Shown: positions 1 to 64,000 of the stretch, in pieces
Layout: each line of letters begins with the position of its first letter
How positions within the stretch are numbered: the stretch's first letter is position 1
Source of the DNA: Leucoraja erinacea
Taxonomy: Eukaryota
Assembly: GCF_028641065.1 (NCBI RefSeq)
Contig: NC_073387.1
Span: 21,266,001-21,330,000 of the forward strand
Reading direction: 5' to 3'
DNA length: 64,000 nt
Translations under genes and position numbers: made by a program
Notes under the pieces: model-generated
Databases searched by the model: none
Told to the model about the DNA's origin: nothing
What the model saw: the letters and a program-made list of their open reading frames with translations, nothing else

Positions 1-1065
1 TGAGAATACCGACTGAACTTGGCCTCCAGTAATCTTTAAATTATTTGGCTTACAAATGAAGATAAGTTTCTTTTGATTTGTTTAAAGCGAATTGTGGCAT
101 GCGTGGTAAGTAAGTGATCGATTCAAGGAGAGTCTTGTTGGCTCTAACCCACAATCAGATCTTGCTCTCTTGTTTCCAGACTCCTTTGCTTAACAAGCAG
201 AAATGCGATTTTCTTGCTTGCCAAGCTTCTCAAAAGGTACCTCTCACGAAATTCGGTTGAAATCTTTGATGGTAGGTATATTCTTTGATAGGTGTTAAAT
301 ATCTCTGAATCTGCAACTGAACACATACCCACCCCTAAAAATGAAGTACATCCTTTGGGAAAATGTACCAGCTGGAAGGATCGCGTCGGAGTTACGAATG
401 ACAATTTTCCAGTTGTTTAGATTACCAACTTGAACAATAGCGACATTCTCGAAGGAAAAAATCCATGTTTTTAATCACAACATCAAACTTGCGATTGTTC
501 TGTATCCTTAAAATGCATTGCAATAACCTCCTGGCGCTGATTCAAAAGCATGTTTAAAAATCCCCACTGTCATCACAATGATAAATGGCATTCAACTAAA
601 TCATGTAGTCACAGGGCATAGCAGCAAGCTTGTTGGCCAACTGTGTCCATGCCAACTATCGATTAACCATCTAGACTCTTGCCATTTATAAATATTTTCG
701 TAGTCTTCTGCGGCTCCACAACCCACTCTTGCCGATTCACAACATAGTGTGGGTGGTCAAAATATTTCCCCAATGCACTCTAAACTGGCGCTAATAACAA
801 TATACATTCTCTAGTTTTGGCGTTTCTGTAATAGGGAAAGTTTTCCTACGCTCTACCTCATCTCAGTCACGCATACTTTTATAAATATAAATATGGTTTC
901 ACCTCAGTCTGCTCTGCTCCATAAACACAAATACAGTATCCATAATCTCTCCTCATCAATAAAATTTCCCACAGTGCAATATCTGGTGAACTTTCTGTAA
1001 AACATTTTCACATTCGTGTCATTTATATCTTGCAATGACGAGTAAAAGCACAAAGTTCCAACCAA

Positions 1066-2658
1066 TCCGTGTAACTATAAAACTCTGATCTTGGGTGTGT
1101 GTGTGTGTATTTATTTGTTTGTATGTAATCACATCTTCGCGAAAAACGACGCGTTAATGGTAATTTTTTTACATATTCCGGTAGAGGTTCAAAATCGCCT
1201 ATCTAAAAAAATCCTGCTTTATTTCTCGAGTTATTTATGAAAATGTTCACAAATCTGATAAAACTTTGAAAATAAACGAGAAGGTTTCGCTGATGACGTC
1301 ACAATGGGTCTGCTGCGCGCGGCCTGCGCTGTGTTTCACGAGTGACGTCACCGCCCTCCGCCGAATTCGCTGTCTTTTGGTTGATGCCCGTCCCCCCCCC
1401 CCCCACCGCCGCTCCCCGCCGCTCCCCGCCGCTCCCCGCCGCTCCCCGCCGCTCCCTGCTCCGCGCTGCTCCCCCCCTCCCCGCTTCCTCCTCATCTCCA
1501 CTCCTGCTCCTACCCCTCCTCCTCCCTCCGCCTCTCCACTCCTCCATTCCCCCCTCCTCCTCCACAATCTCCTTTTTCCCCCTCCCTCCTCTCCCAAGCC
1601 CCTCTTCTAACCCGCTCCTCCACCCCGCTCTCCTACTCCCTCCCCCCCTTCCCCTCACCTCTCCCCCTCTTCTCTCTCCACTCACTCTCCCCCCCTCTCT
1701 CCCTCCTCCCTCTCCTCCCCCCTCAACCCTCCCTCTCTTCCATTCTCCTCCCTCCCTCCCTCCTCCCCCCCCTCCTTCTCTCTCCCTCCCCCATCCCCCC
1801 CCTCCTCCCCCCCCCCCCCCCCTCTCTCCCCCCCCCCTCTCTCCTCCCCTACCCGTCTCCCATTTCTTTCACCCCTCTCTCCCCCTCCATCTACCCCCTC
1901 CCCCACTCCCCCTCTCTCCCCCTGCCGCTCAACGGCCCTCTCTCTCTCCCTCCCTCTCCCCCTCTCCCCATCCCCCTCCTCCCTCTCTCTCCCCTCCCCT
2001 CCCTCTTCCCCTCTCCCCCCCCCCCTCCCCGCTCCCCTTCCCCCTCTCCCTACCCCCACTCCCCCTCTGTCACCCTCTCTCTCAACCCCCCTCCCTCTAT
2101 TCCCCCTCTCTCCCCTCCCTCTATCCCCCCTCTGTCCCCCCTCCCCCCCCCCTCTGTCCCCCCTCCCCCCCTCTGTCCCCCCTCCCCCTCTCCCTCACCC
2201 CTCTCCCCCCCTCCTCCCCCCTCGACCCCTTTCCCCTCTCTCCCTCTCTCTCCTCCTCTCTCTCTCTCCCTCCTCTCCCTCCCTGACCCTCCCTCCTCCC
2301 TCCTCTGCCCCTGCCCCTCTCTCTCCGTCTCTGCCCCCTCCTGTCTCTGCCCCCCTCCCTCTCTCTCTGCCCCCTCTCTCTTCCCTGCCCTCTCTTTCTA
2401 CCCTCGCCCCTTCTCTCTCTAGACGCGAGAGCCAATGAACACTATTCATATAATATTCATATAATATTAAGGGGGGCGGTTAGTGTGTGGTGGTGCGTGT
2501 GTGTGTAGGGTGATGTTAATGTGTGTGTGTGTGGTGTGTGTGTGTGGGGGGTGGGGGGTGGTTAGTGTGCTTTTTGACGCCGCAGTTCGCCCCCCCCCCC
2601 ACCGCCACCCCACCCGCGCGTTGAGGGGACAAGACCCAACGAGTCCCACTTGGTCTAG
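1066..2658 (+). mobile_element. Non-autonomous Helitron-like element with internal C/T-rich low-complexity tract
   Basis: Begins TC (1066) after an A and ends CTAG (2655-2658) before a T. Subterminal hairpin GGGAC(2626-2630)...GTCCC(2643-2647). No TSD. (GT)n microsatellites near both ends. Confidence 0.65.
1390..2420. repeat. Polypyrimidine (C/T) low-complexity tract, including (GCTCCCCGCC)n
   Basis: About 1 kb almost entirely C/T on the + strand. It explains the spurious Pro-rich and Gly/Arg/Glu-rich ORFs here. Confidence 0.95.
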
Positions 2659-3858
2659 TGTTTTATAAAGTTGTACCACAATCTCATTACTTCCATCCAA
2701 TTCACCAGCAAATGGGGTGGTGTTTTTCATAGAGTTTATTCTACTCTTACTTGTGCTCTCAGATTACATCACGTTGCATTAATCAGGTTTAAATTCTACC
2801 TGACATTGCACTTCCTCGTGAATTTCTTCCCAACAATTACGAGTAAACAGTAAACACTATTATTCAACAGCACATTCCTAGACTGAAATGTTTTTACAAA
2901 CCGATTAAATGAATATGAGATGTACTGAAACTATTGCGCCTTCTCATAATCAATCATTAAATCCAAGGGACAAGGAACGTCTTGAAAATAGCCAATCAAA
3001 CGACGGTATCTGGAATGTGATGACAATTTGGTGATTGCAATTATTCTGTGTTTTTAATATTAAGAGCATGTACAAATCATCCACAAATTAACAACAAAGT
3101 GCAACGCGTTATACTTGGTAGTCAGTCATTAGTTCTTCCGTCGGTTGACAGCATCTGTAGTTCCTTCCTACACTTCAGTTTTTACGCACCGATAGTGAGA
3201 GGGAAACGGTGAAAACGTTCAGATTGATAGTTTTTCATCGTTCTTCGAATTAAATTCTAAATACAAAATGCTAAATCTTGTCTCTCCCTCAATGGAAAAT
3301 GTTTGTCGTGCTGAACTTGTTCTAGTAGTTTCTATTTTAGTTAATTGTAGCTTGGAAGGTATTTAGCCTTTGCTTTTGGACTACCAGGTGATTTAATCAA
3401 TCCGGGATGGGTTGAGGTCATGGTAACTAGAAAGTATCCATCATATTTTAACGATATGGCTAGAATTCCCACGCTGCTGCTAAAGGAACCCATAGCATGT
3501 ATGTTTAGCTGTATATTTGTCATATGGTCATAGGAATTGGAGCTAGTTTTAACAATTGCTGAATATTTTGATATTTGTAGTTGGGTTAAAACTCTTCAAA
3601 CCAGATATATGACCTTTTGATTCCCTTTCACAGACAAGCAAATTGGAATATCCGGTATAATAAACCATTGGAATGATGTATATATGAAAATAACAGAAAC
3701 AGTCGGTGGCATAAACAAATAAAATGAATGCTCAAATTAATTTGAAGCTGTATGCACAACATATTTTCCCCGTGTTATTAATTTCGTTCCAGTAATTCCA
3801 ATGGCCCAAATATCACGAATATTTATTTGTATCCAAATTAATTGTGTGACGATTTGAC

Positions 3859-6328
3859 TTACTTTTCGAAGCAACTCACCTCATTACTTGTATAGAAGTT
3901 GGAAGCTTGAGACTTTAACATTCCTGGAATCTCCTTACCATTAGGGTTCTTCCGGGTACACTGCATTGCTGCAGGAAGCCCACATGTTTGAAGTGTTGTG
4001 ACGTCTCTCTTCGTGGACTGCAGTGTAGAACACGACTCGTAACGGAAGCTCTGAGAAAGTGGATCACCTCCAAATACCTCGACATAGTTTGGTGGTATCT
4101 GAAGGCTTCTGCTGGCCTTTTGAATTCCATTCAGTGAAGTTCTTGTTTTGAAGCAACAACAGACGGTGTGTGAACTTTGCTGGAGTCCCAGTCCATTTCT
4201 GCGTTTATGAACCTTAACAGCAAGTAAAATTAAAATGACGAGGAAAATGATGGATGTTGTCCCCAAGGCTATGACTAAGAAATGGTTCAGGTCAGGGATG
4301 AACTTTGGATCTGTGGACAAACTGGTGGCACTAAAGACCTTTTGATTCCCTTTCACAGACAATGCTAGCGTCACCGACGCAGAAAGTGGTGGCACTCCAT
4401 TATCTTTTACAACAATCACAACTCTTTGCTGAGACGCATCTTTGCTCTCAATGTCACGCACGGTCCATATTTCTCCTGTGTCTGCTGAAATAGTAAAGAG
4501 GTTGCGATGGGTAGCTTGTAAAATGTGGTAAGTCAGGAAGGCATTCTGACCGGAGTCGGCGTCTGTTGCTGATATCTTCACAACTAGGTTCCCAGGTTTA
4601 GCAAGCCTGGATATTGTCTCCGTTACTGTTGACCCATATTTAGGCATAGGGTTCACAATCACGGGAGCATTATCGTTCTGATCGAGGATAAGAACATCCA
4701 CACTACAGTTACTGCTCTGCGGTGGGACTCCAGAATCCCGCACCAGCACATGGATTTGGAAACTTTTCAACTTCTCGTAGTCAAACGATCTCTGAGCAAA
4801 TATGGCGCCATTTTGTGAGTTAATGGAGACATATGAGGCTACGGATGAATTCACGATTGAAAACTTCAGTCGAGCATTTTGTCCCTCATCAGGATCGTAG
4901 GCTGTCAGGGAGAATATAGAACTTCCAATGACGTTATTCTCATTGACATTCGCCGTGTATACAGGCTGCGTAAACCTCGGTGCGTTATCATTTACATCTG
5001 AAACATCTACACGAATCGTTTTCTTGGATGCGAGGGGAGGGTTTCCTGCATCCGTGCAAGTCACAGTAATGTCATACCTTGAGGTAGTTTCCCGATCCAG
5101 TGTATCCTGTATTAGCAGTCTGCAAAAACTTTTCATACTTGTGTCCAGCTTAAATGGCAGTTTACTTGCAATTTGACAATGCACTTGCCCATTTCGACCT
5201 GAGTCTTTGTCTTCTACGTTGAGCAGTGCAACAACTGTTCCGATTGATGTATCTTCTGGTACCGTACTGGAGACAAATGTTAATGTTATATCAGGAGCAT
5301 TGTCATTCACATCGATAACATCCACCAATACATCACAATGCTGAGGCATTGCGTAATGACCATTGTCGACTGCTTGTACATTAATCTCAAAAAACATGTT
5401 TTCTTCGTAGTCCAAATGACTTTTCAGTCTTATTTCACCAGTTTTCGAATCTACGCCAAATAGTTCATGAAATGTTGCTGAATTTTGGCCACTAAGTGAA
5501 TATGTAATCTCACCATTAGAACCCTCGTCCAAATCAGTGGCGTTTAATCTAATAATCAAAGTCCCCACGGCAGCTGTTTCCAACATTCTGACGCTATAAA
5601 CCGATTGTGAGAAAACAGGATGGTTGTCGTTCATATCTTGCACCGTGATTGTTACTCGAACCGTGCCCGATCTCACAGGGACTCCGCCATCTTCTGCAAA
5701 GAGCATTAACTCGTGGGCCGGTATTGTTTCTCTATCCAAGGCCCTCTGCAGCACTAACACTGGTATTTTTCCCCTTCCTACTGCGTGTCTGTACATCAAG
5801 AATGAAATATTCACTGGGAAGGATCTGGTAAGCCTGCAAGGAATTCGTCCCAATGTCCGGATCGTATGCGGAATCGAGGGGGAATCGCGCTCCCGGTGCC
5901 ATATTCTCCGATATTTCAAGGCGGATCTGGCTTTTGGGGAAACTGGGAGCGTTGTCATTTACATCGAGTATCTCCACTTCCATCTGGTGAAGACTGAGGG
6001 GATTTTCAAGCACGACGTTCAAGGGTAAAATGCATTCGGTGTTCGACCCGCAAAGTTGCTCCCTGTCGATTCTTTCATTCACAAATAAAATCCCATTCTG
6101 CAAATTTACGTCAACAAATTGCTTCCTCGGGCTGGGCGCCATCCGTGTTCTGCGAGTCGAGAGCTGCTTTAAATCTAAGCCCAAATCAATTGAGATATTC
6201 CCGACAAAGGCACCCAGCTGCAATTCCTCGGGAACAGAATAACGAATCTGCCCAGAAACAAGATTCCAGTGGGAGAACAAACAGCAAAACAATTGGCATT
6301 TCTGCAGCCAATATATGTGAAATCTCAT
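3859..6328 (-). CDS. Clustered protocadherin variable exon A (signal peptide, EC1-EC6, TM, variable cytoplasmic domain), interrupted by one +1 frameshift at ~5766-5774
   Basis: ORF 5732-6328 (MRFHIYW...QIRYSVPEE...DREQLC...DVNDNAP) joins ORF 3859-5958 (PVLVLQRALDRE...DYE...TM...VFGGDPLSQSFRYESC). Donor GAG|GTGAGT at 3880/3879. The exon is 2449 nt = 816 codons + 1. Confidence 0.92.
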
Positions 6329-6504
6329 TTCCAGGAGAATTCATTCGAACGGTATGAATCCGAGACAATAGTTTTAAACGGCAGCTTGGATCATTACAGA
6401 TACAACGTATAAAATCTGTACCTTCGTGCGCGATGTTGGAATATTTTCATTTAAATATCATCACGTTGACGTTCAATTCGAAATGAACTATACGGAAACC
6501 ATCC

Positions 6505-6661
6505 GAGCTGCGAGCTATCCAGGGTTCACGGCGTCTGATTTTGTTCAATGGCGGCTGAGTATTGTAGGGGGGCTGTGCAGATCCAGTCCCATCTCAGGTT
6601 CTGATTGGTGGACCGTAACAATCACATCTGACCAGTTGAAGTGCAGCTCGTTTCTTAAAGC
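6505..6661 (-). promoter_or_regulatory. Conserved promoter module of Pcdh exon A
   Basis: + strand text: GAGCTGCGAGCTATC 6505-6519, GATTGG (CCAAT box) 6603-6608, TTCTTAAAGC 6652-6661. Same order and spacing as upstream of B and D. Confidence 0.75.
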
Positions 6662-7514
6662 AAGGAGGACATATTTTGCAGCAGGGATGTTATATTACTT
6701 GTTGCACAATTGAAATGTCTGCCAGCATTTGGATGTATCTGATTTTTTGCAAAATGTTAACTTTAAATCCTAATGTTCAAGTAGAACACTACATATTATG
6801 CAAAAGATTAAATATGAAGAAACTCTTCGACAATATTAGCATCAATAGGAAGTTCGCAATTCATCATGCTAACAATCCAATTACGTATCCACCATTTATG
6901 ACTATTCCTTATAAACTACAACTTTTAATTACAATATTGATCCGTTGTTGCATAGAAAAATATAAGATAATCAGTTGCTCCACCAAAATAAAGAAGCTGT
7001 ATTTTTGAAATGTATGTCAAGATAATGTCTTCCCAATGGTAAAATTTGATTGATGATAACTGTCATATTTATATGTATACCCAGTATAAGGAATAGGTAG
7101 TGCATTAACACATTTAGCCACAACTAGATTTCAATTTGCTAAGGGCATGTTTGCAAATTCTTTCCACCGACTTTGCTGTAGGAAAAAATAATGTGGTTCC
7201 CTGCATTAAAGTAATTATGCTCACCATTATATCTCTTTATATATTTTATATTACAACAACATTGTACTTACGAGTTGAATGTAGAATTCATTTGTGCAAT
7301 TGTTGTATACGCAATCTAATGTCGCTGTTTTCTTATGACTGTCTGTGGCATGTTTTGTTGTCGTTATTGCCATATGTTTTCTTTGACCATATACATTGAA
7401 GGATATAATCCATTGCCACTCCAGATTTGTTAATTTGCAATTGCCTTTTCAGTATATGCCATTATCTTTTCTTTTCTGTTTGCAAAAATTCTAAACCTAA
7501 AACATACATTTCAG

Positions 7515-7999
7515 ATTTCAAAACAGTTTCACTGACTTGGGATATGCAATCTTTCTTCAAAACCTTTACTGACCCATGTGCCGAGTGTCTGTAGGAAAAC
7601 GAAAACGTTACAATGTATCCATAGAATATAATATCGAGGATCTGACAATAGATCAAGCAAGAATAGTCTGACATGAAGCATTCCTCCAATCTTGGAATGG
7701 ACTCATCTAAACTGAAAACATATAACCAGTACTAGTGTTTTGTTTGCAATTCTGCGCACGTTAATATTTCTTCATATCTTCCTCTAGGCTTACTTCTGTT
7801 GCCTCGCCTCGCTTACTCTTATTAGCTCGTCCCACCAGAATTACTAAGCGCTGTTTCTCTTCAGTGGACATGAAATTCTATGGAGCCAGTGAAACGTTCT
7901 CGTTTTCCTAAAGACACGAGAGATATGGGAAATAAAGAATTTGAAGAAAGATTTTTTTTTCGGTATGCATATCCCAAGTCAGTGAAACAATTTTGAAAT
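7515..7999. mobile_element. Foldback/MITE-like element with long imperfect inverted arms
   Basis: 7515-7561 (atttcaaaacagtttcactgacttgggatatgcaatctttcttcaaa) is the reverse complement of ~7940-7999, apart from a short insertion. 7585-7611 pairs with 7890-7917, and tccatagaat pairs with attctatgga. Confidence 0.7.
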
Positions 8000-8172
8000 T
8001 TAGAAAGCAGAATATAGATTCTACTTGAATTGTTTTTAGTGAGGGCGGCTCTCCAACAGAACAGATATCCAAGTTGTCGGAGTCACGCTATAACTTTTAA
8101 ATATCCGTCCGTCAAAAATATACAAAACATTAATACCAAATTAAACATTTAAACGCATATAGAGTTTATCCT

Positions 8173-8420
8173 GTTTAGTTTAGTTTCGTTTAGTTTAGAG
8201 ATGCAGCGCGGAAACAGGCCCTTCGGTCCACCGAGTCAGGGATCTCCCCGTACGCGAGTTCTATCTTACACACTAGGGGCAATTTATAAAAGCCAATTAA
8301 CCTGCAAACCTGTACGTCTTTGTAACCCGGAGCAGCCCGGAGAAAACCTACGCGGCCACAAACGCCATACAGACAGCACCCGTGGCCACGATGGAACCCG
8401 ATGGGTTTCGCAAAAGGCAA
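8173..8420 (-). mobile_element. HE1-like tRNA-derived V-SINE
   Basis: (aaact)n-type tail, ggaaacaggcccttcgg, and V-domain-like aagccaattaacctgcaaacctgtacgtctttg. Similar copies at 16850, 51818 and 58058. Confidence 0.75.
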
Positions 8421-9491
8421 TACACTACTGACGACAGACTCGATGAAATACTGTGCAATTCAGCAAGATCCACTCAATGGTGCTGGCCTCCTTGAGTCCA
8501 ATGGCTATGAAATTAACAATGTTCTGACTAGGTCAGTGAGTTTCAACTTTCCTGTGTGCAGATCATGCGCAAGGCGATCCAGCACTGTCTTCCATTTTAA
8601 ACCTACTACTCTGTTCTGATCTTTTATCCTTTATTAGCATGATCCAGGCTATTGCACTCACAAGGTGCTTCCCATCAATTCTAAATCTTTTCCGGGGGAA
8701 ATTTGTACCTCTGCTGTCATTAGCGACACCATCTGTATGCCAAACACATTGTGCCCCATCGCCCTCTAGACTAAAGATGACAATGGGCCATAGAGTCTTT
8801 GGTTTATACAAGATTGGACGTTTCTACGCAAGAGGCGCCAATCGAGATGAAGCTCTGGGTTGTATCTGACATCATGTAATACTGACCAATATATAACGTC
8901 AATAAAAATCGAGCAATTCGGAACGAGCCTTCTACTATCAATTCAGTCTTTCCTTGATGATTCAGAAAGCGATGTGAGCTATTGTAAGCAATGCTATCAA
9001 ACGACAGTCATATTTGCTCGCGTATTAGCAATTGGATTACATGACAACATGGAACTGCAGCGATGTGTTTCCAACCCTGGAAAAAGTGCTTATCCAAAAA
9101 TAATACGGTATCACTGTTTTATATTGCACGGCATCACATATCATAGTGGAAAGCTTCACTGGCAGGAGACGCAACTCGCAAGAACGTTTAATTTAAAAGG
9201 GTTAGATATTTGGGATTCACACTGCAAGGCTGACTTCCCTCCATGTCGCCTAACAGTCTGACATAAATTTATCACCATTCCACACTGCTACTGAATCTAA
9301 GTATTGGAACGTCCTGGCAACATCATTTCAGAAGAAGCATCACCAGAAACGCTGCAGTGGTTCAAAAGCTGTCTCGTCAGCATTTGTTCAAGGGTACACG
9401 AAGATGAATAAATAACACAAATAAAGGGGGTATTGATGGTTGAAGAAAAACAATTCCCAAACAGAAGCATCACTGAAGTAATTTCTGAATG

Positions 9492-9837
9492 AATTGCCTA
9501 GACCCAAAGTGAATTTACGGACGACCAGTACGATATTAGATGATGTTAGACATTGGCTATCTCCAGCAACAAGAAGAACCAATTGCCTAGACCCAAAGTG
9601 AATTTACGGACGACCAGTACGATATTATGGCTGAAGAAGTTTGCAGTCTTGGACTATCTCCAGCAACAAGAAGAACCAATTGCCTAGACCCAAAGTGAAT
9701 TTACGGACGACCAGTACGATATTATGGCTGAAGAAGTTTGCAGTCTTGGACGAAATTGGGGTTTCGAGTATTGAATAATGGATGAAATGACACCGATGTT
9801 AGACATTGGCTATCTCCAGCAACAAGAAGAACCAATT
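9492..9837. repeat. Mosaic tandem triplication
   Basis: 47-bp block aattgcctagacc...gatatta occurs at 9492, 9581 and 9678. Block ctatctccagcaacaagaagaacc occurs three times. Block tggctgaagaagtttgcagtcttgga occurs twice. Confidence 0.9.
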
Positions 9838-10304
9838 CTCCTCAATATGTATCATGCTGCGGTCATCAGGTACACGTTTAATTACATGGATTTTAGCATT
9901 TGTCAGATATGTGAACAAGTTCATAAAAACTATGATTATAAACTGAAAGGAGACACTTTCATTCAACATTTCTTGCAGGATTTATGCGCATGGTATGTAA
10001 TAAATCAGTATTATCCAGAATATTCGCACTTTGCCTGCGTCTGTACACTCAGAATGTACACCCATGTTCAGTACAAAGTTTGAGATTCACTAAACTCTGC
10101 ATATTGTAATTAAACGTTCATTGAACTCGGCACAGAATACGCCGGGATAACACACTGCTGCTTCTTTAAGCACAACTGCAAAATCTTTCCGACCAGGAAA
10201 ATAAAGATCAACAGGGAACCACAGGCGCGAGTACGTCCCATACACTAATCGCCTGGGTGTCATCATTTCTCAGAAACCATAGAGGCAGCCACATAAACAC
10301 TTTA

Positions 10305-10367
10305 GCCATGTCAGAGCCTCGTACCAAGAGCAGGGGAATCAAGAATCATAAGACAGAGGTGTAAAGT

Positions 10368-10412
<45 letters not shown>

Positions 10413-10656
10413 TTCCGTACGAATCTGAGGGGTGACGTTTATACACAAGGCGTGGTAGCTGTGTGGAATGAACTGGAGGTAGTTTAGGTAGGTTTAAGAA
10501 ACATTTCGATAAGTACATGGATAGGATAGTTTTAAAAGGATATAGGCCAAATGCGGGCAGGTGAGACTATTATAGATGCTGGTTGTTGTGGGAAAGTTGG
10601 GCCGAATAGCCTCTTTCTACATTATATGACTATGTAACGCTATGACCCTATGACTG
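10305..10656 (+). mobile_element. CR1-type LINE 3' fragment with poly-G run
   Basis: Degenerate CR1 ORF2 C-terminus (gtggtagctgtgtggaatgaactg) and (ctatga)n tail. G run at ~10367-10411. Confidence 0.7.
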
Positions 10657-11607
10657 TGACCCAAAATTAGAAGCTGTGTTTCGACCGGTTATCGGGAATT
10701 CTATGGTGGTCTCTGGCTATTGTGAAGGAGAATTCGGCATTTCGCCTGCAAGCTCTTCGTATTTTAACGGCATGTATCATAAAATCCATGCCTTGAAAAA
10801 TACTATCGGCTCTTCAAAGTCGCAGTGAAAACTCTGGAACTCCTCCAAGTCAAGAATGGCGCTCGTTATCATCTACTCAAGAACAATTATTTATGAACAA
10901 ATGAAAAAACGACGTTTATTGGTTCCAATTTTTAAACATGGATCAAACCAGGCATTTTAATCTAAGAAACTACCGCATATTTAAGCGTTAAATTGCATCA
11001 TTCAAACTCGTATCATCAGCTCAAGTGGAATTGAATTATGCTGCGGCCAAGTGTACAGTACTTGGGTCGCTAACATGATGCGTAAAATGTCTCGCATGTT
11101 CATGTAAACGTTTGCGTTGCACTCCACCTGAAGTCTTCTTACGCATTTGAACAAAGTCCAGGTACCACACCTACGTTTTGAAGTTCATTTCAGTATACGA
11201 CATGGCATTATGGAAGCAATGCAACACGTATGTATATTGATCACTGTTGAAGTTCAGGTAATATAGCAGCCAGGTTTTGAATAGCCATCCGTCCAAATCA
11301 GTGTGAGAGGGAACAAGTAATCTATATTAAACGTTCCGATTAAGAACTAGTTATTGGAGGAATACCTTTCCCGACAGTGTGTGCACGTGTTATGTTGCGC
11401 TCGCCAAAAATACATATTGTTTGTACGATAATTGGCTCATGTAAATGTCGTATGCCACGAATGTTTAGCAGTCTCTCTTGCCAAGCGATGTTTGTACCCT
11501 TGCCTCTAAAACCGGTCTTTAGTTAGTGAGCTACCAGTCGGTGAGGAGGGAGGGGGATTGTAGAAAATGAATTAAACTTTTTCAGTGGGATATATATATT
11601 ATATCTA

Positions 11608-11883
11608 NNNNNNNNNNNNNNNNNNNNNNNNNNNNNNNNNNNNNNNNNNNNNNNNNNNNNNNNNNNNNNNNNNNNNNNNNNNNNNNNNNNNNNNNNNNNN
11701 NNNNNNNNNNNNNNNNNNNNNNNNNNNNNNNNNNNNNNNNNNNNNNNNNNNNNNNNNNNNNNNNNNNNNNNNNNNNNNNNNNNNNNNNNNNNNNNNNNNN
11801 NNNNNNNNNNNNNNNNNNNNNNNNNNNNNNNNNNNNNNNNNNNNNNNNNNNNNNNNNNNNNNNNNNNNNNNNNNNNNNNNNNN
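11608..11883. other. Assembly gap (N run) flanked by (TA)n microsatellite
   Basis: 276 N, with TA repeats on both sides. Confidence 0.99.
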
Positions 11884-11918
11884 TCAAGCCTGCCTATGTA
11901 TATATATATATATATATA

Positions 11919-11955
<37 letters not shown>

Positions 11956-13217
11956 ATATATATACACACACACACATATCTATAGATATATATAGGCAGG
12001 CTTGAGGAGCCCAATGGCTTATTCCTGCTAATTTTCCTGAGGACAGGCGTATATTATGCTGTAGAAAGCTGTGGTGGGGAATGGCTTTGAGGAGGTGAGA
12101 ATGAAGGGCGTTTTTGTGATATGTTTTACAGTGCCGCCTATGGGTGAATTGAAAGAGTATAAATCGTAAAAGGTGCTAGTTAGTGTGTGAAACAATGTGA
12201 TATTTAGGTACAGGACACATCATTTGCTGAAAATCTCAAACAAAGGAGATTGCTTGGCATACTCAGGTCACACAGTTTCAATTGGTGAATACAAAAACGC
12301 GAATTATTGTGCATCGATTGTGAAAAAAGCGAATTATTGTGTCTCGATTAGCAAGCTCAAATATGAAAAGGCAATGGTAGTTATCTGACATTGTTAATTT
12401 GATTTACGAAGGCTGAAGTTTGCTGATACGAACGATGAGATGATGCTTCCTGAGCTCATTATTTTTTTTGGAAGAAGGAGTGGGAGTCGAGAAATTAAGT
12501 GAAGGGGACAGCATGCGGGGTCGCAGTGATGAGCTAAGCCGGAATATTCAACAAAGTGGTCCCTGAATCTACATTTATACTTAACATTCTAGATTGTGCG
12601 TACCTCACGCAATGTGCTAGTTTGGAAGAAGAACAGTTGAATTGGTGTGTCACCCGAGAGAACTGCTTCAGTCTAGGAGACGTCCGTGATGTCACCTGAT
12701 CACAGCCACGGGTGTTGGTAAGCAGGATGAAAATGCCTCCCAAAATCATGAGCATTTCGAAAACACTGCTGAAAGCGATTTTACCAGAATATACTTCATC
12801 GCAAATTCACAACATTGTCTATTTAGCTCCGAAACCAAAATTCCGAATTAAGGTCTGTTGTGTTACGTGTGCCTTGATATATTCATGTTTCACGGGCACT
12901 ATGGCTGTGCTTGGCCAGGCCGACCCTGGAACGCCGCCAGGACGATGCGGCTTCGTGGCCAGGCCAGGAACCACGGCACTTACAACACAGGGACTTGAAC
13001 ATTTTGCCTAAAACTGACAATTCTGTATACTGTCTCAGTGTACTACTACTATACATTTGTACTGCATCTGGTGCTGGTCTGGCATACATCTAAGTGATCA
13101 TGCATAGTTATACATGTTCTGGACTGTATAAAAATGAATTTCACTGTGCCTGTAGCACCATTGAAATATTGAACCTTTCCAAATAAAACACATGAGGATT
13201 TTATTTTCAATTTAAAA

Positions 13218-15683
13218 TCATCTCACCTCAGGAACGTTGTATTTTTCATAATTCGCCATCTCAGCATGTCCTTTCCCAACAGACTCATTCAGCACGCAAT
13301 TGTCTGCAGTCATCCTGCACCTATTGGGGACGAGGACATCTCTCTTGGCGGACTGCAACGTCGAACATGACTCATAGCGGAAACTTTGGGAAAGTGGATC
13401 GCCCCCAAATACCTCGACATAGTTTGGCGGTATCTGAAGACTTTTGCTGGCCTTCTGAATTCCATTCAAAGAGTTTCGTGATTGTAAAAAACAACAAGAA
13501 CCCAGGGAACGGTGCTGGTATACCATCCCATCCCTGTTTTTGTGAACTATAAGAGCGAGGATGACTAAAATGATGAGGAAAATGATAGATGTTATTCCCA
13601 AGGCCACAACCAAGGAAAAGCTGAGTTCAGGGGTGAATCTGGGATTTGAAGACGAACTGCTGACAATGGAGAACGTCTCAGTATCAGTGCCAACCACAGA
13701 TAATACTATCGTCACGGTGGCAGAGAGCGATGGAATTCCATTATCTTTTACCACAACAACTAGCCTTTGATTAGATGCATCCTTGCTCGAAATGGTACGG
13801 ATTGTCCAAATTTCTCCTGTGTCTGCGGCAATGGTAAAAATATTATGATGTGTGGCCTGAAAAATCTGATAAGATAGACGAGCATTTTGACCAGCATCAG
13901 CATCAGTGGCTGAGACCTTGATAACCAAGTATCCTGGTTCTGCAAACCTCGATATTGTTTCCATCGCTGTTGAACCATATTCTGGTAAAGGATGTATAAT
14001 CACTGGAGCATTGTCATTCTGATCAAGGATAACAATATTCACCGAAGCATTACTCGTCAGCGCTGGCGCACCAGAATCCTGCACTTGAACGTGGATTTGG
14101 AAGTTTTTCAGTCGTTCGTAGTCGAAAGATCTCTGAGCATATATGACACCATTCGCTGCATTGATTGAGACATAATAAAGTATTGAAGCATTCTGAACAT
14201 GTGACTCCAGGATAGAAAAATTCAGTCGTGCGTTTTCGCCTACGTCTGAATCGAAGGCCGTCATGGAAAATATAGAAGCCCCAATAATATTGTTTTCCAG
14301 AACATTTGCTGTGTATACTGGGCGAGAAAATCTTGGTGCGTTGTCGTTTATGTCTGTAACCTCTACCCGGATGGTTTTCCTGGAAGTGAGTGCGGGCCGT
14401 CCGGCATCCATGCATGTTATAGTAATATCATACTTGGGGGTACTTTCTCGATCCAGCAAACGCTTTGTAAGAATTCTGTAATAGTTATTTATGGAGGAAT
14501 CTAACTTAAAGGGCAACTGATTTGAAATATGACACTGTACCTGACCATTTGGCCCCGAATCTCTGTCTCCTGCACTGAACAGTGCCACAACAGTGCCAAG
14601 TGGAGAGTTCTCGGTAATTGTACTTGAAGAAGATCGTAACATCACCTCCGGCGCGTTATCATTCACATCGACAATTTCAACAACGACGTCGCAGTACTCG
14701 GGTATTGCGCCAGAACCCTTGTCTATTGCTTGTATGTTAATCTCAAATGCACTGCTGTCTTCATAATCTAAGTTTCCCTTCAGTCTGATTTCACCAGTCT
14801 GGGGGTTCAAATCAAAAATGTTACGGGCTGTAACTGAAATATGGCTATTGAAAGAGTACATCACCTCACCATTGGTACCGTCGTCCAGGTCAGTGGCGTT
14901 TAATCTGATAATCAGGGTCCCTTTCGGCGCATTTTCCAAAAGGCTGACTCTGTAAACCGGCTGAGAGAAAACAGGCGCATTGTCGTTGGTATCCTTTACT
15001 ATGACCACAATCTGAACCGTACCCGATCTAGGGGGCAAGCCTCCGTCCTTGGCTGTTAGCGTCAGATTGTGGGTTGGCACCATTTCTCTGTCCAAGGACT
15101 TTTCTAACAACAAAACGGGCCGCATTCCCTTCCCTCTGCGCTTTTGTTCGTCGAGAGTAAAATACTCATTCGGTTGTAGCTGGTAACTTTGCAAGGAGTT
15201 AGTGCCAATATCTTCGTCCTGTGCGGTTTCAAGGGGAAATCGCATTCCCGGTGTCGCAGACTCCCAAATTTCAAGCCGAAAATTGCTTTGGGGGAAAACG
15301 GGAGCATTGTCATTTACATCGACAATCTCCACTTCCACTGGGTACAGACTCAAGGGATTTTCAAGCACAATATCCAAGGGCAAGCGACAGTCGAGGTTCG
15401 ACCCACAAAGCAGTTCTCTGTCGATAATTTCCTTCACAAACAAAATACCATTCTCCAAATTTACGTCGAAATAGCACTTCTTCAGATTGGGCGCTACCCG
15501 CAAACTGCGAGTCGCCAGCTGCTGTACATCTAAACCTAAATCGGCTGCGATTTTCCCAACAAAGGCTCCCTGTTGCAGTTCTTCAGGTATAGAATAACGA
15601 ATCTGACTCGACACAATATCCCACGGAAAGAACATCCAGCATAACAATTGGCATTTTAGCAACCACTGTATTTGATATCTCAT
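13218..15683 (-). CDS. Clustered protocadherin variable exon B, intact
   Basis: 821-aa ORF with signal peptide, six EC repeats (PE, DRE/DYE, DxNDN, AxDxG motifs), TM and conserved SLNGIQKAS..VFGGDPLSQSFRYESC. Phase-0 donor GAG|GTGAGA at 13227/13226. Confidence 0.97.
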   Translation of the reverse strand: MRYQIQWLLKCQLLCWMFFPWDIVSSQIRYSIPEELQQGAFVGKIAADLGLDVQQLATRSLRVAPNLKKCYFDVNLENGILFVKEIIDRELLCGSNLDCRLPLDIVLENPLSLYPVEVEIVDVNDNAPVFPQSNFRLEIWESATPGMRFPLETAQDEDIGTNSLQSYQLQPNEYFTLDEQKRRGKGMRPVLLLEKSLDREMVPTHNLTLTAKDGGLPPRSGTVQIVVIVKDTNDNAPVFSQPVYRVSLLENAPKGTLIIRLNATDLDDGTNGEVMYSFNSHISVTARNIFDLNPQTGEIRLKGNLDYEDSSAFEINIQAIDKGSGAIPEYCDVVVEIVDVNDNAPEVMLRSSSSTITENSPLGTVVALFSAGDRDSGPNGQVQCHISNQLPFKLDSSINNYYRILTKRLLDRESTPKYDITITCMDAGRPALTSRKTIRVEVTDINDNAPRFSRPVYTANVLENNIIGASIFSMTAFDSDVGENARLNFSILESHVQNASILYYVSINAANGVIYAQRSFDYERLKNFQIHVQVQDSGAPALTSNASVNIVILDQNDNAPVIIHPLPEYGSTAMETISRFAEPGYLVIKVSATDADAGQNARLSYQIFQATHHNIFTIAADTGEIWTIRTISSKDASNQRLVVVVKDNGIPSLSATVTIVLSVVGTDTETFSIVSSSSSNPRFTPELSFSLVVALGITSIIFLIILVILALIVHKNRDGMVYQHRSLGSCCFLQSRNSLNGIQKASKSLQIPPNYVEVFGGDPLSQSFRYESCSTLQSAKRDVLVPNRCRMTADNCVLNESVGKGHAEMANYEKYNVPEVR

Positions 15684-15877
15684 TGCCGGTAGAAGTCATT
15701 CCAATGGTTTCAGGCGCAGGGTGATTTTTCCATTGTTCCTTTAACATTCATTTCGTATTAGCAAGAACCACGGGATAAAGAATATACTCGTACCTTTTGC
15801 GAATCTCTCGATTTATTTCATTCCAACACTCGCATTTTGTCCCCAGTTGCTGGAGTATTCCTGTAAAAAATCCCACG

Positions 15878-16034
15878 GAGCTGCTCGCTATCGGGTCTTC
15901 ATTGTGTCTGATTTTACGTGATGGCGGCCGTGTCGGGAAGGGGCTGTCCAGATCACTAATCAAACCTCAGCTCCCGATTGGTGCAGAACCTCATTGATAT
16001 TCGACCAATGTGGGCTCTGCTCGTTTCTTAAAGC
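15878..16034 (-). promoter_or_regulatory. Conserved promoter module of Pcdh exon B
   Basis: GAGCTGCTCGCTATC 15878-15892, GATTGG 15976-15981, CCAAT 16005-16009, TTCTTAAAGC 16025-16034. Confidence 0.78.
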
Positions 16035-16255
16035 AAGAACTACTTAAAAGCACAGGAACATACAGTTACTGGTCAGCAGTTAAAATGTATTTCTGCATTG
16101 CGGGTGTTTTTCTGTTCTCTGATTAGTGGTCGGTTAATTTGAGGTCTTGGAAACCAGTTAAACTAATATGTTAAAGACGAAGTGTGAAAAAAACTATTGA
16201 TGATGAGAAAATAAACAGAAAAAGACAGAGCCACATTGAGCTCGACAAAGTAAAT

Positions 16256-16350
16256 CTGATGAAGGGTCTCGACCTGAAACGTCACCAATTCCTTTTCTTC
16301 AGAGATGCTGCCTGACCCCCTGAGTTACTCCAGCATTTTGTGTCTATATT
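16256..16350 (+). mobile_element. Short Penelope-derived repeat carrying a minimal hammerhead ribozyme motif
   Basis: CTGATGA(16256-16262), stem II agggtc-tc-gacct, GAAAC, GTC(16281-16283), then the family body agagatgctgcctgac...gagttactccagcattttgtgtcta. Related copies near 17630-17720, 27066/27717, 34440, 41770, 44099, 52220 and 56135. Confidence 0.6.
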
Positions 16351-16849
16351 CAAAGTAAATCGATTATTCGTACTCCAATGATGATTCCTTTCTGATTTCG
16401 GAATCACATTGTCTGTTGAGTGTCATTCTAGGGAAGCAGGTTATGCGTTCATGACACATGATGCATCAAAGAAAGGTTTTATTGAGATGTACTTAATTTT
16501 CGAACTGAGCTTCATGTTGGCGTTTTACCATTAATTAATAAACTATTGTAAAAACTTGATATTAGAATCATGAAATAAAAGCAGTACTTTCTGGAAATAG
16601 TCAGTTAACCGCGGAAAGGGAAAGCTTCTTTGGCACTTTGATTTAAAGAACTTGTCACAAACTTTCACATTCCAATATCACATTATAATATCGGTGTCTC
16701 CGTTAATGACACGGATGTTTGACATGATCACGAATTTTAACTGTAATTTCCATTATTGATAAACTATTAATTTCGACCGATAATTTCAGGTTATGATATA
16801 CAATTACCACCACAAAGTTCACCATATGTACTCTTGCCTCTGTCAGTGG

Positions 16850-17175
16850 ATTTAGACTTTCGATTTTAGAGATGCAGGTATATAAGCTCTTCGGCCCATC
16901 GAGTCCGCGCCGAGCAGCGTTCCCTTCATACCGTATCATTATCCTGAACACTGGGAATTTGTTTTTACAATTTTAAAAGCCAATTTTAAAAGAGCCAATT
17001 AACATAGAAACCGGTGCGTCTTTGGAATGTGTGTGTGTGTGGGGAGGAGAATGTACAAACCCACGCGGTTACAGGGAGAAGGTACAAACTTCGTACAGAC
17101 AGCACACTAAGTCAGGGCGGAACCCGGGTCTCTGGCGCTATAAGGCAGAAACTCTACCCGTGCGCCACTGTGCCC
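16850..17175 (-). mobile_element. HE1-like SINE
   Basis: gccaattaacatagaaacc...cgtctttggaatgtg; tRNA-like head ending at ...ctctacccgtgcgccactgtgccc. Confidence 0.75.
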
Positions 17176-17872
17176 TTTCGTGGACGAGCTCGCGCAAAAT
17201 GGTGCTTAGTTGCTTGTTTCTGTTAATATACGGCCATATCTTCGCTGTCCAAGCTGCAATGTTTGCCGCAGATATCAAAGTCATGCGTTGAAATCTGTGT
17301 TCTCACGTTGAAATCATCTTTAATGGTTACTTACAAACACAGAACTGAAGGTTACATGGAGGTTATTGAGAACATGTATCATTTTATATTTTGGATCCCA
17401 TCAGCTACAACAAGTACGTTGGGAAACGAAGGCAAGTGCAACCTGAATTATGTTGTGGAGGAATAATTACCGAGTATATCCTGGAATTATTCAAACAAGG
17501 TTGGTCAAGCCCGTTACTCGAATCTGCCAGTAGTGGTCTCCATGCCTGTATTTTGTAGGTCCAGATACCAAAAACGTTTCAGCGCTGTATCTCTAAACTT
17601 AACAGAACGTACCTGTTAAAACTTCGAAGGTGACAAAATGCGGGAGAAACTCGGCGGGTGAGGCAGCATATATAAATCGAAGGAATGGGTGACGTTTTGG
17701 GTCGCGAACCTTCTTCAGACTTAAAACTTGGAATGATTTGCCACAATGTGGACTTGTACCAGGCATTGATTCGTCATTAGCTTTTCTAACCCAATACATT
17801 AGTGCTCGTTATAGTGATGGAGTAATATCTCATCTGCTTAACAGGCAACTTCACCTGAGTCAAAAAGATATG

Positions 17873-17875
<3 letters not shown>

Positions 17876-17925
<50 letters not shown>
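17876..17925. repeat. Poly-C run
   Basis: About 50 consecutive C. Confidence 0.95.
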
Positions 17926-17927
<2 letters not shown>

Positions 17928-18389
17928 GATGATGCTTTCGACTTTTGAAGGTCTTCAACAAAAGTCTAAAATATTCATCTTTCCTCCCAGAATGTATTGC
18001 AACGACTATGTGAGGTACTGCTCATATATAGACTGCTTAAACATCTGCGAAATCTCTGTATCTGAAATCTAAGCGAACCATGGCAATTAATGCAAATGTG
18101 AGTAGTAATATCCAAAATTCTTCCAGCCAAACTATTATGACCTGAAATAACCATTACAATAATCACTGTTAAAATCCTAAAACAAATAGATGACGGTACT
18201 GGCCATCATATTGATAATAGTAATTTAAGAATGTGGTTCATTATTGACATCTCAAGTGCAATGAAGGATAAACAATAAATTCAGCGACATGTTTTCGATG
18301 GGAAAACATTTCAGTTTTTGTGGCGCACCACGAAATGCCTTTGAGATGCCTTGCAAATAGGGATAGAAATAGTAACATAGTTTCACCGA

Positions 18390-18770
18390 ATAGCGAAAGG
18401 CCTGGATAGAGTAGACGAACAGTGAAAGGCCTGGACAGAGTAGACGTGGTGAGGATGTTTCCTCTAGTGGGAGAGTCCAGGGCCAGAAACCATAGCCTCG
18501 GAATATAAAGACGTACCTTTGCTAATGAGATGATGTGGAATTGCTTTTGTCAGAGGGTGATGATTCTGCGAAATTCATTGCCACAATAGGCTGTGGAGGC
18601 CAGGTCAACTGATATTTGAAGGTGGAGATTGACAGGTTATTTATTAGTATGGGTGTCAATGGTTATGGGGAGAATGGGGTTGAGAGGTTAAGATCGATTA
18701 ACCATGATTGAACGGCGGAGTAGGCCATATAGGCCAAATGGCTTCATTCTGCTGCTACAACTTATGAACG
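18390..18770 (+). mobile_element. CR1 LINE 3' fragment
   Basis: ggcctggatagagtagacg...aggatgtttcctctagtgggagagtccag...ggttatggggaga; similar to 23560-23925. Confidence 0.8.
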
Positions 18771-19699
18771 TTATTGTAACAACTCAACAGTGAATAAAGG
18801 TGATAAATGAACATTCAGCAGATAACCAAATGAACGAGAATAAATTTCTGCTGGTCGCGTTTGTTTGGTGGTTAGGTATGCGCACAAAGCTCTTCCCAAA
18901 ATATGAAAGGGTTAAACCGTGGAGCTCAATCATAGTTAACCTATCACAGGCATCAAACACATTACCATGAAGAAAATATAGATTGTATTTCGTGGCGCGT
19001 TTCGCGTCAGTATCGGGAGTACCCGAAGCATTTTCAGAAGAGAAAATATTTCGGGAATATCATTGTGTTGCAAATTATGGAAATGCTGCAGCGAAATTAC
19101 GCACCACTAGCACCTACCAGCAGTGCAATAATAACCTGACGGCAGATTTATTTTTAATTTAAAAGATCTATAGGAGTTACGTGCCACCCACTTCACTCTC
19201 TTGGATAATAAACATTGAGACCATTGCACTCTGCAAACTAATAAAAACGCGCGCTTTCTCCGCCCACCCACACGGCCTGAAGGAGTACAGCCGTTTGGAC
19301 AATAGGTTTCTCCAATGTGTCATGGTAGATATTTTTTGCGCACTCTTCATAAAGAGAGGTGGTTGAAATCTGCCCTGGTTCATATACCAGACTACTACAA
19401 ATTGAATGGCAAGATTATAACGCATGTTCAGAAATAGCTAACATATTATAGTGTAATTAAAAAAAAACATTGGCTGATCCCTGTTTAAACCGTTCTGTTT
19501 TAAACTATATTCATCAATAAAACTATTTGCAGGAGATTTCACAGCACATAAACGAGAAAGAAACAATAACCGCAGGAAAATGACACTTGTGCAGGAAGGT
19601 CCCAATTCTATACCAAGCCATTTTCAATTCCGTAAAACAGTTCGATCTGAATTCAAGCCCAATACGTTTTTCTTCCTTTCTTACGATAGCTTCTCTTCA

Positions 19700-21300
19700 C
19701 TGCTCAGTTCGGAACGGCATGTCATAGAATTCATCATGTCAGTTGTTTACCTTTCGGATACGGTCGTTCGAGACTATATTCATGCCTGTGAAGTATCTGC
19801 AAACTTTGAAACACGGCATCGTGTCCTCGTCGACTGCAGCGTTGAACATAACTCATAGGGAAAACTCTGAGAAAGGGGAGCAACTCCCAATACCTGATCG
19901 TAGTCCCGATCTAAAAGCGTCCGCTGGCATTTCGAATTAATCTGAACGAATGCTAGCTATCAAACCAACAGCGGAGAACCACTGGAACATTGCTATCTTA
20001 TCTTAATTTTCCCTTTTTTTTTAAATCGTAACACTGGGGAAATGAAAATTAAAATACATTTTATAGATGTGGTCTCCAAGTCCACGAATGAAGAGCTCAA
20101 CTCAGGAGTAAAACCAGGACAATCAGAGAAGAAAACTAGTATCACTGGGGAATATTTTACATTCATCGCCGTGACCGTCACAGATAATACATGATAATGG
20201 AAGGAAGGAAAAGGAATCTGTTATTTTTTACCATTACTTTCAAACTCTGATTGGGGCAACCATATTCTCTATATGACAGTGAGGGCAGTGGAATGGAGCC
20301 GCAAGTAAATGCAGATACTGGGATCTTGAAATAAAAAAAAGTATTGGAGGTATCCAGAGGGTCCTGTGGAGGGAATGGATATAAGACATTTCGATTAGCG
20401 ACGTGTTCAGTCTGAAGAAGTGTCAGGATGGGACATTCATTCAACCGATGCTACCTGGCCTCCTCCAGGTCTTTGCGTTTTGCTCATTGATGGAGTGGCG
20501 CAGGACTCCGGAATCCTTCAGCTGAAGAGGAATCCGCCACCATCCCCTCACACCCCCCCCCCCCCCCCCCCTCTCCTAGTTGATCCGAATCAAAAGATAA
20601 GGGGAAATAATGACACACATATGAAAATGAATGGATACGCGAGAGGAGATTGATGACCCCAGAATTTCAGAATGAAAAATATCACTCTTCTATTCTGTCA
20701 TATTTCTCGATCATAAGCATTCAAGGAGAATATAGATGCTTCAATAACATTGTTATCAGTGGCTGTTATCATGCATACAGACTGCGTAAACGGTGGCTCC
20801 TTCCCCGAAATATTTACTCGAACGCTTTTGTTTAATGCGCGTGAAGACTTTTTAGCACCAGTGGACGTTGGAATGATATCATACAGGAGAGATCTTCACG
20901 ATCCAATGGCTTTTTCGTAAAGAGTCTACAACATCTCCCGGTCTCTACTGTAAGAATGTTGGGAGCAGTAGGCATACGAGAGTATCGTCTTCCTTAAACA
21001 TCCCATTTATTCACATCCTAGTTAGTTAACCTGATAATAAATCACAATATTTTCATAATCAATGACTAAACACTCCCCAAGTAGTACCCAGAACGGAAAT
21101 GTGATGTGCCGTTATCGGAAGCTCACAAGCCTGTTTTCGAGGGAAATGACGACGGGTTGAAAGTCTTGCCCAAGGCAACTACATCAACATTTGATGATTG
21201 AATAGAGATACACAGGTTAAGTTGAGGCGCAATTAGCGCAAGATCCGTTGTGAGACTAATCGTACGGTCTGAATACGAAATTGATTTTACTGCGAGGATA
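19700..21300 (-). pseudogene. Decayed protocadherin variable exon (EC4/EC5, EC6-TM and cytoplasmic remnants; possibly EC1 at 21180-21290)
   Basis: 19830-19905 aligns to the B cytoplasmic block (gactgcagcgttgaacataactcata vs gactgcaacgtcgaacatgactcata). ORF 19993-20181 PGFTPELSSSFVDLETTSI matches B PRFTPELSFSLVVALGITSI. 20725-20795 (ggagaatataga...tacagactgcgtaaac) matches A 4909-4976. 20873-20930 matches B ~14422-14480. Confidence 0.8.
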
Positions 21301-21324
21301 ACACTTTGCACTTCCATCATTACA

Positions 21325-23925
21325 GCCAATGCTACGGTGGTCGTGGGGGGGACTTCAATATGCAGGTAGACTGTGAAAATCACGTTGGTACTGGACCCCA
21401 GGAAAGCAAATTTGTAGATTGCCTCTGAGGGATTCTTAAAGCAGCTTGTAGTGGAGCCTACCAGGGAAAAGGCAAATTTGGAGTTACTGTTATGTAATCA
21501 ACCGGATTTGATCAGGGAACTCGAGGTAAAGGAACTGTTAGGAGGTATCGACCACAATATAATACGTTATCATCTGCAATTTGAGAGGGAGAAGGTGATA
21601 TCAGACGTTTCGGTATTGCAACTGGGCAAAGATTACTACAGATGCATGAGTGAGCAGCTGGCCAAAGTTGACTGGAAAAGGGACCCTAGCAGGGATGACG
21701 GTGGAACTGTAACGGCAGGAATTTCTGGGCATGATCCAGAAGATGCGGGATCTTTTCATTCCAAAGAGGAAGAAATATTCTAAGGAGAGAAACACAAGGC
21801 GACCGTGGTTGATAAGGGAAGTCAAGGACAGTATAAAACTAAAAGAGAAGGCGTATAACATAACAAAGACTAGTGGGAAGCCACCGGCTGGGAAGCTTTT
21901 AAAGAACAACAGAGAGTAACTAAAAATACAACACGGGGAGAAAAGATGAAACAGGAAAGTAAGCTAGCCAAAATATAACAAAGGATAGCAAGGGTTTTTC
22001 AGTTTATACAGTATAAAGAACAAGAAAGAGGCAAGAGGGGACGTTGGACCGCTGGAGAGTGGATGCGCGAGAGTGTGATAATGGGGAATATAGAAATTGA
22101 ATAACTTTTTTGTATCAATCTTCACAGTCAGGGGATATGGGGAGAAGGCAGGAATGGGGTACTGATTGGGGATGATCAGCCATGAATGATCACATTGAAT
22201 GGCGGTCTGGCTCGAAGGGCCGAATGGCCTACTCCTGCACCTATTATCTATTGGAAGACACCAGCAACGTGCCTGGAATTAAAGAATCGGGGGATGGTAG
22301 TTAGTGGAGTGCCTATTACTAGGGAGAAGGAGCTTGGGAAGCTGAAATGGTAAACAGGCATAAGTCACCTGGACCGGATGGCCTGCACCCTAGGCTTCTG
22401 AAAGAGGTGGCTTTAGATATTGCAGAGACATTGGTAGTGATATTTCAGGAATCACTAGTGTCAGGAGTGGGCCCAGATGATTGGACAATTGCCAATATTA
22501 TCCCACTGCACAAAAAGGGAGCAAGGCAAAATAGTGGGAACTATAGGCCAGTTAGACTGACTTCGGTGGTTGGTAAGACTGTTATAGTCCATTATAAAGG
22601 ACGAGGTTACGGAGTACTTGGAAGTTTACCATAAAATAGGCCGAAGTCAGCATGGATTTGTGAAGGGGAGGTCTTGCTTGACAAATATGCTGGAATTCTT
22701 TGAAGAAATAAATAGGAGGACGGACAAAGGAGAGTGAGTAGATGTTGTTTACTTAGATTTTCAGAAAACATTTGATAAGGTGCCACTCGTTAGGCTGCGT
22801 AGGAAGATGAGAGCCCACGGTATCAAAGGGCAGATACTAGCATGGATAGCGGGTTGGTTGCTTTGCAGAAGACAAATAGTGGCAATAAAGGGGGGCTTTT
22901 TTGATTGGCTGCCAGTGGAGTTCCGCAGGGGTCCGTGCTGGGCCCGCTATTCTTCATGTTGTATATTAATGGTTAGGACGAGAGGATTGAAGGCTTTGTG
23001 GCAAAGTTTGCGGATGATGCTAAAATGGGTGGAAGGGCAGTTAGTGTACAGAAAGGAGGGACTCTGCAGAAGGGCTTGGACATGTTGTGAGAGTGGACAG
23101 AGAAGTGGCAGATGGAATATAGTGCAGCAATGTGGAGTCATGCATTTTGGTAATAGGAATAATAGCGTAGACTATTTTCTAAATGGGGTGAGAATCCAGA
23201 AATCGGAGGTGCAAAAGGACTTGGGAGTGCTGGTGAGGGATTCTCAAGATCTTACGCTGCAAGTCGAATCGGTAGTACAGAAAGCAGTCCATGCTACCAT
23301 TTATTTCAAGAGGGCTTATATACAAAAACAGGAATCTGATTTTGAGGCTCTCTAAGCCGCTGGTGAGGCCGCACGTGGAATATTGTGAGCAATTTTGGGC
23401 ACCATATCTGATGAAAGGTGTGCTGGCTCTCGAGAGGGTCCAGAGGAGATTTTCAAGAATGCTCCCAGGAATGATTGGGTTAACCTGTGATGCGCGTTTG
23501 GCGGCACTGGGAATGTACTCGCTGGAATTTAGAAGAATGAGGGGGAACCTCATTGAAAGATACAGAATAGTGAAAGGCTTGGATGGAGTAGATGTGGAGA
23601 AGATGTTTCTACTAGTGGGAGAGTCTGGGAATAGAGGTTATAGCCTCAGAATTAAGGAACGTTCTTTTAGAAGGACACGAGGAGAAAATTCTAGTCAGAT
23701 GGTGGTGAATCTGTGGAATTCTTTGCCACAGAAGGCTGTGGAGATGAAGTCAGTGGATATTTTTAAGGCAGAGAAAGATAGAGTCTTGATTAGTACAGGT
23801 GTCAGAGGTTATGGGGAAAAGGCAGGAGAATGGGGTTGGGAGGGAGAGATAGATCAGCCATGATTGAATGGCGGAGTAGACTTGATGGGCCGAATGGCCT
23901 AATTCGATTCCTATTCCTTATGACC
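21325..23925 (+). mobile_element. Degenerate CR1 LINE (endonuclease end + RT), with a nested CR1 3' tail at ~22129-22251
   Basis: ORF pieces MEPTREKANLEL, KSPGPDGLHPRLLKE, NYRPVRLTS, RPHVEYCEQFW, VVNLWNSLP. Many stops and frameshifts. Confidence 0.93.
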
Positions 23926-24339
23926 TTACCCTTGGGTCATCAGGAAGCCAAACAAAAGCATGCGTAAAGATTGGCGACCATTTTACAACTTGGGCTATTC
24001 CAAGACCATTAAATAATCCTGGACCATTCGCGGACCCATGCGGCAACCAATAAATTACTTCTTGAAGTTTGGTGAGAAATACTCTCAGACTCTGCAAAGA
24101 ACAGTGCTATAATGACACAAGATATGTTTGCAGAAACTGTTTGCAGAAACTGTTTGCAGAAAGGGGGACAACATATTAACCTTGACACGGGAGAAATCTA
24201 TCCTGTACATTTACAAATTACAGAGCTAAATATTCCCAGTACTAAAACACATGTAGCCCGCAATTTTGCAAATAGCGACACTTAAAGTTAAACGAAGTGA
24301 TTTGGAGACGAGAATCATCTCAATCAAAGCAAAGCAACG

Positions 24340-24499
24340 GAGCTGCCCGCTATCCGACTTCGCCCACCCTTCTGACGACGAGATGGTGGCTGGGTAGTGG
24401 AAGGGGCCCTCCGGATCACCAGTTTCATTTCAGATTCTGATTGGTCAACGCAGGCAGACTGGTCTTCCGCCAATCAGAATTCCCTTCACTTCTTAAAGC
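24340..24499 (-). promoter_or_regulatory. Orphan copy of the Pcdh promoter module
   Basis: GAGCTGCCCGCTATC 24340-24354, aaggggccctccggatcaccagt, perfect 11-bp inverted repeat ATTCTGATTGG 24434-24444 / CCAATCAGAAT 24470-24480, TTCTTAAAGC 24490-24499. No intact exon downstream. Confidence 0.75.
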
Positions 24500-25034
24500 T
24501 GTAGTGCTTAAAGGTCGGACAAAACAACTATATTTAAAGCAACACAACATAAATGACACTGAAGCCTTACGTTCAATATTTGGGAACTTTCAGCCCAATA
24601 AAACCCTTATCAATAATAATCTGATATCGAATTTGCTGATTAATTTTTGTTGGCGATGCCGCATGCAAAACAAACCAAAGAGATAAAATAAAATAAAATT
24701 ACAGGGAGCAGCAAACACACTAAGTAAGTTCAATGATTTAACTCCAGATAAAATGAGGGTGCAATTGTCCACGGAGAGGTATAGTTTTCTATAATCTTGC
24801 AGATTTTCAATTAAGGAGGTCTGTATTACACAATTTTATGCCAGTTTCGTATGAAAAAAAAGCGATTTGAACAATCAAGGTGCAATTCATCACCTTTCAT
24901 TCAAAAAGATGTTCCGCCGTTTCGTTACATCCATGTGCCCTCGACCCAAAGTCATTGAACTAGTAAAGAAAAGGCAATAACCTTTACAAATCACAAATTT
25001 GATGCTGATCATATATACCAGTCTCACCCCGGTT

Positions 25035-25365
25035 ACTCCCTCTGCTCCCCTCTCCCATCAGGCAAGAATTAGAAAGCGCACACCGGTGATTCAGGAACAT
25101 TTCTTCCCAACTGTTATCAGGCAACTGAATGGTCCACTCACCAGCTAGAGTGCAGTCATGACCTCCCAGCTACCCCATTGGGTCTATGAACTATCTTTAA
25201 TCGGACTTTATCTTGCACTAAATGTTTCCCCTTTCATCCTTTATCTGTGCACTGTGGACGGCTTGATTTTAATCATGTATTATGTTTTCTTTAACAGGAT
25301 AGCACGCAACAAACGATATTCACTGGATCTTGGTACACGTGACGATAATAAATTAAACTAAACTC
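25035..25365 (+). mobile_element. Rex/Babar-like LINE 3' end
   Basis: ctcccatcaggcaaga...ttcttcccaactgttatcaggcaactgaa (LPSG..FFP.VIRQLN-type C-terminus) and tail ggtacacgtgacgataataaattaaactaaact. Confidence 0.6.
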
Positions 25366-26149
25366 CAATGATCTCTATTAGAATCTGTTTTATTGTGCTG
25401 TAAATTTGATAATTTATTACATTCTACATAAAATTACAAATATTTCAAATAATGTTGTGGTTGCACCTTTTTTACGAAAGTTAGAATGTTTTAATATATA
25501 ATCAAATAGCATTAGAAATATTTGGCATTATAATGAGCTTCCAAAACGCCAACCAAATGTAATGAAACTGAAAATCCAAAGTTTTCCGATGGTGATTTCC
25601 GGTTTTTCCAACGGCAGTACTGTTTGTAACGTTCTTCTATGCAATCTACAGAGAGGGAAACTGATTTGTTTTTAAACTGAGATTTATAAATGGTTTTAAC
25701 TACTGTAACGTTCGACGAAAGTCATTGCTTATTGTGCACATGAAGTTACTTTGTTTTGGTAATCCACCAAGCAATAATTGCTGATCAGCCTCCTCGCCAT
25801 CTTAGAGAAAAACGACGCATTCAATTTACGCAGGTAATCACCTTATCCATCACACGGACCCTAAACTAATTTGACTACTTTATATTTTAGTTTCTTTCTG
25901 ATGTTTGCTGTGAAACACTGGTATGGGTCACATTGTTTCAGTTACATTGCAACGTGTTAAAAATGTCCGTTCATTATTGGGATTTTTACTTTTTGATCAT
26001 CTCTGAAAGTTATCTGATGAATTTGGCTGATCGCCACCTTGCCAGCATCACTGATGATAGATGCCACATAAATCATTAAATGAAAGGCAGAGGTGAAACC
26101 AACGCGACAGAGAAGACACGTTAGCCCGGAGAGCCTTTGAGTTCTCCGT

Positions 26150-26980
26150 GGTGGATTCTTAGAGCAGCTTGTACTGGAGCCTACCAGGGAAAAGGCAATT
26201 CTCGATTTAGTGTTATGTAATGAACCGGATTTGATAAGGGAACTCGGGGTAAAGGAGCCATTAGGAGGTAATGATCATAATATGATCAGTTTCAATCTAA
26301 GGGTAAATCGGAGGTGTCAGTATTACAATTGAACAAAGGGGACTATGGAGTCATGAGGGGATGAGCTGGCCAAAGTTGGCTGGAAAGATACCCTAGCAGG
26401 GATGACGGTGGAGCAACAATAACAGGTTTTTCTGGGAACAATACAGAAGGTGCAGGATCAGTTCATCCCAAAGGGGAAGAAAGATTCCAAGGGGAGTAAG
26501 GGGCGGCCGTAGCTGACAAGGGAAGTCAGGGACAGTATACAAATAAAGAAGAATGTATAACATAGGAAAGATGAGCGGGAAGCCAGAGGATTGGGCAACT
26601 TTTTAAAAGATAACTAGAAGGGCAATACGTGGAATTAAGATGAGGTACGGAGGTAAGCTAGCTAAGAATATAAAGAAGGATATTAAAAGCTTCTTTAAGT
26701 ATGTGAAGAGGAAAAAAATAGTTAAGACCAAAGTTGGACCATTGAAGACTGAAAAGGGTGAATTTATTATGGGGAGCAAGGAAATGGCAGACGAGTTGAA
26801 TAGGCATTTTGGATCTGTCGTCTCTAAAGAGGACACAAACAATTTCGCTGATGTACTAGTGGCCAGGGGATTTAGGGTGACGGAGGAAGTGAAGGAAATT
26901 CACACTAGAAAGGAGATTATGTTGGGTAGACTGATGGGAATGAAGGAAGATAAATCCCCAGGGCCTGATGGTCTGCATTC
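26150..26980 (+). mobile_element. CR1 LINE internal fragment
   Basis: KSFFKYVKRKK..VGPLKTEKGE..MADELN..KSPGPDGLH. Confidence 0.9.
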
Positions 26981-27087
26981 GACGGCTGCAGAGGTTAGCA
27001 TCCAGCGGAACATTTGACTGATCAAACCCTCCCTATAATATCACCCAGATACGCATCACTCCGGTAGACACAAAATGCTGGAGTAAC

Positions 27088-27715
27088 ATAGAAACATAGA
27101 AAATAGGTGCAGGAGTAGGCCATTCGGCCTTTCGAGCCTCCACCGCCATTCAATATGCGCATGGCTGATCATCCAACTCAATATCCCGTACTTGCCTTCT
27201 CTCCATACCCCTTATTCCTTTAGCCACAAGGGCCACATCTAACTCCCTCTTAAATATAGCCAATGAACTGGCCTCAACTACCCTCTGTGGCAGAGAGTTC
27301 CAGAGATTCACCACTCTGTGTGAAAAAAGTTGTACTCACCTCCGTCCTAAAGGATTTCCCCCTTATCCTTAAACTGTGACCCCATGTCCTGGACTTCCCC
27401 AACATCGGGAACAATCTTCCTGCATCTAGCCTGTCCAACCCCTTAAGAATTTTGTAAGTTTCTATAAGATCCCCCCTCAATCTCCTAAATTGTAGCAAGT
27501 ACAAGCCGAGTCTATCCAGTCTTTCTTCATTAGGAAGTCCTGACATCCCAGGAATCAATCTGGTGAATCTTCTCTGCACTCCCTCTATGGCAATAGTCCT
27601 TCCTCAGATTTGGAGACCAAAACTGTACGCAATACTCCAGGTGTGGTCTCACTGAGACCCTGTACAACTGCAGTAGAACATCCCTGCTCCTTTACTCAAA
27701 TCCGTTTGCTATGAA
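27088..27715 (-). mobile_element. CR1 LINE 3' end nested inside a short Penelope-derived repeat
   Basis: [29 protein letters not shown] and (catagaaa)n tail. The host repeat is split: agacacaaaatgctggagtaac (27067-27087) | ttagcgggacaggc (27717-). Confidence 0.9.
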
Positions 27716-27969
27716 CTTAGCGGGACAGGCAACAACTCTGGAGAGAAGCCAGCTGGTGACGTTTCAGTTCGATACCCTTCCTGTAGGGTGAGTTATTCTA
27801 GAATTTTGTGTCTATCTTCAATTTAAACCAGCATTTGCAGTTCATTCCTACACATATCACTCCGCCACCCTTTGGTCTTTGGACTACATCCTTTTAGACT
27901 TTGGAGATGCAGCGCGGCAACGGGCCCTTCGGCTCATGGAGTCTGCGCCGACCAGCGATCACCCCGTAC

Positions 27970-28400
27970 AGTATAAAGAATGATAATAAAAGCTTATTTA
28001 TGTTTGTTAAGATAAAAATATTAGTAAAGACAAATAAGGGACCCTTGATGACAGAAACAGGTGAAATTATTATGGTGAACAGGGAAATGGCAGAAGAGTT
28101 GAACAGGTGCTTTGGTTCTGTCTTCACTAAAGAAGACACACACATTCTCACAGATGTACTAGAGGACAATGGATCTAGGGAGACAGACGAACTGATGTTG
28201 CATTAGGTGAGAAATAGAATTGGGTAGACTGAAGGGACGGAAAGCTGATGAATCCCCCGGGCCCGATGTTCTGTATACCAGGGTACTCAAGGAGGTGGCT
28301 CTAGAAATCGTGGACGTATTGGTGATCATTTTCCAATGTTCTATCGATTCAGGATCAGTTCCTGTGGATTGGAGGGTAGCTAATGTTATCCCGCTGAAAA
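27970..28400 (+). mobile_element. CR1 LINE internal fragment preceded by a SINE tail piece (27893-27968)
   Basis: KGPLMTETGEII..MAEELNRCFGSVFTKED; ESPGPDVLYTRVLKE..DWRVANVIP. Confidence 0.88.
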
Positions 28401-29530
28401 AACGATTCGACTGACATAACATCCATTTTGCTCAGACACCAAGAAACTACATATTTGATAACGCGTGCACCAAATGTCCCAATGAGGTCGGTTATTAAGC
28501 AAGAATCTGATCACCGTGTCTTTTGGAACCATCGATAATACCCAACAAAGTCTCGGTTATTTTGAAATAAATTGTTACCCAGTACTTTACCAACAAAATA
28601 TCACGGTTCCTTTGTACACCCTCGCGTGCATTTGAAAATGCATGACGAAATGTCCCAATATTCAACAATACTATGGCCCAGACCCTGCTTGCCACCATCC
28701 TTTTCCAACCTCATATATCGCGATCCCTTTCATATCCAAAGAAAATCTACTTACGTTTATTTTTTGGTACCGTCTATGCAACCCTCTTGGGCAGAGCGTT
28801 TCATAGATCTTCTACCCTCTGTGCGACGAGATCTCTATTCATTCCGCCCTGAATGGTTAAACTCTTATTTTATGGCAATCCAAATAAGATGTCCGTGAAT
28901 CTTGTACCTTTCAATGAAACCCGCCTATTATCCAAACTGTAGTGCACAGGGTAGTCAGTTATATTTCTCCCAGAGGACAACTCCCATTCCCAATTAAAGA
29001 AATAATTTCAGCAATATTTCGCCCTAGATAAGCCAACTCTCCGGTCACATGTTAATGGGGGAGAGATGTTTATCTATCTACTCAAATGCTCTTGCAATAT
29101 CGTTTGCTTTCCAAATAACTTGTGTTAGCTATATGTTGAATTCGGGAATTCATGCCTGGGTATGCTTTGATTCATTTGAACATGAACACTTTTCCACCTC
29201 TCAGCATTTGAAAATAATATATTTCCACGTTAAGTACAGCCCGGAGGGATGACCTCAGACGTTTCACTCTAAACTCAATATGTCATGGCTTCGCCAGTTC
29301 AGTTATCGCTTCTATATCCCATTAATGCCAATGAATTTGCATCAGAACTCTAACTGCACCCCGTCTTTCTTCATCTAGGTTCAACAATATCTTAAATATA
29401 TTGTTCTCATTAGCTAGTTTTCCGATTGTGATGTAATTCAGAATTGGTCACTTTCGCTAGTCATAGTTCCTCAACCTTCCACCATCCAATGTTTATTACG
29501 CTATTTATTTCTCCTCGTCTCGTCTCGTCT

Positions 29531-31393
29531 AGATATGTGAAAATAAAGAGATTGGTTAAAACAAATGTAGGTCCCTTGCAGTCAGAAACAGGTGAGTTGA
29601 TCATGGGGAACAAGGATATGGCGGACCAATTGAATAACGACTTTGGTTCCGTCTTCACTAAGGAAGACATAAATAATTTGCCGGAAATAGCAGGGGACCG
29701 CGGGTCAAAGGAGTTGGAGGAATTGAGTGAAATCCAGGTTAGCCGGGAAGTGGTGTTGGATAAATTGAATGGATTAAAGGCCGATAAATCCCCAGGGCCA
29801 GATAGGCTGCATCCCAGAGTACTTAAGGAAGTAGCTGCAGAAATAGTGGATGCATTAGTAATAATCTTTCAAAACTCTTTAGATTCTGGAGTAGTTCCTG
29901 AGGATTGGCGGGTCGCAAACGTAACCCCACTTTTTAAGAAGGGAGGGAGAGAGAAAACGGGGAATTACAGACCAGTTAGTCTAACATCGGTAGTGGGGTA
30001 ACTGCTAGAGTCAGTTATTAAAGATGGGATAGCAGCACATTTGGAAAGTGGTGAAATCATTGGACAAAGTCAGCATGGATTTACGAAATGTAAATCATGT
30101 CTGACGAATCTTATAGAATTTTTTGAGGATGTAACTGGTAGCGTGGATAGGGGAGAACCAGTGGATGTGGTGTATCTGGACTTCCAGAAGGCTTTCGACA
30201 AGGTCCCACATAAGAGATTAGTATACAAACTTAAAGCACACGGCATTGGGGGTTCAGTATTGATGTGGATAGAGAACTGGCTGGCAAACAGGAAGCAAAG
30301 AGTAGGAGTAAACGGGTCCTTTTCACAATGGCAGGCAGTGACTAGTGGGGTACCGCAAGGCTCAGTGCTGGGACCCCAGCTATTTACAATATATATTAAT
30401 GATCTGGATTAGGGAATTGAAGGCAATATCTCCAAGTTTGCGGATGACACTAAGCTGGGGAGGCAGTGTTAGCTGTGAGGAGGATGCTAGGAGACTGCAA
30501 GGTGACTTGGATAGGCTGGGTGAGTGGGCAAATGTTTGGCAGATGCAGTATAATGTGGATACATGTGAGGTTATCCATTTTGGTGGCAAAAACGGGAAAG
30601 CAGACTATTATCTAAATGGTGGCCGATTGGGAAAGGGGGAGATGCAGCGAGACCTGGGTGTTATGGCACACCAGTCATCGAAGGTAGGCATGCAGGTGCA
30701 GCAGGCAGTAAAGAAAGCGAATGGTATGTTAGCTTTCATTGCAAAAGGATTTGAGTATAGGAGCAGGGAGGTTCTACTGCAGTTGTACATGGTCTTGGTG
30801 AGACGACACTTGGAGTATTGCGTACAGTTTTGGTCTCCAAATCTGAGGAAGGACATTATTGCCATAGAGGGAGTGCAGAGAAGGTTCACCAGACTGATTC
30901 CTGGGATGTCAGGACTGTCTTATGAAGAAAGACTGGATAGACTCGGTTTGTACTTAGGCTTGGTTTATACTCTCTAGAATTTAGGAGATTGAGAGGGAAT
31001 CTTATAGAAACTTACAAAATTCTTAAGGGGTTGGACAGGCTAGATGCAGGAAGATTGTTCCCGATGTTGGGGAAGTCCAGGACAAGGGGTCGCAGCTTAA
31101 GGATAAGGGGGAAATCCTATAAAACCGAGATGAGAAGAACTTTTTTCACACAGAGTGGTGAATCTCTGGAACTCTCTGCCACAGAGGGTAGTTGAGGCCA
31201 GTTCATTGGCTATATTTAAGAGGGAGTTAGATGTGGCCCTTGTGGCTAAGTGGATCAGGGGGTATGGAGAGAAGGCAGGTACGGGATACTGAGTTGGATG
31301 ATCAGCCATGATCATATTGAATGGCGGTGCAGGCTCGAAGGGCCTAATGGCCTACTCCTGCACCTAATTTCTATGTGTCTATGTTTCTATGTC
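29531..31393 (+). mobile_element. Young 5'-truncated CR1 LINE (RT domain, 3' UTR, (tttctatg)n tail)
   Basis: [42 protein letters not shown] motif. Few disabling mutations. Confidence 0.96.
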
Positions 31394-31660
31394 TTACTTT
31401 TTCGTGGAGCCACGTTTCAGTATTACTGAACTATATCTCCATCCTCATTTCTTATCAGTTACCCCTTCTTGACTATGGGCATCGCTTGCATTTCTGTACC
31501 GATGGATTTCCTCTTTTTAATATTGGAATCATTTGCTAAATTTTAAACTATTATGCTTGCATTCAGTATCGGTTCACTTTCCTCAGCCGCAATCTAAACC
31601 GGCATTCAAAGTAGTGACAATACTTGCACATATTGGTTTAAAGCAAACTTACAAGTGTTA

Positions 31661-33054
31661 TTATTGTCTCACCTCATCATTTACAGTGCTGCTTTTGTTC
31701 GAGTACTTTGCATTCAATATGGATTTCTCTATTTCCATTGCTTCGCTATCCATATAATTCTCACCCGTTCTCAGTTTAGGAACCAAAACAGTCGCCTTCG
31801 ACGAATTTAATGTTGAACATGCCTCATAGCGGAAACGTTGGGAAAGTGGATCCCCTCCAAAGACATCGACGTAATTAGGAGCGATGTGAATATTTCGGCT
31901 GGCTTTTTGAATCCCATTCAGCGAACTCCTTGCTTCAAAGCAGCAACAAATCTCTATATAGCACCCGGTATCGGCAAAACGAAGCCTCTGCCTTTGAACT
32001 TTAAAAGCCAAGATAATTAAAACCATGAAGAATATCGACGATATTATCCCCAAAGAAATTACTAGGTAAAGACTGAAGTCAGAGCTTATGTCACGATTTT
32101 CAGAGTGATTACTTGTACCAGAGTTCAGCTCTGTCTCCCTCCCCACGACTGACAAGGCAATAGTCATCGTAACAGTTAAAGATGACGTTCCACTGTCTTT
32201 CACTAAAATCAGCAAACGTTGGCTATTAGCATCTTGCTTTTCTATCCTACGGGTGGTCCAGATATCGCCTGTGTAGGCTGAAATGGTAAAAAGGTCAGGA
32301 ACAGTCCCTTGTCTTATTTCATAAGAGAGATATACGTTTTGGCCGGAGTCTGCGTCAGTAGCTGATACCTTAGCGACCATATATCCAGGTTCAGCGAAGC
32401 GAGGCACAGTCTCTGTCACAGTTGATCCAAACACAGACACTGGGTGCACAATTACAGGGGCATTGTCGTTCTGATCAACCATAACAACATCCACGGAGAC
32501 TTTGGTACTGAGTTGTGGAACTCCAGAGTACCGGACTTGAATTTGGATCTGGAATTTTTTAAGTTCCTCGTAGTCAAAAGACCGCTGAGAATATATGATT
32601 CCATTTTCAGAGTTAATTTGAACGAAGGAGGTCGCCAGCTCGCCCTGAATGTATGTGTGAGCGATGGAATATGTTAGTAGCGCATTCTGATTTACATCGG
32701 TATCAACGGCGGTCACTTGAAAAAATGAAGTCCCAATGATATTATTCTCCATGATGTAAGCGTTATAGGAAGATTGTGTAAAGCGCGGAGAGTTGTCATT
32801 TACATCAGAAACCTCCACCAAGATAGTTTTGTTGAAAGATTGTGGAGGGCTCCCTGCGTCGCTGCAGGTGATAATCACGTCATATTTAAAGACGCTTTCG
32901 CGGTCCAGTAGTCGCCGAGTGACTAATCTATAATAGTTCTTCAAAGATGCTTCCAGTCTGAAGGGAAGATCACCTCCGATTTCACATTTTACCTGTCCAT
33001 TCTCTCCAGAATCTTTGTCAGCTGCGCTGATCAGGGCCACAACAGTCCCAGATG
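31661..33054 (-). pseudogene. 5'-truncated protocadherin variable exon C (EC4 to cytoplasmic only)
   Basis: Open frame from PSGTVVALISAADKDSGENG to ...VFGGDPLSQRFRYEAC...NDE. Donor GAG|GTGAGA at 31673/31672. No ATG, signal peptide, EC1-3 or promoter module; a LINE tail is fused at 33055. Confidence 0.9.
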
Positions 33055-34559
33055 GGTACACGTGACGTAAATTAAACTAGACTAAAGATTAACGCGACTC
33101 ATAGCGTGATGCTAATCCAGAGAAGCTAGGAACATGACTGATGTATTCCCATGGCTGATATTAAGCACGTCCGGTGTTTTCCGGAAGGTGCATTCCTTTA
33201 TCGGTTTGAAAAGTATGAAGAAGAGGAACATTTGAATTACCTTCCATTTGTCAGTGTGTGCCACTATCTTGAACGGTTGGAGTTCATATATGAAGGCGCA
33301 CATCCCGCAGAGACTACAACTAAATGAGTTATTCAGTGGGTTCCGAGGTCAATTCGTGACATGGACATCGGTACGATGGAGTAAGTACTGAGAATCATTT
33401 TCACTGAGTTGAAATGTGCAATACTAGAGGGCATAGCTTTCAGTATCTCTCCAATTTATCTCTCCAATTTATCTCTCCAATTTACCCATGTCTCCTAGCA
33501 CATCGGCGCGAGAATAACTCACATCTAAGAACACGGCAATCGGTTCCTTTTCACCATAATCACGAGCTCTCCAACCTTGTTCGTTTACTAATTGCGCAAA
33601 GATTCGGCTGAGAAAACAAAATGTTAACTGGTAACATCAGAGGGTAAACGTGAACTAGTCCTCATCTACCCGACGAGCGCACAATTAAATACGCACAATG
33701 GTCGGAAATGTTTCAGCTCATAACCTGTACAGAAATAAAATATTACAAAATTAATACTGACTGATAATTCGTTATAAATGTCATGCGTCGGTCCAAAACC
33801 TACTGACACAGAAGTGGAAATAAGTGTTCTAGTGAGGGCCTACGAAGGGCTGTCGATGAAACTGATAACGGCTTTTCTTTCTACATGTAATGCGAGAAAG
33901 GCTCCATCCTTTCCCACTTTAGCTTGCCATTTCGTTTCAGGAAGTATGCGATGCGCAACTGCAAACTTTCGAAATCTCAACGCATTTAATTCTCTCATTT
34001 GTGAGAAGAATTTTGAGAATGTGAGGAATGATAACTGCCAAGACCTTTAGCCCTGCAATATTGTTTTCGCCGATTGTAAATGATTGGGCCTTTTTATGCC
34101 GCCTCTCTGTTAGGAAATATATGCGATAATGAATTAGCAGATTTATTATATGTGTGGCAAACTTAGAGAATGGTTTATATATATAGCTTATATATTTTTT
34201 CTTGGTGAATTTCAGTTTTATTTATTTAATATATTTTGGAACACTGCACATTTTACAATGCAGTGTAGAAATGAACTGCAGATGGTGGTTTAGTCCTTTC
34301 TACACACTTGCCTGCTCCACTGCGAAATCTCCTCAAGGTGTACCAACTAAGAAGAGGTTCTTCTCCTCTCTTCGACGGGAGTCCTTTGAGACCTTCACGC
34401 ACTGTTCCCCCTCGAGGACCGGCTCTTGTCCCGCCGCCTCCCCATCCCCCCCTCACCTACTTTCAGGTCGAAACGTCACCAAATCCTTTTTCTCCTGAGA
34501 TTCTGCCTGACTCGCTGAGTTAATCTTCGTATTCATCTTTGGATAGCAATGTGTTTGAA

Positions 34560-34950
34560 ATAAAGAAATGTTGAGTCTGCTTGAATTGCTTTCCCGATAA
34601 CGTGGGAGACAGAGGATGAAATGATATTATTTTACAGGATGATGAGCGGCAGACAGTATTGATATTCAAATTATTTCATTCCTGGGAGAAAGCCTAATAC
34701 CAGGTGCCATACGTTTTAGATCAGTAAATAAAGTTTGGAGGAGATTTGTGAGGCTGATTTTTGCTATAAAGTGTGGTAGGTGGTTTACGCAAATAGGATA
34801 GCAACTTTTAAGAGGAATTTGGGAAAATACTGAAGGGGTAGGCTATAGAGGGATACACATCGTGTGCAGGCAGATGGCGTTAGTTTAGACTGGCATCGTG
34901 GTCGCCGCAGACAAGATGGGTTGAAGGATCTGTTCTTGAGCAATGCTCTT
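34560..34950 (+). mobile_element. Old CR1-type LINE 3' fragment
   Basis: Degenerate 3' end (gcaactttta agaggaatttgg...ggcagatggcgttagtttag...tgggttgaaggatctgtt). Confidence 0.55.
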
Positions 34951-36057
34951 CTATGTTGGGAAATGTATTGGCCGTGTACTTTTATACATATGTCTCCTAA
35001 AATTTCCACACATTTTAATTGGAGTAATGCAGCGTAATGTGGTCAACTTGTATGAGATCGCGTTGATTTGTGCAGATATAACACTCAATCTAAATATATG
35101 TATTGAATTCTCATAGTTACCATTATATTTGTCCCCCGAATCCAATTATTTGAAGTGCTCCTTCTTTCAATGCCGATCTTAAGACTTTCTGTTTTCTTTT
35201 AACATAATAACCTGCCAACAACCTTTGTCGTGGAAGTCTGTTCATTTTATTACATTGTCCCGTTTTTTCCACTCCCATGCAACAAGTTGATACTACTTAG
35301 TTTTCCCCAAATACACCTAATCAAACGTGTTCACATTGGCCATTCCTCTCAGAATAACACGTTTTATCACTTCCAGCTCTTTATAATACACATGAAAACC
35401 CTCATAGACACTGGAAGATAAAATAATAACAGAAAATGTTTGATGTAGTCATGGGGTGAGGCCGGCTGTGTGAGAATAACACAGAGCAAAAGTTTCTGGC
35501 CGAAGACCCCTTGTCAGAACCGGGAAAGCGGGAAGAGAAGCACGAGGTGTAGGAGGGATATATCTGATAGGGTAATAACAGAATGACCACGGGGATAAGT
35601 CGTAAACAAGACTAAATGATCAATGAGGGAGTGTGACCATTTACAGACTGAGAACATAGCCAAAATATTATGGACAAGAGATTGGTAGTTCAGGATTACA
35701 GAGCAGGGAAGCATGCTCGGCAAGCCAGGCTAAGTATGTCCTACCCTCCAAGAGGGAAAAATAGTTCAAAGAGGAATGCAGCCTGTTCTACTTTACTGGT
35801 TATTTGACTGATTACATACTCTCACCAAGGTTTCCTTACGTCCTGGGACTGCACTTTTTCGATTATTATCTCGAAAAGTAAGATAAAATCAGGACCAAAG
35901 AGTATGGAGTTAAAAGGTTCAGGTGTTCAATATTCACTCTTACTAGTCCTTAAATAGGTTTGCATGGAATATTTGCTGCAAACTTAATGAGCTGTCTGCG
36001 ACTGAATTAAAGTTGAAGTGTTTTGTTCAGAGCTACTTTCCTCATTGTGCTGGCCGA

Positions 36058-38487
36058 TTAAATTATTCGCAATTTTTTGATCTCGCGAGTGATACTAACC
36101 TTGCGTCCAGATGCGTTGTCTATTTTAGGAAACATGGCATGCCTCTTCGCAGTGCCGGAACTCGAACACGTGTCATATCGGAAACTTTGAGAAAGCGGAT
36201 CACCCCCAAACACTTCCACGTAATTTGGAACAATTTCAAGATTTCTGCTGGCTTTTTGTATTCCATTCAACGAACTGCGTGTTTCAAAGCAATGGCAAGT
36301 GCTCAGATAACAATCGTGGGACTCAAATCGACTCCTCCCTTTATAAATCTTAACGGCAAGCAGAATCACAATGACGAGAAATGTAGACGAGGTCACCCCT
36401 AAGCATATGACTAAGTAAATGCTGAGATCCGCAAACGTTGTGGGTTCTTGAGCCGAACCGTTCGCATCAGTAAGTTTTTCCATATCATTATCTGCCAATG
36501 ATAAGATAATAGTCAATGAAGCGGAAAGTGGCGGTGAACCGTGATCTTTTACACCGACGACCAACCTTTCTCTTGTGCTGTCTTTGCTCATTATACCACG
36601 GATTGTCCAGATCTCGCCAGTATCTGGTGAAATGGTAAAAAGTCCACGATTAGTGGCCTGGATAAGTTGATAGGAAAGCCGGGCATTCTGGCCATAGTCC
36701 GCATCCTTCGCCGATACCTTGGCAACCAGATAGCCTGGTTCTGCCGAACGAGACATTGTCTCTGTTACTATCGATCCATAATCGGGTAATGGGTGTACAA
36801 TTACCGGAGCGTTGTCATTCTGATCAAGGATAATAAATTCCACAGTAACGTTGCTGGATAATGGCGGCTGTCCTGAGTCCGTCACCACAATCCATATCTG
36901 AATTTGTTTCAGACTCTCGTAGTCGAAAGATCTTTGCGAAAATATAATTCCTTGTTTTGATTGGATATGTACATAATTGAACACTGACTCGGTCTGAACC
37001 TGGCTCGGTACGATTGAGTAGTTTAATTCAGAGTTCTGATCTAAATCTGGATCAAACGCTGTTACTGAAAAGATGGACGCCCCGATAACATTGTTCTCCA
37101 TCACATGTGCTGTATATACAGGCTGAGAAAAGTACGGCGAATTATCATTTATATCAGAAACGTCCACCACAATAATTTTCTTCGAGGTGAGCACAGGTGA
37201 CCCCGAATCAACGCAGACGATTGTGATTTCATACCTCGAAATATTTTCACGATCAAGATGGTGTTGCGTGTGTAGTGTTAAATATTTTTTAGAAGATGCG
37301 TCCAGATGGAAAGGAACGTCATTTGCCACTTGACAATTCAACTTTCCATTGTCTCCAGAATCTTTATCTGTGGCACCGATTAAAGCCACAACCGTGCCTG
37401 GCTCCGAATCTTCGGGTACGGGGTTAAACAGTGTAGATACAGTGATCTCTGGCGCATTGTCATTCATATCGATAACATGAACGAGCACATGACAAAAAGA
37501 TGAAATTGCGTCGGGACCGGAATCATCCGCCTGAATATTTAATTCAAACGTATCGCTTTCTTCATGGTCCAAATTTCCATTGATCGTTATTTCACCTGTT
37601 TTGTAATCTACGTTAAACAGCTCACGTAATCTATCTGAGGTTTGGCGACCGAAAGAGTAAATAATCTCTCCATTTGATCCATCATCTAAATCAGTGGCAT
37701 TTAATTTGACAACCAGTGATCCTATGGGCATATTTTCCATCACGTTAACCCTGTAAACGGACTGGGAGAACTGGGGAGGGTTATCATTTGCATCTTTCAC
37801 AATTATTAATATTTCTGCGGTTCCTGAACGCGCGGGGACTCCGCCGTCCTTAGCAATCAGCAGCAGCATGTGTCTGGGTACTGTTTCTCTATCCAGTGCT
37901 CTTTTTAAAACTAACACGGGCATGACTTCATTTCCATTTCGATTCTCAACGTCCAACGAGAAGTAATCATTCTCAACTAACTGATATGATTGCACCGAGT
38001 TACTTCCTACGTCTGGGTCATGAGCGCACTCAAGCGGATTACTTGTTCCTGGTGCGGCCATTTCTGAGATGTCAAGGCGCATCGTGCTTTCGGAAAAGGT
38101 CGGTTCATTGTCATTTACATCCAGAATTTCCACTTCAGTTTCGTGCAGACTGAAAGGATTTTCGATCATTGTTTCTAAGGACAAGGCACACACTGCGCTC
38201 GGTCCACAGATCTGTTCCCTGTCTATCTTTTCCTTCACAAATAGATTGCCATTGTTCTTATTTACGTCGAAAAATTGCTTCGTCGGACCAGGCACAATAC
38301 GGAAACTGCGGATCTTGAGCTCTTTTACGTCTAAACCCAAGTCAACCGCGATATTTCCAACAAAGGCTCCCAGCTGCAGCTCTTCCGGAATTAAGTAACG
38401 AATCTGTCCAGAAATTAGACCCCAGAAAGAGAACACCCAACACAGTAATATCCATTTTAACAGCCAGTGGTGTCTATAACGTTTCAT
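36058..38487 (-). CDS. Clustered protocadherin variable exon D, full ectodomain with atypical 3' end
   Basis: ATG at 38487 (MKRYRHHWLLKW...SGQIRYLIPEE). Six ECs, TM, SLNGIQKASRNLEIVPNYVEVFGGDPLSQSFRYDTC. Candidate phase-0 donor AAG|GTTAGT at 36100/36099. Confidence 0.95.
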   Translation of the reverse strand: MKRYRHHWLLKWILLCWVFSFWGLISGQIRYLIPEELQLGAFVGNIAVDLGLDVKELKIRSFRIVPGPTKQFFDVNKNNGNLFVKEKIDREQICGPSAVCALSLETMIENPFSLHETEVEILDVNDNEPTFSESTMRLDISEMAAPGTSNPLECAHDPDVGSNSVQSYQLVENDYFSLDVENRNGNEVMPVLVLKRALDRETVPRHMLLLIAKDGGVPARSGTAEILIIVKDANDNPPQFSQSVYRVNVMENMPIGSLVVKLNATDLDDGSNGEIIYSFGRQTSDRLRELFNVDYKTGEITINGNLDHEESDTFELNIQADDSGPDAISSFCHVLVHVIDMNDNAPEITVSTLFNPVPEDSEPGTVVALIGATDKDSGDNGKLNCQVANDVPFHLDASSKKYLTLHTQHHLDRENISRYEITIVCVDSGSPVLTSKKIIVVDVSDINDNSPYFSQPVYTAHVMENNVIGASIFSVTAFDPDLDQNSELNYSIVPSQVQTESVFNYVHIQSKQGIIFSQRSFDYESLKQIQIWIVVTDSGQPPLSSNVTVEFIILDQNDNAPVIVHPLPDYGSIVTETMSRSAEPGYLVAKVSAKDADYGQNARLSYQLIQATNRGLFTISPDTGEIWTIRGIMSKDSTRERLVVGVKDHGSPPLSASLTIILSLADNDMEKLTDANGSAQEPTTFADLSIYLVICLGVTSSTFLVIVILLAVKIYKGRSRFESHDCYLSTCHCFETRSSLNGIQKASRNLEIVPNYVEVFGGDPLSQSFRYDTCSSSGTAKRHAMFPKIDNASGRKVSITREIKKLRII

Positions 38488-38688
38488 TTCTAGCACAACA
38501 CATCCCAGTTGTCTCGGCGTGATGGTTTCCTTTGTTACTTACGATTGTAGTCACTTGCATTTGTTTCCCTCGACAATGTGTGAGAACAGATCAAACACAC
38601 TATCATTTAGAAATCTGAGGATTCCTTCTCGGTTTTCCTCAACATTTCTGCAACATAGTCCTGATTTCCGACTGCCAAATGGACTTCA

Positions 38689-38853
38689 GTGCTGCACGGC
38701 TCGAGATTCAGCATTCAACTGTGGCAAAATCTACGCAATGGTGTAAGGGGAGGAAAGCGGGCGGGCCGGATCACCAGTCACAATCCAGCCTCTGATAGGC
38801 CGATGCCAAGTAATAATATTCAATCTATCCAGCGTCTTCGTATTTCTTAAAGC
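38689..38853 (-). promoter_or_regulatory. Conserved promoter module of Pcdh exon D (more diverged)
   Basis: GTGCTGCACGGCTCG ~38689, ccggatcaccagt, GATAGG (CCAAT variant) ~38794, TTCTTAAAGC 38844-38853. Confidence 0.65.
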
Positions 38854-39129
38854 GGTGCTGTCATGTGAAATCGTCGCATCACATTTCACATTATTGGTTG
38901 ATCAATGAAAAATACAAACGATGCTTTGACTATTTTGTGGGTTACATTCTTCCACGAATATAAACTCCCACTTTTATAATGTAACATGTAACAACGGACC
39001 ATGTTATGCACAAGTTGTAAACCCATGTTGTGCTGAAATGTAAAGAGTTTAAATTCAATTGAAGCAGATATGTATTCTTCCTCCCATTAGAACGGTTATC
39101 TATAGTTCATAAATAATCAAAACTGAAAC

Positions 39130-40300
39130 ATCTAGAAATTGGATCTCGCATCCTGTTAATGCACTTGACACATGACGTGCTATTTACAATGCAATTAAAT
39201 TCCCCACGAATAATCGTGAAATTGTGTAAAATATATACTGGAGATATGGCTATGAATATCTCCGCTCCAGGTTGTAGACCAGAACGGGTAACGAGCAGTT
39301 GCATTATAAGTGCTCAGTCGCTGCGCCGTTGCCTGCTGATTACTATCAGACATATAAGAAATTCGCGCCAAAGCAGCGACAGAGCTGATATCAAGAAGTG
39401 ACGGGAAAATGAAGTTGGGTTCGTGTGCAAATGAATGCCCAGACCAATGGTTTCCCCCAATGAAGTTCTTCAATGATGTAGTATATGCAGTGCCACGCAA
39501 ACGATGAAGTGTTAGGAGATCTTAATAGGCACATCTACTCTGATTGCTTCAATATCCATGATGCTGAACATGGTAGCGCATGTAAAATGCAAAGCGATTT
39601 CGGATATACGATATGTCAACATGCCCTGCCCAAATCCCTTTGGATGTGATTGCGTAACAACGACCATAATCCGGCTAAATTAACATTTAAGCATGGTTTG
39701 CGTAATAATCCCTTTACTATGTTCACTAAAATCTGTGACGGGTCATTGTCTAAAAATATCAGTAGTGCCGTTGTACAGCAAAGCGTAACTAACTGGAGGA
39801 AATCAGCGACTATAATAGCATCTGTGGAGGGAGAAATTGTCTCAAGTCGGGTCCTTGCATAGGCTAATAATTCCTTCCACGTCATAAATGCTGCTCAGGC
39901 GACTAAATTCCTCCTTCAGTTTTTAATACAGCTTCCACCATCTTCGGTCCATTGAGTCACGTATTTGTACAGTTTCTTTAGTATTTGGATATACCTTTTA
40001 AATTTGTAAATATGAAATATACTTCCCAGATAATAGAGCTTCGAGTCACGTATAATTCATTCCATGGTGGATACGGTGAGAGTTGAAGGGTTAAAGACAG
40101 ATAACGATGCATTTTTGTTAGTGAAGTGATGACATTTCCCATACAAACTGGACGTCAGTTCAAAGCTTATGGACGCTGCCATCAGGAAAAACATTTGTTA
40201 GTCATTGACAATACTGCTTTGAGTTGCTTTCTTGAATTGCTCCAATCATCTGATGAAGTTACATCCCCAAATTGTCGGGGTGTGGGATTTTCCCTAGTTA
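39130..40300 (-). pseudogene. Putative ancient protocadherin exon remnant (EC5 to cytoplasmic)
   Basis: Collinear remnants: RPVCMGNV (~RPVYTANV), IIVADFLQ..LIFLDND..ILVN..KPC (~IVVTDSGQ..IILDQND..IVN..KPG), ggtagc..tgtaaaatg (~ILQATH of A), TRSGLQ..IFIAISP (~TRSSLNGIQ..IHIAP). Confidence 0.45.
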
Positions 40301-40384
40301 GCAATATCATCTGAGCGACGAATTATTTCGAAACGATATTGTTGCTCTTGATTTTGTACGTGCGAACTATTGCAGATTTGGTAG

Positions 40385-40672
40385 TTATAGTCATAGAGCC
40401 ATGGAGTCATAGAGTCACGGAGTCATACAGCGTGGAAACACAAGTCCTACCTGCCTGCAAATGGTCAATATCCCATTAAAGCAGTCCTATCAATGTGCTT
40501 GTCTAACTGCTTATTAAACGTTGCCATAGTCCCTGCCTCAACTATCTCCTCTTATAGCTTGTTACATACACCCATCACCCTTTTTGTGAAAACGTTAGCC
40601 CTCAGATTGCTATTGTCTATCCCCTTCACCTTAAACCTGTGTCCTCTGGTCCTCGTTCCCCTTACTCTGGGA
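40385..40672 (-). mobile_element. CR1-type LINE 3' fragment
   Basis: (tcatagag)n tail, ccttaaacctgtgtcctctggtcctcg. Confidence 0.7.
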
Positions 40673-41061
40673 TGTAAGGCAGTAACCACCGCTGCGTCAC
40701 TGTGTCGCCTCTCGTTTTGGTTAGTCCTCATACTGTAATTCCGGTCCTAATCCGGTCCTAATTCCGGTCCTAATCTCACCCCGTTAGTCTGGTTCAGTAA
40801 AACACTGAGTCAAGCACTGGATCAACTAACTTTCTTTTCCGCACACAAACACACAACCTATACGACACCTAACCAACACCGCGGGTCCGATCCTTGTCTC
40901 TACTCGTCCAAGCCCTTCAGTCTCTTGTGAATGGACTCCCCCAGTTGGTCAGCACGGTCCCAAGTGCTACCTCAGAAGATCAACACACTCTCATGTGCTC
41001 TCCCCACTTTTATACTAAATCGGACCCTTGGCGCGAAATACATGGTGGGGCAACCCCTACA
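40673..41061. mobile_element. Possible solo LTR
   Basis: TGTAAGG...CCCTACA termini (TG..CA, imperfect inverted ends), internal (aattccggtcct)x3 and a TATA-like motif on the minus strand. No TSD found. Confidence 0.3.
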
Positions 41062-42042
41062 AGCCAATCATAAATAAAGGTCATGCAATACATCAATTGA
41101 CAGTTCCCTAACCCTATCACAGAATATCCCATAACATTGTTTCTGCAGAAAGGTCTTAATGGAAAACAGTTCCCTTATGTAAAGACACATTTTAGCAGGT
41201 AATGTAACCAATTTGGGAAAGGCCCCTCTCCTTGACCAATTACAAACAGCAGTGCAAAGACCATGAAACATAGTTAACAATAGTATTATAACCCATCATT
41301 TCCCAGCCAATCCTGGTCATGGATTTTGCAAAATGACTCAGATATCAATTATAGGACATCTGGACATCACCCTGTACTTAACTTCCTCCCAAGCCACGGA
41401 CATTCTGGAGCAATGATCCTCATGGTCTTTGCAGCTTTTGCAAAAAGATGCCAAGCAGGTTTTGCAAAGACAGAAATCCTCCATTTTGTCAGGCACTTAA
41501 ATGCCCAATGTTATCAATACCTTTAGCAAATGGTATCGTGTTGACAAATCACCCAAGTCTCTGTCGTGCATCCATCGTGTGAGCATAGTTTCCCAATAAG
41601 ACCACAAAGGCAAAGGTCTGGAGTGTAATTTGCCCAGGGCAGCACGTAGGCCGTGTGTCAATGGCGCTGCCATTCGAGCTTCGGATCAGTATCAATGCAG
41701 TAACGTGTATATTCGTGTATGCGCCAATATCTGAATAGATATTAATGAAGAACTCACTCCCTTCATCAATCTAAAGAAAGGCCCCGACCCAAAATGTCGT
41801 CTGCCCTCGTTCCTCCGCCTTTGCTGCTTGACCCACTGAGTTGCTCCATTGGTTTGTATTCACTCCCCGAAAGTCTGTCGGATAAGCGGCATGCGACTCG
41901 CTCGAGACATTCGTAGATTTTTCGCAGATAGTCTTCAGTTTCGGGGTTTCACGCGTTATTCAGACTATTTATCCTGAACAAAGGCCATTTCAAAACTACA
42001 ATCAGTTAAGTACAGCACCGCAAACCTGCGTGGCTTGCATAA

Positions 42043-42316
42043 CATAACCATATAATATAACCATATAACAATTACAGCACGGAAACAGGCCATCTTGACC
42101 CTTCTAGTCCGTGCCGAACACATAATCTCCCCTAGTCCCATATACCTGCGCTCAGACCATAACCCTCCATTCCCTTCCCATCCATATAACTATCCTATTT
42201 TTAAATGAGAAAAACGAACCTGCCTCCACCACCTTCACTGGAAGCTCATTCCACACAGCTACCACTCTCTGAGTAAAGAAGTTCCCCCTCATGTTACCCC
42301 TAAACTTCAGTCCCTA
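42043..42316 (-). mobile_element. CR1 LINE 3' end ((ccatataa)n-tail family)
   Basis: Same family as 63533-64000 (ccatataacaattacagcacg..aacaggccatct). Confidence 0.85.
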
Positions 42317-44624
42317 ACATATGTCGCCAAATTTTCTCTCACCAGAAAAATACACGTTCTTTTAAAAGAACGAACTACATACTCCTGAATCGACGGGAAT
42401 ATTTCTGAACTGGTTACTTCGTTTTTCTCGTGGAGTGACAAACCAAGACTAAGGTACACGGCGGCCTTTGTGACACTAACCTGCGTCCGTCTGTAATCAT
42501 TAAGGGGGTTGGTTTGATATCAAGCAACATTTCACTCTTTTAATGTTTTCAGACAAAGAAAATTGAAATTCATCAAACGTTAAGCCCCAGGAGTGAATTT
42601 TTTGCTTGTGTGTTTGCGTAATGAAAATCAATTGGAGCCTTATGAATACTTCGCAAACATTTGCGCTTGAAAGGTTTTTTTTCCCCCAGACAAATAGCAA
42701 TAAGACAACGGCCAAATGTACAATTTTGTATTGATATATCTGTGCATCGGTCACTGACCTTCAGTAATTGAACATGAAACTACGGTTGTAAAAGTAGCAA
42801 AATGTTTTCAATATTATCTTGTGAAAACTAGAGTAAGACTTGAAAATTCGTTCGTATTATTTTGCAACTGGGCGCGTTCATGTCAAAGAAATAGTCTAAA
42901 TTTGACTGCGGGTAACGGAATATGTTAAACCGATTGAAGGATAGAGCAGAGGGATTTAGCGGAGGAGGCAAGGATTCGGAAATTTGGTGCTTCGGATCTC
43001 ATCCGGAACAGAGGCGACATGCACAGGAGGGACGGAATGCACTTGATATGGCCGGAGACTAACGTCTTGGCTTGCATGTTTGGAAATAATACTCAGGAGG
43101 GTTAAAACTAGATTGACTCGGGAGAGTGGGATGCTATCCCTTGTGTAGTGAGGCAGCTTGAACGTCGGACGTCAATTACAGCCTGTTCAGTAGACAGGAT
43201 AGTTTTCAGTACGACAGGGGACGAGGAATGTCTGTTGAAGTAAATTGCCAATATTAGCAGGGATCACTCGCACCCCATCCATTCTCTCTTCTTCTCTCAC
43301 CCGTTAATGGGTATCACAAAAGGTTGAGAGTGCATGTCACCAGGATAAAGAGCAGTATCTTTTTTTCCGATATTATCGTGTTCTTGAAGGCTCAGAAGCT
43401 CTGCATTTATCCCCAAACTTACAATCTAGCTCGTGCGCACTGGCACTTTATCTTCATTTTCTCTATGGCTGTAACACGACATTCTTCTCATGTTTTCTTT
43501 TGCCCCACCTGTTATACTCGTGTATAGTATGACATTAAGCAAAAAAACCTTTTCGCTATATTTCGCTATACTGGACGAAAAATAAACCACTCCAATATGT
43601 ACCAAAATATGTTGTGTTGGTTTGTATTAAAAACTGAAAAAGTTGAAGGCATACAGTAGGTCAGGTTGTTATTGTGAAGGGGAGAATAGAGATTCCGTTT
43701 CAGTCCAATGCTGTATATGTGTTTTTATTTCAATTTCTCAGATATGTGGTATTTCCTTTTCATTGTTACTTGCTGCGACGTCACCAACCTTAAAAACGCA
43801 TGACTATGTATATAGCGTGTCAAATGTATCTGTACTATTTCATCACGGTCCATCAGTCAACATGTTTCAACCACGAGCAATTAATTGCGACACCTCTCAC
43901 TTGAAGGGGGGGGGGGGGGGGGGGGGGGGCATAAAAACCATGTCAATTGCACGTTAAGGCAATAGGGTCACTTCACAAGCAAGATGTATAGAATTACCTC
44001 ATTAACTGTCGTGGAAAATAAATCGTCTTCATTGCACCAACAGTTGTCAGTGTCGTTCAAAATTGCGCGATCAACGTTGGACATAAAGTTGCTTTGAGAT
44101 AGACACAAAATGCTGGAGTAACTCAGCGGGTCAGGCAGCATCTCAGGAAAAAATCTGCCCTCCATTTTCACCTTTTTTCGAGCGACGCTGCCTGATCTGC
44201 TGAGTTACTCCAATATTCTGTGTCTGTGTTAGGAGTAAATCAGCATTCGCAGTTGCTTTTATTTCATTTTATTTGGTGCAGAGTGAGGACGGGCCTCACG
44301 GGTACTCGCTGAAATAATATTGCAGTTTAATCACATTGATAGTTTGGAAAATCTCACTGTCCTCATCCTCGGGTAGCTGCGCAAAAACGCACAGCCAATC
44401 TTGCAAATGTTAATATTACCAACTGTGTATAAAGGCTCTGGCATGGCGGCAAAAATAATCGACCGTCAGCTTCAATGTCTGTGGTGATAGAGTCATAGAG
44501 TCATAGAGTGAGACAGTGTGGAAACAGGCCCTTCGTCCCAACCCGCCCACACCGGCCAACAATGTCTCAGCTACACTAGTCCTCCAAACCTGTCCTATCC
44601 ATGCACCATCCAACTGTTTCTTAA

Positions 44625-45070
44625 ACGCATAATCATTTCGTTTTATTCGTCAACACTGCGGTTCCCCAATCACTTTGTGTTTCTTTGGCCATAAGTCCAT
44701 TTCGATCTTTTTTATTCCAATATCTGCGTTCAGTTGACTTTTCAAGGAATATCGGATATTTTGGCTTGTATTGTTTTGACTGTATTGAATCGGGGTTTAA
44801 TGCATATTGATCAATGCCTTGGAGTTGCCACTTCGCTGAGTTACTTGAACATATTTCCAACCGTTGTACAGCAGAGTTGGAGTACAACAATCTTGAAAAA
44901 GTTACTCCAATCGGTCGGGAGTCGGCCTGGCTTTTCTAAGGGAAGATGACTGGTCTGATTTAATGGTGGAACAATACGAAATTGTTAAACTGTGAATGAG
45001 TTCGTGAGGACCGCGCAGAAGTAATTTCAGCGTGTACGAAATAAACAAGCAAATTAAGCAAATACTGCAT
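44625..45070 (-). pseudogene. Putative ancient protocadherin exon remnant (EC1-EC2; may continue to ~42400)
   Basis: ORF 44633-44890 RLEI...DSIQSKQYKP..PIFLEKSTER..LMAKE..GTAVL, then NDYA, vs B RLEI...NSLQSYQLQP..PVLLLEKSLDR..LTAKD..GTVQI..NDNA. LEKP upstream resembles LENP. Confidence 0.5.
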
Positions 45071-45184
45071 TATAACTATGCACACTATAATATTGCATTT
45101 GTCACATTGTACAAATTTACACGGGGCCGGCATCTTGTGAGCAGAATATTCCCTTCCGATGGCGCATATAAATGAAGATGTATC

Positions 45185-45818
45185 TGTAGTTTTAGGTTTA
45201 GGTTTAGACTTACTTTTTGACACGTTTACCAAGGTACAGTTACAAGAATGCTATCCAAACAGAACAAATATGCCATGCATAAATGCAATTGGCAAACTCA
45301 AGTACAATAGATCGAGCGGAATATTATGCTCAAAGATGTGATGCGTTTTAACCGTCAGTTCGATAGACAACGTCTAATGCCCTCAGTGCGTAGAGTAGAA
45401 TCAGGCAGCTTTTGGAAATACCGTTGAGAAGCCTGATACCAGGGGGACAAGCTGTTCCTGACTTGGTGGTGCGCGCTTTCAGACGTTTTACTTTCTCCCG
45501 GACGGGAGGAGGAAGAAGGAATCATTGGCGTGGGATATGTCTTTGAATTACGTGGGCTGCTTTTACGAGGCAGTGAGATGTGCAGATGCAGTTAATAGGG
45601 GCAAGGCTGGAATATGTGACGGACTGCGCTACTTCTACAATTCTCTGCAATGTATTACGCTCTTGGGCAGAGCCGCTCCCATAACAAACTGTGATGCAAC
45701 ACAACATTATGCTTTTAATTGTGCATCCGTAGATGTTTGTAAGTGTCACTGGAGACAAACCGAATTTCCTTAATCTTCTCAGGAATAGAGGCGTCGGTGT
45801 GGCTACTTGGCGTTGCAT
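45185..45818 (-). mobile_element. Rex/Babar-like LINE 3' fragment (DUF1891-type C-terminus)
   Basis: LFLRRLRKFGLSPVTLTNIYGCTIKSIMLCCITVCYG..LQRIV; tail at 45185-45235 resembles that of 25330-25365. Confidence 0.75.
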
Positions 45819-45819
45819 T

Positions 45820-48800
45820 ACATAGAAACATAGAAACATAGAGTCATAGAAACATAGAAACGGAGAAACATAGAAACATAGAAAATAGGTGCAGGAGTAG
45901 GCCATTCGGCCCTTGGAGCCTGCACCGCCATTCAATATGATCATGGCTGATAATCCAACTCAGTATCCTGTAACTGCCTTCTCTCCATACCCCCCGATCC
46001 CTTTAGCCACAAGGGCCACATCTAACTCCCTCTTAAATATAGCCAATGAACTGGCCTCAACTACCTCCTGTGGCAGAGAGTTCCAGAGATTCACCACTCT
46101 CTGTGTGAAAAATGTTTTTCTCATCTCGGTCTTAAAGGATTTCCCCTTTATCCTTAAACTGTGACCCCTTGTCCTGGATTTCCCCAATATCGGGAACAAT
46201 CTTCCTGCATCCAACCTGTCCAACCCCTTAAGCATTTTGTTAGTTTCTATAAGATCCCCCTTCAATCTTCTAAATTCTAGCGAGTACAAACCGAGTCTAT
46301 CCAGTCTTTCTTCATATGAAAGTCCTGACATCCCAGGAATCAGTCTGGTGAACCTTCGCTGTACTCCCTCTATGGCAAGAATGTCTTTCCTCAGATTAGG
46401 AGACCAAACCTGTACGCAATACTCCAGGTGTGGTCTCACCAAGACCCTGTGCAACTGCAGTAGAACCTCCCTGCTCCTATACTCAAATCATTTTGCCATG
46501 AATACTAACATACCATTCGCCTTCTTCACTGCCTGCTGCACCTGCATGCCTACTTTTAATGACTGGTATGCCATGATACCCAGGTCTCGTTGCATCTCCC
46601 CTTTTCCTAATCGGCCACCATTCAGATAATAGTCTACTTTCCTGTTTTTGCCACCAAAGTGGATAACCTCAAATGTATCCACATCATACTGCATCTGCCA
46701 TGCATTTGACCACTCACCCAGCCTATCCAAGTAACCTTGCAGCTTCCTAGCATCCTCCATACAGCTAACACTGCCCCCCAGCTTCGTGTTATCCGCAAAC
46801 TTGGAGATGTTGCATTCAATTCCCTCGTCCAAATCATTAATATATATCGTAAATACCTGGGGTCCCAGCACTGAGCCTTGCGGTACCCCACTAGTCACCG
46901 CCTGCCATTGTGAAAAGGACCCGTTTACTCCTACTCTTTGCTTCCTGTCTGCCAGCCAATTCTCTATCCACATCAATACTGAACCCCCAATACCGTGTGC
47001 TTTAAGTTTGTATACTAATCACTTATGTGGGATCTTGTCGAAAGCCTTCTGAAAGTCCAGATACACCACATCCACTGGTTCTCCCTTATCCACTCTACTA
47101 GTTACATCCTCGAAAAATTCTATAAGATTCGTCAGACATGATTTACATTTCTTAAATCCATGCTGACTTTGTCCAATGATTTCACCACTTTCCAAATGTG
47201 CTGCTATCCCATCTTTAATAACTGAGTCTAGCAGTTTCCCCACTACCGACGTTAGACTAACTAGTCTGAAATTCCCCGTTTTCTCTCTCCCTCCCTTTTT
47301 TTTTTACAAAGTGGGGTTACATTAGCTACCCTCCAATCCTCAGGAACTACTACAGAATCTAAAGAGTTTTGAAAAATTATCACTAATGCATCCACTATTT
47401 CTGGGGCTACTTCCTTAAGTAGTCTGGGATGCATCCTACCTGGCCCCGGGGATTTATCGGCCTTTAATCCATTCAATTTACCTAACACCACTTCCCGGCT
47501 AACCTGGATTTCACTCAGTTCCTCCATCTCATTTGACCCCCGGTCCCCTGCTATTTCCGGCAGATTATTTATGTCTTCCTTAGTGAAGACAGAACCAAAG
47601 TAGTTATTCAATTGGTCTGTCATGTCCTTGTTCCCCATGATCAATTTACCTGTTTCTGACTGCAAGGGACCTACATTTGCTTTAACTAATCTTTTTCTCT
47701 TCACATACCTACAAAAGCTTTTTGCAGTCAGTGTTTATGTTTCCTGCCAGTTTCCTTTCATAATCTATTTTCCCTTTCCTAATTAAGCCATTTTCCTCGT
47801 CTGCTGGACTCTGAACTTCTCTCAGTCCTCTGGTAGGCTGTTTTTTTCTGCCAATTTGTACGCTTCATCTTTTGTTTTGATACTATCCCTGATTTCCCTT
47901 GTTATCCACGGATGCACTACCTTCCCTGATTTATTTTTTTGCCAAACTGGGATGAACAATTGTTGTAGTTCATCCATGCAGTCTTTAAATGCCTTCCATT
48001 GCATATCCACCGTCAACCCATTAAGAATTAATTGCCAGTCTATCTTGGCCAATTCACGTCTCATACCCTCAAAGTTACCTTTCTTTAAGTTCAGGACCCT
48101 TGTTTCTGAAATAACAATGTCACTCTCCATCCTAATGAAGAACTCAACCATATTATGGTCACTCTTGCCCAAGGGGCCACGCACAATAATACTGCTAACC
48201 AACCCTTCCTCGTTACTCAATACCCAATCTAGAATATCCTGCTCTCTCGTTGGTTCCTCTACATGTTGGTTTAGAAAACTATTACGCATACATTCCTAGA
48301 AATCCTCTTCCTCAGCACCCTTGCCAATTTGATTCACACGATCTATATGTAGATTGAAGTCACCCATTATAAATGTTTTACCTTTGTTGCACACATTTCT
48401 AATTTCCTGTTTGATGCCATCCCCAACTCCACTACTACTGTTAGGTGGCCTGTACACAACTCCCACTAGCCTTTTCTTTTTTTTTTTTTTTTCAAGATAT
48501 AATTTTTTTTTTGTTTTGTTTATTTTATTAGAAGTTAATTCAGCATAAAACAGTACAGTGGAACCTAATTTTAGGTGCCAACTATGTAATACCGTAATCC
48601 ATTCTATGTACAACCTCTAGTTTTATGTTATAAGAAGGAAGTAAGCAGGCCAAGAAAAAGAAAACAATAGAAAGAGGAAAAAGTGGAAAAATAGATGGTA
48701 GAGAGTAGAAAAACGTGAAGTGTGTATATAAAAAATATAAAAGGAAGAGAGAAAGTGGAAAGTAGAAATTGAAGAGAAGGCCCCTTAAAAGAGAATTTTT

Positions 48801-50330
48801 CAAATCTGTATTCGGAGATGTAGATCTATCCGCGTCATGAACTGAAATCATCAATCTTTACGGTACCGATGCATCACATGATTCCAAAAAGTCGATGAAA
48901 GGAGACCAACTCCTTAAGAATTGGTCATATTTATCTATTAGTCGGAGTCTCATTTCTTCAAGGCGTGCTATGTCCATCATATTCCTAATCCACATTTTAA
49001 CAGTTGGTGTGGTTGTATTTTTCCAAAATTTAAGTATCAATTTCTTTCCAATTATTAACCCATAATTAAAATAAACATTTTGATCTTTATTTAAATTGGT
49101 ATCTTCTCCTATTATTCCAAATACAATCCATTCCGTTTTGGGTTCTATTCTTGACTTGAAAAGCTTTGTAAATATATCAAATATATCACTCCAAAATTTA
49201 ATCAACTTTGTACATCCTACAAATGAATGTGTTATATTAGCGTTTTGAAACAAACATTTATCACATCTGGGAGAGACGTTTGGATAAAATTTATTCAACC
49301 TCGTTTTTGAATAATATAGTCTATGTAATAATTTGAATTGAATTAAATTATGTCTTGCATTAATAGAACAGTTATGTGTATTCATCAAATACTTTTCCCA
49401 TCTATCCTTCGAGACCTTTATCAATAGCTCATGTTCCCAATCTTCCCTTAATGCTTCTGTTGAGGGTGATTATCTATTTAATATATTATTATAAAAGTAT
49501 GATATTATTTTTTGTGAATCAGCCTTAATATTCATTGCTTCTTCTAAAGGATCTAAAAATATAGTTTGAAATCTATGTGTATATTTCTTCGTAAAGTCAC
49601 ATACCTGTATATATTTAAAATATTGATTATCCTTCAATTTAAATTTTAATTTTAATTGTTGAAATGATAACAGTTTGCCCACTTCATACATATCCCCTAC
49701 TTTCCTAATCCCCAGTCTATCCCATTGTTGATATGTGTTGTCGATGAGAGAAGGTTTGAATGCGGGGTTGTTCAATAGTGGGGTTAGTACTGATAAATTG
49801 TTTAATTTCAAGGATACTTTTATTTGTTTCCAAATTCTTATTATATTGTGAATAATTGGGTTCTTCTTATATATTATACTATTCAATTTTATCGGTGAGA
49901 GCAGGATCGTTCCTATATCGTGCGGATAGCACTCCTCTTTCTCCATTCTTATCCACTCCAACTGCCCACTAGCGTTTTCTGCCCCTTAGTGTTTCGCAGC
50001 TCTACCCACACCGATTCCACATCCTCCAAGCTAATGTCCTTCCTTTCTATTGCGTTAATCTGCTCTCTAACCAGCAACGCTACCCCATCTCATTTCCCTT
50101 TCTGTCTATCCCTCCTGAATATTGAATGTCCCTGGATGTTCAGCTCCTAGCCTCGGTCACCCTGGAGCCATGTCTCCGTGATCCCAACTATATCATAGTC
50201 ATTAATAGCTATCTGCACATTCAACTCATCCACCTTATTACGAATGCTCCTTGCATTGAGACACAAAGCCTTCAGGCTTGTTTTTACAACAGTCTTACCC
50301 CTTATACAATTATGTACCCCTTATATAATA
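45820..50330 (-). mobile_element. Long CR1 LINE (APE endonuclease + RT), interrupted by an L1 insertion
   Basis: [55 protein letters not shown], (catagaaa)n tail at 45820-45885. Same family as 29531-31393. Confidence 0.95.
48471..49964 (-). mobile_element. 5'-truncated L1-clade LINE nested in CR1
   Basis: AT-rich ORF2 C-terminus with zf-RVT-like QFKLLHRLYYS...CDKC...H..C. Poly-A tail (poly-T 48472-48492). 9-bp TSD CCCACTAGC at 48462-48470 and 49965-49973. Confidence 0.93.
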
Positions 50331-51817
50331 TGTTAATTTAACGGTTCAGCATATGCCCCTTTCTTCTGGCAGGTGCAGCGTTTAAACACTTTATAGGAAG
50401 AGCCACAATGTACATCGTTAACATCAACTTCTCTAAAGAGATCTCATGAGGTCTTACGCTAATGTTTATGATTTGCCCTTCAACAAAAATTAAAGGAAGA
50501 GCCAACCTCGACGACGGGCATAATTCTGCAAGGAGACACAAAGGTGAGTTTTCTTGTGCCAAATATCGGTGATTGGATCCTTTAATCCGTTGGGCACAAA
50601 CTAGCCATGCCCTCAGTGCTCGATGTAAAACCTCCCAAGTCTCAAGGCATCTTGTTACCCAAACAATGTAACCATTAATTTGCTCCCCTATCTTTAAAGT
50701 GCATGTTCCAAATCTTCCACTCAATACAATCTCGGTGAACTACGGTTTGAAGTAGATTTCGCTCGTTTTAATAACCTCTAACTTTTACCTTTCTGCAGTG
50801 CCCTTAAATTAGTAAATGTGCCATATACATTAAATTGATTTCTGCGAAATAGCTTTCTTACATTCCCTCTAAGTAAGGTCAATACATCGTATTTTCAACA
50901 TAGATCCCATCTCGGGAAATTTACGCTTTCATGTTTGAGCTGTTGAAGACTAGAGGACAGTCCTTCAGCGGAGACGGTACTCTTCCTTTCTTAGTCACTC
51001 AAAACAATCTGCTCAGCTTTGCGCAAAAGCGTGGCAGCGAGACCCACAGACCAATAATAACAATATCTCTGCAAAACGACATTTCAATGTCGCCATGCCT
51101 AGAGAGGCAACAGCAAAGCAATAGGCGACTCCTATATGGGTCAGGTACAATATATTCTGAGATATACTTTGGACTGTAACATAACGATTAAACCGGAAAT
51201 TCAATAATTATCTCTAGGATAATTTGGGTTACCAAAAATGCATGTGGCATTTCGGGATAATGCTCTCAGTGCTGCAATTACATTGTATAACTTCATAATG
51301 TTTAGATTTTATGCATGAATACATGGCAATTGTCTACAGATAACTAGAAATCTACGATTAAAGCATTTGACGGCTCGATACTTAATCCAGTCCACTAATG
51401 CGATCCACGATTCAACCAACAATTTGAATCTTTCTATAGTATGAATGCCAGACAGTAACCGGAGGCCTTGTGTAACCTGCGTATTATCTCCCCCTTCCTT
51501 ATATTAATCACCATGGCCTATCATATGGTATTTGATCGTATCGAGTATTTATTTAGACTTCTTGCATTACGCCTGCATCTCAACATACTCGGAACTTCAT
51601 TTTCACTGACTGTGTCCTTATCATTATGGCAATTTATACAATAGACGTAGTTCAATTGTGCGCACAAGTATTTAACTGATCAATCAAACAGAACAGATGG
51701 CTATATTCTGTTGATAACCACGGCCACGGAAATAATGACAAATGGCTGAGGTTGGACTTGCGAAACCCTCTCATTACGTGACTGCGATAAGAAAACACGG
51801 GAAGTGGTTTGTGCCCG

Positions 51818-52105
51818 GCGACACGGTTGCGCAGTGGTAGAGTTGCTGCCTCATTACAGCGCCAGGGACCCAACTTCGATCCTGACTACGGGTGCTGCCT
51901 GTACGGAGTTGTGACAGCTTGGGTTTTCTCCAGGATCTCCGGTTTCTTGCCACATTTCATAGATGTGCAGGTTTGTAGGTTAATTGGCCTGGGACAATTT
52001 TAAATTATCTCCCCATCCCCCTACTCGACAGTGTTGATTTTTTGTGTGCGGGTATTGCTGGTCGGCGCGGACCCGGTGGGGCGAAGGGTATTGTTTCCCC
52101 TATCT
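51818..52105 (+). mobile_element. HE1-like SINE
   Basis: gcgacacggttgcgcagtggtagagttgctgcc (A box), cttcgatcc (B box), caggtttgtaggttaattggc. Confidence 0.8.
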
Positions 52106-53059
52106 GACAAGCTTTCGGCTCTTTTTCCAAAATGTGTAGGCATATTCCATCGTCGACCTCAAACGGTTGCTGGTTTCGATCTGAAAGGAAAATACTTTAT
52201 AAGGCATTTGATGGGGAAGAAGCGTCGCCTATTCCTTCTCTCCAGAGATGCTGCCTCATCCGCTGAGTTACTGCAGCATTTTGTATCTACGTTCGATTTA
52301 AACCAGCAACTGCAGTTCTTTCTTACACACGCTGTTAAATATACACAGAAGGATGACCTTTCTCCGAACTATAAATACTCGTTAATACAATGGTCCCGAG
52401 AGATAACAATCAATATTAAAACAAAGACCCTGGTCCGGGATCTGACATTTGTGAAAGCTTGTTGAAATTCTAAAATATGTTGGGAAGGCCTTCCGCCTAA
52501 ATACGCAGATATACCAATCATTTAGAATTTGGAACTGTTTTAGATGATGAAGAATTATACAGTCATATTCCACCGAAGCAAAACTCTGGACCAATTTATA
52601 AGAATCCAGCACACTTTGATCCCTTCCTCTGGCCTTACACCTAAATCATCCTCTTCTCCCCTATATGACATGCTTTCGGCTCCTTTTCATCTCTCGCCTT
52701 TGCCACTTATTTCACTCCTCTGCCCGCACTCTCACCTGTATCGACCGATAACTCGCGAGGCTTTGCTGAGCCCCCACCTCTCGTTTGCAGATTTCTCGAC
52801 ACTTCTCCCTATGACGACGATGTGTTTGAATAGGGGCCCCGAGCAGATGCTGCTTGACCCGCTCAGTTCATCTCGCACTTTCAGTCTTGCTGAAGACTCC
52901 TGTTCCTTTCACTCCATTAATTCCATTGATTCCCCCGCCATTCCCATCAATTATTACACCATATCCGCTCCAAAATCTACACGATTGTAGACGATTGCAT
53001 TGGTGCCACCTCCTGCACCCACACACAACTCACTGACTGCATCTACTTCACTACTAAAT

Positions 53060-54110
53060 TCCATCCGGAACTCCAATACACCCGGACCATTTCCGACACA
53101 TCCCTACCATTTGTTTGACCACACTATATCCATCGCAGGTGATAGACATCTGACCGGCATCCACTATTAACCCACTGACTCCCATGGCTATATAGATTAC
53201 TCTTCTTCCCACCCTGCTTCCTGTAAGGACTTCATCCTCTACTCCCAATTCCTCCGTCTGCGCCGCATCTGCTCCCAGGATGAGGCGTTCCGCACCCAGG
53301 GCATCGGAATTTCCTCATTCTTCAGGGAACGGGGGTTCTCCTCCCCTACTATAGATGAGGCTCCCACCAGGGTCTCTTCAATACCCCACAACACTGCTGT
53401 CTCTCTCCCCATCCCCCCACTCGTAACAATGGCAGAGTTCCCCTAGTCCTCACCTTTCACCCCACTAGCCGTCACTTACAACAAATAGTCCTCCATCATT
53501 TTCGCCACTTCCAACGTGACCCCACCACTCGCCACATTTTCCCATCTCCCCCCTCTGTCTGCTATCCACAAAGACCGCTCCCTCTGTAACTCCATGGTCA
53601 ATTCTTTTCTTCCCTTCCCTCCCGCACCACCCCCTCCCCGGGCACTTTCCCTTGCAACCGCAAGAAATGCTACACTTGACGGATTTCATCCCCCACTCGA
53701 CTCCATTCAAGGACCCAAGCTGTTGTTACAGGTGCGACAGAGGTTCACCTGCAACTCCTCCAACCTCATCTTATGCATCCGCTGCTCAAGATGTCAGCTG
53801 GTCGACATCGGTGAGACCAAGCGTAGGACACCTCCGCTCGGTCCGCATTAATCAACCTGATCTGCCTGTGGCTCAGCACTTCAACTCCCCCTCCTATTCC
53901 GAATCCGACCTTTCTGTCCTGGGCCTCCTCCATGACCAGAATGAGCACCAACGGAAATTGGAGGAGCAGCACCTGATATTCTGCTTGGGCAGTTTGCACC
54001 CTAGCGACATGAACATTTCCGGTAGCCCTTGCCGTCTCCTCCTCTTCTCAGCTCTCCCTCAGCCCTCTGGCTCCTCCTCTTCCTTTCTCCTATCTTCTCC
54101 CCGTCCACCC
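53060..54110 (+). mobile_element. Penelope-like element fragment (RT C-terminus + GIY-YIG endonuclease)
   Basis: RFTCNSSNLILCIRCSRCQLVDIGETKR..HLRSV..PVAQHFN..RKLEEQHLIFCLGSLHP. Confidence 0.88.
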
Positions 54111-54286
54111 AGAATCTACACCTCATCCAAACATCAAGGATAATTTCGAGGAGACATTAAATTTGTCACATTCTATTGGATGTGGAAAAGGACCTACAAT
54201 CCCTGTATCCACAGCTCAGGAAGTCAGGTTTGAAGATAGGAGCTGTGAGACCGTAATCTGACCAGCTACCATGTTCCGCCGTCCGA

Positions 54287-55428
54287 ATAGAAACATAGAA
54301 ACATCGAAAATAGGTGCAGGAGTAGGCCATTCGGCCCTTCGAGCCTGCACCGCCATTCAATATGACAATGGCTGATCATCCAACTCAGTATCCTGTACCT
54401 GCCTTCTCTCAATACACCCTGATCCCTTTGGCCACCAGGGCCACATCCAACTCCCTCTTAAATATAGCCAATGAACTGGCCTCAACTACATTCTGTGGCA
54501 GATAATTCCAGAGATTCACCTGTGCGAAAAATGCTTTTCTCATCTCGGTCCTAAAAGATTTCCCCCTTATTCTTAAACTGTGACCCCTTGTTCTGGACTT
54601 CCCCAACATCGGGAACAATCTTCCTGCATCTAGCCTGTCCAACCCCTTAAGAATTGTGTAAGTTTCTATAAGATCCCCCCTCAACCTTCTAAATTCTAGC
54701 GAGTACAAGCCGAGTCTATCCAGTCTTTCTTCATATGAAAGTCCTGACATCCCAGGAATCTGTCTGGTGAACCTTCTCTGTACTCTCTCTATGGCAAGAA
54801 TGTCTTTCCTCAGATTAGGGGACCAAAACTGTACGCAATACTCCAGGTGTGGTCTCTCCAAGACCCCGTACAACTGCAGTAGAACCTCCCTGCTCCTATA
54901 CTGAAATCCTTTTGCTATGAATGCTAACATACCATTCGCTTTCTTCACTGCCTGCTGCACCTGCATGCCTACTTTCAATGATTGGTGTACCATGACACCC
55001 AGGTCTCGTTGCACCTCCCCTTTTCCTAATCGGCCACCATTCAGATAATAGTCTACTTTCCTGTTTTTGCCACCAAAGTGGATAACCTCACATTTATCCA
55101 CATTATACTGCATCTGCCATGCATTTGCCCACTCACCCAGTCTATCCAAGTCACCTTGCAGCCTCCTAGCATCCTCCTCACAGCTAACACTGCCCCCAGC
55201 TTCGTGTCATCTGCAAACTTGGAGATATTGCATTCAATTCCCTCGTCCAAATCATTTATATATATTGTAAATAGCTGGGGTCCCAGCACTGAGCCTTGCG
55301 GTACCCCACTAGTCACTGCTTGCCATTGTGAAAAGGACCCGTTTACTCCTACTCTTGGCTTCCTGTCTGCCAGCTAGTTCTGTATCCACATCAATACTGA
55401 ACCCCCAATACCATGTGCTTTAAGTTTG
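54287..55428 (-). mobile_element. Young 5'-truncated CR1 LINE
   Basis: [35 protein letters not shown], (catagaaa)n tail. Confidence 0.95.
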
Positions 55429-58057
55429 GAGAATCGCACAGCTCGCATCGAGAAGCGGTAGGACACGGGATTCTAACTGCAACGGACCCGATGCCAATTA
55501 CGATTGCTTCTGATTACTTTAGGGAGATAATTAGTGCAAATGGGGAATTTTAACAGTAAATCCGCTAAATGTTGCCGTAAAGCAGGTGGACATTCTTTGT
55601 TGGTGATTATCTTTACCATGCAGTTCGTGTTTATCTTTTATGTGTTATTTATCTGTTAATCTAAATGCGATAATTTGCTTTACCAAGAGTCACTAGTTAA
55701 ACGTCATACGTGGACATGAAGGCAACCTGCCCGGAACTAAATTAGCATCTTAAAGGAGAAGATTGAGTGGCGAATTGCATATAAATCAAATGAGCAAGAC
55801 AATTAACCAATAGTGAGTACCCAGCCATAAAACTTCCAACAGACAGGTAATCCAATAGTAATCTTCGCATCCAGCAGATTTGTATTAGAACTACTAAGTT
55901 AATTATTGGCACCAGACACGTTGAACTCCTATCACTGATTTCTGTATGAAATTGGGACCACGAATACTGTGCCTTATTCATCATGTCATTTAAAAATAGC
56001 GATTTTTACATTTTTTATTAGTGGATCATTATAATTCGCTAATAATTTAATATTTTCATCTGACAATTTCTTATCAATTTTATTATATTGTCCTGTTTCG
56101 TATTACGCTGTGATATCTATATAACCCATTACACGATGTGCGGCAAGGAACTGCAGGAACTAGTTTACACTGAAGATGGACACAACATGCCGGAGTAACT
56201 CAGCTGGAAAGGCAGCGTCTCTGGATAGAAGGAATGGGTGGCGTTTCGGGTTGAGATCCTTCTTCTATGATGTTGTGTCTTCGTTCTTTACATCACAATA
56301 AACATAGGGCAACGTGACTAATGGCTAAAAGACAAGAATTAAAGTTAATTCAAACTGGTGATGGCGCAAGGAACCACTCTGGAACATGTCAACTGTAAGC
56401 CTATTTGGGATGTAGTAATGTGCGTAGTTTACCACTCAGAAGACAATTACGTTTACATCTAGCTCCTTGCGAAATATTTAGCCACATACCAAATTAACCG
56501 CACAACCTCGCAGCTTTATTTTACGAAAAGAATGAGATCATAGGCTGAGAGTGCTGTTGTGACCTTGGCCTATCATGTTCACGGCAGAATGAACGGCCAA
56601 TCGTGTCAAATATGAATCGTCATATTCTACATATCAAAATATAGCAGAATTTGAATTACCAGTCATTTTGTTATTTAAAGTTAATTCGATTTCAGACTCT
56701 TGAAATAAATGCATCGTTAGTTACATTTATTCTCGTCACGTGTGGTTCGGAATTGAAGTTAACATTTATTTGGTATCTTTGGCCTGCACTGGTTTGATTC
56801 GTTCTCATGAGAACACGATAAAGCAGGATTCGACCAGTTATTTTTATTTAGGTTAATTAATTTTGGGAACAACAAGACATTCTTCAGAACACTAAGAGCG
56901 GTACTTTTCGCTACAAGGGACTCCTAAACATTTTCGTGATATTGAGAAATATTACATAACACGTGAAGATTTACGGACACAACAACACATTGGAAATGCT
57001 AAAGAAGTAAGCGAGAATCGAATTTCAATGCAGAAGCAGGTCAATGCCATCAACTGTAGTCTCTAACACGGTGAAAAATAATCATTTCTGCAGTCCTTCA
57101 TGTCTTCGCTTGCAATTTTAATCGCATTCTAAAATGATGTCTGTTGTGATATTCTGTGAATCGTTCAATGGTTCCTGTCCTGTCATTGTCTTAATTAAGC
57201 TTTATTCAACCAATCCACTTCTTGATTGTTGCGAAGTGAACGGGAATGTGAAGACTCCACCAGGAATATAGCTTCCATTTCTCTAAATGCAAATTCGTTC
57301 TTTGATCATTGGAATTGTATTGGCTATCGATGGACCAGCAACAATTTCTCTCGAAGTCCTTCCAATGTCCGAAAAGACATATTACAACAGCATACGGTCG
57401 TGAAGAGTATTTGCTGATGGCAAGTCTACCATTTCAAACACGTAATCGCAGAATAGGTTCTGTTTTGGAGACGTATGTTGCGATAAATGCCCATGAGACG
57501 ATGTGTGGTCAGCAGAATACTGCCGCAAATCGATTTGGCTCATTACGAAGACTTGCAGTTACAACCGTATTAGACATGAAGCGTAATCATGCACACTGAG
57601 ATGGCCACTTGAGTAAATATAACGGAGAACAGGCAACATCTATGCAAACTGCTCGCCGCAATTAAGAGACAAAGTCATTTCCATCTAGTCGTGCATTCTA
57701 TAAGGCGTGGGAATGTATTTCCATAAACCTTCTGTGATCCGGTTCCACTTCATTTTCACCCAAATTATACTGTCCAGAAGGGTACATTTCCATGGAAGAT
57801 TGCTCCATATCCCACTGACGGTTACTGCAGATCTGAAATCGAAAGAGAAACCAGGTTTCAGAAATATATATTGTCAAGCTCTCTTATTTCGATAACGATG
57901 TGTATTACCGCGGAAACCTCAAAACCTTTTACGTCACGGTGATACAGTGATTACGTTCGCATTACGTTCCCAGACCTCTCAACTAACAATCCCACCTTGG
58001 CAATAATGTAATTTAATTCAATTCCTAATGTGATCACAAAAAAATAACGTTAGCAAT

Positions 58058-58352
58058 TTTGTTTTGTTTAGAGATAGAGCGCGGAAACAGGCCCTTCGGC
58101 CCACCGCGCCCGCACCGACCAGCGACAAGCCTACACACACTAGGGACAATTTACACTTATACCAAGTATACAAACCCAAACCAATTAACCGACAAACCTG
58201 TACGTCTTTGGAGTGTGTGAGGAAACCGAAGATCACGGAGAAATCACACAAACTACAAACTCCCAACTCCGTACATACAGCACCTGTAGTCGGGATCGAA
58301 CGCTGGTTTCCGGCGTTGCAAGGCAGCAATTTTACCGCTGCGCCACCGTGCC
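58058..58352 (-). mobile_element. HE1-like SINE
   Basis: ggaaacaggcccttcggccc...aaacctgtacgtctttggagtgtg...ccgctgcgccaccgtgcc. Confidence 0.8.
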
Positions 58353-59404
58353 ACCCAGCAATGATAATCCACTAAAAGGTCTTAATGAGATTGTGGCGGA
58401 AAGAGCAAAGGTTGCCCATTATATGGCAATGCTGTTGATTCTAAAATGCACATTGAAGTGGTCCACGAAATTGTGAAATACTACGTTATCATTCCAAAAC
58501 CTCCCACGATAATCCGGAAATGGCTCTCTAATTTGGGAACTGTGCCTGGCAGATTAGTTCACCAACAGTCTGACAGCCATTCCTGCATTGTCAGCGCACA
58601 GTGTCTGTGTTATGCACCGTCGACAGAATGCACATTGCAACTCACCTCGGCTACTCCAACACTGCTTTTAAAACTCGTGAACTATGAAGGAGAACAAGCG
58701 ACGAATACGCATAGAAAGGCCAGTACCCATTTATCCCTTGAAGCTGCATATTATCCTGACTTCGAAACATAATACAATCCATTCAATCTTCCTGCGTCCA
58801 AACCCTGCAACTCCTTATCAACAGCATAAAGGAGAACTATCTCCAGAATAACTGCAGCAATTCAAGCATCATACTCACAACTGCCTTTGCAAAGGCAATT
58901 AGTTGTCAGAGACAGTTGACAATAAATGGATTAGAAATAGTGGCACAAATAAGCAATGGTAGACATCCAACTAAAACATTTTAAAATGTGTTAGAAAAAA
59001 CAATTCTTTTCGTAATATGTCGCAATTTACATTAGCATACTAGTCCATGGGATTATAAATTTATATAGTCTTAACTATTGTCTATTTACCTGAAACATGT
59101 TTAGGCTGCTTGAAATCAGCTTGTCGCCGAGTGCGTCCATTCAGCGCAAGAAATATGTTTGTGACTGTAATTGGGTATTATCGAATTCAACGTGGTGACT
59201 ATTTGTACATCCACTTGGTGATGACACCGCTGCGTAATTTCTACGGTCATGTATATTTTATGTCTATGCGTAATTTTCTGATGTTTCACAAAAAAACTAT
59301 GCAGTGTTCATTAGAGATAGAAGTGTATAACGAATACAATACATATATGTGGTGATAATACCACTCAGGCACCAGTGCAGGAAATATTTAGTAACTCATA
59401 ACCG

Positions 59405-62400
59405 ATTTTGTTTTCTAAATAGACTTTATTCAGATACATGAACCGTGCAAAAGACTCATCCGACAAATTACGGAGGCAATATAAAATATTCAATACAGTC
59501 TACATACATTGCTCAAATTTCACAAATGTATCCCCCACGCTTGACACTCATGTGGCCCACTGGCTTGGAATCCCTTCCCTTATTTTGAGGGCGTCTCCCC
59601 CACACCCTGCCCCCCATGTCCTGCAGCGGAAGGAACCTAGACTGCGGTCCTCCCGCACCGTGCCTTGGCGGCTGCACCGAGCTTCAGTGCGTCCCTCAGC
59701 ACGTACTCCTGCATCTGCAGCGCGCCAGTCGGCAACATTCCCCGACGGACATCTCGCTCCGCTGGGTGGTGAACAACGCTCGGGCAGACCAAAGAGCGTC
59801 TTTCACCGAGTTGATGACCTTCCAGCAGCACTCGATGTCAGTCCCTGAATGCGTCCCTGGAAACAGTGCGCATATCACAGAGTCCTCTGTGACGGAGATG
59901 TTCGGAATAAACTGTAACGGGGACCCTTGCAGACCTCTCCAGGTCTCTGCAATCCACACTCTGCAAAGAGGTGGGCAACCATCTCCTCTCCATAACAGCC
60001 GTCCCGAGGGCAGCGTGCGCTGGTAGTGAGGTTCCAACGGTGCAGGAAGGATCTAACTGGAAGGGCTCCCCAGCCAAGCCAGGTCTTGTAGGTTGTTGGT
60101 GAGTTCTGGTGATGAGGCATGTTGCCAGACAAGCTGGGCAGTCTGCTCTGGGAACCAGGCCACAGGATCCATGGAGTCATTTCCCTGCAGTGCCTGCAGG
60201 ACGTTGGTGCACGATGGACTTATGGTTAAAGGTGTTGGTCAGGAAGAACCTTTCCACAAACGACAGATGGTGCGGCAATGTCCAACTGACTGGCATATTG
60301 CGTGGCATCTGCGCCAGGCCCATTCTTCGCAACACCGGGGAAAGGTAGAACCTCAGCAGGCGGTGACACTTGGTGCCCACGTGCCTTGGCTCCACACTCC
60401 GCCTGATGCAGCCACACACGAAAGGTGAGGGCGACATTGGGCAGGCATTTACCCACGTTGTCTGCTGACTTGTGTATCGTGGTTCATCGCACCTGGTCCA
60501 TCCTCGACCACAGATGAACTGGACGAAGGCACGGGTAATCCCTGTGGCGTAGGAGGGACAGGCCACACTTGCGCCAAGTACAGCAGCCTCGAGAGCACCT
60601 CACACCTGATGACCACATTGTTCCCAGTTATGGAGTGGGAGCGTTGCTTCCACAGCTCCAGTTTCTTCCCAACATTGGCTATCCGATCATCAGCATATCC
60701 GTCTGCAAGGATGTTACCGAGCCATCCTCCTCCCTAAAGCTGTTCATCGCAGAACTCCCCCTGTGAGCCTTATGGAAGAAGAAGCGTGAGCACGTCTCAT
60801 CCTGCTCCGTGTGGCGGACCCTGGATCGGAAGATGATTTTAGAGGATTCAGAGGTAAAGTCGATCATGCTGGCCCTTCAACTCTCTAAGTTCCTCCCTCA
60901 CATCCACCCCTCTCGACTGTAGAAGGAGTAGTTGCTGCAAATCTGTCTGGAGTTGACACAATTCCCTCTGACTCTGTCTTGCTTTCTGAACCCCTTTAAA
61001 TATGAAGAACCTCTTAATGTTCTCCTTGGTTGCTTCCCACCAGTGTGTCGGGGAGTCAAAGAGGGGCTTCACCGTTCTCCAACATGCGTAGTCCCTCTTT
61101 ATTTCCTCAATGGTCTCTGGGGTCAACAGCTTCACATTTAACTTCCACGTCCCTCTGCCATCCTTCTGGTCCCCCTGTAGGTGACAGGAAGCCTGAAGGA
61201 GGCAGTGGTCAGAGAAGAAGACGTGAGGTCAGTGTGTCTCACTGTGACGGCCTACGATGTGAAGAGGAAGTCTATCCGAGACCGGACTGAACCATGTGAT
61301 CTCGAAAATGTGAACCGTGACTGGGATCCGCCTGCAGGGTTGCTGAAGGTGTCGCGCAGCTTTGCGTCTTTTACCGTCTCCACCAGAAGATTTGAGGTGC
61401 TGTCCAGTCAGCTGTCGGCACTTCTGGATCGTCCAGACGCATCAATAATGCAGTTGAAGTCACCAGCCAGAACGAGTTGCCGGGAGGTGGCCAGCAGCGG
61501 TGGGAGCTGCTGAAGAACTGCCAGCCGCTCGCTCCGCACCGGTGAGGCGTACACATTAACCGGCCGGAGCAGAGAGACACGGTACATAACATTCACGAGG
61601 AGACGCCCCCCAACCACCTCCATGACCTCAGTGATGGCGAAGCTCCCTTCCCGCAGCAAGATTCCCAGACCGGAAGCGCGACAATCATTGCCCCCCCGAC
61701 CACACCGATAGTCCATGGGGCCACCATCGCGACCACATCCGATAGAAGCAGAGGTGTGGCAGCCCGCACTTCTGCATAAAAGTCACGTCCACCTTAACCT
61801 TGGCCAGGCACTGCAAGGCGATCACACCTCACACTGTGCACATCTAATGATGCCTCCATTGTCCTTTAGAGTCACTGACCGTCATCTTGTCCCCTCATGC
61901 CCACCGCTTTGGTGAATTGCAGCACCTTTCCGAGGCTCAGGATGCCAGCATCCTCAAGGAGGGGGGTCTGTCTTCACCTAAGTTGTCGTAGGGAGGACCC
62001 TCCTTGTTCCACCCCATTCTGGGCGCACCGCCCCCATCCGTCTCCTGTAGCTGGGGTACGGTGGCTGATTCAGTGCTACCAGTCTCCCAGACCTGGGGCC
62101 ATTGGCCGCTGCACTATTACCAGTCTCCCGGAGCTGGGGTCCATCGGCCGCTGCACTGCTCCCGGTCTTCTGGAGCTGGGGGACAATAGGCATGACCTTT
62201 CTCTTTTCCCTCGCCCATTTTCTTCCTCTACCTCCGTCGTCGGGTTCTCGATGTCACCTCATCCTTCGACGAGGAGAGGTTGTTGCCGTCTGTCTGGGGA
62301 ATAACTCTTTTCTTGGACTTACCATCTTTTGGCTCTTTAGGCAGAACCCTCCGGTGTTTCTTCCTGTTCAACAACTGCCATTAATCATGCTGTTCCCCTT

Positions 62401-62690
62401 CTTCCATCGATGGGGGTGAAGTGCGGCTGCACTTTCAGCAGCGACAGCGGAGCTTCATTACCCTTCTCCCGGAAGTCTTCCATCAGCTTCTGCCATCCCG
62501 TCGGATACATGAAGGTAACATCAAATTATCCATTACCCAGGAAGTCCTGGAGGCAGTAGAGACTAGAGGTCCAGTGAGAAGTGAGTCCCCTTGCTAAGGT
62601 CCTTCACACTGACTCGCAGGATATTGCGGATACCCTGTCCTCCCGCTCCAGTTGCTGCTGCCATTGTGACTGGAAAGGTGTTAGGTTGAT
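59405..62690 (-). mobile_element. Degenerate Tx1/L1-clade LINE (ORF1 remnant, APE endonuclease, internally deleted RT, CCHC finger)
   Basis: VNVYASP..LAGDFNCI, WWEATKENIKRFF, EQDETCSRFFF, CPRDGC..HLFAEC. AATAAA near 59425-59430. ORF1 start MAAATGAGGQGIRN at ~62663. Confidence 0.85.
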
Positions 62691-63532
62691 CATTTATTGT
62701 ACATGAATACGGGTTTTGTAGCTGAAATTCAGATAACCTTTTAGCTAGTGCAGGTGCATTCATCGGTTCCACTTTGTAGACAGCATAAGGTACTTTTTCA
62801 AACAACAATAAATTAATCAGGCACGATTTCTCGTTCACAATCCAAGTTGGATGTGTCTGGTAACATAATTTTATTTTACAAGTTCTTTGTTATTAACAGC
62901 TTCTAATATGTTCACATGGTAGGTTTAAAGATAACTACTTTATGTGTGCTTGCCTTTTTTCAATAAAGGAGTAATGTTTGATATGTCTTCATCTAATAAT
63001 ATTTGAAGAAACTTCGAAACTAAAACCAGCAAATGAGCTCTTACTAATCCCTTCTTTGAAATCCTCAGTAAACAGCCCACGAGGACTATGAGCGGCAACA
63101 TTTATTTTAATTCCCAACTTACTTCTGGGAGAAAGTTCTCTACGCTACTTTGTCACTTCCAGTGACAGCTTTGTAGAACTTTTTGGTGCAATATATTGAG
63201 TTCAATGGATTAATGCAAACTACTAATATGTATCTATTTGTCTATTTTCCTATTATTAAATCTCCAGATACATGTTTTATCAGATCCGTGCTCATTTTCA
63301 AATATTCATAACAAATTTTACTAGCTTTGTCCTATCTTGTTACCTACTCCGTATGTTCTTTATTAACCTATTGCCATATTGTGAAAGATTATAAAATACT
63401 GATGGTCCGGTTTCTTTATGATATGTATGTCCCTGCCCCCCCCCCCCCCCCTAAATTGGATAATAAATTGGATAATACATATTTTTGTTTTAGTTAACGT
63501 GGATGGTGTGTCTAGCCATACATAATCATGTT

Positions 63533-64000
63533 AACCATATAACCATATAACAATTACAGCACGAAAACAGGCCATCTCGGCCCTACGTCCGTGCCGATCA
63601 ACTTTTTTGCCCCTTAGTCCCACCTGCCTGCACTCATACCATAACCCTCCATTCCCTTCTCATCCATATGCCTATCCAATTTATTTTTAAATGATACCAA
63701 TGAACCTGCCTCCACCACTTCCACTGGAAGTTCATTCCACACCGCTACCACTCTCTGAGTAAAGAAGTTCCCCCTCATATTACCCCTAAACTTCTGTTCC
63801 TTAATTCTGAAGTCATGTCCTCTTGTTTGAATCTTCCCTATTCTCAAAGGGAAAAGCTTGTCCACATCAACTCTGTCTATCCCTCTCATCATTTTAAAGA
63901 CCTCTATCAAGTCCCCCCTTAACCTTCTGCGCTCCAGAGAATAAAGACCTAACTTATTCAACCTATCTCTGTAACTTAGTTGTTGAAACTCAGGCAACAT
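63533..64000 (-). mobile_element. CR1 LINE 3' end (runs off the window edge)
   Basis: LSYRDRLNKLGLYSLERRRLRGDLIEVFK..FFTQRVVAVWNELP, (ccatataa)n tail. Confidence 0.93.

Follow-up and report, generated by a model that had tools for sequence, protein, structure and literature searches.

How old is the CTCF-based stochastic promoter choice of clustered protocadherins (Pcdh)? Cartilaginous fishes bear on this question, and we address it at a locus of the skate Leucoraja erinacea, in a window of 64 kb (the whole stretch of DNA analyzed). Four copies of a promoter module of 157–165 bp (about 160 bases), all on the minus strand, lie upstream of three nu-type variable exons and one decayed exon. They are module A (6505..6661), module B (15878..16034, the reference copy), the orphan module O (24340..24499, with no intact exon downstream), and module D (38689..38853, the most diverged copy). 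We ask whether these modules are CSEs of the mammalian type, a choice code of another kind, or promoters of a more general type.

Variable exons and module copies

The architecture typical of a variable exon is present (Pfam), with one large exon encoding six cadherin repeats, a TM segment, and a short tail. All exons lie on the minus strand. Exon B (13218..15683) is intact and of nu type, with a splice donor near 13226, at which the homologue P0001 (95%) runs on into a constant region; exon D (36058..38487) has an intact ORF; in exon A (3859..6328), a frameshift near 5775 splits the six cadherin repeats. Exon C (31661..33055) lacks its 5' half, and downstream of module O there are remnants of a decayed exon (19723..20936, namely 19723–20277 and 20487–20936). 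An earlier note on this DNA had assigned the module to all variable exons; this holds for all three exons in the window that keep their 5' end, and fails for the truncated exon C, which has no module. The constant exons and the other members of the cluster lie beyond the window. Among the best 120 matches, the elephant shark subcluster names are nu in five of five cases (nu8, 9, 13, 15, and 17), which points to the same subcluster by named matches rather than by a tree. In a comparison of EC1–3, C-type constructs score highest of six sequences for both B and D, while for EC1–4 the ranking is mixed; kinship of the nu exons with C-type exons is only suggested by such search scores. A metagenome scan yields only distant cadherins, mostly 27–52% identical, or very short matches.

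The four copies at the positions first noticed are all recovered by the module HMM, and no fifth copy exceeds the threshold of the profile in the whole window. In a leave-one-out analysis, the model built from the other three recovers each copy with E-values of 4.7e-12 to 4.4e-25. The decamer GCTTTAAGAA has five occurrences in the window, where 60 first-order Markov simulations predict 0.18, and four of these five are followed after 38–48 nt by a CCWATCRG box (0 expected). An Rfam search gave no match.

Composition and spacing of the module

Positions are given here for module B, relative to the putative start site discussed below. GCTTTAAGAA (16025..16034, minus strand, at about −125) is invariant in all four copies and contains CTTTAAR, a mammalian promoter motif listed without a known factor (PMC7572413); its distance to the proximal CCAAT box is fixed at 53–55 nt in four of four copies. 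The distal CCAAT box (16003..16011, plus strand, hence antisense, at about −100) and the proximal one (15975..15983, minus strand, at about −72) form the inverted pair reported previously as about 30 bp apart and degenerate in A and D. The measured spacing is 28, 28, 30, and 29 nt; B and O keep both boxes intact, the distal box of A reads CCAGT, and D has CCTAT and TCTAT. Relative to the NF-Y consensus RRCCAATSR (PMC1414112), the proximal box has 0–1 mismatch in all four copies (that of D falls in the core) and the distal box has one mismatch in B and O, so that the predicted NF-Y element agrees well with the consensus at the proximal box throughout.

Next follows a GC-box-like block with GATC at −45 and GCCCC at −35 (15940..15954, minus strand). 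Of the GATC..CCCC block described before, GCCCC is retained in three copies, D having GCCCG. Two conserved parts had been overlooked, namely CRCCAT in all four copies and TCAG in three. CRCCAT (sense reading) belongs to a YY1-like site (15918..15928, plus strand, at about −17), which shows two mismatches to a YY1 consensus in A, B, and O; D has no site that comes as close. The putative initiator is a CA at 15907..15912 (minus strand, A at 15909), with homologous positions 6536 in A and 38720 in D. The most downstream part is GATAGCnnGCAGCTC (15878..15892, minus strand), claimed earlier for all copies: it is exact in three, while D keeps GCAGC only, with another left half and without GATAGC. 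Its predicted location some 180–210 bp before the ATG is correct, with GATAGC at 191 nt (A) and 209 nt (B), and GCAGC at 183, 201, and 208 nt.

A REST site was rejected as a module component: the NRSE/RE1 consensus TYAGMRCC/GGMSAG (PMC2926608), with a spacer of 0–12 between the halves, has no exact match anywhere in the window, and its single 1-mismatch match is in module A only.

The inverted orientation of the CCAAT pair, the fixed spacing of its distal box to TTAAAG in four of four copies, and the reading of the YY1-like site as ATGGCGG on the plus strand are what one would expect of a bidirectional promoter, with the plus-strand TTAAAG serving as a TATA-like box from which antisense RNA would be transcribed upstream. 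By inspection, however, no conserved initiator is seen 25–30 nt past TTAAAG, and in five of six pairs the sequence upstream of the module shows only noise-level similarity; we consider such a promoter quite improbable. This arrangement is compatible with the core-promoter explanation given below, and it is reminiscent of the antisense RNA made at alpha promoters in mammals.

Conservation of the modules

Modules are 60–69% identical in pairwise comparison, with z of 9.0–13.8 in six of six pairs. Four-fold coding sites show 32–47% identity in six of seven comparisons, mostly near saturation, and upstream flanks are at noise level in 11 of 12. The excess of module identity over near-saturated four-fold sites points to purifying selection. 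Exons A and B are more alike at their 5' ends (67% at four-fold sites, flanks at z of about 6), hence part of the A–B module likeness reflects recent descent. As the copies are paralogues, and some flank similarity exists between A and B, the whole likeness might be neutral, a remnant of recent duplication or of gene conversion. However, four-fold sites are 34–38% identical in the B–D and A–D pairs, compared with 60–62% for the modules, and identity is concentrated in 55 invariant columns of the 167 in the module alignment. Neutral carry-over is thereby already largely refuted, and we regard it as extremely improbable.

Comparison with CTCF-bound elements

The mammalian CSE (PMC7811963, PMC3333863) resembles the skate module in that each variable exon has one conserved element set, located some 200 nt ahead of its ATG, and YY1 binds beside the human alpha CSE as well. 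In A, B, and D the skate element lies 183–209 nt upstream of the ATG. Unlike the mammalian CSE, the skate modules have no shared CGCT and no CTCF matrix match: a CTCF core matrix, used without mammalian CSEs as a positive control, gives no match at p<1e-4 in the 500 nt preceding any copy (best values 1.3e-4 to 7e-3), and none of 500 homologous offsets scores above 0 in all four copies. By sequence, therefore, the module does not qualify as a canonical CSE, and the previous impression that no clear CTCF consensus is present agrees with this matrix. CGCT had been placed only on the antisense strand, in B and the orphan. This is incorrect: it occurs in the sense direction at 38756, 38831, and 38851 (D), and at 24274, which is 66 nt downstream of O. 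None of these sense copies is at a shared position, and the CGCT box at one conserved position that marks a mammalian-type CSE is absent. Mammalian CSE flanks also suggested a CTCF register directly 5' of the proximal CCAAT box, which we rejected at scores of −18 to −24.

The GATAGC element, named earlier as the place where an ordinary CTCF site might be found, can be read in antisense as GAGCTGCnCGCTATC, and it could be a diverged CSE, corresponding to the CGCT element of cartilaginous fishes, with non-canonical CTCF binding. Its location about 200 nt before the ATG is that of a CSE (PMC4978886); a CGCT element in the elephant shark cluster is reported by Yu et al. 2008, at least as cited in PMC2926608 and PMC2764143; and the alpha CSEs of Xenopus and zebrafish have no CGCT box but are still called CSEs (PMC4978886). 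However, only two of four copies have CGCT at the GAGCTGCnCGCTATC position, and in antisense, while the CTCF matrix, used without a mammalian CSE control, scores −14 to −28 in the CGCT register and finds no common offset above 0. This makes a diverged CSE unlikely.

Pcdh promoters without a CSE are known: in mammals, those of alpha-c2, beta1, gamma-c4, and gamma-c5 (PMC7811963), and in Xenopus, those of 22 gamma2 isoforms, 15–36 (PMC4978886), which have a 13-bp motif instead (PMC4978886). By description, these resemble the skate in that contiguous variable exons share a different conserved motif, again some 200 nt ahead of the ATG, but the skate has a multi-part module of 160 nt. Absence of a CTCF site by matrix, invariance of GCTTTAAGAA in four of four copies at its fixed distance from the proximal CCAAT box, and the lack of an assigned factor for CTTTAAR would also suit a lineage-specific choice code, in which the pairing of one exon with a distal enhancer would depend on NF-Y and a CTTTAAG-binding factor instead of CTCF. 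Against it, the HMM finds no enhancer bearing a matching module in the 64-kb window, and both the CCAAT box and CTTTAAR belong to the general motifs of vertebrate promoters. The promoter-choice code proposed in the earlier note is thus not supported, as the parts are placed and spaced in a way that suits core and proximal promoter elements in general; we judge the replacement of CTCF by such a code improbable, slightly more so than a diverged CSE.

Putative start site and core-promoter reading

A 1029-nt contig of run X18 spans 14883 to 15909 in the alignment, and this run has no coverage in the three bins above 15935; in run X17, unlike X18, 30 of 30 bins are covered. (X17 also has one 1-nt insertion inside the module.) Position 15909, where the X18 contig ends, is the A of TCAG, and module A has a TCAG with exactly the same spacing. 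However, X18 carries the label 'RNA? (probably DNA)', its coverage is also interrupted within the exon, and contigs cannot show a start. Raw RNA runs give 0 reads (X23) and 12 reads, all less than 95% alike (X24). Taking +1 from this one contig end, the initiator-to-downstream-element spacing is equal in A, B, and D, while the orphan TCAG is 2 nt off. With GCAGC of D fixed at +26, +1 falls on CAGT, as happens in the background at 6 of the 123 other GCAGC sites, although the CCAAT-to-GCAGC stretch of D is 7 nt longer; the same register puts CGAGC at +18..+22. Since it derives from a single contig end, in a run whose type is uncertain, and from the conserved initiator spacing in three of three full-length exons, the numbering is a hint only.

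On this numbering, GATAGCnnGCAGCTC occupies +18 to +32, within the known downstream-promoter window, in which the DPR extends from +17 to +35, the DPE from +28 to +32, and Bridge over +18–22 (PMC8384218). The whole arrangement resembles a TATA-less promoter that combines CCAAT and GC boxes with an Inr and a DPR/DPE (PMC8384218, PMC11269187, PMC10979970), with CCAAT at −100/−72, a GC box at −35, CA at +1, and an element at +18..+32 (putative numbering). It differs in the invariant GCTTTAAGAA, in the YY1-like site upstream of +1, and in an imperfect DPE match, AGCTC at +28..+32. The YY1-like site at −17 counts against the core-promoter reading, since YY1 sites favor positions downstream of the start (PMC11269187). 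The human DPR is loose (PMC10979970), and the tighter conservation of the 15-nt GATAGCnnGCAGCTC suggests that a sequence-specific factor may bind there. Upstream ATGs in the putative 5' leaders number 5, 7, and 6, against 3.8–4.6 expected, hence they are not depleted, which likewise speaks against this reading.

Conservation, order, spacing, and consensus matches of the parts, together with the absence of a CTCF matrix match, are observed directly; the start site, all factor assignments, and the absence of choice are inferred. The module is probably a per-exon TATA-less core promoter, duplicated with the nu exons and enabling transcription rather than choosing. Tandem duplication would copy the promoter together with its nu-type variable exon, and purifying selection would keep it. 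An activator may bind GCTTTAAGAA at −125, and NF-Y the CCAAT box at about −72, as well as that at about −100 where intact, upstream of the GC-rich box at −35; transcription would start at the CA initiator some 210–235 nt before the ATG, and TFIID would read GATAGCnnGCAGCTC as a downstream core-promoter element, not as an upstream CSE. Every exon could then start transcription, with no choosing among exons. Unlike the mammalian CSE, the skate element at −200 from the ATG would probably lie downstream of the transcription start.

Implications

If CTCF does bind here, or if the motif of Yu et al. 2008 is the same, the finding is ordinary. Orphan promoter O has survived in better shape than its exon, and may have been retained as a decoy or as a regulatory element. 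If the core-promoter reading is true, the modules provide a natural vertebrate example of fixed initiator-to-downstream-element spacing. More tentatively, and with the odds against it, the whole multi-exon nu subcluster of cartilaginous fishes may run on CTCF-less promoters, being either co-expressed, like the mammalian C-type isoforms, or selected by some means that does not involve CTCF/cohesin looping; choice through CTCF would in that case have arisen later, or in particular subclusters. If the nu promoters are truly without CTCF, the module supplies the exact bases to mutate, and the skate cluster would be a natural test of the need for CTCF in tandem Pcdh diversity.

Variable exons of the protocadherin locus

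The window contains, on the minus strand, part of a clustered protocadherin locus with variable exons A (3859–6328, split by a frameshift near 5775), B (13218–15683, intact), C (31661–33055, 5′ half missing), and D (36058–38487, intact); an exon profile search of the window adds two remnants (19723–20277 and 20487–20936) and no other exon. By sequence, these are classified as probable nu-type variable exons of the skate, because all five elephant shark proteins with subcluster names among the best 120 of 765 matches to the C-terminal part of B are nu, and because the splice donor of B falls at the exact point where its Amblyraja radiata homologue, the closest named protein in the same best 120 of 765 matches (95% identical), runs on into the constant region. 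Among six solved EC1–3 sequences (two of them gamma-C5), the top scores with B, and likewise with D, belong to the C-type sequences, while the EC1–4 ranking is mixed and PCDH10 scores equally high; both rankings are similarity scores, not a phylogeny.

The frameshift in exon A lies at a short A run (5770–5780) and is either a mark of a pseudogene or an assembly error. Exon C has no promoter, though its 3′ frame remains open and it ends in a donor-like sequence. Neither a protocadherin exon nor a module was found at 39000–64000, the 25 kb lying upstream of D, and the subcluster may thus begin with D. The window also holds a C-rich low-complexity tract (1376–2600), a 97-nt tandem repeat (9459–9897), and a 276-nt N run (11608–11883).

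A rigidly spaced promoter module

All module results refer to n = 4 copies within the 64-kb window, present on the minus strand where the earlier note had placed them: A (6505–6661), B (15878–16034), D (38689–38853), and the orphan O (24340–24499), which no intact exon follows. The distal element GCTTTAAGAA occurs five times in the window (0.18 expected), GATAGCnnGCAGCTC three times (0 expected), and GCTTTAAGAA paired with CCAAT four times (0 expected). The fifth GCTTTAAGAA (21433–21442) lies in LINE-like sequence, with the remainder of the module absent. A module profile matches the four copies and nothing else in the window, and models built from three copies recover the fourth in 4/4 cases. 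Spacing is rigid: GCTTTAAGAA and the proximal CCAAT are 53–55 nt apart, and the latter is followed by CRCCAT, a part previously overlooked, after 55–56 nt and by GATAGC after 89–90 nt.

The four-part grammar proposed earlier holds for the copies and their order; GATAGC, however, is absent from D, where GCCCC reads GCCCG. Nor does the module precede all variable exons, as had been claimed, but only A, B, and D. CGCT, said to be confined to the antisense strand of B and the orphan, also has sense-strand occurrences: three in D and one 66 nt downstream of the orphan.

Module identity between copies is 60–69% (z 9.0–13.8 vs. shuffles, 6/6 pairs), against 32–47% at four-fold degenerate sites in 6/7 exon comparisons (exception: 5′ part of A vs. 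B, 67%) and noise level in 11/12 comparisons of upstream flanks (exception: A–B). Invariant columns (55/167) are concentrated in motifs. This clustering, together with conservation above four-fold sites and flanks, argues that the module is maintained, more than merely inherited; neutral carry-over is highly improbable.

Module O agrees at 55/69 columns where the other three concur (0.80; intact copies 0.75–0.89), its exon remnants at 319/464 (0.69; D 0.75, A and B 0.87–0.88). The comparison of promoter with exon gives Fisher p = 0.07, and p = 0.006 under a neutral-decay model that ignores phylogeny; it is suggestive only, and selection may have preserved the orphan promoter for longer than its exon. 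Within 19723–24499, the exon remnants retain a donor-like site at their end, near 19750, and LINE-like ORFs (assigned by eye) separate them from the orphan promoter.

Putative transcription start

Of the 24 runs listed, four were aligned to 13100–16240. Neither of the two raw RNA runs gave reads of this copy (X23, 0 reads; X24, 12 reads, each below 95% identity). Run X17 covers 30/30 bins; X18, which carries the label "RNA? (probably DNA)" and consists of contigs totalling 151 Mb, covers 24/30, with 13100–13309, 14045–14149, and 15935–16240 empty. The alignment of a 1029-nt X18 contig ends at 15909, and the three letters past its end read as unaligned. As a start marker this end is only a hint, since a contig does not reveal where transcription begins and gaps in coverage are no proof.

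The base at 15909 is the A within a TCAG. With this A as the putative +1, B has GCTTTAAGAA at −125, CCAAT at −100 and −72, GATC at −45, GCCC at −35, CRCCAT at −17, GATAGC at +18, and AGCTC at +28 to +32; the numbering of A is equal within 2 nt. In D the CCAAT–GCAGC interval is longer by 7 nt; with GCAGC set at +26, +1 falls on CAGT and CGAGC on +18 to +22, a CA at a D-like offset being found at 6/123 other GCAGC sites of the window. The DPR is given as +17 to +35, the DPE as +28 to +32, and Bridge as +18–22 (PMC8384218).

Against the start model stand the orphan spacing, off by 2 nt; the 5, 7, and 6 upstream ATGs, without depletion, in the putative leaders (6329–6536, 15684–15909, and 38488–38720); the described preference of YY1 for positions downstream of the start (PMC11269187); and a 15-mer of the module that is tighter than the human DPR, itself described as loose (PMC10979970). 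Each of the three putative leaders contains an upstream ORF that runs across the main ATG in another frame.

We consider a TATA-less promoter, duplicated along with each exon, the probable reading. NF-Y and a GC-box factor would act upstream, TFIID would read the initiator and downstream element, one further factor would act at −125, and the promoter would confer on each exon the ability to start. A bidirectional promoter is quite improbable.

Motif matches and relation to the CSE

CRCCAT differs from a YY1 consensus by two mismatches in A, B, and O, and D does not match; YY1 is described as binding adjacent to human alpha CSEs (PMC3333863). Against the NF-Y consensus of PMC1414112, the proximal box shows 0–1 mismatch in 4/4 copies and the distal box one mismatch in B and O. 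CTTTAAR is listed among conserved mammalian promoter motifs without an assigned factor (PMC7572413).

A scan with a JASPAR CTCF count matrix (column sums 908–913), run without a mammalian CSE as positive control, yields no site at p < 1e-4 in the 500 nt upstream of each copy (best: A 8e-4; B 1.3e-4, overlapping the ATG; O 1.6e-4; D 7e-3). None of the 250 homologous offsets, each scored on both strands, is positive in all four copies, and the best orphan match scores −15.5 (A), −1.0 (B), and −11.2 (D) at homologous positions. The GATAGC element scores −14 to −28 bits in the CGCT register. Across the window there are 21 matches at p < 1e-4 (12.7 expected); two lie in sense in exon A (5682–5700 and 5975–5993, p 1–2e-5) and are absent from B and D. 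A GC-rich region at 60200–62300, by eye a decayed LINE-like element, holds several. The REST consensus (PMC2926608) was rejected as an explanation, as it does not account for the module; a match with one mismatch lies at 35514–35537, ~520 nt downstream of exon D.

With no CTCF matrix match common to the copies, the sequences favour the proposal that the module is not the canonical CSE. That the module is a diverged CGCT/CTCF element is unlikely. The proposed promoter-choice code finds no support, and a genuine alternative code seems slightly less likely still.

Promoters described without a CSE include those of mammalian alpha-c2, beta1, gamma-c4, and gamma-c5 (PMC7811963) and of Xenopus gamma2 15–36, which are allied to C-type isoforms and carry a different 13-bp motif ~200 nt before the ATG (PMC4978886). 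Xenopus and zebrafish alpha CSEs are described without CGCT (PMC4978886). In the literature searched, which takes in a minority of subscription papers, no protocadherin promoter of sharks or skates is described as CCAAT-based. According to the citing PMC2926608, the elephant shark cluster has yielded a CGCT element, so the module may be partly described already. We entertain, tentatively and with more doubt than conviction, the possibility that the nu subcluster runs on promoters without CTCF.
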